From Sphyrna mokarran (taxonomy: Eukaryota): 64,000 nucleotides of DNA. The DNA is taken from contig JAGIQG010000016.1 of NCBI GenBank assembly GCA_024679065.1, forward strand, positions 11,408,001-11,472,000, written 5' to 3'. The first letter of the stretch is position 1, and each line of letters begins with the position of its first letter. The notes under the pieces were generated by a model, which had not been told where the DNA came from, did not search any database, and saw nothing but the letters and a program-made list of their open reading frames with translations. Shown here in pieces: positions 1 through 64,000 of this stretch. The position numbers were made by a program, and so were the translations under genes.

Positions 1-174
1 TTGCTCAATATGTATGATTGTTGAACAAAACAATGTGTCTTGCGTTCGAATGTTGATTGTAATGTTACTGAAATGCAACTGTGCAGCATTAAGTTTTGCT
101 TCCATTAACTGAATAATAATAATAATAAACTTATTTCGCGTTTTATTTTAAATTTTTCCAATGTTATACTGCAG

Positions 175-210
175 ACATACGCAAATTGAAAGAAATACTG
201 AAAGATGCTG
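175..210 (+). CDS. 36-nt phase-1 micro-exon (x)IRKLKEILKDA
   Basis: ttatactgcag|ACATACGC...GATGCTG|gtgaga; open in phase 1; clear paralog of exons at 29712 and 51812. Confidence 0.8.
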
Positions 211-631
211 GTGAGAGCAATCATCAAGGGATATGGTTCTGCTTTCAAATGTACATTTAATTCAGACACTATGTAAGATAATTAGCAACAAGACACAAAT
301 TGCTTACCCATTTTATGGAAAAAAGTAAGTGTTGACCATATCCATCAGCAATTTTAATTTCTTATAGAAACAATGTTACATCTTCACATATAGTCAAGTA
401 CGATGGAATATGATGGCGTCCAAAAAGAACAACATTTATTTGTTCAACACTAAAGGCACATGAGAAATAATCATGCGTGTGTGCAATACAAATTGATCCC
501 ATATAATGATATGTGCCAGCATGTTTCGCTTAAGCAGTGACTATAGATTATTTGACATAAAATAGTATACCGGTGTCAATTCAGATTTCCAACTGAAACT
601 TGTACTAAACGCTGGATCATCCGTTAGAAGT

Positions 632-1092
632 CATGATGTAGAGATGCCGACGTTGGACTGGGGTGAACTCAGTAAAGTTTTACAACACCAATTTTAAATC
701 CAACCAAGTTATTTGATAGTAAATTCGCAAGCTTTCGACTTTATAGCCTTCGTCAGGCAAATGCAGTGTTCTGGTCTGCAATAGCACTCATATCCACACA
801 GACAGTTACAGATTGCTGATTAGAATGCGAGTCCTTACATCTAAGTGTTAAAGTGGCTAACAATGTGTGTGAAGGGAATCCTGAGCATTGGTCTCTAACA
901 CTTGAATAGCAGGTTAGATGTAAGGATTCGCATTCTAATCAGCAATCTGTAACTGTCTGTGTGGATATGGGTGCTATTGCAGACCAGGACACTGCATTTG
1001 CCTGACGAAGGCTATAAAGTCAAAAGCTCGCGAATTTACTATCAAATAAATTGGTTGGATTTAAAAATGGTGTTGTAAAACTTTACTGAGTT
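632..1092. mobile_element. Penelope-like element terminal fragments forming an inverted repeat (arms 666-844 and 914-1092)
   Basis: Two 179-bp near-perfect reverse-complement arms around a 69-bp loop; each arm has the CTGACGA...GAAA-type motif recalled from shark Penelope pseudo-LTRs. Confidence 0.75.
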
Positions 1093-1448
1093 AATCGGTT
1101 AGAAACAGACAATCTGAAAAATTTATTCTTAACGTCAAACAACAAAAACTGGAAATATTAAAATGTTGCAGATAAGTAATTAATTTATAGATTAATTTCA
1201 AGCTAAAATCTGTGACAAGGCGAAACACGTTGGAAAAATATATCTGAATTGACAACGAAACATCAGCTTGCATGTGTGATTTCTTCAGCACTCACATGGA
1301 TCAATCCAGGGAAAGAACAGGAATTCGTATTCATTATTGCTGCACATCATTTTCTTTTAACAGGAAATAATGAAGTAAAAAACTAATGCGATGTGATTGC
1401 AGTTAAATGAGAAATTTTAAGGCTGATCACGAAGAGATATTTTGCAAG

Positions 1449-1473
1449 ACAATCAAAATAGGTATCTAAATAG
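1449..1473 (+). CDS. candidate 25-nt micro-exon (phase 1 to 2) DNQNRYLN
   Basis: ttttgcaag|ACAATC...AATAG|gtaacg; frame is restored by the 29-nt candidate at 2539; xNQ start resembles exon 51921. Confidence 0.35.
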
Positions 1474-1726
1474 GTAACGCACACTTTTTTTGTTTAATAG
1501 ATTTATTATCAGAATTTTGGCATGCATATTAGCAACGCATGTGCTTAGAATAAAAGTACAAATAGAATAAAAACACCCTGGTAGAACTAGAGTTCGGTTT
1601 CGGAACTTAGAATTCTCCTATCTACGAATATTTAGAATTAAGGAAAGGTACTCCGAGTTTGCATTTCCTGTAAGCGCCCCTCTCCCCAACCAAAACTCAG
1701 TTCTTCCTTCTGGACGCCGAGACCAA

Positions 1727-1757
1727 ACACACACACACACACACGCACACACACACA
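1727..1757. repeat. (CA)n microsatellite
   Basis: Directly visible. Confidence 0.95.
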
Positions 1758-2538
1758 AAACACGAAAGACTAGATGCTATATTATCACTCTGCCATGTTG
1801 AACGACATTTGGAGGAAATACTTGCCTGGCAATGGCACAACAGGTCCTATAACTGGTGGTGATCGTGACGGTGGGGGATTATTGATAATTGAAATGAGGA
1901 AGTGAAAATGTCAGAAATTAGAGTTGTGCAGTGTACATTAAGTAAACAAACAAAGGAAAACCATGATCTAATTCACGCAAGTAGGCATGGTCTACCAAAA
2001 CGAACAATCATCCATCTACCAGACTGACCAACAAGCAGTAATTTTGATCTGATATTCTGTACTCATATTAAGAAAAATAAAACTCCATAGTGCTACTAAC
2101 GTGGTGTTACTTTGGATAAATTTTGATCAGTTCTATGAACTCACCCGTTAACACCAATAAGGCATTCACGGCCACGAACTGAATTAGATTGTGATCAATT
2201 AAATCATTCATGTTTATGGCACTGTATCTGCCCCACTCGAAATACCCACTGGAATATAATGAGAGAGGGGATGAAGCAATCGAAAGTTCTTGGATGAGTG
2301 AAGAGTTGTAAATGACAAGTCTGCAGTATCTCGATGAACTACTGAACGCTATGCACCAATATTGTGAAAGAAGCAGACAGTCAATTTGCACTCCAGAAAG
2401 GACAAGCAGCGTGCGATACAAAACATTCTACGACCAAGGGATCACAATAATCTTATGCGAGCCTATGATATTCAAACTTAAATAAGCATGGGCAAATGCA
2501 AAGCTCAATGGAATATCTAACACCACAACTATTCCTAG

Positions 2539-2567
2539 TTGCTGTAAGCGCGAGACTGAAAATCTAC
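2539..2567 (+). CDS. candidate 29-nt micro-exon (phase 2 to 1) SCCKRETENL
   Basis: attcctag|TTGCTG...ATCTAC|gtaagt, strong donor; 25+29=54=27+27. Confidence 0.4.
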
Positions 2568-4775
2568 GTAAGTGTTTAGGCTGAGTCATTTACGATTTGC
2601 TTAACGGCAAACTTAGTCTGACTGAGTGATCCATCTTCGCTCTTCCAATGATTCAATTAATTAAAAATGTCATATTTTAACGAACAAGATTCAGTCTGCT
2701 TGGTGCCCAAAAAAAGTTTAATTTAATGGTATGGGCGCTAATATTATTCCAATAATAGTACCTTATTTAGCATCCAAATTTGTTAAACATGCGTCTAAAA
2801 TGGTCCATTCAGCCAAAGATCCGCCATACACACAACAATGTGGAAATTTGGGAAATATCTCAAGTAGTTTGACAAGAACAGAGCCTGTCGTTAATGATTA
2901 CGGCCATTCGTTTGTAATTTGAAAGAAACAATGAACAAAACTAATGTCAAAGAATGTTTGTTGTCCAATAACTTGCTCACAGATGTCAGCACCACTCGAA
3001 TGCTAACATTGCTCGAGTGCAATGGTTCAGACAAGGAATGAATGAAGAAATCCAACGGAAAACTCATTGCTGTTAAGATTTATAACTATAGATCGATTGA
3101 GCGATCGTTGCCTTACAGATTCCTAGCATAAGTGCAGTCAGCAATAAACGGGTAGAGAGGGTGAGGGGCGTTTGTGTGAGACGCGGTGTGGAACTTCTGT
3201 TTGTTAGCGCGCCAAATATATTGAACTAGAAAAAAAAAGGTCGTTGGAGGTTAGAAAAAAAAAATCAGTTGTAAGATCAGAGGATAAACTACAATTTCCA
3301 AAGAATTATATTCACACAGAATATAGCGTGCATCATAAGACCATTCGTCCAATCGACTGTGCACAGTTTCTCCGGAATACAGAATTAAGAACAGATTCTC
3401 ACCGCCGGATCCCCAAAACCTTGCAATTGCGCCTTGATGAATTTTGACCATCACATGGACTATATAAGGAATCCGTACCACCCAGAAGGAACTATTCGCA
3501 CCGAAGCCCGAATTCAAACAGAGGTCATCGCAGCTTTAAAGCACAGGCATAAAACGTTGTGATGAGTCCTGCTATCTTAAGCTGTTTTACTGATGGGCTT
3601 CCGACCGTCATTATGTCAGAAGTGAGGATATTCGATTATTAATGTCCAACCTTTCAACACTTTTGAAAACGACTGGAATACTGAGGGGGACTATATATTA
3701 AGGCAGACAGTTAGTAGGTATCAGGAACAAAAAACTATGGCACACAATTGGCGTTTGTGGCACCAGTATCTGGCAATGACAGTCATCCGGAAAGAAAAAA
3801 AATCTAAACATCGCACTTGACATTCAAACAAAAATATTTATTTATTCCTCATCTCTGTTTTTTTTTAAATTATTTTTGATCAGATCATCAGTTGGGCAAG
3901 CATGTTGATGTGCTCACAATCGGCCAAACATGAGAATAGTTGCAGCAAATAATTCAATACGAGTGGCGACAAACCCCATCCATAAGATGGCATAAGCAAT
4001 TATGGCATTTGGAATTTGTAGTTTACCGTGTGTTCTTACAAATGATTTATCTGACATCCAATCTGCCTGAAAGACGACAGATTTAAATTAAAACGAGGAT
4101 GATGTCAGCCCATTTGATCGATACAATTCTGCAAGTCTTCTTGGTCACATTACCGGAAATCAGTGTCATCTACAAGACGCGTTACAGGATCACATCTACA
4201 TGTATCTGGGAACATATATATCCTCCTTAATTTCGCTGTCCCATTATAACATTATAACAGTAATAATAGTCGTTTGTGAAGGAAATGGTCAAGGGCAAAG
4301 TATTTCATTTGAAGTTTTGATTGGCTGAAACATCGAAAGAATTTGTGATTCTTCGCCGTACAAAGAATACTTTTACTGCAAGATACACGCAAAAAGGTTA
4401 AAGTTTTGACAGAGTTGCGGGACAGAACCATGTTATTATTATTATTACTAGCAGGCAACTTCGGACTTGAAAAGTAAGGAAGAAATAGAGGTTTAGCAAA
4501 TGAACGAGATGGGGCTTAATTGCTTTATCTTAATTATGGTTTGATGAAACGATTAAATTTTAAAAGAACAAATGAAGCGTTTTTATGATGAGCTTTGAAA
4601 TTTTTTTTACATACTTTGAAATTGTCACATGCACAAAGCCATAATAAAAACATACATCATGCAAATGACTGTGCTCGTTTCAACGAGCACATAATTAATA
4701 AGTCTCCACCTTGCGTCACTATTCTAAATCAATTGTGTTAATTGGTATTAAGTATACTAACAATATTTTTTTCAG

Positions 4776-4802
4776 AGGAAAAACTGCGTGCATGCCATGC
4801 CG
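4776..4802 (+). CDS. 27-nt phase-1 micro-exon (x)EKLRACHA
   Basis: atttttttcag|AGGAAA...TGCCG|gtaagt; Cys at the same position as in exon 33973. Confidence 0.8.
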
Positions 4803-5009
4803 GTAAGTTGTTCTTCACAGAACATTATCATCAATCGTGCGAACGCAATGATATAGCCATTGGCGAATATTTGCTGTCGTACATGCATTTACACTGAATA
4901 ATTTATGTCATGTTACCAAGTTTGGAAAAAAAATAATGCGTTCATCTCAAAACTTACCTTTGCTGAAATTCATGTCGCTTTTCTTGACAGCCTTGGGTTA
5001 TATAAATAG

Positions 5010-7790
5010 GTGAATGGACCGCACGTGTTGTATGTCGAAGCGGAATCTCATGTGGTACTTTGCCTGCAGGATCCAGGGTGAGAGTCGTGTTTTCCCAGCT
5101 TGATGAATATTAGAGTGGCTGTGAAAAGATACAACTTTTGTGGTTCACGTTGGGAAAACAAGATAGGAACAAATACGATTGTGAAAAAAAACGTGTTTTG
5201 GGATTAACAGGAACTGAGAACTCAATTATTAAGGGCACTTTCATGAGTTGTGATGTTTGTATTATTCCCTGACTCACGTGTAATTTGGCAAAGATGCGAG
5301 AAAATATAAGTGGGTGAAATGTGATTAGTTGGTGGTGCTAGGATTAGGAGCGTTATGTAATGCTGGGACCATCTCCCCTGAACCGATCTGTGACCCGTGC
5401 TCCAGGAAAAAAAAAACTATAAATAAGGTGTATACCAGGATTTTAAATGACCAGATGGTGCAGATAAGAGTTAAAAATACAAGATATGTAATTGTTTTGA
5501 AACAAACCAGCAGTTTTGCATGTGGAGTGCCGGGATGTCTACTGTGTGGTGATTATGAACATAGAGAAACGGAAAAGGAACAGAGGAGAAGCTCCTAAAG
5601 TTGCCGGAACTAATAAGAAGACATTTTATTGAGAAAGTTTTAGGAACCTCGCAAAAGAGTAAACCAAAAGAAGGGCAAAATGAACAGCGGGGTTCATAAT
5701 GCAGAAATGTGTGTGATGTTTAGAGTGCGTGCAGTTAATTACATAATGTAAAATAACTTTTTTATCGCAGATTGATGTTTTGAGAACTGATGTGTTCATC
5801 ATAGACACATGTTTGCAAGACGACCAGATCTGGTAGCTAGTTATGTAAGGATTCACGTCATGTTGAAAAGGCAGACTGTTGATCAGACGGGTTGATGTTG
5901 CCTTGTTAGGAACGACCATATTTAAATCGATCGTAAGAAACAACTTGAATGTTGAAGGTGTAGGATCTGTGTGGGCCGATTTGAGGAAAAACAGCGTTAA
6001 AAGCCTGTAAAGGAGTTCTGTAGAGACATCTGAGAAGGAGAAGGGATATGGGGTAGAAGATTGCCCAGCAGATAAAAAAAAATCGTATAAAAATGCAACG
6101 TGAGATTGTTCATAGATGATTTAAATATGTAGGCGGCTTGGAAAAAAAATGGTAGTGGATGGAAAGAAATTACACAGTGGAATGCTGACGACATGGATTT
6201 TCGGAGCCTTCTCTGGTTGAACTGACAAGGGAGCAAATGATTCTTAATTTGTTGAAGTATAATGAGTTAGACATTACTTGGGAACATAAATGAAAGGGAT
6301 CCTTAGGAGATCTGGATAGAAACATGATATAATTTACCCTTAAATCGTGAGAAGGGTGAAGCTAACATTAGATATGACAGCATTTCAGTTGTGGTTTAAA
6401 TCACTGGATTGAGGCACGTCCAAGAGGTAATTAATCCATACAACATCATTATTTCAGAGGAAAGATAGAAATAAACGGGAAATTAGAAAACTTAACTATG
6501 ACTTTGGTTGTAAGCATTTTTTTAAAGTCCATCATTAAAAAAAAATGAAATTGTGGAATATATGTAAATTGACGTTAAAAATGGCGAAGTCAGCATGGAT
6601 TCATCAAAGGGAGGCCCTACATGACATGCCGTTGAGAATAGTTTGAATAAATAATGAACACGTTAGACAACAAAAACAATAATTGTCATCTTTTTCGATT
6701 TTCAGAAGTGCATTGACAAGTTGTCACACAGGAGACAGCTTGAAAGGTTAAAAAAAAACACATGATGTTAGAGGCAACGGACTGCATAAATAATAATAAA
6801 AAAAACGGTTGACTGGTCTAAGATAGAGAGTTGGGATGAAATGATCTTTTTCAATATAGCAGCCGGTGTCCAGTTGAGGTCTGCAGTTTTTAGTACTGGG
6901 ATTACATTCTCTTCACTTCATAATCAACTATGTACTTAATGGCACTGAAGGCCTTGGGGCAAGATTTGCAATGGTACATTGTTTGTAGGTAGACCGGCTG
7001 GATGCAAAATTCCTTCGACCATTTAGGGCAGTAGAAATAAAGTTATTTATGGAAAACAACCAATGAAATTATGAGCTATACACTTTGGTAGGAAGAGTAT
7101 AATAGTTTTTTTTTTTAATCAAGTGTACAAAAATTGAAAACATAAAGAGATTTGGGAGTTCAAATTCCAGATTCTCCTAAGGTTAGTTTGAATAATGAGG
7201 TGGTGCTAACGAACACAGATGCATTGAAATAATTCATTTCCAGAGGACGATAGCTCAAGAGCAGGAATGTACTACTGGAACTTTCAAAAGCTTTTATCAG
7301 ACCACTGTTGGAATGTTTAGAATAATTTAGGGCTACATGTCTGAGAAACGATGTTCTGGCCTTGGAGATTGTGTAGAAGAAGGTAACAATAACGGTCCCA
7401 ACAACGGAAAGGTTGATATATGACGAGCGTTTGAAGGATTCGGATATTTATTCAATGGACTTTGGAAGGTTGAGGGCTGATATAATTGCAACTTACTAAA
7501 TCTGAATGGCAGGATAGAGTGGAAGTAGGGAAAAAATGTACTACTGGGAAAGAGTAGGCTACTTGGGCACAGAAGCAGATTGATCAGGCGGCTCTTTAGA
7601 ACCGAAATGATGAGGAATTTCTTCAGCAACAGGGTACTCAATGTATGAAGTTCACTTCCACAGCAGGCTGTGGAGGCAGGGCCTATCAGTTAATTTAAGA
7701 CACAGACGGATAACTTCTTGGTTGGTAAGGGAACAGAAGTTATGGGAAAATAAAAAGAGAATGGGATTCCATTGTAGTGCATATTCGCTG
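5010..7790 (+). mobile_element. Old, near full-length degenerate CR1 LINE (ORF1 esterase, endonuclease, RT, 3' end)
   Basis: VVHVGTNDIG-like remnant ~5140; DFQKAFDKVPH-like remnant ~6700; RNFFSxRV-like 3' remnant ~7610; many stops and frameshifts. Confidence 0.7.
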
Positions 7791-8210
7791 GACAGAAGTT
7801 GCTAATTTTATCCTGGCATTTCGTTTCTTTGCGCATTGTTCTATGGATGCAGTCAAATGGTGAATGACTAGGGCTTTCTGGGTGTAAACATTTTTCCTCA
7901 CTTGGAACCTCTGCAAAGAGATAGTTTCCATGATCTCCACATTAATATTATCAACAGTTATTGGTAAACGTTACTCGCTGATTCAGAATAGAGGCAGAGA
8001 CATGATGAACGTGTCCTCGGGGAGGAAGACGGAACCTCCCAAAATTGGCGTATACGTTTGAATAAGTTAACATCTCGCAGTGCTTGATCCACTAGAAGAA
8101 TGGGGATTGGAACATATAGAACAAAGGTCCTTGTGATGTTCTTACGCACTTCAAAATAAATGAGTTTTATAATTTGCATTGTTTTATTTGTTCCCATTTG
8201 TCTCAATTAA

Positions 8211-8237
8211 ACCTGAGCTACTACATGAAAAATGTTG
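8211..8237 (+). pseudogene. probable dead 27-nt micro-exon (acceptor AG>AA) DLSYYMKNV
   Basis: Long pyrimidine tract ending caattaa (cf. caattag at 11004 and 30277), then exactly 27 nt open in phase 1, then gtaagc. Confidence 0.45.
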
Positions 8238-9449
8238 GTAAGCAGTGAGTTGCAATGCAAGAAACATGCGACAATGGTGGTGTACATAACTGCGAAATGT
8301 ACTGTTTCATTATTCTCTGTCTGTTGACTTCCCGCTCCCCAATTTCACGAGCAAGAAGTCATGGCCAAATTTTATTTCGAATATGTTGGGACAGGCACTA
8401 AAACATTAAGAGAAATGTGGTTTCAATCCGGCAAATAATTGAAAAGGCATTTCCCTTGACATTCAATTTCATTAATACCCACAAATCCGTATTATGAATG
8501 GTATTATGACGACTGAGCAGTAACTCAACACAATAGGGAACCTCATTGCATTCGCCGTAACAACAGGCAAGTAGTGGGTCATGGTTTGCTAATTAAGTAA
8601 TTAAACTGCTCAGTGAGGTCGACAACATTTGAGTTCAAATTGTGAAGAAGAACTATGTCATTGACGAGATAAGTACATGTCCAAATGATGACGCAGCTTG
8701 CAACATAATTGCAGGGAAGATAGCTGAGTTGATGAAAACTTTGCATTCATATATTTCTGACTCCGCGACAGACAGTGCCTTATTTTTGCAATGCACAATG
8801 GAACACATTCAACACGCTCATTCGAAGGCCACTTACAACATGTCTAAGTGTAGCATCTGAAAATACAATGACACAATCAACAATAATTTAACACCAGAGC
8901 AATAAATAATAACGAAATAACATTTTGAATAGTGATTGTCAATGGAACAAATGCTGGGAATTCCCAATGTAACAGTACTCCTTCAACAATGACGTTCTCC
9001 ACCAGCTACTTGGTTTAAATAAGCATAATTCATTTTTTTTAAAGTTTTGACTCAGGCACCGAGAGGCGTGTTCATGCAAATAGACGATATAACATATACA
9101 TATCCCAATATATTCGGGCTCTATTACAATTCGTGTGATTCCCCTTTCTATAATTCGCATTTACTAATTTAATAAGCATCTGTGAGGCAGAAGATGAATT
9201 TAATCGTCGGTTGCCCTTTTCCATCTGCCGCAACAAGGCTTTCCGTGTACCACTGCACTCTTGCTACGTTGACAATCAAAATCGTCAGTGAAAATAGTTG
9301 TGTGTATTATACATGCCTAGCTTATCACTTTACGATTTGTGGTCAAAAAGTATTTCAACGTGATGAATACTTCAATTCTAATCACGTCAGTAACTTCCCG
9401 GGAAGTACATTTGCCATGAATTCAACGAATTATGCATTCGTATCATGAC

Positions 9450-10050
9450 AAACGTGTTCTATCCACATGTTGCTATTCTTAAAATTTAAGAAATAAGATG
9501 TATTGGAAATTATTTCCGTCTATCGCTTCTGGTCAATGATTATCATCCATTGGAGAAGGTGCCATATTTCTTAAATGACAGTCGTGAGAGGGCATTCGTT
9601 TTCTCTTTCCAGTCAGGTCATCATGTGCCTGATGACACACCCTTTCTTTGCGATGAGCTCCCAAAGGTCCTGCGACAATATCGGGAAAACTATTGAATGT
9701 GTTGATTTCCAGATTACTCTGAAAGATACGTTTTACTGTCGTCCTGTGGCAATGCTGCAGGAGTCGGACAATGAGAAAATACTGATGATGCATCCGTGAG
9801 TAATAGTTTTTTTTTGAATACAGATTCGAATTCCATGATCATTTCGTGCAGTTGTTCTCAGCTATCTGAACACAGATGTTCAGATGCGCTAAATGAAGTG
9901 TGCCTTGTGTATCTGGTCAGAGCTATGGAGGTACATGCCGTATTTCTCACTGCAGAATACCATTTGCCGTTTTAGCCTTCCATGTGAAATGCTGTTCCAA
10001 TTTTGCTGGTGCTGATTATTTCTTGGCATGATGAAAATCCCGTGAAGGAT
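9450..10050 (-). mobile_element. Degenerate non-LTR retrotransposon fragment, possibly RTE-like
   Basis: Weak recalled similarity to reverse-strand RTE RT region; no intact ORF. Confidence 0.3.
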
Positions 10051-10727
10051 TCAAAAATAGTGAAATGTCAAGTGGCTTATTTCAAGAGTCCGATAGCGGA
10101 TTTTTTTTTTGTTTGTTTGTTTTGCCTTCGAAACAACGCACTTATTAACGTACACTGACATCTTAGAATTCCCAACTGAGCTCGTATGTCATGCAGATAC
10201 CTATACGTTTGCTTTGACTGTGTCATCAAAGTTGTGCTCACATTATCTTCAAAATAAATCATTGGTGCTGAGAGATGTTACCGAATAAAACTGATTGCTG
10301 CAGAGGTCACCCACAATGTGAAATATCGTTTCCGTAAGAACAGCAAAACGAACAAAAGCACATTGATGTAACGCAGCATAAATTTATTAACACTTGTACT
10401 CTGCCAGTTTGTGAACAAAAATGCGACTTCGTTGCAAATAACGTTCATGAATATATCGTGATATCGGACCTTGTCGTGTTTTCAAATTTTCCCATGTCTG
10501 GTTGTGCATCATAACGAGCTCCGGTTTCCTTCAGCAGCACGAAAATAAGTAGAATTGGTGTAACAGCGATGCATGCTTTTTCCTTGCTGTGCAAATAAGC
10601 ATACGTTAGATGGAATAGACGTGATCAATGGGCAATGTTTCGAGGAAAACGGCGGGTCTTGGTGAAATGCTCCTTCAGCGAGTTGATGCCAAATCGATGA
10701 ACCCAACGCACTCTTTCTGACCTGTAG

Positions 10728-10775
10728 GATTCCATCGTTATGATATTTATATGTTGTGTGGTTGGAAGAAAACCA
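10728..10775 (+). CDS. candidate 48-nt symmetric exon GFHRYDIYMLCGWKKT
   Basis: ctctttctgacctgtag|GATTCC...AAACCA|gtaagt; open in phase 1; atypical length. Confidence 0.4.
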
Positions 10776-11004
10776 GTAAGTTCAGTCTATTTCGTTCGCA
10801 GCCATGTCTTCTTAATTGTGTTAGGCTTTTCAATTAGTGCTGAACATTTTCACCTCATTTCCATACTCAGATGGTTACTGAATAAATTCGAAATCAAAAT
10901 ACCATGATGCTGACATCCATGGAAAGAATGGTTTGTGGTGAACCAGAAAATGTCTTCTGTTTTTATTTCATTTATTAACAAAAACAATATGAACTTTCAA
11001 TTAG

Positions 11005-11031
11005 ATCAACGCACGAAAGACTTCAAAACAG
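11005..11031 (+). CDS. 27-nt phase-1 micro-exon (x)QRTKDFKT
   Basis: actttcaattag|ATCAAC...AAACAG|gtaaaa. Confidence 0.7.
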
Positions 11032-11322
11032 GTAAAACAATTTGAATGTCAGATGAATAACACAACTAAATCGAACTGGGTGATGAAATAGAAATGGAAT
11101 TTGATGCACAATATCCTTATGTTGTAATTTATCGACATGGACGTTAATTCGGAATTTTGAGACGGCACAGCCCGATTTTAATTTCCACATTATACAATTG
11201 TCGAACATCTTCTGAGTTTCATTTTCGGTAATTACTTCATCAGATCAATATATTAGCAATCGGTTAACAGTGAGGAATTATTCCTGTATCAGCTCACCAT
11301 TATTTTCTGTGTATGCAGAACC

Positions 11323-11395
11323 AGAGAGATAGGGAGAGAGAGCGAGAGAAGAGAAAGAGAGAGAGGGGAGGGAGAAGCAGAGAGAAAGGGAGAGA
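11323..11395. repeat. (GA)-rich simple repeat
   Basis: Directly visible. Confidence 0.9.
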
Positions 11396-12925
11396 TTGCG
11401 CTAGGCGGGGGTTTGTTACTCTTAAGTGGCCGTCAAAACACCATTTGCATTATTCACGGAAGATTAGAATCAACTATTCGTTAAATCCCAATTATTACTG
11501 ATAATGCTGAATATATGCACTGTACTGTATTATAAGTTATATTCTCGATCACGATAAAATTAAGTTCTAGCAAATAATAATCTTGTTAGCAAGGAAGTTT
11601 CAACCTTCGTAATAAATAATGGGTAATGCAAATACATAAATGCATACGTGACACTAACCTATAGCACTTTCGCGCAAGGAAGTGTTTTCATTTCTTTTTT
11701 TTCGTTTCTGAATCGCTTGCTCAGCTTCATTCCTTAAGGAGTTTCGCATGAATAGAAAAACAAACAGAGAGTGATGGAAAGAAAACGTGCCACTAATGTG
11801 CTATAGCCGGATTCCTAATGCAAAGTTCACTCATTTGGTACTATTGAATATCTTGTAACTAAGGCAAACATTCATAATGTATTTTTTAACGTTCCATTTA
11901 GTGTATCTGAACGCACATTAGCATGATTTGCGGAGAGTTGGATGAGTCCATTATGGAAGTTGACAATTTCACTGGTGGAAGATGAAGCTTCAGGAGAGAT
12001 GGACAATTTTCCGGGGCTTACAGCCCTTCCTTTCCCTGTCAAGATTTTGCATCAACTCGCTCTCTGTGGTGGCATTCTTGGTGCTCATTCCCTCCCCTCA
12101 TGCTGGTCCTCGACTCTCGGAAATTTTCATTTTTTTGCCATTATTTCCCACGTATGGTTTCAGGATTGGAATTGAAGTGTTGTGTCAATACTGTTGGTAC
12201 TCTCTTTCCTTACACAACACCTCATAGACATCCAGTTCTGTGGTCTTGCATCAGGCATGCTGAAAATATGATACTTCCTGTAATATAAATACATTGTGGT
12301 CAACGATTCAGTGATGTGGACTTTGGCTAGAGAGACAACTGTTACTTTGGGACTTGTATCGTGCCCATCGACATGTGTGGAGGCAGCACTATCTGTACTG
12401 CTGCTGTATGTTGACGTGCATATGCAACTTCCATGAGAGAAATCTGAGGACATGTTTCATGTCTGTTCTCTAGTCTATAAACTTAATGTATTTTCTAGTT
12501 CCCAGCTTTCTAACGATCTATTCCTCTGTAAATGGAAAATTGAGTCGGGAGACTAAGATGGTGCTGATAATCATTGTCGTCACATTTTTTTTTTGCCAAT
12601 AGGTTCCAACGCTGTGTAATATGGAGGTCTGCGCCCGTGGCCTCGCCTTCAATTATCATGACTGTCCGACTAGCCTCTATGATGCAGGGACGTTAATCGT
12701 GGATTAAATAATCTTATGCATGTTTATTGCGAGGAGCAAATTTCTTGTCGTAATGTGAGAAAATGTTGATACTATTTTCAACAGCACTTTCGAGTATGCT
12801 AAGACGTTTGTCGAGTCCATAGACGACTGCCAAAATCGAAAGTCACAAACTTGAATCTCATTTGCAGGCCCTGGTTGATGAACAGCTAACATTTTAATCT
12901 GCCATTTATTCGCACATTGCCACAG

Positions 12926-12963
12926 AACTTGCGGAGTGTGAGATGAAGATTGCAGAAAAATAG
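12926..12963 (+). pseudogene. 36-nt-class exon ELAECEMKIAEK lacking a donor and reading into TAG (dead or alternative terminal exon)
   Basis: gccacag|AACTTG...GAAAAAT followed by ag instead of gt; length and ending match exons 29712 and 51812. Confidence 0.3.
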
Positions 12964-13449
12964 ATGGAATAATGCGCTTCCATGGGAAATGGCTGCCTGA
13001 TACTCTCTGATTCTAAGTTACATCTGTGGTGGTTCTTTAAAAAAAAAAGTATGTAGGTACAGGTTGTTCTGGGCAATTACTTTTACTCGCAAACAACAAA
13101 AAAACAGCGTCGCATTATCCCTCAGAGTTTATTCTCATGCTCGAGATGTGATGCAAGAAGCAATTTGGTAAATTTCTCTGAAGTTGCATATTGGAAATAT
13201 CATGCCCACTTTGCCCTATTGTGGCAAGTGCATGCTTAGTTGAAAATGAGCTTGCAGTGTCTGTTGTTTATGATCTTTAAGATCTTACTTATGGCTGATA
13301 TTTTGTAAAGTTTATATTATGTTGTCACGAGCACCAGAACAGCAGCTTTCAACAATAATTGATCATAATTCATATTAAGTATTATCCACACGGTGATCAA
13401 ATGGGAAACTCTAAAAGGACATCTCAAAACTCTGACTTGCAACTTGACA

Positions 13450-14350
13450 CAAGTTTGACACAAAGCGTCGAATCTGTGTGTTGCAAGACGTTGACATATG
13501 TAGCAAAAGATCTTTGGGAGATCAAATTTTTGAGATGGAACAGAGGATATGGTCAAATTGCTGGTGCATTTGCGAGAAATAAATGTTATGGATATTCATG
13601 TAGCCTCCGACTTCACAGGCAGTAAAGGAATAGCGGACAGCTAGACTGAGCAGGATGAATAGTCAGGCAGTGCCGGAATCCTTTGTGGTTATTTTCTGCA
13701 AAACGTATATATAGTCTCGGATGCAATTCTATAGAATGTATGTTAGTGGACCATGACAACGGCATAATTCATTGTGTCATGAATGTCCCTATTGAACAGG
13801 AAAAGAATAAAATGTTTAGAAATGCAAGTTTTTGGTTACTGCAAAGAAATGGTAATAGATAAGCGCGTCTCTATCTGCAAAATATGTTCCAGGATGGTGT
13901 TGATGCCTCAATAGTCATGTGTTTAATAATGTTTGGAACGTTTTACAAGACATTGTGATGAGGAAGGCACAGTGGTTCAGATGACATTTGCAAAAAAACA
14001 AAAAATTACAAAACTACATTCAGTTCTAAAAAGCATGTTCATGTTGTGGGGAACGAAGACATGAAACATCATGATCTCAAAATAGCAGCAAGTGGCACAT
14101 GCTAGTCAGAAAAAAAAACACTCTGGGCCAGTAGGAGTCTGGGGTTAGGGTTTAGAATTTGTGGAGCACTATGACTAAATGTCAGGAAGCTGGAAACAAT
14201 ACAGGCTGGACTGGTTAAATTTGGGCAGGAAATGTACTGACCTGTTACCGTGACAATTTTCACGAATGGGTCCATTTTTAACAAGAAAATGGTAGGGAGG
14301 AGTTTACGTTTACGAGGAGTCAAAGGATGGATCAGCAATCAGAAGAATCA
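13450..14350 (+). mobile_element. Degenerate CR1 ORF1 (esterase) region
   Basis: aatagataagcgcgtctc...tccaggatggtgttgatgcctc resembles the CR1 ORF1 DRRFCG...SRMVCCLPG coding region. Confidence 0.55.
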
Positions 14351-15007
14351 AAGTCGGTAAGGGAAATAACGATAATGTTAGGTATCACAGGCCAGAATCA
14401 AACTGGCCAGCAGGAACATGTAGTGGGAAACTGTTAGGTAACGTTTGAAATGCAACATTTAAGTGTTTCACCTTACTGCACATAACATTCACAATCATGG
14501 ATGACTTCATCATGTTAATATATGAAATTTGGTAGAATGTGACTGGTATTAGAAAAGAGTATCCATCGATGGGCAATGGGTTTCCCCTGACAATCAATGA
14601 TTAAGAAAGACAACCAAGAAAGGAAAAGGTGGATCCTCAACTCTGTTTAAAGTGGAATTTAAAACAACAATGAGAAATGATATTAGAAATGATATTCCGA
14701 AGATCTAGAATCAACATGTATAGATCTGCAAACACGAAGTGGAAAAAAAAGATACTCGACAGTTTTATCAAACCCATTACATTCGGTAGAGTATTAAGAA
14801 TTACAACACACGGTATATTCAATATGTATGCATTGTGGAGCAACAATAATTTTAATCTTCTTTCAGATTGGGGAAAACAAGTTGCCACAATACTATATCA
14901 GAATGTTCTTTCTAGAGTTTATGCATTTTTGCTTCCTGAACCAAGAAGTAGAAGAACGAAGTTGAAAACACGGAATCGGCAATTTGTTAATACGTTACTA
15001 CAGAGTT

Positions 15008-15340
15008 TCATCCTAGAATCCTTACATTGCAGAAGGAGGCCATTAGGTCCATTTAGTCTGCAGTAACAATAATTCTACCCAGGGATTATACCCATATCCC
15101 CACATGTTTATCTTGCAGTCCGCTGTAACCTCTGCAACCCGATACCCCACGGGGCAATTTGGTATTGGCCAATAAATGTAACCGCTGTTGGATCTTGGGA
15201 GGAAACCGTAGCACTTGGGAAACAAAAAAAAAACACAGGGAGATCTCGCGAACTTCACACGGACAATGACCAAATTCAGGAATCGAACCCAGTTCTTTGA
15301 TTTGTGAGGCAACAATGCTAAAACATGCCCATTGCACCGC
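15008..15340 (-). mobile_element. HE1-like V-SINE (tRNA head, V-domain, CR1-derived tail)
   Basis: gggaggaaaccg...aatcgaaccc...gtgaggcaacaatgctaa is the reverse complement of the B box and V-domain. Confidence 0.8.
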
Positions 15341-15429
15341 TTGGTACCTTTGCGCTTGTTTTCAGATGGAAGAAGGTGGAATATAATTTATCTGTGCTCC
15401 CTGGGCTCCTTCAATTTGCTGGCTGCATG

Positions 15430-16860
15430 CATCAAACAGCGTTTTTTGTAGACAGTGTCAACAGACAGAAGAGGACAAAATTGCTGAGAATGCTCTAATC
15501 TGAAAACAAACAAAAAAAAACAGGAAAATATCAACATGATTGGCAGAATCAGTAAAGAGAAAACATAGCTGACGTTTGGAATCCAGCTGACGCTTTGTTC
15601 CTTGGCCAAATTTATTCCTTTGACGCCACTTCTCCAATTGGTGTCTCTAACATGTGTTGCTTCTCCCCAACGATATTCCCCACGTTCGGTTGTTGACAAT
15701 GATCACAATAGTGTCCCGACTCTCACACCCTCGCTTCCCTTCCAGCACAAGGATAGAATGCCCCTTGTTCTCACGTTGGATACCATTAGGCTCTGAATGC
15801 AAATCAAAATATTTCGACATTTTTGACAACTCCGTGTGATGCCACCATTAAACATAATTTTCCTTCAGTCCCTCTGTCAGCATTCCACTGTGATCTTTCC
15901 CAACGGTATAACTTAATCCACAACTCCACTATACTTAAGATCTCTCCCATCACTCATGACATCTGTCCATGCAATCGCAGAAGGTGCAACATATGCCTCT
16001 TTATTTTTTCTACCCAGTTTTTTTTCCCGTGTCCAAAACACTAATTCCAATATTACCAACGTTTCAGTCGTTCATCTTTCAATTTGGTCTATCGCATTTG
16101 CGGTTCCCAATAGTACCAATGTTGGGCAGACGAAATGAAACAGGATGATGGGTTTGTTGAACACTATCTCTCGGCAGGCAATCATGGCCCTGACCTTCTC
16201 CTTGCTTGCCATTTTAACGCAGGGTCCGGCTGATATACCCGCATGTGAATCCTTGGCTTGCTGCAATGTTCTAGTGAAGCTCGATAGAAACTAGAGGAAA
16301 TGCACTTCATCTACAGGGGAGGCATGTTAGAGCATTCCGATATCAAAATCGAATTTGACGAAATCAGATGGTTGGTTCTTCAGCAACATTTCACATTTTG
16401 TTTTCATTTCATTTACGTTTTAAAAGTCGTTAATTTTAGTTTTGATTGTCTTCCTTGATGTTTCCCTTCCATCAAATATTTCCACTCTTTGCCTCCATCT
16501 CTTACACTTTCTCCAGCTATGCTTCCATTTTCATTTTATTTGCTGAATTTGAACACAGCTTACTCATATCCCCACCTCCCGACATATTGTAATTTGTCAC
16601 AGCTTTCACTTTGAGCTTTCCTGTTGTTTGACAATTCACAGTTTCTATTTGCTGGATGGACAGCTATTGACACCCCTTAGCCTTTCACAAAGTTGTTCCA
16701 CCTATAACTCACCTTTGATTCAGATGCCCTACAACTCAGAATTTTTACGCCTTTTAGCTTTGAAAAAGAAAGGTGTCATCTGGTTGGAAACCTCTTTTTT
16801 TTCACTTTACAGATGTCGCCTGGCCTGCCGAAGGTTTACATCTTTTTTTTTGCCTTTTGT
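15430..16860 (+). mobile_element. Penelope-like element 3' part (GIY-YIG region) with inverted terminal segments
   Basis: HKDRMPLVLT and VGQTK remnants in the ORF track; 15500-15590 is roughly complementary to 16760-16860. Confidence 0.7.
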
Positions 16861-16949
16861 ATTAAATTGATGGGAATATGGTTGGTTTGATGAACGGGCC
16901 ATTCACAAGTTTTAATTCATTTTTTTTTCGGTCTTGGTTAGAGCACGAA

Positions 16950-17760
16950 CCAAGGTGTGATATATCCAAAGTGATGCGTTCTTTGGCCCATCTCCGAACC
17001 TTCATCAAACTTGTAGCAGGCATACCGAATCTCCTTCAAATACTAAGAAATTAAGACTAGGTACACTTTTTTTTTAATTCTTAAATTGGCTTGAATTGGC
17101 AAAGACAAATTCTTGTTGATTTGGCCCCTAAATACTGCAAGCTCTCTCCAAGTTTTGCTGCTTCCTGTTGATGTAAAAAAGAATATTTTCTCCACTAAAT
17201 TTCCTGAGGTTTTTGACTATCTGCTAAAGTGTCGTTTAATGACATTGTGGGAGACGTCATTGCCAACACACTAATTCACCAGGCGTTCTATATCTTTCTT
17301 CAATTCTGCTTTATAATTTGTGATACGGACTGACCAATTATGGTGGTGCCATCAATTTTTGACATTCGATTTGCTGTAGAATTTGGCCACACAATGAAAG
17401 TTGCTTCAGGAGTAGGAAGGGGGCTGAGGACACCATCTTGTGGATAACAATAATGGCGGAATTGTAGTTGTCTATCAATATGAATGTTGACCAGTGGATT
17501 AGGAAGACTTAGATTCAGTTCATAGGGAACAAAAACTATATCCACAGTGCTAACACTCAGTTTGAGCATCATCTTGCACTTATCACGATCTTATGGAAAG
17601 TCTGACGTTCAGAGTTGCAAAGTCTTCTGAGCAGCAATGCAAATTGAAATAATCTTGGAGTTTTTACCCTCACTGTTCATAGATGGAGATTACCACTGTT
17701 GGTGATACGAGGTATGAACAGAAGATCATGGTGGCACTAGTATTATAGGTCAGCACACAT
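16950..17760 (-). mobile_element. Rex1/Babar-like retrotransposon RT fragment
   Basis: ORF 17300-17572(-) PQDGVLSPL...SKIDGTTIIG matches the pattern PQGCVLSPLL...KFADDTTVVG. Confidence 0.65.
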
Positions 17761-18219
17761 AATTCTTTATGAAATTATAATTTCTAATGGAAACAAGGGT
17801 TGCATGGGTTTCGGTGTAGTCAACACGTTTCCTACATTTCTTCATGACCTTACGAGAATAATCAATTTTACTCAAGCTTGCACAATTATTAAACGAGGCG
17901 AGGTGTAATGTTAACCTCCGAAAAAAGAGTGAAACAAATCGGATGGAAATGAGGGAAAATGAAAATAATTATCAACCACATTGCTGAGGTTGATCATTTG
18001 ATGTGTACATTCCCGTCTGTAGCTATGCAATACTTGAGAATCACGCAAAAAAAATGAATTATTAGTATTTTACAGTCGATTGTTAAATGCATCAAAAAGC
18101 TGGAGGGTCTTCCTATCATTCCATTTTCTTTTTCTTCATTTTGTGGTTTAACGTAAGAAATGAGAGTCAAACGCACATGGAAGTCTAATTTAACATCAGT
18201 TCATTTAAATTGTTTATAG

Positions 18220-18255
18220 AGTTAAAGGAACTCGGAGAAGGACTGGCAAATAAAG
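18220..18255 (+). CDS. 36-nt phase-1 micro-exon ELKELGEGLANK
   Basis: ttgtttatag|AGTTAA...ATAAAG|gttaaa; fits the 36-nt class pattern E-L/I-x-x-L-x-x-x-L-x-D/N-K. Confidence 0.7.
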
Positions 18256-18555
18256 GTTAAAACGAGTTTTTGATTAATATAACTTGAATGTCGTGTTCAC
18301 TGTTTCTGAGCATGTGATTTATATAGTGATAGCACACGAAGGAAGGAAGTGAATGAAATATTATGTTGGATTAGCATTCTGCAAGGGAAAGAAAAAAGTA
18401 TTTTATTTAACTTGGGCCATTATCTGTCACCCATAACCTCAGTCAGGAAACAGATACATCAATCGCACATTCTGTACAAATATAATTGCATAAAACTCTG
18501 GAAATACCGTTACTGCTCTGTGTCACCATGTAGACCCTACCATTATCTTTGACAG

Positions 18556-18579
18556 AAATAGATTTCACTGTCCTAACCA
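18556..18579 (+). CDS. candidate 24-nt phase-1 micro-exon EIDFTVLT
   Basis: ttatctttgacag|AAATAG...TAACCA|gtaagg. Confidence 0.45.
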
Positions 18580-18899
18580 GTAAGGGCGCATTGTTCGAGC
18601 GGCAGGGTTTGCTGAATGGGATTTGATCTCTTTGCGAACATATTGCACCAGCTTTTGGTTCAAACTATTTTCTCTCATAGTAAATCGACGTTATAGCAGA
18701 CTTCTTACCATGTTTCTCTTTGAGTCAGAGCAGTGACATCTGAGAAAACGATGGGTATTTCCGCATGAATTTGCAAAGTGTTTCCAAACATTGAAGAGTT
18801 TTTTTTATTCCAGAGGTAATCACTTCTGCAATTTCGGGAACTGAGAACAATCTCAGGAATGTCATCCAAACAATCTCAGGTTCATTTCTTCATTATCAT

Positions 18900-21100
18900 T
18901 AGAGTCCTGTCGTGAAAGAACAAATCGTGATATCGTTTTGAAGAATAAGGCAAAACTTGAAATTGAATTGATGTTGGGGGACGACGTTGAGACCGTAGTT
19001 CCACTAATTTTAAATTTTTATCGGAAGATGCAAAACTGGTACACTGGTGCAAATCTAAATTCGGGCAAGATGAAACGTAATTAAATTAGGCAGGAAATTG
19101 GAAAGGCTGCCAGAAGTAGCCTGAATGATGCCAAAGTGAGTTCTTAAACAAGTGAAATATCAAGAGGTCAGGGTCCATATGTTCATTTTGGCTTGAAGGG
19201 CAATGCTTGCAGGATTAGGGAACTATGGATGACCACATAATGAGGCTTTTGTCAGGGAAAAAAAAAACATGTGTCATGGCTCAAAAAGCAAAAGCTGGAC
19301 TCGTGGAATTCCCTGGTGAAGGAGAAATGATATAGGAATGGTCTCAAGAAGGAAATTAGAAGGACAACAGGGTGCACTATTTAACAATACCTGAGACCAT
19401 TATTGTGAATCAAAAGAGATAAATTAAGTAGAACAAAGAAAGTAAAATAAGTCGATTTGCAATCTGTTCCCTCAAAGATCACAGCTGACACATATGTTTA
19501 ACTACTGCAGACAGGAGAGGTTTTCAATAAATATCTCTCCACTATGATAATCATGAAAAAAAAAATGACATGACAACTTTGACACCTGAAAAAATTAGTG
19601 ACGATATATTCGGAAGAGTTTACAGTAGAGAAAGTGATGGGCGTATCAACATATATGAACTTGGATGAATATCCTAACCCCGCTAGGTATATCCAGGAGC
19701 ACTGCATGAGGCTAGAAAAGACATTGCATGGGACCTGACTTAGAATCAACATTAGCCATGGATGAGAAACCAACCAGAAAAGAATGAAGTAACACATGTT
19801 GCGTCCTTATTTAAGAAGGCCTAGAAAGAAAAAAAAAAAGAATTATTGACTGATAAGCTTAACAATGTGATGGGTAATTAATTAGAGAGGATTCTGAGGG
19901 ATAGGGTGTACAGTCATTTGTAAAGACAGGGTTCGACTAGGGTTTTCTTACAGTTAACAAGTATGTTGATGAGAGAAGGGTGGTAGACATACTCTGTACA
20001 GACCTTAGCAAGACATTTGATATAATTCTACATGGTGGGCTGCTCCAGAAGATAGGATCCCATGGAATCTCGGGAGAACTAATAAATAGGACATACAATT
20101 GATCGATGGTCGAAAGCTGAAAATTATGGTGAAAGGATGCTTTTCACACTGGTGGCCTGTGACGCGTCGTGTGCCACAGAGGTCAGGATTGGGTCCATTG
20201 CAGTTTGTTATCTGTGTCAACTATTTTTATGGAAATCTATTGGGCATAAAGAGTGTGTTTGCAGATGACATAAATGTAGCTGGTACTTTCGAAAGTGTGG
20301 TGTGTTATCAAACGTCTTACCAGGATCTAGATCAGCTGGGCAAGTAAACTGAAACATAGCTAATGAATATCAATAAAGTTAAGTATGGGAAGTTGCATTT
20401 CGTAAATTAAAGGTAGAATTTTCACAGTGAACACCAGGCCCTTGAGGGAGTATTATTGAACACCGTGGGGTTGGAATTCAAGTGTACAGTTGTCTAAAGT
20501 TGGAGTTTCAGGTAGATAGGGCAGTGAAGTTTCCTAGTCTTCATCAGTGATGGTATTAAGTATAGAAGTTGCACAATGAGGTTACAGATGTATTGTTTTC
20601 TGACGAGGCCGCATCTTGCGTAATTTGTGTTTTTTTTTCATTTTTGGTTGACTCGCAACAGGAAACGTATAAGAAACATGGAGAGATTGCGAAAGAGATT
20701 TACCAATACTTTGCAAGGATTGAAGTGATTATGATACAAGGAAAAATTGGCAGGGTAGTAATTTTGTAAAGTCATGAGACGCATAGATGAGATGAATGCA
20801 CGTATTTTTTTTTTCTTTCCCGATGGGAAAATCGTCAAATAGGGGGCAGAGTTTAATTTTAGAAGGTAACGTGAAGTGCAAATCCTTTAGACAGAGACAG
20901 GCCGTGTGTGCAATGAGCTGCCACAGGAAACCGGAGCAAGAAAATTGACAGCATTTAAAAGGGATTTAGATTGATACATGGAAAAGTGAAGTTTAAAAGG
21001 ACATGGACCAAAAGAGTTTATCGCAGATCGGCTTTTTGGTTGGCATGTGCCAACTTGGACCGAATAAGGTGTTTCCCTTCTATAGGTTCTATGATTCATA
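18900..21100 (+). mobile_element. Degenerate CR1 LINE (ORF2 and 3' tail)
   Basis: ORF 20099-20347 VTRRVPQRSGLGPLQF...FADD; ttctatgattc tail ~21090. Confidence 0.85.
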
Positions 21101-21155
21101 AAATAGCAACAAAATAATCATCTGCTATTGATGCTATCTCATAATTTATGTTCAG

Positions 21156-21173
21156 CGCAGGAGACTCATGTAG
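21156..21173 (+). CDS. candidate 18-nt phase-1 micro-exon (x)QETHV
   Basis: tttatgttcag|CGCAGG...ATGTAG|gtaact. Confidence 0.4.
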   Translation, partial: RRRLM

Positions 21174-21442
21174 GTAACTCAAAGATTTACATGCAGATCG
21201 ATTTACACAACTGAGATTTATTAAGCAAGATCATCAAGGCATTTATTCTGGCAACAATATTTATCTACATTATCTGTGCCTGCATGCTGTTTCAAAATCT
21301 GGAGGTTATGATATTAATAAGTTGTTGCTTTCAATTAAATAATACGTATTTAAGCATTTTTTTCCCAAAATTGTCATTACTTTTGTTCATTAGATATTGC
21401 ACCTGATTTTTAGTCAGTTTTTCATGAAATGATTTATTGTAG

Positions 21443-21469
21443 AGAATGAACAGAGTCCTCATGAAAAAC
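21443..21469 (+). CDS. 27-nt phase-1 micro-exon (x)NEQSPHEK
   Basis: tttattgtag|AGAATG...AAAAAC|gtaagt. Confidence 0.8.
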
Positions 21470-21591
21470 GTAAGTATATGCATTTATTTTAAGTTTGGCT
21501 TCTAATTTTGCCTTGAAACAACAATATATTTTTATATTTGTTCTCCGTTTCGACTGGATCGACTTCATTTTTTAATCATTATTGTCCATAG

Positions 21592-21618
21592 ACGAAGACT
21601 TGGACAAAAAATACAAAG
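21592..21618 (+). CDS. 27-nt phase-1 micro-exon HEDLDKKYK
   Basis: attgtccatag|ACGAAG...ACAAAG|gtgaga. Confidence 0.8.
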
Positions 21619-22215
21619 GTGAGAAAACTTATTTCAAACAGTAACAGGATGCTCCATCTGCATTTCTCGGTTTGACTGAAAAACTCAGACTTGATATTCT
21701 CGACACAATATTAGATGTGTTAACTCAGCTGTACTGTTCCATTTCAATGTGAAAATTGGAAAGGTGGATTGAAACACAGAGCAGCAGATAGCCTAGCATG
21801 TACTTATGGAAAGAAATGTAGAATTTGCATTACATTGCCGACTGGAGAATTACAGAGACCTGTTTTGGTCCCCGTCCGAAAGTGCCAGGTGATTTTATTG
21901 GTGGCAGCAAAGCGGAAGTCAACTGTATTGAGGTTCCAAGAATGAACGTTTGTTTTACAATGTAAAAGTCAAAACGGTGGCACAGGGGTTAGCGCTACTG
22001 ACTCACATTGAATGTCTCTGTGCACCGGATTTGTAAACTCCTGATAATGCATGTTCCTTACTTTACAAATATCAGTTCAAAATTCATATCAATATGTCAG
22101 CGGACTTGTGCGTGCAAAACGAATTGATGTACCAAGGTATTTCGTTTCGGCACAGCCAAGTGATTATTATTGTTCCAATGCTGATAAGTTCCAATTCATA
22201 ATTGTTTCCTTTCAG

Positions 22216-22242
22216 AACTCGAGAATCTTGTTGAGAAATTGG
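22216..22242 (+). CDS. 27-nt phase-1 micro-exon ELENLVEKL
   Basis: tgtttcctttcag|AACTCG...AATTGG|gtaagt. Confidence 0.85.
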
Positions 22243-22799
22243 GTAAGTAGCATATTGTAATTCCCTCGCAGCGGAGAGTAGTACTCTACAGTGTAGTAAA
22301 ATATGTATTTGTAATCAAAACACGCCAAGAGAATTTAATGCACACACACAGAAAAAAAAAATGTTCAACAAACACATGAATGATTACAGTGTTAATATTC
22401 GACAGGATATGTTCCGAAACGTATTCGCCATGTTACATTTACGCTAACTCTCATTGATGGGGCTGTACATGATCGTTTCTTCGCACATTTTATATCTTTC
22501 TAACCTAATTTACATACTATTTCACCCGTCTTTTTATCCTTCAAGGAATATGAATCGAGTTTGTAATGCACAAATGTGATTAATAAGTCAGCTTCGCTCT
22601 GATGATAATACGTGAAATATAATGTTTTAGTAAACAATCAGCGTCAGCAAATGTTTGAGAGCGTGGCTACAAAAATGGCGCACTAAGCCTAAAGAGAAAA
22701 CTACCGTAAATGTTAACTATACAAAAAAGAGACATAAATGATGGTTGCTCCTTCTGTGCTAAATTGGATTTTTTAAATATAGGACGACATGGGGCTCTG

Positions 22800-23020
22800 G
22801 CAATAAAGTGCAGTGCGGTTTGCGTTGCTGCCAAACAATACCTGTGACACAAGTCAGATTCTTTGTGGGTCTCACTTTGTGCCTTATCTGCACACCCTTC
22901 CCATGTGTGTGTATGTTTCCGGTGATTAGATATGCTCCCTTATACAGTGCTAAAGGCGTTCTGATTGGATGCATTAGGTATGCTAATTCTACCCAAGAGT
23001 TTACGAAAGCTCTGGGGTGT
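22800..23020 (+). mobile_element. Degenerate V-SINE
   Basis: gtgcagtgcggtttgcgttgctgcc head and tgcacacccttcccatgtgtgtg...gctaaaggcg core remnants. Confidence 0.5.
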
Positions 23021-23394
23021 AGAAATGACAGACTTTTCACAGTAACTAAAATTGAGAATAAATGAAAGTCGACTTGTGACACCAATAACGAAAGTGACAT
23101 ATTTAAAACGTTGAATGCACAATAATGTTTTAATAGATTCAATACATGAAAACACTTGCCAAAATGTTGGGGAATCCTTGGTCAGGCAGACGGATTCTGA
23201 CTAAGTAAATAATACAGTCCCTATAGAATAAACATGTGTGCAGTAACTGAACGACTTTCAAAAGTATGTCTTTAGATGCTATGTGGTCTTTGGCTGATGC
23301 TTGCGAACTAAGGAGAATCTACTGTGGAAAAAAAAGTGGATTAATCAGTCGAGTAATAGGAACGTGAGTAAATATGGAAACGTTATTGCTCCAG

Positions 23395-23421
23395 ATGATA
23401 ACCAATCGGAATGCACATAAC
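23395..23421 (+). pseudogene. 27-nt-class exon DDNQSECT* with in-frame TAA (dead or terminal exon)
   Basis: ttgctccag|AT GAT AAC...TGC ACA TAA aligns codon for codon with exon 33973 (AT GAT AAG...TGC TTG AAA). Confidence 0.4.
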
Positions 23422-23999
23422 CTCAAGTGAGCTGCAAGTATGGGCTCCATGTTTCACGACCTACTTTGCATAGTTTAAATTGTTGTCTCAAAATTGTTGT
23501 CAGAAGACTGTTTTTGCATCGACATTAATATGGGCTTGTGCTTCCACATACACCATAAGATAGCCAAACAAATCTTCTGTTGATACAATTTTTCTGAACA
23601 AAACTGAGAAACGCGCAAAGAAAAAAAAATCTGCTGTTATCGGACAGCAAATTTACTGAAATTGGGTACACAATATGGAAGCAGGCTAAAATTTCACTCA
23701 GTGCCTCCCACTGAAGGTCACAAAAGAACAAGCACAGACTAGCAGGCAACATGCTTTTAGAGTGCAAATGAAGGCTAGCACAGAAAGGGAACAGGACAGA
23801 ATGGCACCTATAGTAACTAAATTAAAAAGCGCATCCCCATTCTACGAAATCGGCATCTCTGATCTAATCAAACCACCCTCTATGGAGACACCTAAAGATT
23901 AGCATATCTAAGGAAGTTATCCCTGGCGCCTCATACTTACTGAGAATAGTCACACACCCATTGTTCAAACCCCGGAGATTCTAGATCTCTAAAAGCTCG

Positions 24000-24350
24000 T
24001 CAGACAGAAACGATTAATATATACTTAAACCCATCGTTACAAAAAAAAGACATCGAAACAGGATGATCAAAGTCGAATCTGTAAATAAAACATTGGCATT
24101 TGAATTGTACAATGCAGTTCAGGTATAACTGCAGCCTATTGCGGCGGATCTTTCGAATGCTTTCCGGACATTTCGGTGTGTATGTCCTGACTGCACCTCC
24201 GTCGACGTAAAGAAAAATAAAGTTGTACCGTTGTTGAACTTGACCTTGAGTCCGTATGGTCGTTTCGCCCACTCGTGCTAACAATGCACCTATGATACGT
24301 AACTTGCTGACAACTTTGTCTAAACGTGTGATATATTGGCACATACAATA
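24000..24350 (-). mobile_element. Possible Penelope-like fragment
   Basis: ORF 24000-24344(-) NCIVQFKCQC resembles the start of a Penelope GIY-YIG domain; weak. Confidence 0.3.
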
Positions 24351-24729
24351 ATGGGAGTGTTTGGCAGTGCCAACGTAAATTTATAAAATTTAAGCGATTG
24401 TGTTGAAAACGTTAGCCTGCTTTGATTTTCCCATAAGTGAGCAGAATCAATCCATATGGTGCATTTTCACTTTCAAACAATCTTAACTGAAGATTTCGAC
24501 TTAACAGTGTGATTATGATTGAAGTGACTGCCAACATAGAAATTTCCAGAATAAATTGTTACAGAATAAATAATTTATTCTTATTCATACAGGTCACGAT
24601 GAAGTGCAAATTGGAGAGATCAGTTCTTGACCACAGATATGCATAATTTGTAACAATAATATAGAGTTATGGCAAAATATATTATCTCGAAACATTTTGC
24701 CGGCAACTAATGTGTTGCTTACATGCTTT

Positions 24730-25062
24730 GAAGGAAAACAATGAAAGAGTTCTTAAAAGGATCTGAACCATAACGTGCTAATTTCATAGGATGTTTTGAC
24801 AAGACAGAATAACTTTGCCCATCCCACGTGCGCGACTAAGGACGCATTGAAGGAAAACAATGGAAGAATTTTTAAAAGGATCTTAACATAAGATGCTAAT
24901 TTCTTAGGATGTAGTGAAAAGACTTTACAATTTTATTCATCCAGTGGCATTGCAGGAATACAATGGAAGAGTTCTTCAAAGGATCTTAACCGTATGATGC
25001 AAATTTCATAGGATGTAGTAACAAGATTTGACATTTTTGCCCGTCCAGCTTGTGTGACTAAG
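24730..25062. repeat. Diverged tandem repeat, about 3 copies of ~105-120 bp
   Basis: g(a/c)aggaa(a/t)acaatg...aaaggatct...aatttc(a/t)taggatgt recurs at ~24730, ~24849 and ~24952. Confidence 0.9.
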
Positions 25063-25561
25063 TTATTAGGACATGATTGAAGTAACAAAGATCTTCCTGC
25101 CTTGTGACCATAGACAGAATTTTTCGAATTCATCAAAAGGCTTGTATCAGCCTTGTAATTGTTAACAGTTGAATCTCCTCAGCTTGCTCAGGTTATTAAA
25201 AAAAATGAAGACTGATCACTTTTTCAGAGAAGTAGTTTTCCATTCAAAGTGTAAAACACGAGTGTTGTTTTATCCTCCAATTTTATGCTTTAGTCCGAGG
25301 CACCCCGATTAGGACACGGCATATAAGCCCAGTATTTTCACTGCAGTTCGAATCCAGAAATTCATATCATTCCCAATTAATCGTGAAAGAGCACATTAGC
25401 TTAAATTCGAAATTAAACATCTTATCGTAACCATAAACCGATTGTTGACATTTGTAAAAATACAGAACGTTCATTCACGGCATTGGCCGACGTAGAAGTA
25501 CCACATTTACTTCGTTGACACCAGATTCACAACGATGTGCCTGACCTTTATGTTCCCTCGG

Positions 25562-25663
25562 AAATAGTCTGACAAAGCTTTTAGTTCGAGAGGAAATGGG
25601 AATGCTTTTCCATAGTCTGACAAATAGTCTGACAAAGCTTTTAGTTCGAGAGGAAATGGGAAT
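25562..25663. repeat. Direct duplication, 42 identical bp at 60-bp spacing
   Basis: aaatagtctgacaaagcttttagttcgagaggaaatgggaat at 25562 and 25622. Confidence 0.95.
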
Positions 25664-25889
25664 ATATCTGGTATGACTGTTGCTTGACGCCCATCTCCCA
25701 CGAAAACGAGAAACCCCTCAATATGTGTCTACATATATTCCGAAAAACACTTTCCAAGAATATTTTCACTGGTATTTCTGAATTCCCCGGCGGGAAAAAA
25801 AGAGATTTTTTTCCCACTTTTTAAGCTCTCTAAAACATGGCTATTAGATTGTTTGAATCTCCATTGAGGTTGACCAGTACGGTAAGTAC

Positions 25890-27145
25890 AAAGAACACAG
25901 AGCAAAGAACAAAGAACAACACAGCGCAGGAAACAGGCCCTTCGGCCCATTGAGCCCGCGCCGCCATTTTAGCAATGCGATTCCCCTCTTCCACCGATGA
26001 CCCTTGTCTATGCTTATGGAAATCCACATTGGAAACTTGATTCAGGGGATACAATTTTGCGACAATTTGTTACACCAATCAGCCTAAGAGCACATCTTTG
26101 GGATGTGGGAGTAAACCGGAGCACCCAGAGAAAACCCACACAAGCACAGGGGGAATGTGCATACTCCCACAGACACTGACCCAAATCCATGTATCAGCAC
26201 AACAAACACTGATAGTCATTGAGCTGTGGTGTTGCCCATCAGCTGGTGCAGTTAAAGCATATACTTGCGACGTGAAGAACTAGGCTACTCCCGAAACATC
26301 CAAGAGCAGCCCTCGCACGACCCACCGCGTGTATTCCCCTTGTTTGACAAAAAGACGGACCGAGGCGCTTGTGGATTAAAAGAGAAAAAAAAATCAATAA
26401 CATACACATCTTATGCAAACGTTCAAGGGAATCGCCAGAAGCTCAAACAAATGAGCCAGAAAATATGTTGGAAGATCCATAGGAATAAATTGATTACCAG
26501 AAACTTCCGAAGGCTCTTGATCTCTAGTTAAAATATTCCCCTAGATCCTTCCATCTCCATTCCGCTCATCTGCCTAAGTATCCCTTAAACAACTCCAGCG
26601 TGCCTGCTTCCACCACCTTGTTTGACAGTGCATTCCATATTCCTACAAACATCTGTATGAAAACCTCCCTCTAATATCCGAATTATATCTCGCCGGCCTC
26701 ACCCTAAGCCCGTGGCCCCTCGTAAAATTTGTCTCCAAACTAGGAAAAAAAAGCTTACTACTGTTTACACTAACTATATCCTTCATAATCTTACACAACT
26801 CCATTATTTCTCCCCTCATTTTCCGTCTTTCTAAGGAAAGCAGCCCCAATGTGCCCAATCTTTCCTCGTAACGCAGTACTTCCATACCAAGAGTATCCTG
26901 ATAAACAACCTCTGCACTATCTCCAGGGTCTTGACGTCCTTCCGGTAGTAAGGCGACCAGAACTGAACACAATCCTCCAAATGTGATCTAACCAACGTTC
27001 TATACAACTGCAACATTAAACGCCAGCTCTTTTACTCTATATCTCTTCCTACAAAGGCGAGCATACCATAACTGTTTTTTTGCAACCTTCTCCACCTGTA
27101 CTTCCACTTTCAAAGACTTGTGCACTTGTACCACAAGGTATTTGG
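25890..27145 (-). mobile_element. CR1 LINE 3' end with extended 3'UTR containing a V-SINE core
   Basis: ORFs 26831-27016(-) LYRTLVRSHLEDCVQFWSP and 26643-26972(-) TRGHGLRV; 25890-26545 is homologous to 35420-35970. Confidence 0.85.
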
Positions 27146-28468
27146 CTTTAAGAGATTAGGTTATTGTTGAGGTCACTATTGGTGCAGGCATAAAAGAATA
27201 ACTTCCTGCGATTTGTATTCGAGTGTTGGAAAATAATGTGAATTAATTCGGGCAGGGGTGGAGGGTTCTCATACAGAAAATGCATTAGTGTACAAGAAAG
27301 TAGGAAGCGTTGCTTTCTGATGATACCGAGGCAATTGTGATCATGATTCAGTCTCATAAACGTTGTTGTTATAGCAAGTGAGAAGGAAAATACCATGGCC
27401 GACTTCATTTCAGCTGAAATTCATCCTAAATTAAGGACGTTCAACAACTGTGCAGAGACTCGGGGACATAGCAGATTCGACCAAATCGGTAAATTTTCCA
27501 TTATACCCTCAGTTGGAAAATGTTTTGCAGAAATGAAAGGGCAGTAAGTTCTGACTTAATATGCCACGCATGCTATCTTCGGTACAGAATTCAGGGGCAG
27601 GTCATTTATTCTGGCAAATTTGATAAATGAGGGAACATAATTTAGTGTCAAACCACATTATCACTTGGCTCTGGTGCTGAGTCTGTCGAATAAATCGAAC
27701 CCTGTTTGTGAACGTTAGAGAGACGAAACCTCACTATCAGATAGAGTGATGCCATTTTTTTCAATGAGAAGCAGTTTGGATTTTTTTTTCTTTCGGTTGG
27801 CGACTGTGGTGGGGGGAGGGGGGTGGTGCTCGAGGTGTTCAACCCTGGAAGGATACAAACGAGAGTTGTGACTTCAGGTTTAAAAAAAACCGTATCATGA
27901 GTTATATGAGCAGCAATAAAAATGGTTTTGATGCAGATCAGCCAAACCTTGATGAATGGTGGAACAAGTCATTACACAGAATGACCGACAACTGCTCTTT
28001 TTAAATGTATTTTTACAGAAAAGTCGCCTTTCAACAACGACAACTGAATATATTTGCATGCATAAAATATTATTACACTCTGTAAAATACGTGTTATATG
28101 AAAGCAGAAATGGTATAGATAACAATAATTATTACTATTATCCTTATCATTAGTATCAATTAATAATTATTTACTGTATTGAACTCTTTCCACGAAATTG
28201 TTTGTAATGATTAATGGTTTTGGGGTGAAGACTTGATGGTGAGCGCATTATAGATTTTTGATTGATTTAACAATAAATGAGTTTAGCATTCCTGTTTTCT
28301 GCAGACACACAATACACCACGTAGTTTGAATCAGTTCTTTATTCATTTTAGTGAATAACATATGAATAATTCAGTAAGCCTTTAAATTTCCTTAGTTCAT
28401 AGGTCAGATAGACTTGATCCTAATACATTATCAAATAGTAATTTTATTCTGAAACTGACCAACAGTAA

Positions 28469-28469
<1 letters not shown>

Positions 28470-28499
<30 letters not shown>

Positions 28500-28532
28500 C
28501 TTCTTCTTCTTCTTCTTCTTCTTCTTTTCTTC
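28470..28532. repeat. (CTT)n microsatellite immediately upstream of a splice acceptor
   Basis: About 19 perfect CTT units visible. Confidence 0.95.
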
Positions 28533-28543
28533 ATTTTTCGAAG

Positions 28544-28635
28544 AAGAATATTCCAATTTTGATGATAATTATGCTGATCATCGCTTTGTTTGTGGCATCT
28601 CTTTTAAGCTTCATCATTACTGCCAAAAGAGAAAG
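28544..28635 (+). CDS. candidate transmembrane/signal-anchor exon KNIPILMIIMLIIALFVASLLSFIITAKRE
   Basis: tttttcgaag|AAG...GAAAG|gtaact; 25 uncharged, mostly hydrophobic codons flanked by basic residues; phase 0 to 2, or a first coding exon with ATG at 28562/28571. Confidence 0.55.
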
Positions 28636-29535
28636 GTAACTTGAATGTCATAATACATCCAACTCCATGCTCCAGTTCTAAAATTACTGTAATATCATGT
28701 TGTGTTCGTAAATGGTGGTTACTAATGCTGCTTAATATTAATAAGGCAGCTTATTAACTGCTTAATAAGGCAGTGTAAGGTATTTTGAAAGTCAAACAAA
28801 TGCATCAGCAAGTAGAATTTCAATGGAAGTACACGGCGAAAACATTATCAATCTGTGCCCACTGAAGACTGAAGAAAGTTATATGCATTTGCTGAAAAAC
28901 TGGACGATAATAATTTTGCCAAATTACTCACAAGTTAATGAGCTTAAAGTGGGGATTTTACTATCTGTTGGCATAACCTGACAGAGAAGTACTGTTTCCG
29001 GTCGAATCCAGATCAACAGCCGTTCATTTAGGGATGGTATAACTCATTTTCTTTGCTCATTGATGTTTGAATTGCTGCCTAAAGCACAACTACGAATTTT
29101 TGGATATTAAAAATAACAAAAGTGTGTATAAGTTGAAGGATGCTTATTTGATCAAAAGTGGAAAAATAATGATTTCAATACAAGTCAGAAGAATGGCTCT
29201 GTGTATCTTAGGCATCGATAATATAAAGTATTTGTTGTCTAAGATAATGCATGTCTGAACTTGCATTTACGTATAATGCTGTTTTGCTAGTCATTATCAC
29301 TCGCATTATTTGCCTTTATCTGTGAACTATTTACTAATATTGAGGTTCCAGTTGCATTAATGGCAAAATAATAATATTTTTAAAAAAACTTCTTTCCCAT
29401 CTCATTCATTTGCTAATTCTGAGAACTGGGGTTGGAATATACATGCGAAAGAATGTGTTTTTTTTTTTGGTTACGCTATCTTGTGTTTCTCATCTGGACT
29501 TGTGCTCGAAATTGAGGTGGTATTCTACACTTTAG

Positions 29536-29565
29536 CATGCAAGAGCACGATTTATGTTGGTAGAG
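29536..29565 (+). CDS. candidate 30-nt phase-1 micro-exon (x)CKSTIYVGR
   Basis: tattctacactttag|CATGCA...GTAGAG|gtaaaa. Confidence 0.3.
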
Positions 29566-29711
29566 GTAAAATGAGCTGACTACACAGGTGGATGAAAAGG
29601 GGATGTTGTCATTCTGATCCTGAAATCCGTTTCAAACTTTCGCTTCAGAATAGGTGAAATGGCATGGGATTTCAAATTTGAAGACTTATTTTCTTTCTTT
29701 TAATATTGCAG

Positions 29712-29747
29712 AAATCCGCAAATTAAAGAAAGCCTTGGAAGACAAAT
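29712..29747 (+). CDS. 36-nt phase-1 micro-exon EIRKLKKALEDK
   Basis: tctttaatattgcag|AAATCC...ACAAAT|gtaaga; near-identical peptide to 51812. Confidence 0.85.
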
Positions 29748-30277
29748 GTAAGAATAGTTCCCATTGGAGATTATTTTTTCATTGTAACTTTGTTTCATTT
29801 CATAGTGTCCCGTTGCAAGTTGTGAAGAGATTGCTTGCCCTGTATTCATGGCCCCGAGTCTTATGATTTGTTAAATAAAGCATGCCATAAACGAAAGGAA
29901 TGTGAAGCCTCTCACATTATTCTGGAAGTTATATTAGAAAATTAAATACCTAATTCCATCCGAAAAATATACACAAGTGGATATCAAATATATTTTACCA
30001 ACAGTTCTCGTTCAAATTCTGTCAAAGAATTTAATTCTATTATGCACATATTTGTACCGATTGTAGAATAATTTATTTTGCGTACAGAGTTAGATTCAAT
30101 ACAGAATACTTACATTAAACAAAATAAGTTGTGATCATAGAAATGTGCGTTTGTTGCATAAAACATTGCTGTCAATGAATATCAACATAATTATTTCTCG
30201 GATTAATCGTGCGTAATTCCAAATATATTGAACCGCAGCCTGCATTCACCACGTGGAGATTTTTATTCACCAATTAG

Positions 30278-30304
30278 GTCCTGGAAAATTCTTTGACAGT
30301 TATG
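30278..30304 (+). CDS. 27-nt phase-1 micro-exon CPGKFFDSY
   Basis: ttcaccaattag|GTCCTG...GTTATG|gtgagt. Confidence 0.75.
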
Positions 30305-30349
30305 GTGAGTAATGCATACATTCCGCGGGTACAAGATAGTAGATCTAGC

Positions 30350-30560
30350 CTAGAACATAGAGAACAGTTTTGCCTCAGAAAGCCAGGAACAGATTATATG
30401 CAATCTCTTGTGACAGTCTATACGGAGCCAGAACGTTCTCCCCGGCTGTGGGTAGATTTCCTCTGGCTTCTCTGATATCCTCCCGCAGTCCGGAATATCT
30501 GTTTGTGAGACGTACTTGATGAACTAATACTCCTACAGTATACACACGCATGCAGTGTGA
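30350..30560 (+). mobile_element. Degenerate V-SINE
   Basis: acgttctccccggctgtgggtagatttcctctgg...cctcccgcagtcc V-domain remnant. Confidence 0.5.
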
Positions 30561-31073
30561 TGACCAGAGGTTTTTTGCAGTAAATTTGTTGCAGTGTTGA
30601 TGTAAGCGTACACGTATAAATAAACTAAAGAAAAACAGAACTAAATCATGACAAAAGTGCATTGGACATCTGCAAATGGATCAACAGGTGGCCTGTGTTA
30701 TATATAAAAAATAGACATCTGGGATTTGCATACAAAACGTTATGAGTTTATGGACATTTTCTTACGCAGTATTTCCAGTTATCGAGGAAGACTGGTTTAC
30801 TGAAACTAACTCTACACAGGCTCTGATCTTTGTTCCAACAAATCTGCGATGATCAGAACTGAAATTTGCAGCTGACGGTCGAAGTGCAATGACACTGATG
30901 CATTGTTTCCCATAATGCGGCAAGCATTATTTTCAATATCAATTTAACCCGCATATTTCTAACTCTGGTAGGCAGCATTGCACTGAGTGTGGGCAGTGAG
31001 AGAAATTATTTGATCTAAATTTAATTGACATTTCACATTATCCTGCTTGGCTTCAACATGTCCCCCCTCACAG

Positions 31074-31100
31074 ATAAAGAGCTTAAGACACTTGAAAAAG
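31074..31100 (+). CDS. 27-nt phase-1 micro-exon DKELKTLEK
   Basis: tcccccctcacag|ATAAAG...AAAAAG|gtacaa; same ending and donor start as 42025. Confidence 0.75.
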
Positions 31101-31379
31101 GTACAATTTCTCCTTTGATTCCTGATAAGTGAGAGTGACGTTTTCATCTAAAAAATAATGCAAAAAATGCATTTTACTGAAGTTGAATTGACGAGGAATG
31201 AAACACTTCAGAATATAAAAATGTTGTTGATATGAAGCCTAAAGGAGACCAAAGATATGCGCTTGTAAAATGAATGAAGAGACTAGCTCAGGACAAGAAA
31301 AAAAAAGGATAGGCGCTTGAACAGTTTGGCTGAGGTATCACTCCGATACCATGTGCAAGTCAGAGATTGTCGGCCTATT

Positions 31380-32560
31380 TGCATAATTTATTTTTCTAAG
31401 TATCGTTGAAGTATTTATGTAACATATAAAGCATGGCAGGTTGAAGTCCAGCAGGAAAATATGTATTTGCCATTATGGAGACTTCTTAGCCTTTTGCTTT
31501 ATGCTTCAAGGGCATCATGCTGTTTCCTGTGAAAATGATGATGCAAAGAAAAGCGTTTAGTGAAACTAATATGTGGATAGCAATTCAGCCAGGTGCTTCT
31601 GGCATGTTCGCAAAACTGGGAGACTCACTGAAAAAAAAAACAACGAATACCCACTTCTGCAACAACTCATCTCAGTAACTAGTGGCACAGATTTTCTGTA
31701 AGTCCAGGTTCGACATTGCGATGCGCAGTCAGTGATGTGCAATATGTCTCTTGGAATATAGGGAACAAGGTAGCCAAATCGCAGATCTTGCAAACAGCAC
31801 GATGAGAGATAACAGATTTTATATACTTAGTGATGTTCATTGTATGAACAAAATATTTTATGCATCATGAGTAATCCATCTGCATCATTGAAACAGATTG
31901 ATTTCATACATGTTGAATGAATATAGTAGAGGGGGGTTTCATTGCCTCTTTTGCCATTTCATTAGCAGCATTAAGCTTCAAAATTATCATTCGTGCCACA
32001 CAATGTGATAGACCCTGTTTAGATTCTGGTTTTCTTCAACTCAATGTTTTACTTGCTCATCGGTCCTGCCTCTGTGCATTGTCCAGCCGATCCAATGTGA
32101 CTCCACAGTCAAAAATTCTGCTGTTCATCTGCACTTATCCTAGGAAGAAATCTTTTCATCTGCAACGTTGTGTAGCTTTCTTGGCTTTATTATGGTAAAT
32201 GTTTGGGGTTAAAGGGATAAGTCGGAAGACAGGGGCAATGCCCTTTCTACATGTTGATGCAGAGCGGGTGTGGTGGTGCATTGCCAATTGCCCAAATGCT
32301 CGCAACGTCGATGTATTGCTTCGCATTTCACAGAGGATTGAACATGTTATTTTCAAGCAATATGTTTCTACAGTGTTAAGATTTGCATATATCATTTTCC
32401 CGTTATGTCGGTCCCAATCTCTAATGATAATGCAAAAAAAAAGAATGACCCCTGTACAGAAACCAAACATGCCTTTGCGGTTTCTTCGAAGGATCCGATT
32501 TGGAATCAGGTGGTGTAGTCCAAAAGTTCTACCACATTCTGCGTTTGGAGCAAGGTTAAT
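31380..32560 (-). mobile_element. Old degenerate non-LTR retroelement fragment, family uncertain
   Basis: Recalled similarity to reverse-strand LINE endonuclease-region repeats; no intact ORF. Confidence 0.3.
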
Positions 32561-32703
32561 TTAAAGGGGCACAATGTAATACTAATTAGACGTGCAACTA
32601 GAGAAACAACATGTTAGTCCTTGCTTTGCTGATTTTTCAAGATATAATTTTCGTTTCTAACCTCCGCAAGTTCATGTTAGCCAACTTTTATTTCTGTATT
32701 CAG

Positions 32704-32739
32704 AGCTAAATGACACGAAGAATACTCTGAAGGAAACAG
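32704..32739 (+). CDS. 36-nt phase-1 micro-exon ELNDTKNTLKET
   Basis: tttctgtattcag|AGCTAA...AAACAG|gtgaac. Confidence 0.8.
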
Positions 32740-33192
32740 GTGAACAATATGGACATTCTATGCTGTGTATTTCGAAATGAGATCATAGTTTACATGATTC
32801 AGATTAAGTCGAATTACCAGAAATGTATATCGTTGGTCTACAGAGCGAATAACAGTGACCACTTGAACAAAATACGTGATTTTTTTTGGAAGTAAATATC
32901 AACAGAAATTACGTGGATAACACGGAGGAATGTATTACCTGACTCGGAATGAGGGAATGACGAAACATAAATTTCAGAAATAATTCAGGACTGTGCTTTC
33001 ACGCATAAGTTCCTTACTTAGTTTGATTGGAGATTTGGAGGCTTGGTCAACATTTCAGTTGCACAAGACGTGGTTCTTAGGTTAGACAAAATGGAAAAAA
33101 AAACAAAATAAAATATGTTTACTTCAGAGAATTATTTCAGTTGCGTACGCTTATGATGCAGAATCAAAAGCAGAAACAACAATAAAAATAAT

Positions 33193-33285
33193 TATATATA
33201 TATATATATATATATGTATGTACATATATTATATATGTACATACATACATATGTAGATATATATAAGATATATATATATATATAT
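33193..33285. repeat. (TA)n-rich microsatellite
   Basis: Directly visible. Confidence 0.95.
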
Positions 33286-33972
33286 CTTACTTGGAAACTT
33301 ATGCCATGGTGTTGATTATTCTGGAGGGCTGGAAACGATTCTGTCATTCGATTTTTTCTTCCCCAGATTTGATTATTAAATTGCCCGATTAGTGCTTTGA
33401 CAATTCTGTTGGTACTGCGTATCTATATAAATGCTTCCAATGTCAATTTTCTATAGGAAATTCAGATATGATGATAGCTTTAAGCATATTAATAAGATTG
33501 TGGAAGATCTTCACACCAAGTTCTGACTTATGTGTATATACTCCTGAAACTGATATCACACTTAAATTTTGTAAATTGCAAGTAATGCGCATTGCCTCTG
33601 CTGATTATTACAGCTTAAATATCGTTCATAAATGCTTATAAAATGCCAAAGGAAAGGAAACTAGTGGAACATTATTGAAATTTAGATTGGCAGAAAAGTT
33701 TAAACGGCTCATGGGTTGCTATTCATCGCTTTCTGCGAGTGAGGTGTCATGCTTTATACGGTGGTTTCAAATTAAAATCTCTGATAATTAATGCGCTAAT
33801 TAGAAAATGTTGTACGAATAACTGACAATGGAGGCGAAGTATTAACTGTGCAGTAGAAAATCTCTTCCGTTTCGCTGCTTACTTTTTTTGCAATTTGAAG
33901 ATTATCTGCTACCATATTCCGAAGATGCAACTGTTGACAAAGCTGTTAAATGTACATTAATTATATTTACAG

Positions 33973-33999
33973 ATGATAAGTTGAATCAGTGCTTGAAAG
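33973..33999 (+). CDS. 27-nt phase-1 micro-exon DDKLNQCLK
   Basis: ttatatttacag|ATGATA...TGAAAG|gtgatt. Confidence 0.8.
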
Positions 34000-34496
34000 G
34001 TGATTTGTTCCGAGTCATAAGTTCAGTTTTCTGTTCAGCAATTGTTCAGTTCTTTTGATCGAAGCCTCACCTTGACATATTAACATTGATAATCAAAATG
34101 TATTTACATAATTTAAGTGGAAAATTATACAATGCTGGATGTCATTGGCTGATTAGCCAAATTCGGCAAAGCTTTGAACATGAGACAAATCAGTCTGTTT
34201 TGACTGTAATTGATGATCAGAATAAATTGCATCATGTGATGAAAATATATATTTTTTTCCAACAGAATGCCTCTGACCAATAGTGTAAGGAGGCAAAATC
34301 AGACTCTACTCTTCCAAACGTGCCGCTGATAGAAAACTGCTGATGCTCAGGCTAATTGGTGCAGTGCCAATGTGATTTGGAACAGAAAGCAAATGATTTA
34401 AATACATCATAGTTTTAGGAAATGGAATGTGTGTCCACCAGTGTCAGTGAAGTCAGATCTAATTAAGCCTTCTGGAAAGTGCACTTGTTAATTGTA

Positions 34497-34523
34497 AGAA
34501 TATGAATAATGCAAGTTGCACAG
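34497..34523 (+). pseudogene. probable dead 27-nt exon ENMNNASCT (acceptor G lost)
   Basis: attgta-AGAAT versus attgtagAGAAT at 21443; strong donor CAG|gtaaga; the remaining AG gives 25 nt with TAA in phase 1. Confidence 0.45.
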
Positions 34524-34689
34524 GTAAGAAACGTGATGTGTGTCATTGCCTGCATTAGCATTGACATTGGAAAATCAAACAGTTCAAAAAATGGTCGACT
34601 TCGGTCTTTTTATAAACATGTCTATGATTTTACGTTGCCATTTCATTCTCATTCCAACTGTTAGATTTATGTATATCGCATATTTGCAG

Positions 34690-34716
34690 CACTGAACAGA
34701 CGATGCAAAACCAGTG
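34690..34716 (+). CDS. 27-nt phase-1 micro-exon ALNRRCKTS
   Basis: catatttgcag|CACTGA...CCAGTG|gtatgt. Confidence 0.75.
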
Positions 34717-34954
34717 GTATGTTGTTTTTTTTTCAATTTGACCAGTCTTGGTGCACTTTCCTACCAGGTTAAATTAAGCATCTGATGTTAGTGAATAAGT
34801 AATTAGATCAAAATGTTCAATCAAAAGAGCATTTACTCTTTCAACCACTAAGAGGCGCAAGAGGAAAAAGAGAAAATAGTGAATAATTAACTGATAACAA
34901 ATATAATATTCCAAATACTCCGTATGATAGAGTGAATGAAACTTCAACTGATGA

Positions 34955-35970
34955 TTAGTTAGACCTCATTTGGAATACTGCGTCCAGTTCTGATCGCCTT
35001 ACTACCAGAAGGACGTGGAGACTCTGGAGAGAGTGCAGAGGAGGTTTACCAGGATGGTTCCTGGTATGGAAGGTCTGAGTTACGAGGAGTGTTTAGGCAA
35101 ATTGGGACTGCTTTCCTTAGAAAGACGTAGACTTAGAGGAGATCTAATAGAGGTATACAAGATTATGAGGAGATAGAGTATAGATAGAGTAAACAGGGTT
35201 ATGTTTTTTCCAAGAAAGGACTCGAATAGCACGAGGGATCAAGGGCTTAGGGTGAGGGGGGGGTAAGGTATAATTTGGATGCTAGAGGGAGTTTTTTTTC
35301 ACACACAGGGTGGTGGGGGTATGGAATGCGCTGCCAAGTAAAGTGGTGGGGGCAGGCAGTCTGGAGTTATTTAATAAATAATTAAATGTGCACATGAACA
35401 GAATGGGAATGGAGGGGTATAGAAAACTGATTTAAGATAGTGATCATAAGCCTAAGGAGTCCCTGGGAAGTGTGTCAATAGATGATGATATTGATGTACT
35501 TGTTTTTACCCTACAGGTGCTTTGGTCTACTTTGTTGTCTAACGAGGGGCATACATGCGATGGGTCGTCATGGGCTGCTCTTGGATTTTCTTCGAGAGTA
35601 TCCTAGTGCTTCACCTGGTTAGTGTATGCTTGACCTGGACCACTTGATGGGCAACACGACAGCTCAGTGACTATCGCTGTGCTTTGCAGATACATGAATT
35701 TGGGCCTGTGTCTGTGGGGGTTTGCGCATTCTCCCCGTGCTTGCGTGGTTTTTTTCCGGTGCTCCGGTTTCCTCCCACATCCCAAAGATGTGCTCTTAGG
35801 CTAATTGGCAAAACAAATTCTCCCTAAATTGTCTCAAATTTGGTTTTTAATCCATAGATCTATAAAGAAGGACATGGATCAAGGGTAGAGGTGGGAACAT
35901 CGGGGTGGCGGCACGGGCTCGTTATGCAGAAGGACCTGTTTCCCCTGCTGTTTTGTTCTTTCTGTTTTGT
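34955..35970 (+). mobile_element. CR1 LINE 3' end with extended 3'UTR containing a V-SINE core and CR1-type tail
   Basis: agacctcatttggaatactgcgtccagttctg (RPHLEYCVQF); V-domain at 35705-35830; tail gaaggacctgtttcc...tgttctt. Confidence 0.85.
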
Positions 35971-36372
35971 AAAAATGCCATGACGTTGTTATGACACGAG
36001 AAACAAACTGCATTTTCAACAGTGCATTCATCTATCGAAATAAGAATGAGGAATTGCGGTATTTCATTTTCTCAATCGTAATTATGATGTGTATTTTCCA
36101 GTAGAATTTCAGTGATTTTTACTTAAACATAGCAGTCTCAAGCTTCTGGAGGGCGTTTTTTAAACATAAAAACAAGATTGATATAATGCTGAGGTTTGGA
36201 ACAATCACACAAATGCGATTTTCTTCCTGCATTGATGAGTAATTTTCAATCGGCGCTTGAACGATATTTTTTTTCGAAAATGCAAATATACACCAAGTAT
36301 TGAATGGTATTTATAGGAAAGCAATTCCACATTGAAAAGAAAACATAATATTTCATTACATCTTCATTCGAG

Positions 36373-36399
36373 ATGAAAGATTGCTTGATGCTCAAGATG
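36373..36399 (+). CDS. 27-nt phase-1 micro-exon DERLLDAQD
   Basis: catcttcattcgag|ATGAAA...AAGATG|gtaagg; the GAG acceptor is uncommon. Confidence 0.65.
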
Positions 36400-37525
36400 G
36401 TAAGGAATTTGTTTGAAACATATTTTAAAAAAAACCCCACAAATTTAGATCCTTGCCTTGCAAGATCACGACATTTTGTCACATATTGATTAGATGTAGT
36501 TTTTTTAATATGTTTTCAACGATACAGTCTGTTGATTCCAAATTCATACTTAAATATTACTAGAATTTGAACACTTATAACCTTCACTGAAGCTGTTCAA
36601 ACAACAGTGGAGAAATTTCGCATTGGACGTATATAAATCAAAGCGATTGAGATAACTCAGATTTCAGGAGAAATGAAAAAGGAAAGGGTGACTGCCTCAG
36701 ATGCATATCGCTAATCGATTAATTGAGGATTCTGAGTTACAAGACTGATTGTCCTCGGCTTGTAGAATGATATGCCCTAATGAGTTTTATAAATCCGATT
36801 AGTAACTCAAACGGTTTAATTTTTGAGTGACATTGGAAACAGCAGGGTTGGGGAAGGGGGTGGGAACAACAGTTGAAGTGCAAACGTGTCCTCCTAACTT
36901 CCTGCTTTCGACATATGGGTCACAAAAGCAAGCAGATTTGATTGCTAGCTTTTCTGGGGGGGTTGGGGGGGGGGGTGGTACATGATGAATGAATATTTAA
37001 TCATTGCGTTATACATGAATTATGTCTGTTTGGCCATGTGTTTCAGGGATAATTTCGACATAGTCAATTCAACTAAGTCTACAGTGCTGCATAAAACATT
37101 TACCTGCCTTCAAGATTTGGTGGTTTTGTGGAACATTTTAATCGGTAGCACGTGTAACCCTAACGTGGTGTATTATATTGTATTGCCGTTGTTGAATTCA
37201 CACAAAATGCCATTATCAAGATAGTATTTAAAAATCCACGTCACAATCCTCCTAGCCAAACCAGTTCTAATGAGAACTAAATTGTTCAAATTAGAACAAG
37301 TCTCTGGCTCGAGAAAATCCACAGCATAACATTTTTTCCTTTTTCTCCCATCGTCTTCAATGATCGTCACATGCATCATTGAAACAATTTCTACTTCACT
37401 GTCACTTCAGGTTCCTGCATGTTTTGAAGTTATACAGTTTACCTCAGTTCAAACATGGTTAAACATCATGTACAATTGAAGTTGATTATCAAAATAATAA
37501 CACAAACAATATATTTTCTGTACAG

Positions 37526-37561
37526 AAATTTCAAAGCTGAAAAGCAATTTGAAAGATAAAG
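37526..37561 (+). CDS. 36-nt phase-1 micro-exon EISKLKSNLKDK with GC donor
   Basis: ttttctgtacag|AAATTT...ATAAAG|gcaagg; paralog of 175, 29712 and 51812. Confidence 0.75.
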
Positions 37562-37854
37562 GCAAGGACAGCAATTATTAACAAGAATAATAATTGTTTT
37601 AAAGAATATGCCTTTTTTTACGTCATCAACAACCTTCTAGTTTAAACTTAGATTTCCAGTGGAATGCTAAAATCAGCAATGCCTTCAGCATGAGACAGAG
37701 AAAAAAAAACAGGTTATTGCATTTTCTTTAGACTGTTTCCACCGCCCATTCAGCAGATTCAGAAAGCTCAGATCCAGCAAATCAAATAAAACCAAGCTAA
37801 TTGTTGGAGAACTGCATTCACGGATAATTTCGATGAGAAATTCGTTACATGTAG

Positions 37855-38190
37855 AATTCTAAAACCCTACAGTGCAGAAGGTGGCCCTTCGAGTCTGCAA
37901 AAAGCACAATCCCACCCAGGCCCTACTCCAATATCCCAACATATTATACCCACTAATCCTTCTAACCTACACTTCCCTGGACACTGAAGGGCAATTTCTT
38001 TGCATGGCCAATCAACCTAACCCGCGCAACTTTGGACCGCGGGAGGAAAATGGAGTATCTGAAGGAAACCTACGCAGTTACAAGGAGAATGTACAAACCC
38101 TACACAGACAGTGATCCGAGGCGGGAATCAAATCCAGGACCCTGGAGCTGTGAAGCAACAGTGCAAACCACTGTGCTGTCGTGCCGTCCA
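37855..38190 (-). mobile_element. HE1-like V-SINE
   Basis: gggcaattt...ggccaatcaacctaacc...ccctggagctgtgaagcaacagtgcaaaccactgtgc. Confidence 0.85.
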
Positions 38191-38650
38191 TTGTGTTGGA
38201 TGTCTACTCCAAGAATCTCTGTTGTTAAGAGTCATTGAAGCTTGCACATCTCAATATTAATATTTTCCGAGACTATTTTTTTCTCTCTGCAAGCGACTTT
38301 TTTTGGGAGTGGGGGTTTAGAATATGTTTTTGTAGTGATGAGACCTGATGAGGTTGAAAGGGTTATCCCCAATGTCTTATCGAACTTCGGCAGTTCAAAC
38401 GTTCGTGGAAATGGTTGCTGGAGTGCATTACCATCGTTCTAGAATGGACGTTTTTTTTTCCCCCTTTTTATAACCAGAATTTTCGTTTTATTTATATATG
38501 CCACGTCATTCAGTAAGATTAAGTGAAAATTAAAAAAAAAACAAATTATTTGAGTTGTCTTAGTAGTTAAAATTGGGAAACAAATTCTAACTATAAAACA
38601 AAGAAGTTTGTTAATCAGATTTATTTTAATTGACGGAATTGTATTCTCAG

Positions 38651-38677
38651 ATAAGGAAAGTCAGCGTGCACGTGCGA
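38651..38677 (+). CDS. 27-nt phase-1 micro-exon DKESQRARA
   Basis: ttgtattctcag|ATAAGG...GTGCGA|gtgagt. Confidence 0.8.
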
Positions 38678-39047
38678 GTGAGTAAATAACAACGACATGT
38701 TATCTGACATGTTTTGTGCATTTAATCTGCCTTCAACTGATGTGGATAACCAACAAGTGTTAAAGACGCGGGAAACTTTGGGCCATGTTTTGATCGTACT
38801 ACATTATTCCACAGCATCACAACTTAATCTGACCAGAATCAGGTTGTAACTAAACAAATATCGTATTCCACTTAATCAAATATAAATGCTTATTAATGAT
38901 ACGAGGAACAGGGAATGGAATTGATAACCGTCAATTTTCTACCATGGGATCCTACTTATTCACGATGAATAGAAGAATGTGCATCTAATCTTATGTTTGT
39001 ATCACTTTAAACCTTTCTGCATTTTGCCTTTTTTTTATATTTTGAAG

Positions 39048-39074
39048 AAGTCGAAGATTTGCTTGCAGACACAG
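39048..39074 (+). CDS. 27-nt phase-1 micro-exon KVEDLLADT
   Basis: ttttatattttgaag|AAGTCG...ACACAG|gtaagg. Confidence 0.8.
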
Positions 39075-40272
39075 GTAAGGACATTTCGATTTTTTTTTAA
39101 AATAGGTTTCTAATCTAACATTTGCTTTATTATTACCAATTATTACAAAAAGTTTCTGCCAACTACAGCAGCGGATATATATTAATTAGACATAAATCTC
39201 TGTTGCAGATTCAAAAATGCGATGAAATTTTATTCAAATTTCCAAAAATAATGCATGCGTGTCTCAGGTTTTGGAATGTAGGGAGCGGAAGTGATGACAT
39301 ATGCTTCATGCTACAGCATTATTCGTAATTATGAACGGGTAGTATCATACATACTGAAACTGATGTTTTAGATACAAATTGAGCCACTTGCAGGAAAAGT
39401 TTATTTGCTTTCTGTTCATAATAAACACCATCACATTAGCCGTTCAATCACTGAAATCCGATTTTTTGAGGAAAATGAAGTAAGCAAGTCGATTAACTCA
39501 ACTCAAAATCGCCACTTCAAAGGATGAAACAAGTGTTTCGCACATTAGATCGCCATGCCCCAAGGCAAGCAAGTGATCGTTATCTAATCTCCTGCTGGCC
39601 TCGAGTATGATATACGTAAGATCATGCCATAATGATTTCCTTATTTCTAAATGGATATCAGGGATGAGCTGAAAATTTAAGACCATACGATTGGTTCCAC
39701 AAAGACCGTTGCTCTCATACACCAGTGACATAATCCCGTTTTTTTTTTGGATTCCACCGCTGCTCTATTTGGATTGCAGTTATGGTCTCTGACTCGTTAG
39801 TGTTTCCGACTAAACAATATAAGCAGCAAAAAGAAAGTAGTCACCACCCGTTGCGTCCTCATCTTCATTAAATACTTCCGCTGCTGATCTTTTGCATCAT
39901 AAAGCATTATTTCCTGCATTTGTGCACGAATTATCCTTTATTTTTGGAATTAAACAGAGAGACTAATGATGTCCCTGAATATTCCAAAATTGCATCTCTA
40001 ATAACCTGTGGATTAAGGAAAAAAAAACACAAGATTGTGACCCTGCGGATTAAGAAATTTCTGGACTCTTGTGTTGTCGGCAAGCAGAAGCCAGTAGATG
40101 ACTTAAACAAGAAGGTTAATTGTTCATCAATTTCTCTTCCCGATGCAGAGTGGTAATGTAACATGCACAAATTATTTAAGTGTAACATAACATGTTAATT
40201 AATTGCCAGAACAAATGCGAGCATTCGCATTTGATTGTAAACGCTTATGTTGTTTTGCTTAATTATCTTAAG

Positions 40273-40335
40273 AATATGGAGAATTACAATGAATGATGAG
40301 AGACAAAAGGGGAAGACGTGGCTCAAGATTCGAAC
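40273..40335 (+). pseudogene. 63-nt (36+27) exon-like segment EYGELQ*MMRDKRGRRGSRFE with in-frame TGA
   Basis: tatcttaag|AATATG...TCGAAC|gtaagc; first 36 nt fit the 36-nt class pattern; stop in phase 1, open in phase 2. Confidence 0.35.
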
Positions 40336-42024
40336 GTAAGCGTACATGAATTCGGATATTGTTGATAAAATGGCAAACTCACTTGTTTGCCTGGAAAAGA
40401 TCTCAGATTGAACACAGACTGTTCATCTCCATTCACAAATTAAGCAAAATAAATTGAAGTCAATTCAACTCACATTTTCTACGAATCCAAATCAAAAGAT
40501 ATGCTGTGTGTTTCATTCAGTGAAAAAATCCGGATTGGAAAAACTGTCACGCTCAGTTGCAATGTCAGTTTTGCATCATTTCACTAATCGACAGTGAGCC
40601 ACACAGCGTGTGTGATACATGATTAGAGATTGTCAAATGTTCCAATGAGTGATTTTCTTTTATATAGCAAGTATCAATAACAAATAAAAAATCTCGACTG
40701 GGAAATGGTATAACATGAACAAATAGCTGACAGAAAGAACCAATTCTATCAGAAAAAAAACATTTATTTGTGAGCATCCAATCAGCAGCAAACTGTTCAA
40801 ATTTGAGACCACTGAAGTTTTTGTAATAGATCATGAACGATATTACGAACGATATGAAAGTTCTGAGTGTTCTGGGTCACTGCTGATTTATTGAAGAGCA
40901 GTACTTATAACAATGTTCATCACCTTCTGCGGCAAAGACAAAACATTCAGCCGAACAGCTGAACATGAATGCCTGGAATGATATTGTGATTCTAACAGCC
41001 AATAATCTGTAAAATTCAGCCAACTGAAGACAAAATAAAGTGGCAGGGAAATTATTCATCTAAAAGAGCAGTGAAATCAAAATAATCGGATAATTTGTTT
41101 TTACGAGATAGTAATGTCATATTTGTTGTTAATATTTTTCAGATGTATGCTAAGATTCAAAGTGTACGTGTTCGCTTCAAAACACTGAACACGCAAATTG
41201 ATTAAAATGAATGCACTCATCAGGATGGGTAACTGTTCAGTCGATTAAGTTCGAGGGAAAATTGAACGTCTGAAAGCAAACATTTGGAAGGCGTTCGTAA
41301 TTCGCTGTTGGAATACAGTAGCAAAAAGACAAATACATTTTAATAGTGATACAGGCTGAACAGAAGAGGAAAGCTTGCTTTTAATCATTATTTACTCTGA
41401 GTGCAGTACTCTACTATGCATTTTGTTACAACTAAAGTAGTCATTTGCAAAAAAAAAAGGAACAAATGAATTATTTTGGAGGGCGTTTGCATGATTTGTA
41501 ATCATTGAAATTCTGGCTTGGCAGATCAGCCTTCTTTTCATTGAAATGACAATTCAAATATGATAAAGATTACAGACAAAACAAAACAATATGAGGCGTG
41601 GATGAAACATCAGGCAAAATCTATCTGAATTTTCCAACATCATTAAAGTATGGGAGTGTATCGAACTCTATCCAGCATTTACAGCTTGCGTGGAGTTTTG
41701 CAAAAGCTTAATTATTTTAGCTTCTTCAACTTTGACTAGCTGGTTAAACGAAAGATATGCTGTTACATCACAGTGCATATTTGGAGTATTTTGCTTTTAT
41801 AATTTTAAATATAATTATATATATGTATATATATGATTATAATTATATAATTCTATAATTCTGGCATCACGTTGAGTTACAAAATATTTATAATAAACAA
41901 TAAACTCGATCGTTCCCTTCCGCGGGTCGGCCTTTGGTTTCAGAGAATGTGAAGATTTTTGCAAATATATGAGCGCAATTGTTTCCCAATATAAACCTGG
42001 AATTGTTCTCTTTATAATTCGCAG

Positions 42025-42051
42025 CAAACAAGTTGCTAGCAAAAGAAAAAG
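42025..42051 (+). CDS. 27-nt phase-1 micro-exon ANKLLAKEK
   Basis: ctctttataattcgcag|CAAACA...AAAAAG|gtacac. Confidence 0.75.
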
Positions 42052-42260
42052 GTACACATATAACTGGCTTTATGTAGGTCTGTTCAAAATGCTAGTCAGC
42101 ATTTTTGAGGGAAGGGGCTTTGTGATCACTTTTGAAATATCCTGCTATAAATGTGATTGTGACGATCATACAAATGCTGAATTGTTTCCTCAATTGTCAT
42201 TCATGCGTCTCACTTCATGTTATTTTACATGTTCGAGTTCTCATTATTATTATTGCATAG

Positions 42261-42287
42261 GATCTGACGGTCCCTATCTCATTCGCA
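42261..42287 (+). pseudogene. probable dead 27-nt exon GSDGPYLIR (donor GT>AT)
   Basis: tattgcatag|GATCTG...TTCGCA|ataagc; exactly 27 nt, open in phase 1. Confidence 0.45.
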
Positions 42288-42679
42288 ATAAGCTTTATAT
42301 CCATTTTTATGGATGTAGACATGCGCCTTAGCTACCTTCTTGAACCTTTGTACTCTGGGCGGTTTTTCAGGTAGTGTTACCCAGAATTTAGGCCGCATTA
42401 ACTTTATATCCAATATGCTCATAGTTCCGAGATACAATCAAACAAAGTTGATTTTGAAAATGCATATTCATATATTAGTCACTTAAACTTTGGCTAAGGA
42501 TGCCCCGAGTGTGTTGCTTTTAAATTTGGGTCCATTTTTTTATGAACGGAACTGCGGGGTGGTGGGGGGGTGGATGGTGGATAAGACTGAAAGGTTTTTT
42601 ATGAACGAGTGGAGAATATATGGGGCACATCTGTTACAAATTTAAGGTTTGACGTTGTCCCTCACAATGTAAGGCAACG

Positions 42680-44005
42680 TGGCTTTGTAAAGGGGAGGTC
42701 GTGCCTTAAGAATCGAGTAGGATTTGTTGAGGAGGTGACAAAAACTGGTGATGAAGGACGAGCCGTCTCGTCGTCCAAATAGATGTCAGTAAGTCGTTTG
42801 ACAAAATCCCTCATGGTAGGTTGGTGAAAACAGTTAAGGTTCTTGAGATACAAGGGCAGGTGGCTAGATGGATTGAGAACTGGCTTTGCAACACGAGACA
42901 GAAGGTGGAAGAGACTTATTCTAGCTGGAGATCTGTGACTAGTCGTGTGCCGCAGGGCTCCGTACTGGGACCTTTGTTACATGTGATACATAGAAATCAT
43001 TTGGAAGAGGGAGTAACTGGTGTGATCAGCAAGTTTGCAGATGACACGAAGATGGCTAAACTTGCTGATAGTAATGAACAGTGTCAGACAATACAGTAGG
43101 ATATAGAGAGGATGGTAAATTGGGCAGTGAAATGGCGGATGGAATTTAATCCAGATAAATGTGAAGTGACGCATTTTGGAAGAAATGATGTAGCGGGGAT
43201 TTATGGAATAAATAGTAGGACTATTAAGAGTATGGAAACACAGCGGGACCCAGGTATGCAAGTTCACAAGTCCTTGAAGGTGGCGGTACAAATGGAGAAG
43301 GTGGGGAAGAAGGCATATGGCATGCTTGCCTTTATAGGAAGGGGTATAGGTTATAAAAAGCTGGCATCTAATGTTGCAGTTGTATAGAACGTTGGCTAGA
43401 CTGCACGTGGAGAACTGCGTCCAGTTCTGATCGGCGCACTACCGGAAGAACGTGGAGACCTTGGAGAGAGTTCAGTAGAGGTTTACCACGATGCTACCTG
43501 GTATAGGAAAGATTTGGAAAATTAGGGCTGTTCTCCCTGGAAAGACGGAGAATGGAGGCAGACCTAATAGGGGTGTACATGACGATGAAAGAAATAGATA
43601 GAAATAACAGTGGGAAGCTTTTTCCCAGGTTGGATAGAAAAAATCACAAGGGGCCACAGACTAAGGGTTAGAGGGGCGAGGTATAATACAGATGCTCGAC
43701 GGAGTTTTTTCACACAGAGGGTTGTGAGGGTTTGGAATGCACTGCGAATTACGGTGGTGGAAGCAGGCACGCTAGAGTTGTTTAAGCCTTACCTAGATAA
43801 TCACATGAACAGGCTAAGATGGAGGGATACAAAATAATGTTCTAGTTAAGGATCAGGAGCCTCAGGGCGTTCGTGGGAATCATTGGATTCCTATGGGGCG
43901 TCCAATATATTTTATGCCTCAGCTGTCTGTTACGTTTTGAGCTTCTGGGAATCTTCCGCGAATGTCTGTATAGGTTGTGTACGTTTATTTATGTCTGTTT
44001 TGTAC
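42680..44005 (+). mobile_element. CR1 LINE RT region and 3' end with start of the extended 3'UTR
   Basis: ORFs VTSRVPQGSVLGPLL...KFADDTK, WRMEFNPDKC, TRGHRLRV; 43830-44005 is homologous to the reverse complement of 26390-26545. Confidence 0.9.
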
Positions 44006-46211
44006 ATTTTGAGATTCATTTATATTACGAGCCGAGTTGTCTTACCGTCATACATGGAATTTCGCAATATTTAACTTTCAAATCAAATCGACTGAAGACT
44101 AGTTACATTGTCTTTCAATGCCAAAAAACATGCATAATTTGCCAGAAATTTGCAAAAAGATGCAAAAAAAAATCACAAACAGTACACTAGCTTTCTTCTA
44201 TGGGAATTTATTTCACGTGCATTTCTTGAGACAGAAGAATTTTATATACATATATGTATCAGTACGGCAAAAGAAGCTCGTCATTCGTGGAAGAAAATGC
44301 ATTTAATATTGTTTAAAATCGGATAAATTTCATTATAATTTCAATAGGAGATACCATTTCAATATCACGTTCTGTACAATGCGTTGCCTTTAATTGCTTT
44401 ATATTCTACGTTTTTTAAGGTTTCAAGATTTGGAGAGGAAATTTACATATGTTTTCCTTATTATTACTTGGGACTTTCTGCATGTATGTCAACAATATTT
44501 TGCATCATTGCGACATTTTTGCAGACTTGGTATGGTTTATAAAGGGACTTTACATTTTCTATCATAGAAAATATACAAATATTTTAAAAACATGCCTTTC
44601 GTTGACTGCAAGTATTCTTTTTCACATACTTGTTAAAATGCATTAATTCATTTCTATTTACAATACACATTCATAGAAAGTAATACTAACAGCACAGTAT
44701 TCGAGGCACATTCTATGCATTCACATCGTTAGAAATTTGGCGGTATAGTTTTTTTTATGTTATGTATGCTGTGTTTGATGTGCAAATAGAATCAAGAGCA
44801 CGCTGTAATGAACGGTTGAGTTTTAGTTTAAATTTTTGGGTGCGTTCGCCCCCGAAATCCTGGATTGCACTGACATGGAGAATAATTTTTGAATTGGCAA
44901 TGATTAGCATAATTTTTTCATATACGAATTGAATTGATACCCTGATCAAATTCATTGTATCTCTTTTTTTTTAGTTTTGTGTTCAAATGAGAGCATTTAA
45001 ACATCACCACCCTTCTGTGCAATCTTGCTGATAAAAAAATAACATCCCCTCTGTAATTGATGACCGGGCCCAGCATGTCTGCTATTGGTTAGCTATTCTC
45101 CAATACTAGTTTAGTATCAACACTCTGTATTCTTCTTGGCATTTTCGCGTGATCTAATCACGACCGTAAAGTTAGAACTTATCCGTTTTTTTTTCGAGCT
45201 GCCACTGTCGTTTCTTTTTTTTGGTAAAATTATTTGTTCTTTGTTATGCAATTAATATAGTTACTATGATTTGACAGCTGTTCCTCTACATCTCCAAGTA
45301 GCCCAACAAAGAGAATATAAAATGTCCAAGAGCAGGTTCCTGGGCCTGCACGTGAACAATTTCTGACTCGAATAAACATTTAAGATTTAAAGGAGTTAAG
45401 ATTAATCTGTTAATTAATGTTAATTAATTAATAATTAATTAATAGGTTTTCTAGCCATCCAAAAGACCTGTTACTTGGAGGGAAACGAAATGTTGTTGTA
45501 GTGCCCTTCATTAACAAAAGGACAGCAACGTTGTTAAATGTTTATTAAATATCTCCAGATTGTCAGCGGGAAATTGAAGAAAAAATATGTGTGCAATTCG
45601 CAGAGCGGTTTACAAATAACAAGAAAGCATTTTATTAGGCGATTTCAACGATCCCAACATTAACTGGAATGACGAACATCTTAAGGACTTAGATGGAGTA
45701 GGTTTCTTAAATATATGCAGGAAAATGCATTAGACCAATATTTAGATGATGCAACAAACATCGGAGTTATGCTGGATGTAATTCTTGTGAATGAAGCTGG
45801 GAAGGTGGTTAATTAATTGGTGGCGTAGGAGGGCGGTGGATGGGGGGTAGACATTTTGATGGTAGGGACTTCAACATGTTTCAATTCGAATTTGCTATCG
45901 ACAAATAAATTGTGACGTTGCAGTAATAAAGAGATTTGGTTTTAGGGAAAGTACATTTTAAGGAAATTAGACGGATCTGGCCATTTAAAAACGAACGAAT
46001 TAATTTTGCTGAAATCAAAGGAGAATAGTGGACGGGTTGGGAGGGGGAGGAGTGGCGGAGTTTTACAACGATGAAATATGGAAGATACTGGCCCAACATA
46101 TTCTCTTGGCATAATAGGACGTTGCAACAAATATAGAGAACCATTGAAAACCAGAGACGTTCAGGGTACAATGGTGTAAAAACAGAGGCTGTTCAGAAGT
46201 ATTGGGGATTT

Positions 46212-46505
46212 AACTCTGCCAATCAGCCTAAGAGCACATCTTTGGGATGTGGGGGGAAACTGGAACACCCGGAGAATACCCACGCAAGCACGTGGAGAAT
46301 GCGCAAACTCACACAGACACAGGCACAAATCCATGTATCTGCACAGCATAGCGATAGTCACTGGGCTGTCGTGTTGCCCTCAACTGGTCTCGTTCAAGCG
46401 TACACTAACGACGTGACGCACTAGGCTAATCTCGAAGAATCCAGGAACAGCCCTCCCACGACCCATAGCGTTTATGCTCCTTGTTAGACAAGGCGGGCTG
46501 AATTA
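46212..46505 (-). mobile_element. Fragment of the CR1 extended 3'UTR/V-core element nested in an older CR1
   Basis: Homologous to 26075-26360 and to the reverse complement of 35530-35810. Confidence 0.85.
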
Positions 46506-47194
46506 AAAGAATGCATTGAACGAATTTTTCACATCTGTCTTCACTCGTGGGAATGGAGAGGGGTTGTGAGACTTTAGAGAATACTATCATTGCGAGTGAC
46601 AAGTCACTGGAGGTATTGGTGGGCTTAAAAGTGGACACATCTCCAGGTCAGGATTAATTGTGTCCCAGGCTGATGTGTGTGGAAAGTAAATAAACTGCAG
46701 GGGCTCTGAAACATTTTTTTAATCTCTCTGATGAATAGGCTGATGCGAGAGGAAAGGAGGAACAGCTGATGTAGTCCCAAAATTTAGACATTTTGTACAG
46801 AAGAACACAGGGAAATACAGGCCAGTGAGCCTCACGTCTGTGTTGGGAAACCACTGAAGAAGACTCTAAAGGGGAGTGTGTACCTCCATTCGGAATGAAA
46901 GAGTTGGCAAGGGATTGTCAGCGTGGTTTTGCCAGAGGAAGATCATTGCTAACATTTTTTGAACTTGCAACCGACTATGTGAATGAGGCTAGTGTGGCTG
47001 ATGTAGTTTACAGGGATTCTGTCAAATCCTTTGACAAAGTGTCACATGGAACACTTGCTTTTTTTTTACGGAAAAGAAGATGTACTTATTTGTCACAAGA
47101 AAGGCTTACATTAACAATGCATTTAGTTAATGTGAAACTAAGCTAGTCGACACACTTAGGCGCCTGCTCTGTTCAGTGCGTCACACAGCATGAC

Positions 47195-47362
47195 TTCTAC
47201 TTTCACGACGTGGAAGCAAACTGGGGCACCCGAAGGAAACCCATGCAGAGACGGGGAAAATGTGCAAACTCCACACAGATGGCAATTGAAGCCGGGAATT
47301 GAACCAGAGTCCCTGGAGCTGTGTAGCAACAGTGTCAACCACTGCATCACTGTGCCATCCAC
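47195..47362 (-). mobile_element. V-SINE fragment (tRNA head and V-domain) nested in CR1
   Basis: gaaacccatgcagagacggggaaaatgtgcaaactccacacag...gccgggaattgaacc...ccctggagctgtg. Confidence 0.8.
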
Positions 47363-48038
47363 GACAGCTAACGCAAAGGGGGTACAGGGCGATCTGATAA
47401 ATCGGATTCATAACTGGCTATGTTGCGGGAAGACAAAGGTTGGTGGCAGATTGCTGCTTTATTAACTAGTGAAAAGTGGCGTGCCTCGGGGATCAATAAT
47501 TGGCTCCTTTGGTTCGTCATTTATATAATCATTGTCTGAGGCGTTAGGTCAGTCAGTGTGATGATATCACAAAGTTTGGCCGGTTGATTAGCAATAAGTT
47601 TGAATGTCTTGTGTTACTGGGAAACATAGACGAAGTGATCAAATGGGCAAATAAGCGGCAGATGGAAACTGACCAAGTAAGATGTGAACTGGTGTACTTT
47701 GGACAGAGTGTTGTGACAAGGCAGCATACTACGATAGATCTGATACTAGGAAGCTCTGGAACATTTCATGGGGCATGTCATGGAGATCTGAAATTGGAAA
47801 GGCATTTTAAAATGATAGTGTAAAATGCATGTGTCATTCACAAATTCATCAATTGGATTATCGGTCACAAACACAGAGACGTCATGTTAGAGCGCCACAG
47901 AGCTTTGATGAGGCCGTAGCTGGAGAACTGTGTACAGTTCTGGTCGCCACACTAAAGGAAGGACTTGAAATCTGTCGATGAGGTGCAGAGAAATTTCACA
48001 GAGTTGCCTGGAATAGGATTTTTACGTCATCATGACAA

Positions 48039-48758
48039 GTGACAAGTGGTGTGCCTCAGGGGTCTGTTTTGGGGCCCCTGCTGTTTGTAATTTTTATAAA
48101 TGATCTGGATGAGGGTATTGAGGGATGGATCAGTAAATTTGCAGATGACACTAAAGTCGGTGGAGTGGTAGATAGTGAAGAGGGGTGTTATAGTTTACAG
48201 AGTGACTTGGACAAGTTGCAGAGCTGGGCCGAGAGGTGGCAAATGGAGTTTAATGTGGAAAAGTGTGAGGTAATGCACTTTGGCAGGAACAATAAATGTG
48301 TAGAGTATAGGGCTAATGGTAGGGCTCTTAATAGTGTTGAGGAACAGAAGGATCTTGGTGTATGTGTCAATAGATCCCTGAAAGTAGGCAGTCAAGTGGA
48401 TAAAGTTGTTAAGAAGGCATATGGAGTCTTAGCTTTTATTGGTAGGGGGATTGAATTTAGGAGCCGCAGCATCATGTTGCAACTGTACAAAACTCTAGTG
48501 CGGCCGCACTTGGAGTATTGTGTGCAGTTCTGGTCCCCACATTATAAGAAAGATGTGGAGGCATTGGAGAGGGTACAGAGGAGGTTTACCAGGATGTTGC
48601 CTGGTATGGAGGGCAGGTCCTATGAAGAGAGGTTGAAGGATTTGAGGTTGTTTTCGTTAGAAAGGAGGCGGCTAAGAGGGGATCTTATTGAAGCATATAA
48701 GATGATTAGAGGTTTAGATAAGGTGGACAGTGATAGCCTTTTTCCTAGGATGGAGAAA
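48039..48758 (+). mobile_element. Young CR1 RT fragment with uninterrupted frame, truncated at both ends
   Basis: ORF 48039-48812 SGVPQGSVLGPLLF...FADDTK...RPHLEYCVQFWSP; homology stops after FPRMEK. Confidence 0.95.
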
Positions 48759-50726
48759 TTGTCCGTCCATATTCCAATTTTCAAAAAAAAAATTGAATGT
48801 GACAAGAAATGAGCAGTTGCAGAGAAAAAGTGCTTGGGGAAAAGAATTTGAAAACTATAACAAATGGTTATTTTCCAAATGTGCAGGACCATTATAGCAG
48901 ATTTCCCTATGGTTGTGGATAAGAGTTTTTCCTGACTTGCATTTTACGTTGTCATACTATGATGCGCAGAGCATCACTCCGAGTTTTTTTAGAAACTTAC
49001 AATAATGGAAAATGGCAATACTATTAATCAATTTGCAACTGAATTGCAAAAGCGAACATTGATTAGCAGTAATTTAGCAAAGCGGGAAGTGGCAGAGATA
49101 TTCGTAAGTCATTGCAGATATTGGGAAAACTCTAAAGAACCTGAGTAAATGCCTGGAATCTGATACCTGCGTGCTTTTGTAGTCTAGATATGCCAGGAGA
49201 TGTTAATATTTCTGAAATAAAATACTTGTAATAATATAGCGTGTCTTGGGGAATTGAATCACAGTTCAAGAAGGTGATGTCAAACTTGAAAAAAAAACAA
49301 GTAGTTGTGCTTCCCCTCGTATGTTGTGCACGGTGATGGGAAAAAAAAGTACTTCAGAAAGAATGTACACCCGTGTAGGAGAGTGCCTAGGATGTACAGC
49401 CGTATAAATACAGGGGTGAGGAACAAACGTTTTAAAAGAACCATTGTAGAAGTTGTAATTGCATTAGAGAAAAAAAAACACAGAGAGATGAAAGGTTGTT
49501 GGAATAGTCAATCTCCGGAATGTCACAGCTCTGCGTACCACGAACTGAATAGTGTGAATTAAAAAAAAAAAATGACAAAACTTGCACAGATGATTTGATC
49601 AAACATATGTATTCACATCAAGGATTGTTGGAAAACGGAATGGACAGATTTGGTGCTGTTGTGTGATATACATCCAAACAACTGAAGCTGCAACTGGATT
49701 TCCATTTCAAAATAAATAATGCGCCAGGTTCTGTTTGAAAGGCACAGACAGAAAATCAGAAATCCAAGAGTGGGTCGATGAGCAGAATGTCACATTTTGT
49801 GTCATCGTAATAATTTTATTTACATCAATCTTTGATTCAGACTTTATCACCACTATTGACAAGAACCCTCTTAGTTCAACGTTTCATTTCACTATACGAA
49901 AGAAATGTCCTCAAAACTGTCTTTCCACCATCTTCAGAGAGGAAATGTATTCCCTTGATAATCATCCATGTGCACAGAAATAAGGGTTCGTATCCATGGA
50001 ATCCCAAACAATATAGCATTCTATCTGCGGTTGCAAGCAACACCTTTCAGAGTATCGTTTAATTTGCTTTCCAATGCATTTCGTATAAGAATATTTACAA
50101 CTGAACATAAAAGAGAAATGCATTGCACCAACTATTTCCCTTCCCTTTGCGTATAGCTAACATCAATGGCGTCCGTATCTGAATAATGTTAAATATCGAA
50201 TTAAGGTTGTCCACAAATTAGTGATCCAAGTTATTGTACAACCGTGACGGAAGTCGTGAGATGCTGGTGCTTCAACCTTTCCAGATAACATCAAATCTGG
50301 TTGCTACTTTTGTTCACGTCAGGCTGTTGTATTGCTCACTTTTCGAAATCCTGAAATGCCACTTGAAGAATAGTCCTGTTATGCCTTTTGATTGACAATA
50401 CAAAATGTCAATAAAGTACGCATTTACATTATTTCCGTGCTGAAATCATTATATCATGCTATTTTACTGCAGTTAATATCAATGTTTCATTTGTACGTAT
50501 TCCAGTGCAACTCAAGCTAATTGCAAGAAATGTCTAGTGCTGATGCATGTTGTTAAATAAACTTCGAATTATTTCTTGAATAATCAATTGGTGACCTATT
50601 CCGATGAGGTGGTACGTCGTGCATTATGTTTTTCAAGTTGCAGTACTTCATTACTATAGCTCGTTGAACATAATATCTTCATTGACAATACTTTTATTAA
50701 AAAAGTCAAATAAGCTATGTTTTTTC

Positions 50727-51110
50727 TTAGAAAGGAGGCGGCTAAGAGGGGACCTTATCGAAACATTTAAGATGATTAGAGGTTTAGATAGGGTGGACAG
50801 TGATAGCCTTTTTCCTAGGATGGAGAAAGCTAGCACGAGGGGACACAGCTTTAAATTAAGGGGTGATAGTTATAGGACGGATATCAGAGGTAGGTTCTTT
50901 ACCCAAAGGGTGGTTCGGGAGTGGAATGCCCTGCCTGCAGCAGTTGTAGATGCGCCATGTTTGGTGGCGTTTAAGAGGTTAGTTGATAAGTATATGGAAG
51001 AGAAGGGAATGGTTTAGTTTGGAGGGGCATTGCTTTTTATATTGGTCGGCGCAACATCGAAGGCCGAAGGGCCTGTTCTGTGCTGCAATGTTCTATGTTC
51101 TATGTTCTAT
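50727..51110 (+). mobile_element. Young 5'-truncated CR1 3' end with (TTCTATG)n tail
   Basis: LERRRLRGDL...TRGHSFKL...FFTQRVV; ggccgaagggcctgttctgtgctg...gttctatgttctatg. Confidence 0.95.
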
Positions 51111-51811
51111 CTATTCAGCCATGTGATAACATTGTCTGACTTCTCATCATCTATATTTACTTTTCCTGCCTTGCACTCTGACTCAGATCGAGCCAGTCTG
51201 TGCCCTGTTCACTTCGTTGAAAACAATGTTCCATGGTTTGATCACGTTAAGGTGATTGGTTTTAACCTGGAACTTCTGAAATAGCACCTATGTGCAAAAC
51301 TTCCCTGCCAAAAATTAGACAAATTATATTGAAAAAATCTGAATAATCATCCAGACGTAACTAGCACGATGCCAGCAATGCAATTGTTTGTTTCATCAGA
51401 ATCATTTTTTTTTGTTTTCAAAACGATGGCACTGTTGCAGATATTGATTCATGAACGTATGCACCTATTTCCCCAGCTATGGTTGTTAGTTACGTTGATG
51501 TGCATCTTCCCCTTCCATGCCTTAAAAGTAAATAAGGTAACAATATAATAAATTGAGTGATCGTATTTTCCATCGATTGGTGCTTCTTTCGTAGCTCTGA
51601 TTTCGTTTTTTTTAAAAAAAACGAACTGCTAAATTCACCATATATTTGCGAACAACACAGCTTAGTCTGTCTCACAAGTTGGACATTGTGCAATGTCAGT
51701 GGATATTTGAACTTACCTAAAATGTCGCTCATGATTTACTGCAAATGTGCTATCCAGAACAGTAGAACGTACATGACATTTTTTTTTTAATAATTGATCT
51801 CTACTTTACAG

Positions 51812-51847
51812 AAATTCGTAAATTAAAGGAAGCATTGGAGAACAAAT
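51812..51847 (+). CDS. 36-nt phase-1 micro-exon EIRKLKEALENK
   Basis: ctctactttacag|AAATTC...ACAAAT|gtacgg; 10 of 12 residues identical to 29712, with mostly synonymous changes. Confidence 0.85.
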
Positions 51848-51920
51848 GTACGGACAATCTTAAGGCTGGTCTAACATATTACTGTTCAAAATTGCAAAAT
51901 TGAACGAATACCACATCTAG

Positions 51921-51947
51921 CAAATCAGAAGAATGCAGGAACATTAG
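51921..51947 (+). CDS. 27-nt phase-1 micro-exon SNQKNAGTL
   Basis: ccacatctag|CAAATC...CATTAG|gtaaaa; 73-nt upstream intron. Confidence 0.65.
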   Translation, partial: QIRRMQEH

Positions 51948-52976
51948 GTAAAATAACTCTAACTAAGTCAGCTTGAGCAAATGTTATCAGTTTCATTAAA
52001 AGAAAACTGCTAAATCTGTGACTAACAGAAACTATCCATATTTGCATGTTGTATAAATATCACTAAAGTTCACTAGCTCCTTATCTTAAATCTATTTGCA
52101 AGATCTTGGACATAAGAATCAAATGTAGTAAACTCTGGTTGTGTGCAGCATTTATCATCAAGGAAATGGTGAAGGAATGACAAAATAACTTCAGAAATTG
52201 TAATTCAAATCCACCTCATTGAGGAAGCCCTACTATGCCACGTTTTCTTCAATAGAACTGTAGAAGATAAGGTGGGGAGGAGCATAGACTTATTTGGATA
52301 TCAAGAAATGCTGAACATTAGCACAATATGATCATTGCATTGTTGCATAGGAATAGGCAGCATTATATACACCAGAGATATTAACCTACTATAGTCTTCA
52401 CCTCAGCTTAACTAACAAGCTGCTATTCATATTTACTTAATCATTGAGAATTCCAGTATTGTTATATTAAATATTATGTCCGTTCTAAGATGGAAGGATA
52501 AAAAAAAAACAGATGATGGAATCACGAACACATTCCTGATAATTTTGTCGAAACTTCCCTCCGATTTGTTTCAAATTAAACGTTTTCTTGTGCTGTGCTT
52601 GCCTCAATTCCTTAACCCAAAATAAAAACATCATCGACTTTGTGACGAGTTTGGCACACGAATTTCAAATGTAGTCCCAATAAAATCCTGTCAAACATTA
52701 GCATCCCGGATATATTTGCCCCACTCGGATGTTCTTCCAAAATTCTAAAATGTCAGTTGCATTTGTTTTTATTTATTCCCATTAATCAAATGGCAACACA
52801 ATCCCTCTTAATTATAACATTTGCACATTTCATGGTCGATAAGATATATATTATATTTATAAACTTACGATCGCAATTATGGAGTTCATAAATCCAAATA
52901 TTACCCTAAGGTGCCAACGTTTTTTGTTCATTCATGTAAGCACTCGATATTCTTTTTCGTTTATTTTATTGTGCAG

Positions 52977-53078
52977 ATATCTCTTGTTGTCAAATGACTA
53001 TCTACACTTATATTTTCAGTCATGAATATAGAGTGTAAAAACTTTCCGTCTGTCATGAATATGCAGAGTAAAAACTGA
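52977..53078 (+). CDS. candidate terminal exon (two possible acceptors, 52977 and 53020)
   Basis: ttttattgtgcag|AT ATC gives DISCCQMTIYTYIFSHEYRV*; tattttcag|TC ATG gives VMNIECKNFPSVMNMQSKN*. Confidence 0.3.
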
Positions 53079-53799
53079 CACCCTGTTACTGATACTTAAG
53101 ACGCATCTTTAGCTGATAACTACCAACTTGAAACTTAATAATTTTCCCTCAGACGTGCTTCCTGGTCTAAAACAACAATTTTCCCATGTTGCTAGAGGCA
53201 ACAAATTCCACGAACGTGCCCGTAAGATATTGTTCAATCATGACTTGGAAGTCATAATTTAGAGCGGATTTTCCTTCTCTTTAATTAGGACCTTGAGTGA
53301 TTCTTTAAAAAAAAATGAAATACACGGTGTACACAGTTTTGTTTTCATAAAATCATGTTGAACTTATTGGATCACATTGGGAATTTGAAAGACATTTATG
53401 CAATCTATTCAATTTAATGTTATAGAATGTTGTGTCATGGGCTCAAAGTCAAGACGTATTTTTTGCAGTTTTCCTCACAAATTTTAGCGAAAGTGCGTGC
53501 ATTGTTTTGAATGAGTCCGCGTGAATATATTATGCACGGAAGCTTGCTGGACACGTGAGCATTCAGTGGGATTCAATTTTGGTGCGACTGAATGCATGTA
53601 TAATTATGTTAAGAGGTAGTGTGGTAAATTTGTGTAACCTTAATGAACAGAAACCGTACTATTTCATAGCAGTCATAAATCTGGTTTGAAATGGATATTC
53701 TCGCCCTCCAGTTCTTACTGAGTTTTTTTTTTATTTTGTTTTTTCACCGTAATCTATACATTTTTTTAATAATTCGTGGGATATGAGTTTCGCTGTTTT

Positions 53800-54015
53800 G
53801 CCATCATTTATTGCCCAAACCTTTTACATTGCTGTGGGTCTGAGTCGCACGCACTCCAGACCAGGTAAGGGCGGCAGATTTCCTTCCCCAGAGGACGTTA
53901 GTGAAACAGATGTCTTTTTTTTTCCCGAGAGCCGGCAATGGGTGCATGGTCATCAGTAGATGAGGTGTTCCAGATATGAGAGAGAGAGAGAGAGAGAGAT
54001 CAAATTCCAACCCTG
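53800..54015 (-). mobile_element. Deu-SINE (SacSINE1-like) fragment
   Basis: ccagaccaggtaagggcggcagatttccttccccagaggacgttagtgaaacagatg...catggtcatc matches the recalled shark Deu-SINE core. Confidence 0.7.
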
Positions 54016-55449
54016 TAAAGTATTCAGAGTTATCATCCATAAATTTATTTTTCACGTTCAACTTAACCAACTTGACTGACTCTTCCTTCACCGTGAGGTC
54101 ACCAACCATGTATTTCTGCCCAGTTGTGTGCATCCTGTGGTAGCTGCTTTGTGTGCACCATAGAACCTGAAAAGACACATTCCAGTATTTTCAACACACT
54201 TACATTTTAACACATACCGTTATCAAATAATCGTTCACTGCATATTTCATGAAAGAAGTAGGCTATGGACATTCAATAATGAATGGCCAGAACACACCAA
54301 TTTGTTTACTTGAAGTATACCTATCAAAAACAAACCTTTTTTTTTATTATTTCCAGTAATTAGACGTTTATTTCTCGTTCAATTAGGTAAATCTGGTAAG
54401 TAAATGGCGGTAAGTGGAATGCAACATCCGTCCTGCTATCGTGGCCCCACAGGTAGTAGCATAAATCCACACAGGGATCCTTTGGTCTCCAGTTACATGT
54501 ACAAATCTTCGTCTGATATAAGGAAGGCAAACAAACGGAACACGTTTTTGTCACGATCGTAGGAAAACGTTGTTCTTGTGTGGAAATGCGTTCACATCCA
54601 TTAATTTCATAAACTTTCAAACAAAGAATACCGTTTTGATTGACAAACTAATCTGTCAATTCTCGCCAGGGCACTGGCATATTCACGAATGTTGTTTTCA
54701 GACATTTAATGACATGACGAGGGCATTTAAAAAAAAACATGAAACATTGTTGTATCAAATTCCTTCATTTGACAAACTTGGCGAACATTGTGTCAGCGAC
54801 CTGATAGAAGCAGACCTGTCCTTCCTCTTCAATTTTAATATTATTGTCAATATTATGACAATCAAATAACTTGAAATACTACGAACAAGTTTAATGTTCG
54901 CACTTGTGTATATATTGGTGTTTCTCCCCTCTTTATTATTTTATCTCATCGAGCTATGTAAAGCTGGCAAAAAAAAAAGAATGGCATATTTAATGTTCGT
55001 CAAGAGCATTGCAAAAGATCAAAGTTCTTAAACGGTGCAACATTTCATCTTTCCAACGCTTAAATTTTCCAGTGAAAACAAAACACAAATCTTGCAGTAT
55101 TTTACTTTTTTTTTTAAATCACGAAATCTGCGATTACAAAAAATAAAATATCATTTCATGTCCATCTTCATTATTCTCAAGTTAACTCGAATGTATGTTG
55201 GCATTTGCTCGCAAAACTCAGCATGCTTATTAAATAGAAATGATTCGCACATGCATACACAAGACATCACAGTGATTGATAGCATCGGGGAGAACAGAAA
55301 AAAAAGAGGGTTAGACATTATAATTACATGTCTCCAAACTCCACCTCTCTCCCATTTATTATGTAAAACGTTGCATTTTTCCTGGTTTCTTAACAGTACA
55401 TAGACATATCAAGTAATTTCAGTGTCAACCTTAATAGTATCTTGCGAAA

Positions 55450-55900
55450 TCTGTTAATTAATAGTCGTACCCCCGTTATATTAAGTACTCTTCACACCAA
55501 CATTATTTAGCCTTACACCCAACAATATGTTTTACGTGCTCTTCGTGCAACCAATTGTAATTATTTTGCCAAATATGCATCTGGTCATTCGTTCCAAGCA
55601 ACAGTGTGACATGGAATTACCACATTGCATTTTATTCATATCGCTGAACTTCCATCTGACTAATATTTACCTCCACGATGTGATTCTGTCTTATGTATCA
55701 TATCAAATGCTTACATTATTCATTGACCAAATTTCTGAAGCATTTCTGGAATTTTGTGTAAGTTTTCTAAGCAACTTACTGTACTTTATAAAGTAAATTC
55801 CGTTACAAGTTCGTCATACGTTGAATACATTATCCGTCGAAAATTAATTTGCAAGCAACATCTAGCATACCTACAAAGAAGGCATACACTCATTCTTCCA
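55450..55900 (-). mobile_element. Degenerate CR1 RT fragment
   Basis: ccacattgcattttattc...aacttccatctg is the reverse complement of a QMxFxxxKCxV-like region. Confidence 0.45.
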
Positions 55901-58603
55901 GCATTTTTCTTTTTTTTTCAAAATTAATTGCGTATTTAATATTTGGTCTCAAATTTTCATCACCCCTTTCAACTCTCAAGTTTCAATTCAAGTTGGAGCT
56001 GTCAAATTATATTATCCCCTGAATCATTGTTTCATTTTGGATGCATGATATCTGCTTTCCGATCATTTTGGCAAATTATGACCAACTCGATTAATAACGC
56101 AGATTGAAAGCTAGATGAAAAAAAACTAAACTATAATTGCATCAATCAGCACTCAACAACGAAGTAGGTTAAAATATCTGAAATGTGCCTGCAAGATTTT
56201 TTTTTTATATTTGGAATACGTTTGAAAGGTCAATGCGATATAATGAAGGGATTCGTACTAATTTACTGTTGCCTGTGTGGGAATGTTTACGGTATTTTTT
56301 TCCCATCTCAGCATAACCTTGGCGGTAATGTTAACAGTTTCAGAGCACGAGACCCATGCAAGTCAGTGAACGGCCACGCGAGACAAATTCAGTCAAATAT
56401 GGAAGTGTGAGGTGTTATGACTGCCGGATCAAAAGGACATTTACAGCGTAGGGATTAAAAATGAGACAATAACGCCATGTGCGCCTTTTGTAACGAATGG
56501 CATTTAAAATTGAAAGCGCAAATTGAGCCCATAAGTTCATTGATGAACTATGCTTAATTTTACATCATTGAGGTGGAAGAAGGAGTGACGAGATGCAAAG
56601 GTTCGCTCAATTTCATGTCTAGTTGAAACTCAAATTGTTTCAGACTCTGCAGCCATTGTCAGAGTCAGTCCCCTAACATATATATGCAATCAATTTAAAT
56701 CTGCTTACGGCTTTAAAAAATGTTTAAACAATCACGAATCTATTAAGACATAGTCTTTTTTTTTATCTAACAAAAAGCTAAAAATTCGGTTCACATTTTA
56801 AGTCATTTGTAGGAAGGGAATGTTTTTTCCTGGCTTGAAGCATTGCCTGACTCATTTTTCTTTGTAACACCAATGTGTTTCTAGATATAAGCAGATTTTG
56901 CACATCATTCACAACGCGCGTTTTCGATATCTTTTTATTCCATTTCCATATGATCCATCTGCCTGTGAAAATATCGTCAGCAGTATTATCATCAGTAATA
57001 GTTCCTCCCAATCCTTAAGGCAATAAGGCGGTGCCCACCGTCATTCTTGCAACATGACTGTGGCTCTGTGATGAAAATCGGCAGGATTTCTCACAATTGA
57101 ATGCATAGTTGTTTTTTTTGTGTGAACAGCAGATGAAACGTACGGAAGAAAGCAACATTCTAACTTACGTTTTATGGCCCGTTTACCAAGTTGAGAATCC
57201 CTTGTATTTCAGAGTTCAAGAGCTTAATGTACCAATTAGCAAAACGTACTATTTCATTAGTTTTTTGCAGCATTTTGATCAGAGGAGAAGTTAGGTTTAA
57301 TTGCAAAGTTATATTTTAATGTCATCTCAATTTTGTTTTGTATGTGTGTTCTCCTTGATGTAATCAATTAAAATCGTATTTCCCACAATATATTTCACTA
57401 TCTGAAGTTATTTTTTTTTTAACATGAGAATTTTACAGTTCCATAATTCGTCCAAAATCATGTCCTTCCAACTGTTCCAGCTATTTTGCGATACAGTGAG
57501 ATAGAGAAGAGCAATTCAGCTTCATGGCAAATTACTTAGAACGCGTATCATTTTAGCAATCATAGCCACGGAACTGGAAAACTATTTTTTAATGAGTGGG
57601 TTGATCACACGCTGCAGGTTGAAAATATAGCGCACAATCAGCATATGTGCCCATTGAACAGTGTGTTGTACATTCTATGTATGCAGATTATTTTCCAATG
57701 TTATATATCCTTTCTATGCAATTTCTGAGATTACGGTTCAAATGATGTCTGCACTGTCTTTTTTAACACCGCTAAATTCAGTAATTGTGATAGGTAGTCA
57801 ACCTTATGCTCTGACATATGGCCTCTGCTAATCTGCAAATGCCATGTGCAACTGCACATCATTTGCTCAAGCATGTTACCTGGTTCTTTCTTCCTAAACA
57901 AAGAAACATGCAATCCACTCGCACAGTGACCAGTTACAAGCAGTACGTATTGTAACTGCACAATGCTAGAGTATCGGAACAATCAGAATGATCTTAATTT
58001 TGCTTCAAGACCGCCTGCAACAGGTTGCGCAGAAGAAATGCATGTTGCATTGTATTCGCCAATTACCGTGCAACGTTGTCAGACATCATTTACCTCGGCC
58101 TATGCCACTCGAATCACGCTGTATGCCATGTGACTATTGCACGTTTTGTGGTGTCTGCAAACAACTGATCTGAATTTAACGTGAGGAGCAATTAATTGAC
58201 TGTGTATTTAAACATGATAGTAAGACAAACTCAAAGGTTCATTATCGTTTGAGCTGCAGGGAAGTGTATTGACACTTGCACTGGCACTGATTTGGCAGTG
58301 ACTCAGGATATGAAGGCAGGTAAAGGTTTTCGTTGTGTATGCGAATGCAGAAGAGAATGGAAAGCGGAATAACATTTGCACGCCAGTTAACTAAAAGAGA
58401 CTGCTGCCGTTAGAACTACAAACTGAATGGCGACTTATGACCAGATTCGGGAGTCCTGTTTTCTAAGATTCATTGCCTGCAGCATTACATCGAATACGAG
58501 ATGATCGTTTTCTCGTTGAGGAATGCAAATGGACTGAAACCTCACGTAGCTTTGTCATCAAAACAAGACTATAAACTTTCTATGAAAACAACAGTCAGAG
58601 AAC

Positions 58604-58621
58604 TGATGATGATGATGATGA

Positions 58622-58654
<33 letters not shown>

Positions 58655-58668
58655 GTGCGTGTGTGTGT
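58604..58668. repeat. (GAT)n followed by (GT)n compound microsatellite
   Basis: Directly visible. Confidence 0.95.
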
Positions 58669-61600
58669 TCTGGGGATACTCGATATGGCATGAATATCGG
58701 AGGCATTACTAGAACAATTATTCACGTTGTAGATGATTTTCTGAGAATAAAACGTGAGATGTGGGTGAAATATGTATGCATATTGGGAAGAATAGCTTTC
58801 CGTCTTATGCTTCCATTTTTGATCATGGAATATAATAGAACAATCATTTCTCGGAGTCAGCTGAATATGATATCATGTATCACCTAATTAAATGTGTGCA
58901 TCATCATACACACATGGGCTGGATTTTCAGTAAAATCGATACACGGGAGAGAAAATTGTCATCATAAGACAACGTCCATTGAGACAGGGAGCATTTTTCA
59001 CATGTTATTCCGAAACGTCACTGGAGAAATTCTAATGCCGATTTATTAAATCATTGTGATAAAATGAGAACATTCTCGAAGGTAAGCAACATCTTGAAAG
59101 GAGTTTTTGTCTGTGTTTGTATAATTACCTGCAGTTTCGTAATATGAAAGCGTCGACAATGGCTGTCGCTAACGCAAAAGATGTGTATTTAAGGGCCTTG
59201 AATCATACTGCATAAATTACCTAATTTGTTGGAAGCGTTTTCTGAATCCGTTACTCAATATTGCCGTGAGATTTGTTTCGCAGGAAGAGGTATTAACAAA
59301 ATTAGGGAGCATTTGATCAGCAATGATCAGACTCATTTATCGCGTTGAACGTACAATAGATCTATTAAGGTCCGCAATTTGTTTAGGAAGCCCAATTTGC
59401 TTAAAAAAAACCTTCCGTTTGGCCATTTCATATCGCGACTTTCGCTTTCCAGTGAAATAGATTTGATACCACGTCCAATGCGGGTGGATCTTAGGAGTAG
59501 TTCTGAAGAGCGAATATTTACTTTTAAAATTGTGTCAATGATTTCTGATGCAAACTTCTGGAGCAAGTACTTTCAAAAATGTTTCCTGGATATAACATAC
59601 GAAGGATACATTCGAAAGCTTCAGTAGCTAAAAGAGTTAAATAATCCGTGAAAATGAACAGACCTTTTGACAATGGAATGGCAAGTTTGTGATCTGTATA
59701 CTGATGATTGCAATCAGATGTTGTGATTGGTTTTGAAATAGCAATGTGCTTACTAAATCCAGTGCCCTACATTAAAAACATGGTCGTCAAAATGTCCACG
59801 TCTAAGTTTAACTTCAACGAAGAAGGTGCATTTCTATTGATTTGAATGAGATTAGGGAAAATTTCAAAACCATTCTTTTTTTTTTAATATGAATTTAAAG
59901 AATGTTATATTTAGGCTGATCTGTAGAAACCAAGGTGTTGAACTCATTTGGAATAATACAGTGGTGTCACAGAACGTTATTGTGTTGCTAATTAATTCTA
60001 ACCACGTTGGGTGGTTAGAACAATTTGAAATCTGCATTTCCCAATTTGGAATCTGATTCTGCGAAGGGTGTGTACTGGTCGCAAAACTTGGTGAGAAATC
60101 GGTGGAAAGTCACGCCCAGAGACAATACTTATTCGGGAGTTTTATTTTGCCCATGCCAATGTCTTTAGGTTAGGCTTACTACAGAAAAACACAATTTCGA
60201 GAATTATCAGCAGACACAATTGTCTGAAGCTTTTGTCATGTGCCAGGCGATATGCTAATCTTTCCGTGACGTACAGCTACGCTTCTGCTAGTTATGACCA
60301 TGATACAGATCTCGAATCCTCAAAATAAAGAATTGCAAATAAAAACTTCACTTGACCTATGACGTGCCCAATGCCGACATAACAGGGAATGAACAGCCAC
60401 TTTTAAAACAGCGCAAAACATTTTGACTGAAAGTAAATATCAAGAACTACATAAAAAAAGGGCAGCAAAAACAAATGGAACTTTTTCTTGGCCGGTAAGC
60501 AAAACAAGTGGCATTCCATAAACATTGGAAGCAGCAATGCGATATTGAAGAAGTGATCAATCTCAAACCGAATGCAAATTATGTTTGACAGTCATTTTAA
60601 ATTCCGAATTTAGGGGTCTGATACGTCTATGCTAATGAAAAATGAGCGGAATTCCGAATGAAATCAACTTAGTCCTAAATAGTTGCATTTTCTAAGTTGA
60701 AAAAATTGTGCAATAATATACATCTAAGTCGTTTTGTATGATGTTATTTTCAACACGTAATAGACTTACTAAATCATGCTTATCAACATTACAGAATCAA
60801 TAGTGTTTTAATGAACCCATAATCGGGAAGAAACTTTTTAGTGACATCATCCATGTATGACCTATTTTTAAAACATGTTTTCATGCATTGAACTCATCTT
60901 TCTTTAATGCAACGTAACGTAAAATGGTAATTAAATAAATTAGGATGAAGAAACAGTTGAACTTATATGTCATTTACATTTTTCGGGTATTTTGTTAACT
61001 CCTATATCATATTTCTCTTTTGCTGAAGGTGGTGGAAGCTGAAATCTGTTTCCTTCATTTTAACTTGAGCTTGAAATTCTCACACCAGTGCTTCCATTGT
61101 TTTGAGACAAATAATTGTGGACGATTTTGCAAATAAAATTACATTCCCTATCGTCTCATGCGGAAACATGTTTCTAAACACGTTGTAACGTTTAACCGAT
61201 TTTTGTTTTTTGTTATGCGGAGAGTAATTCTATTGATATAAAACCATCGAGTTATTTTCATCGTAATGATTAAAGGAACAATCGAGTACCTATCTATTCT
61301 AAGCCCGTTTTCCAGTAGCTGCCCATTTGCATTGTGTGTTACGGCATTTCCAGTGATCATCTCATCATGTTTCAATGTTATGAGTGTTTCTGTCTTGAGC
61401 AGTCTTTGTGGCAACGTGGCCAGATTCTCACCACTGTCGGCGTGAAAATGTTTTGTTTTTCCACACACATCCCATTAACACGTGCAACTCACCCCACGCA
61501 TGCTCCTTATAATGTGATGCATCTCAATTCGCTCCCTTCCCTGCCTCAATACAATGACAGTCATTCAGTAATTATTGTTTACTGAAACGCTCGAGCCCAG

Positions 61601-62213
61601 ACACGATCAAGGTGAATCCGCTGCGCAACCTTCCTTGCAGTATCAGTTCATTCAGCTAATGCAGCGATCAAACCTGCGCACACTACTCCACATATAGCCA
61701 ACCAGCGTTTTTGACATCTCTATCATACCTGTCTGTTCTTATATTCAATACCGAGATTGCGAAATGTCGAGATGTTGTGTCCAATAATGATATAGATTGA
61801 TTGATCAGACTTGTCACGACAATAGTGTACAATTCGCTTCCGACTAACAAATGTTTGACATCATTTCATTCAAGAGGGGTGGCGAAATAACTGTGTCTCA
61901 TTTTAACATGAAATGACTGGAAATTAAATGACAATGATTCTGCCGCTTCTGGAAAATCGAAAACAAACACACCTGAAGTAGGGAAAAGCTGAATGCATTT
62001 TGTGCCTGAAGGGAAAGGGTTAATGAATTTTGTACCTAGACTATATCACAAACATGACCTTTCATCGTGATTGATCTCCTTTAGCTTATATTTTTCCTGG
62101 CATTAATATATGTTATTTGTTCATGTCTTGCATGCAGTAAGTTTCATTCGTTTAAAGACAGATAGTTTAATGTGGCTATTATTTTGTAGACTTTTTTAAA
62201 TCTTACCTATTTG

Positions 62214-62647
62214 TGTTAGTTAGACAACGTTACATAGATGGTAGTTTACGATACTGGCTTTTAACAGCTGCTTATGCCAGGTCGCGATATCGGCTTTTAA
62301 CAGGAGAAGTCCTGCTGGGAGAGCCGCAATCGCACAAGCAACTTCAAAGACAGGGATGCCGGTATCGCTGCAGAAGGGATTTCCTGTGTCCTGACTGCAG
62401 GACTGTAATTCCTGATGAACTGTTGCCTGCATCACGACCCAGAAAGGAAGAAGTGGAGGCCTGGCAGGAATTGAAACTTTGAATCCTGATTCCTGATGGA
62501 GCTCATAATGTATATATGCCCACTTGTATTTGTGTTCTATGAGAAGTCTGGTGAGTCTTAATCGGAGACAGGTTCTCCACGAAGCTGTGGAATAAAAACC
62601 GCTGCATTTTAACTCACTGACTCAGAGGCATTATGTTACCTGCAACA
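62214..62647 (+). mobile_element. Possible solo LTR
   Basis: GC-richer ~430-bp island bounded by TGTT...AACA, AATAAA ~50 bp before the 3' end, internal ggcttttaacag duplication; no TSD seen. Confidence 0.3.
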
Positions 62648-64000
62648 AAACTTCAAGCTGACAATAAAGCAGAAATCGTGAACTTCACAATGACTGCTTC
62701 CAATGTAAGTGCTTCAAGCCCACTGGCATGAAACCATCGCCTCTGCTGAACAAACGGCGTTTTTTTTCCCAGTAAAACGGTCCAGTATCTGTTTTATTTG
62801 TATATGTTTACACTTGTAACTCTTTACTCCTGCAATATGTCTTCAACTTCATTTGTAAAATTTGCTAACATGCATGCCGCATCATTCGACTCAGCATATT
62901 CTACATCTTTTATCTTTAAACGTTTTATACTGTTCACTTCCCATGCTTCCCGATGTAAGCATGAATGTATAATGTGTATTTTTTTTTTTATTTACTAAAA
63001 TACAATCATTTCCCTGAGATAAATTAGCTTTGTTTGTCATTTATATTTTCCGCACAGAAAATAAAAACTAAAAATGCTAACGACTTGCTTTCAATATCAA
63101 ATGCTCATTTGGTGTGGCTTGTCTCATGCCATTTCGTCGAAATGATGGGAACTTATTTTTTGGTGTGGAAACACAAAAAAACTTGGAAGGTTAGCTGCTT
63201 TTTGCATATTAGCATGTCAGAACACTTGCATCAGAAATTTTATGACATACTTTTACAAATTAATCACGAACATGTGCAACATAGGGAAGTTTTACAGCTA
63301 TACTTCCCCCTAAAAAAATCACTATAAGAAAACAACTCAAATTTGAGTAAGGCATTATTCAGAAAGAATGAATGCTGACCACCTACTCACTGAGGTCACA
63401 TCGTTAGTCTTGTTCCTGAAACAAAAGTTAAATATTTTGTAAAGTCAGTCATGTGGTCCATGAATCAATTATATTTCTGAGTTTCTGACACTTTGAAGAA
63501 GACAATTATCAAAGGACGGCACGCTGGTCACTAAAGAACCCTCCATGTAAACACGATATCTATTGTTTCAATTGCTTCAAATTGGTAAATGTATGCATGT
63601 AAAACAAATAAAACAATTACAATGCTATTAAGTTGGAGAAAATACGGCCATAATTTATTCCACGATTAATGCAAAATGTTATATACATATTGTCTCACCT
63701 GACAGCTTTTCGTTATTGTTCTAACGTTTTAAAGTCAACAACGTCACTGCCCACGAGTTGAAGCGGATGTGTGACACTGATATTTCATCTGCGAAGTAAA
63801 TTATAATTTATTTTAGGGCAAATAACGTTGGCCTCCGTACAAAATTCATCACTTTTGTTGACATATTTGCCTCAGTCCGATACATAATATCAGTATGTGA
63901 TCGCCCGTCTTTAGTTGGATGACTATTTTTAAGTGTTTTCAACTTGGTATATAAATCTTCAAAATTCCATATCCACGATGATTTGAAATTAAGAACTTTT

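Follow-up and report, generated by a model that had tools for sequence, protein, structure and literature searches.

Several described gene families place coiled-coil heptads in small exons or join a coiled coil to a B30.2 domain. In chicken BG genes, exons of 21 nt (some of 18 or 24 nt) follow an IgV exon and a membrane exon, and 13-36 of them occur per gene in one haplotype; the excerpted accounts describe these genes without a B30.2 domain. The 'zipper protein', which is a BG tail in soluble form and a regulator of actin-myosin, provides a precedent (excerpted from PMC4046983). Schistosome micro-exon genes (MEGs) are described in excerpts of PMC10526429 as coding for secreted proteins that do not exceed 189 residues and occur in several spliced isoforms. 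Finally, enterophilin-1 is given as a partner of sorting nexin 1 in PMC13749957.

The window analysed here is a stretch of 64,000 nt from a contig of the shark Sphyrna mokarran. It lies wholly inside a predicted gene, gene B, near its 5' end. The reading favoured here, tentatively and with somewhat less than an even chance, is that gene B is one gene of ~480 kb, whose product is a soluble, intracellular coiled-coil rod with C-terminal B30.2 heads.

The micro-exon array

A sequence-only reading of the window had proposed a set of symmetric micro-exons. All 20 segments are present (14 of 27 nt and six of 36 nt; coordinates reconstructed). Each is preceded by AG and followed by GT, apart from the GC donor after 37561, and all are open in phase 1. 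Joining the 13 segments that lie between 29712 and 51947 gives a stop-free peptide of 129 residues, identical to the one reported earlier. The acceptors had also been called pyrimidine-rich; the AG holds everywhere, while the richness is uneven, at 6-12 pyrimidines per 15 nt. When scored with a model of the family, 17 of the 20 are family-like and three (at 1844, 30278 and 51921) are doubtful (Table 1). An Rfam search of the window gave 0 matches.

Table 1. Micro-exons, candidates and landmark exons of gene B (window positions, or contig positions for the last two rows)
Feature	Position	Strand	Remarks
Window	1..64000	+	whole window inside predicted gene B, close to the 5' end of the gene
36-nt micro-exon	175..210	+	confident; family score 20.2
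27-nt segment	1844..1870	+	doubtful; family score 1.4; 6/15 pyrimidines
27-nt micro-exon	4776..4802	+	confident; family score 21.7
27-nt candidate beyond the 20	11005..11031	+	borderline; family score 9.4
36-nt micro-exon, weak donor	18220..18255	+	family score 17.6
27-nt candidate beyond the 20	21443..21469	+	borderline; family score 9.4
27-nt micro-exon	21592..21618	+	confident; family score 25.8
27-nt micro-exon, second type (hydrophobic residues 2 and 5)	22216..22242	+	confident
27-nt micro-exon	28609..28635	+	probable; family score 10.2
36-nt micro-exon	29712..29747	+	confident; 83% identity to exon at 51812
27-nt segment, linker-like atypical residues	30278..30304	+	acceptor 5.0, donor 9.8 (strong); family score 3.3
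27-nt micro-exon	31074..31100	+	confident; family score 18.3
36-nt micro-exon	32704..32739	+	confident; family score 22.9
27-nt micro-exon	33973..33999	+	confident; family score 22.1
27-nt micro-exon	34690..34716	+	probable; family score 10.1
27-nt micro-exon	36373..36399	+	confident; family score 18.0
36-nt micro-exon, GC donor	37526..37561	+	confident; family score 21.4
27-nt micro-exon	38651..38677	+	probable; family score 11.5
27-nt micro-exon, second type	39048..39074	+	confident
27-nt micro-exon	42025..42051	+	confident; family score 19.7
36-nt micro-exon	51812..51847	+	confident; family score 17.0
27-nt segment, poor acceptor, 73-nt intron in front	51921..51947	+	doubtful; family score 8.1
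First array exon	G000:C668:11399613-11399639		8.4 kb upstream of window; in-frame Met-Gly, candidate start only
Terminal B30.2/SPRY coding exon	G000:C668:11879152-11879672		+471 kb; intact, 521 nt

A loose count of AG..GT intervals, suggested earlier as a check, does not separate the strands (36 intervals of 27 nt on the + strand, 48 on the - strand). Weighted by splice site, the window alone holds 14 against 6 at 27 nt and 7 against 5 at 36 nt. A scan of 690 kb for lengths of 6-120 nt used splice sites only and contains no coding term; only 27 nt and 36 nt stand out in it. At 27 nt there are 51 hits on the + strand and 18 on the - strand, 45 of the 51 being open in phase 1; at 36 nt the numbers are 50 and 13, with 40 of the 50 open. 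A model made from the window exons finds 52 (+) versus 0 (-) at a score of at least 16 in 400 kb outside the window. Conversely, a model from the upstream paralog scores 18 (+) versus 1 (-) in the window; it is not fully independent, since the choice of its seed exons made use of an amino-acid term that had originally been derived from the window. Its 18 hits compare with a mean of 1.55 and a maximum of 4 in 40 block-wise dinucleotide shuffles of the window, so the strand and shuffle comparisons proposed earlier favour the array once such a model is used. Some candidates were rejected as repeat-derived false positives: an identical 27-mer occurs on both strands near -177555/-175826, at 444449 and in gene F.

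With a leave-one-gene-out model, gene B has at least 98 confident 27/36-nt phase-1 exons between -8.4 kb and +466 kb of the window start, with 3 on the opposite strand. Beyond the window lie 81 further ones, between +70 kb and +466 kb; the sequence-only reading had covered about a fifth of those confidently found. The 98 exons amount to at least 3,060 nt of coding sequence, compared with the single 521-nt B30.2 exon. Taken in order, they give 0 stops at 97 junctions. On the favoured reading there is a single spliced mRNA, in which at least 100 phase-1 micro-exons would precede one B30.2 exon.

The contig carries six genes of this build, gene B and genes A, C, D, E and F, which span close to 1 Mb in the parts read; the arrays of the other five were read in stretches ending short of their 5' starts. 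The array of the upstream paralog A likewise terminates in a SPRY exon, and the B30.2 reading frames are intact in all six genes. The last 200 kb of gene B is colinear with paralog A, exon by exon, with a score of 195 (100 order shuffles: mean 102, maximum 170). For genes C and E, colinearity with gene B is not above shuffles, and gene F is marginal. In 21 reciprocal-best paralogous exon pairs, mismatches are 0.21/0.135/0.39 at codon positions 1/2/3 and dN/dS is ~0.22, with flanks 0.29 identical. At the level of sequence, this shows that the paralogous micro-exons are under purifying selection.

The rod and its B30.2 head

A pair of one 36-nt and one 27-nt exon codes for three heptads. Hydrophobic residues occupy positions 2, 5, 9 and often 12 of the 36-nt exons and position 4 of most 27-nt exons, and the hydrophobic periodicity of the rod peaks at 3.5. 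Array, phase and heptad pattern thus agree with the earlier proposal, in which symmetric phase-1 micro-exons of a cartilaginous-fish gene encode a coiled coil. Cysteines in the 36-nt exons lie at core positions 5 and 12 in 26 of 28 cases. At a coiled-coil rise of about 0.148 nm per residue, the rod would measure 150 nm or more over at least 1,020 residues, and each chain would carry a C-terminal, ligand-binding B30.2 head. Such a rod would have grown through repeated duplication of the three-heptad exon pair. The product would be soluble and non-enzymatic, resembling the cytoplasmic tail of a butyrophilin or BG protein that has lost the Ig and membrane parts and become enormously longer. It would serve as a spacer or tether, keeping paired B30.2 heads far from an N-terminal binding partner. 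An AlphaFold model of a related skate protein, P0151, is poor (mean pLDDT 45.2), although parts of its two long helices reach 70-85.

Occasional exon skipping would shorten the rod. The many length variants suggested earlier are only indirectly supported: predicted isoforms of related database models differ by single 9-residue blocks, and loss of a lone 9- or 12-residue exon displaces the heptad register. An extended version of this idea is unlikely as a whole. It sees giant B30.2 'rulers' of cartilaginous fishes, with rods of 150-250 nm made of at least 100 interchangeable 9-/12-residue modules and length and stiffness set by regulated skipping. Paired skips would keep the heptad register and single skips would make kinks. 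The product would be either a tether inside the cell, anchored by lipid, or a secreted protein with disulfide links and an immune or structural role. A single gene would in this way determine how far a recognition domain reaches or how such domains are spaced.

With the flanks of the window read, the family is assignable. In a FastTree phylogeny (midpoint root, 76 sequences picked for similarity to the query), the gene B B30.2 domain falls in a separate cartilaginous-fish clade with support 1.0, apart from butyrophilin domains. Sharks, rays and chimaeras are all represented in this clade, whose origin therefore probably lies at the base of the cartilaginous fishes. One member sits amid a B30.2 cluster on an MHC contig; the 5.4 kb upstream of it contains one weak 36-nt candidate on the coding strand and similar weak matches on the opposite strand. 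The best solved-structure match of the gene B domain is BTN3A1 (E 5e-32). In alignments, three of the six phosphoantigen-pocket positions of BTN3A1 are still basic here, while two His and one Arg are not. The AlphaFold model of the domain is poor (mean pLDDT 51.5 with 6 sequences).

The database models of relatives are short or start at the wrong place, and go under the names TRIM39-like, A33-like, butyrophilin-like or nuclear-pore-anchor-like; the ones scanned lack RING and Ig matches. The nearest look-alikes of one of them, P0175, in the ESM Atlas are clusters of 55-137 proteins with a long coil and PRY/SPRY. A word-based search for longer proteins with the gene A SPRY exon, an insensitive method, returned 0 at E 1e-10; relatives were found later.

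Compartment, gene number and membrane exons

On the favoured intracellular reading, the product would act inside the cell, possibly anchored via an N-terminal myristoyl group. The M-G-x-x-x-S at the candidate start is a single post-hoc motif (of 189 confident exons, 1 has Met-Gly), and the helix that follows is not more amphipathic than the rod.

A secreted version of the rod is a serious possibility, only somewhat less probable than the intracellular one. Here a short leader exon would be spliced in phase 1 to the array, and the product would be a disulfide-linked, extracellular, B30.2-headed rod of plasma, mucus, egg or seminal secretion. If the introns of a butyrophilin-like ancestor were all phase 1, loss of the IgV, IgC and membrane exons would give such a protein directly. 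Disulfide-linked extracellular rods also fit the cysteines, because these sit at core positions of the 36-nt exons. Signal-like hydrophobic N-termini are seen in two related models (skate P0151 and chimaera P0024), and salmon P0136 is a fish example of signal peptide, long coil and B30.2, though its B30.2 lies outside the clade. Against this, five related models (P0175, P0161, P0157, P0302 and P0153) have no hydrophobic stretch at their start; database 5' ends are unreliable here, P0008 beginning with LINE-derived sequence. Leader-like candidates in the 65 kb upstream number 7 (+) and 5 (-), which is background (1-9 per strand in seven control stretches), and the best-looking one, at -51802, has a weak donor. 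Searches for a leader by hydrophobicity, and by short tblastn with the N-termini of relatives, gave nothing above background, and a CpG/GC profile of the upstream 69 kb found no clear promoter island.

Neighbouring confident exons are up to 38 kb apart, so that the array might comprise several genes. In that case the window exons would form a separate, B30.2-less coiled-coil gene like a BG tail, and distal exons would join the B30.2 exon. This is improbable. The stretches at 51.8-70, 183-205 and 428-466 kb contain no confident exon, and paralog colinearity was examined for the distal 200 kb only. However, strand, phase, exon types and composition are uniform throughout the array, paralogs C, E and F have arrays of at least 79-110 kb ahead of one B30.2 exon, and related database models are as long as 945 and 1,697 residues. 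A second B30.2 exon was looked for between -69 kb and +471 kb and none was found.

The sequence-only reading had raised a membrane receptor, and a receptor of butyrophilin/BG type is more improbable still. In it, the array would be the cytoplasmic tail, with ectodomain and membrane exons upstream. Phase-1 small heptad exons followed by B30.2 are the layout of a butyrophilin tail (PMC4046983, PMC5938342, in excerpt), BTN3A1 is the best structural match, and one clade member lies on an MHC-bearing contig. But the stop of the upstream gene lies only 60 kb before the first array exon, and this interval yielded no Ig exon, none that spans a membrane and no convincing leader. Across 754 kb including this interval, tblastn with 161 relatives, 16 of which carry an Ig motif, found no Ig exon, and the best Ig profile match had E 1.9. 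Pfam gave 0 Ig, RING or B-box matches in 95 upstream ORFs of at least 70 aa, with 6 boundary-spanning ORFs left out, and no Ig match among scanned clade members. Membrane-like exons before the array are at background (1 weak candidate on +, 3 on -), a search that a very short or odd exon could escape. A profile from 45 relatives found no RING/B-box exon in the 754 kb (best E 0.12, opposite strand); therefore the product is not expected to be an E3 ligase. Because Ig, RING/B-box and membrane exons were not found, gene B does not appear to be a butyrophilin, BG or TRIM gene.

Finally, chance matches or a decayed pseudogene can be dismissed as having almost no probability: loose counts lack a + excess and a few candidates are doubtful or repeat-derived, but the strand excess is specific to length without any coding term, paralogous exons carry a codon-position bias, all six B30.2 frames are intact and exon order is conserved between paralogs.

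Comparison with known systems

No paper on such a shark family was found in a literature search covering mostly sources other than subscription journals. The multi-gene family has mostly been missed by annotation, and it is relevant to the shuffling of B30.2 heads and of the tails of butyrophilins, BG and TRIM proteins in early jawed vertebrates.

The earlier comparison with butyrophilins and BG pointed the right way, as the array leads to a B30.2 domain. In chicken BG genes, as in gene B, a long coiled coil is divided over numerous small exons whose first codon is split; the number of exons differs from gene to gene and heptads cross exon borders (PMC5938342, PMC4046983, in excerpt). Gene B differs in its exons of 27/36 nt, their number (~100 or more) and its terminal B30.2, and in that Ig and membrane exons were not found. 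Butyrophilins likewise have a B30.2 exon after their small heptad exons, a joining predicted for gene B. They have only a few heptads, whereas gene B has its B30.2 in a separate clade, and no IgV/IgC/membrane part was found.

TRIM proteins (TRIM39- and A33-like) also combine a coiled coil with a C-terminal B30.2. In gene B a RING/B-box exon was not found, and the rod is far longer and encoded by micro-exons. Guinea-pig enterophilins have a long leucine zipper and B30.2 without a membrane part, but are much shorter than the gene B rod. Their layout is like that of gene B; they are mammalian, and the likeness is one of architecture. Teleost coil + PRY/SPRY models (for example salmon XP_045550229, P0136) share a very long coil and a terminal B30.2. 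P0136, an uncharacterised prediction, has a clear signal peptide, and its B30.2 groups weakly with BTN/TRIM-type domains.

Schistosome MEGs resemble gene B in having coding sequence mostly in very short exons with long introns between (PMC10526429, in excerpt). There is no homology, the gene B product is far longer, and the heptad register limits which exons can be dropped. Gene B offers a vertebrate case in which nearly the whole of a long protein would come from micro-exons, in a three-heptad unit of 36+27 nt.

Micro-exon array and predicted product

The window, at 11408001-11472000 of contig C668 in a genome of 2.77 Gb, contains the 20 segments described in the sequence-only reading. Fourteen of 27 nt and six of 36 nt are present on the plus strand, with AG before and GT after (GC at 37562) and with phase 1 open. 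Translation of the 13 segments between 29712 and 51947 meets no stop and gives the peptide first proposed. On a scoring model built from the neighbouring paralog, 17 of the 20 score at least 10; those at 1844, 30278 and 51921 fall below. The table lists further in-frame candidates with family-like scores of 15-19, and exons of 15 nt rich in Lys are also found at other places in genes A and B.

Reverse-transcriptase-like fragments of a LINE, CR1-like by motif, lie in the introns; no other long ORF of the window is recognisable. A short tandem array is also present, and the first intron seen holds an inverted repeat that resembles a hairpin or a MITE-type element.

The suggested coiled-coil character is borne out by a hydrophobic periodicity peak at 3.5 and by heptad-like core positions in the exons. 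Among the 36-nt exons (n=76), 80-86% have a hydrophobic residue at each of positions 2, 5 and 9, and 64% at position 12, with Ala and Cys counted. Of the 27-nt exons (n=113), 69% have a hydrophobic residue 4, and 59 carry Lys at residue 7. A 36-nt and a 27-nt exon together encode 21 residues, or three heptads, and the two lengths alternate in 49 of 63 cases of neighbouring exons less than 4 kb apart.

None of the 97 in-order exon junctions creates a stop. Stops arise at only 134 of the 4,753 skip junctions that are possible, so the reading frame survives almost any skip; by arithmetic, the heptad register is kept by paired skips only. Among isoforms of relatives, which are database predictions, five pairs from four species are set apart by an internal block that is exactly 9 residues long, and one further pair each by 6 and by 7 residues.

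The minimum product of gene B, the gene that holds the window, is predicted to have about 1,020 rod residues and a 173-residue B30.2 domain. It would be oligomeric, a long rod displaying B30.2 heads at a distance, and would have no catalytic part. Tentatively, such a protein could well be a cytosolic tether or scaffold. The first exon of the array has an ATG in good context and reads M-G-x-x-x-S, the N-myristoylation pattern, as a single post-hoc observation. Five related protein models start without a signal-like stretch, and others have doubtful starts.

Alternately, the product may be a secreted, disulfide-linked rod, which is possible if more doubtful. Among the cysteines of the 36-nt exons, 26 of 28 lie at residues 5 and 12, which are core positions of the coil, and a signal-like start is found in two related models (P0151 from skate and P0024 from chimaera). 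Leader-like exons are at background level, with 7 on the plus strand and 1-9 in controls.

Extent of gene B and its paralogs

The array runs past the window on both sides, with 52 plus-strand and 0 minus-strand exons outside it at a score of at least 16. Gene A is a separate upstream array with a terminal SPRY exon and a stop at about -69.0 kb. No 27- or 36-nt candidate scoring at least 10 lies between this stop and -8.4 kb, which places the window close to the 5' end of the gene B array. The confident exons of gene B number 98 (52 of 27 nt and 46 of 36 nt), spread over 475 kb, against 3 on the opposite strand, and a few exons of 15, 18 and 21 nt are found in the same region. Because only 15 of the 20 window segments pass the threshold behind the 98, the real total could be closer to 130, by estimate.

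A division of this array into several genes is unlikely. No other B30.2 exon was found between the stop of gene A and the next B30.2 exon on the same strand. The median spacing of the exons is 2.2 kb, though gaps reach 38 kb.

The six best matches to the B30.2 exon of gene A are all on C668, at 8.56, 11.34, 11.88, 11.93, 13.72 and 14.32 Mb. Ahead of each, on the same strand as the exon itself, lies an array of like kind, and the B30.2 reading frame is open in all six genes, A-F. Three gene pairs (A and B, D and B, A and D) share an exon order to a degree that exceeds 100 order-shuffles for each pair; it is not above the shuffles for C or E, and is marginal for F. To assess selection, reciprocal-best exon pairs with a nucleotide identity of 70% or higher were compared (21 pairs, 171 codons). 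Mismatches number 36, 23 and 67 at codon positions 1, 2 and 3, with a dN/dS of about 0.22 and a flanking-intron identity of 0.29. Judged from this comparison, the array exons are old duplicates under protein-level selection.

A 21-nt exon starting with Cys is conserved in genes A-D just before the last exon or exons ahead of B30.2. In gene F, a weak Met-Gly candidate stands alone in a 30-kb array gap and could mark a start within the gene or a border between genes.

Features of the array and its surroundings (window-based coordinates, negative upstream, unless a contig is named; array counts are exons on the coding/opposite strand)
Feature	Position	Strand or count	Remark
Gene A array		34/1	parts first fetched
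Gene C array		21/0	parts first fetched
Gene D array		12/0	parts first fetched
Gene E array		15/0	parts first fetched; array at least 110 kb
Gene F array		9/2	parts first fetched; array at least 79 kb
First exon of gene B array	-8387 to -8361
Next same-strand B30.2 exon	+471,152 to +471,672		PF00622, E 4e-13
Cys-initial 21-nt exon	+461660 (L063); -73716 (L009)		also genes C and D
Gene F Met-Gly candidate	C668:14278438		27 nt, score 12.5
In-frame candidates	16758-16772; 46801-46824; 54387-54395		15, 24 and 9 nt
Inverted repeat	666-844 / 914-1092		179 nt, 96% complementary, 69-nt spacer
Tandem array	24725-25062		units 104-119 nt
LINE fragment	26643-26987	-
LINE fragments	42755-43099, 46829-47146, 48036-48812, 50595-51017	+
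Best non-C668 matches to gene A B30.2	C1548:101418296-101418829 (L101); C1548:109189525-109190043

Domains looked for and tests against chance

A likeness to butyrophilin and BG genes and a possible membrane receptor had been suggested. The likeness holds in part, since heptad exons are followed by B30.2, but a membrane receptor is quite improbable, as no Ig exon was found and membrane-like exons are at background level only. A tblastn search with 161 relatives gave neither an Ig nor a RING/B-box exon. In profile searches of 19,974 six-frame ORFs, no exon was found with an Ig profile (17 segments, best E 1.9) or a RING/B-box profile (45 segments, best E 0.12). Pfam on 95 upstream ORFs gave only reverse transcriptase above the cut-off, with no Ig or RING/B-box. 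Four V-set Ig exons occur on C668 at 2.18, 3.34, 4.71 and 5.34 Mb, among 150 of 1,261 candidates scored; the nearest family member is more than 3 Mb from them.

A loose strand count, proposed in the sequence-only reading, gave no plus-strand excess (27 nt, 36 plus and 48 minus). Weighting by splice sites gives a modest excess in the window alone (27 nt, 14 against 6; 36 nt, 7 against 5). In a 690-kb scan of lengths 6-120 nt by splice-site strength, without any coding term and with approximate splice-site tables, only 27 nt (51 plus against 18 minus) and 36 nt (50 against 13) stand out. Phase 1 is open in 45 of these 51 and 40 of these 50 plus-strand matches. The array withstood strand and shuffle controls with the paralog-trained model (18 plus against 1 minus in the window; a maximum of 4 in 40 shuffles), although the trained models are not fully independent, because an amino-acid term, initially learned from 21 segments of the window (19 of the 20, as reconstructed, and 2 extra candidates), entered the choice of their seeds. 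That the array is an artefact is scarcely credible.

Relatives and known systems

Relatives were gathered by an unfiltered HMMER search and two profile searches. The closest single-domain matches are predicted shark, ray and chimaera proteins of 101-1,697 residues with a coil and one SPRY, which databases name TRIM39-, TRIM58-, TRIM69-, A33-, butyrophilin- or nuclear-pore-anchor-like. Residues 48-119 of P0008, a RefSeq model of a catshark relative of gene C, match LINE fragments at many regional sites; this LINE-derived start shows how annotation fails on such genes.

In a midpoint-rooted tree of 76 B30.2 domains, with all taxa picked by similarity to the query and with a random draw of 30 RING-bearing and 15 other sequences, the cartilaginous-fish relatives and genes A-F form one clade (support 1.0) on a long stem. 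This clade stands apart from butyrophilins, TRIMs and a salmon secreted coil-B30.2 protein. MHC class I and a large B30.2 cluster are found on another contig, C1548, as are the two best matches to the gene A B30.2 exon outside C668. One of these, L101, belongs to the clade because it is 67% identical to catshark P0014. Salmon P0136 and its cluster are uncharacterised, unrelated-looking models of 2,000 residues with signal peptide, coiled coil and PRY/SPRY; such teleost models are possibly a parallel invention.

The phosphoantigen pocket of BTN3A1, compared at six positions, is only half conserved here: in alignments, three basic positions are kept, and two His and one Arg are lost. This suggests that the B30.2 ligand probably differs from the BTN3A1 phosphoantigen.

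According to PMC4046983 and PMC5938342, a butyrophilin has a few heptads and a B30.2 at its end, exons of 21 nt encode the coiled-coil tails of chicken BG proteins, and actin-myosin in gut cells is regulated by a BG tail in soluble form. PMC12841164 reports butyrophilins from across the jawed vertebrates and, for three cartilaginous fishes, places them on the MHC chromosome. The component parts are already known. Here they come without Ig or RING, in exons that follow a 27/36-nt unit and number about 100 or more, and with a B30.2 of a separate clade; this combination was not found in a literature search of mostly titles and abstract starts. The array is real and, as predicted from genomic DNA, is a variant of the tail-plus-B30.2 design of butyrophilin, BG and TRIM proteins.
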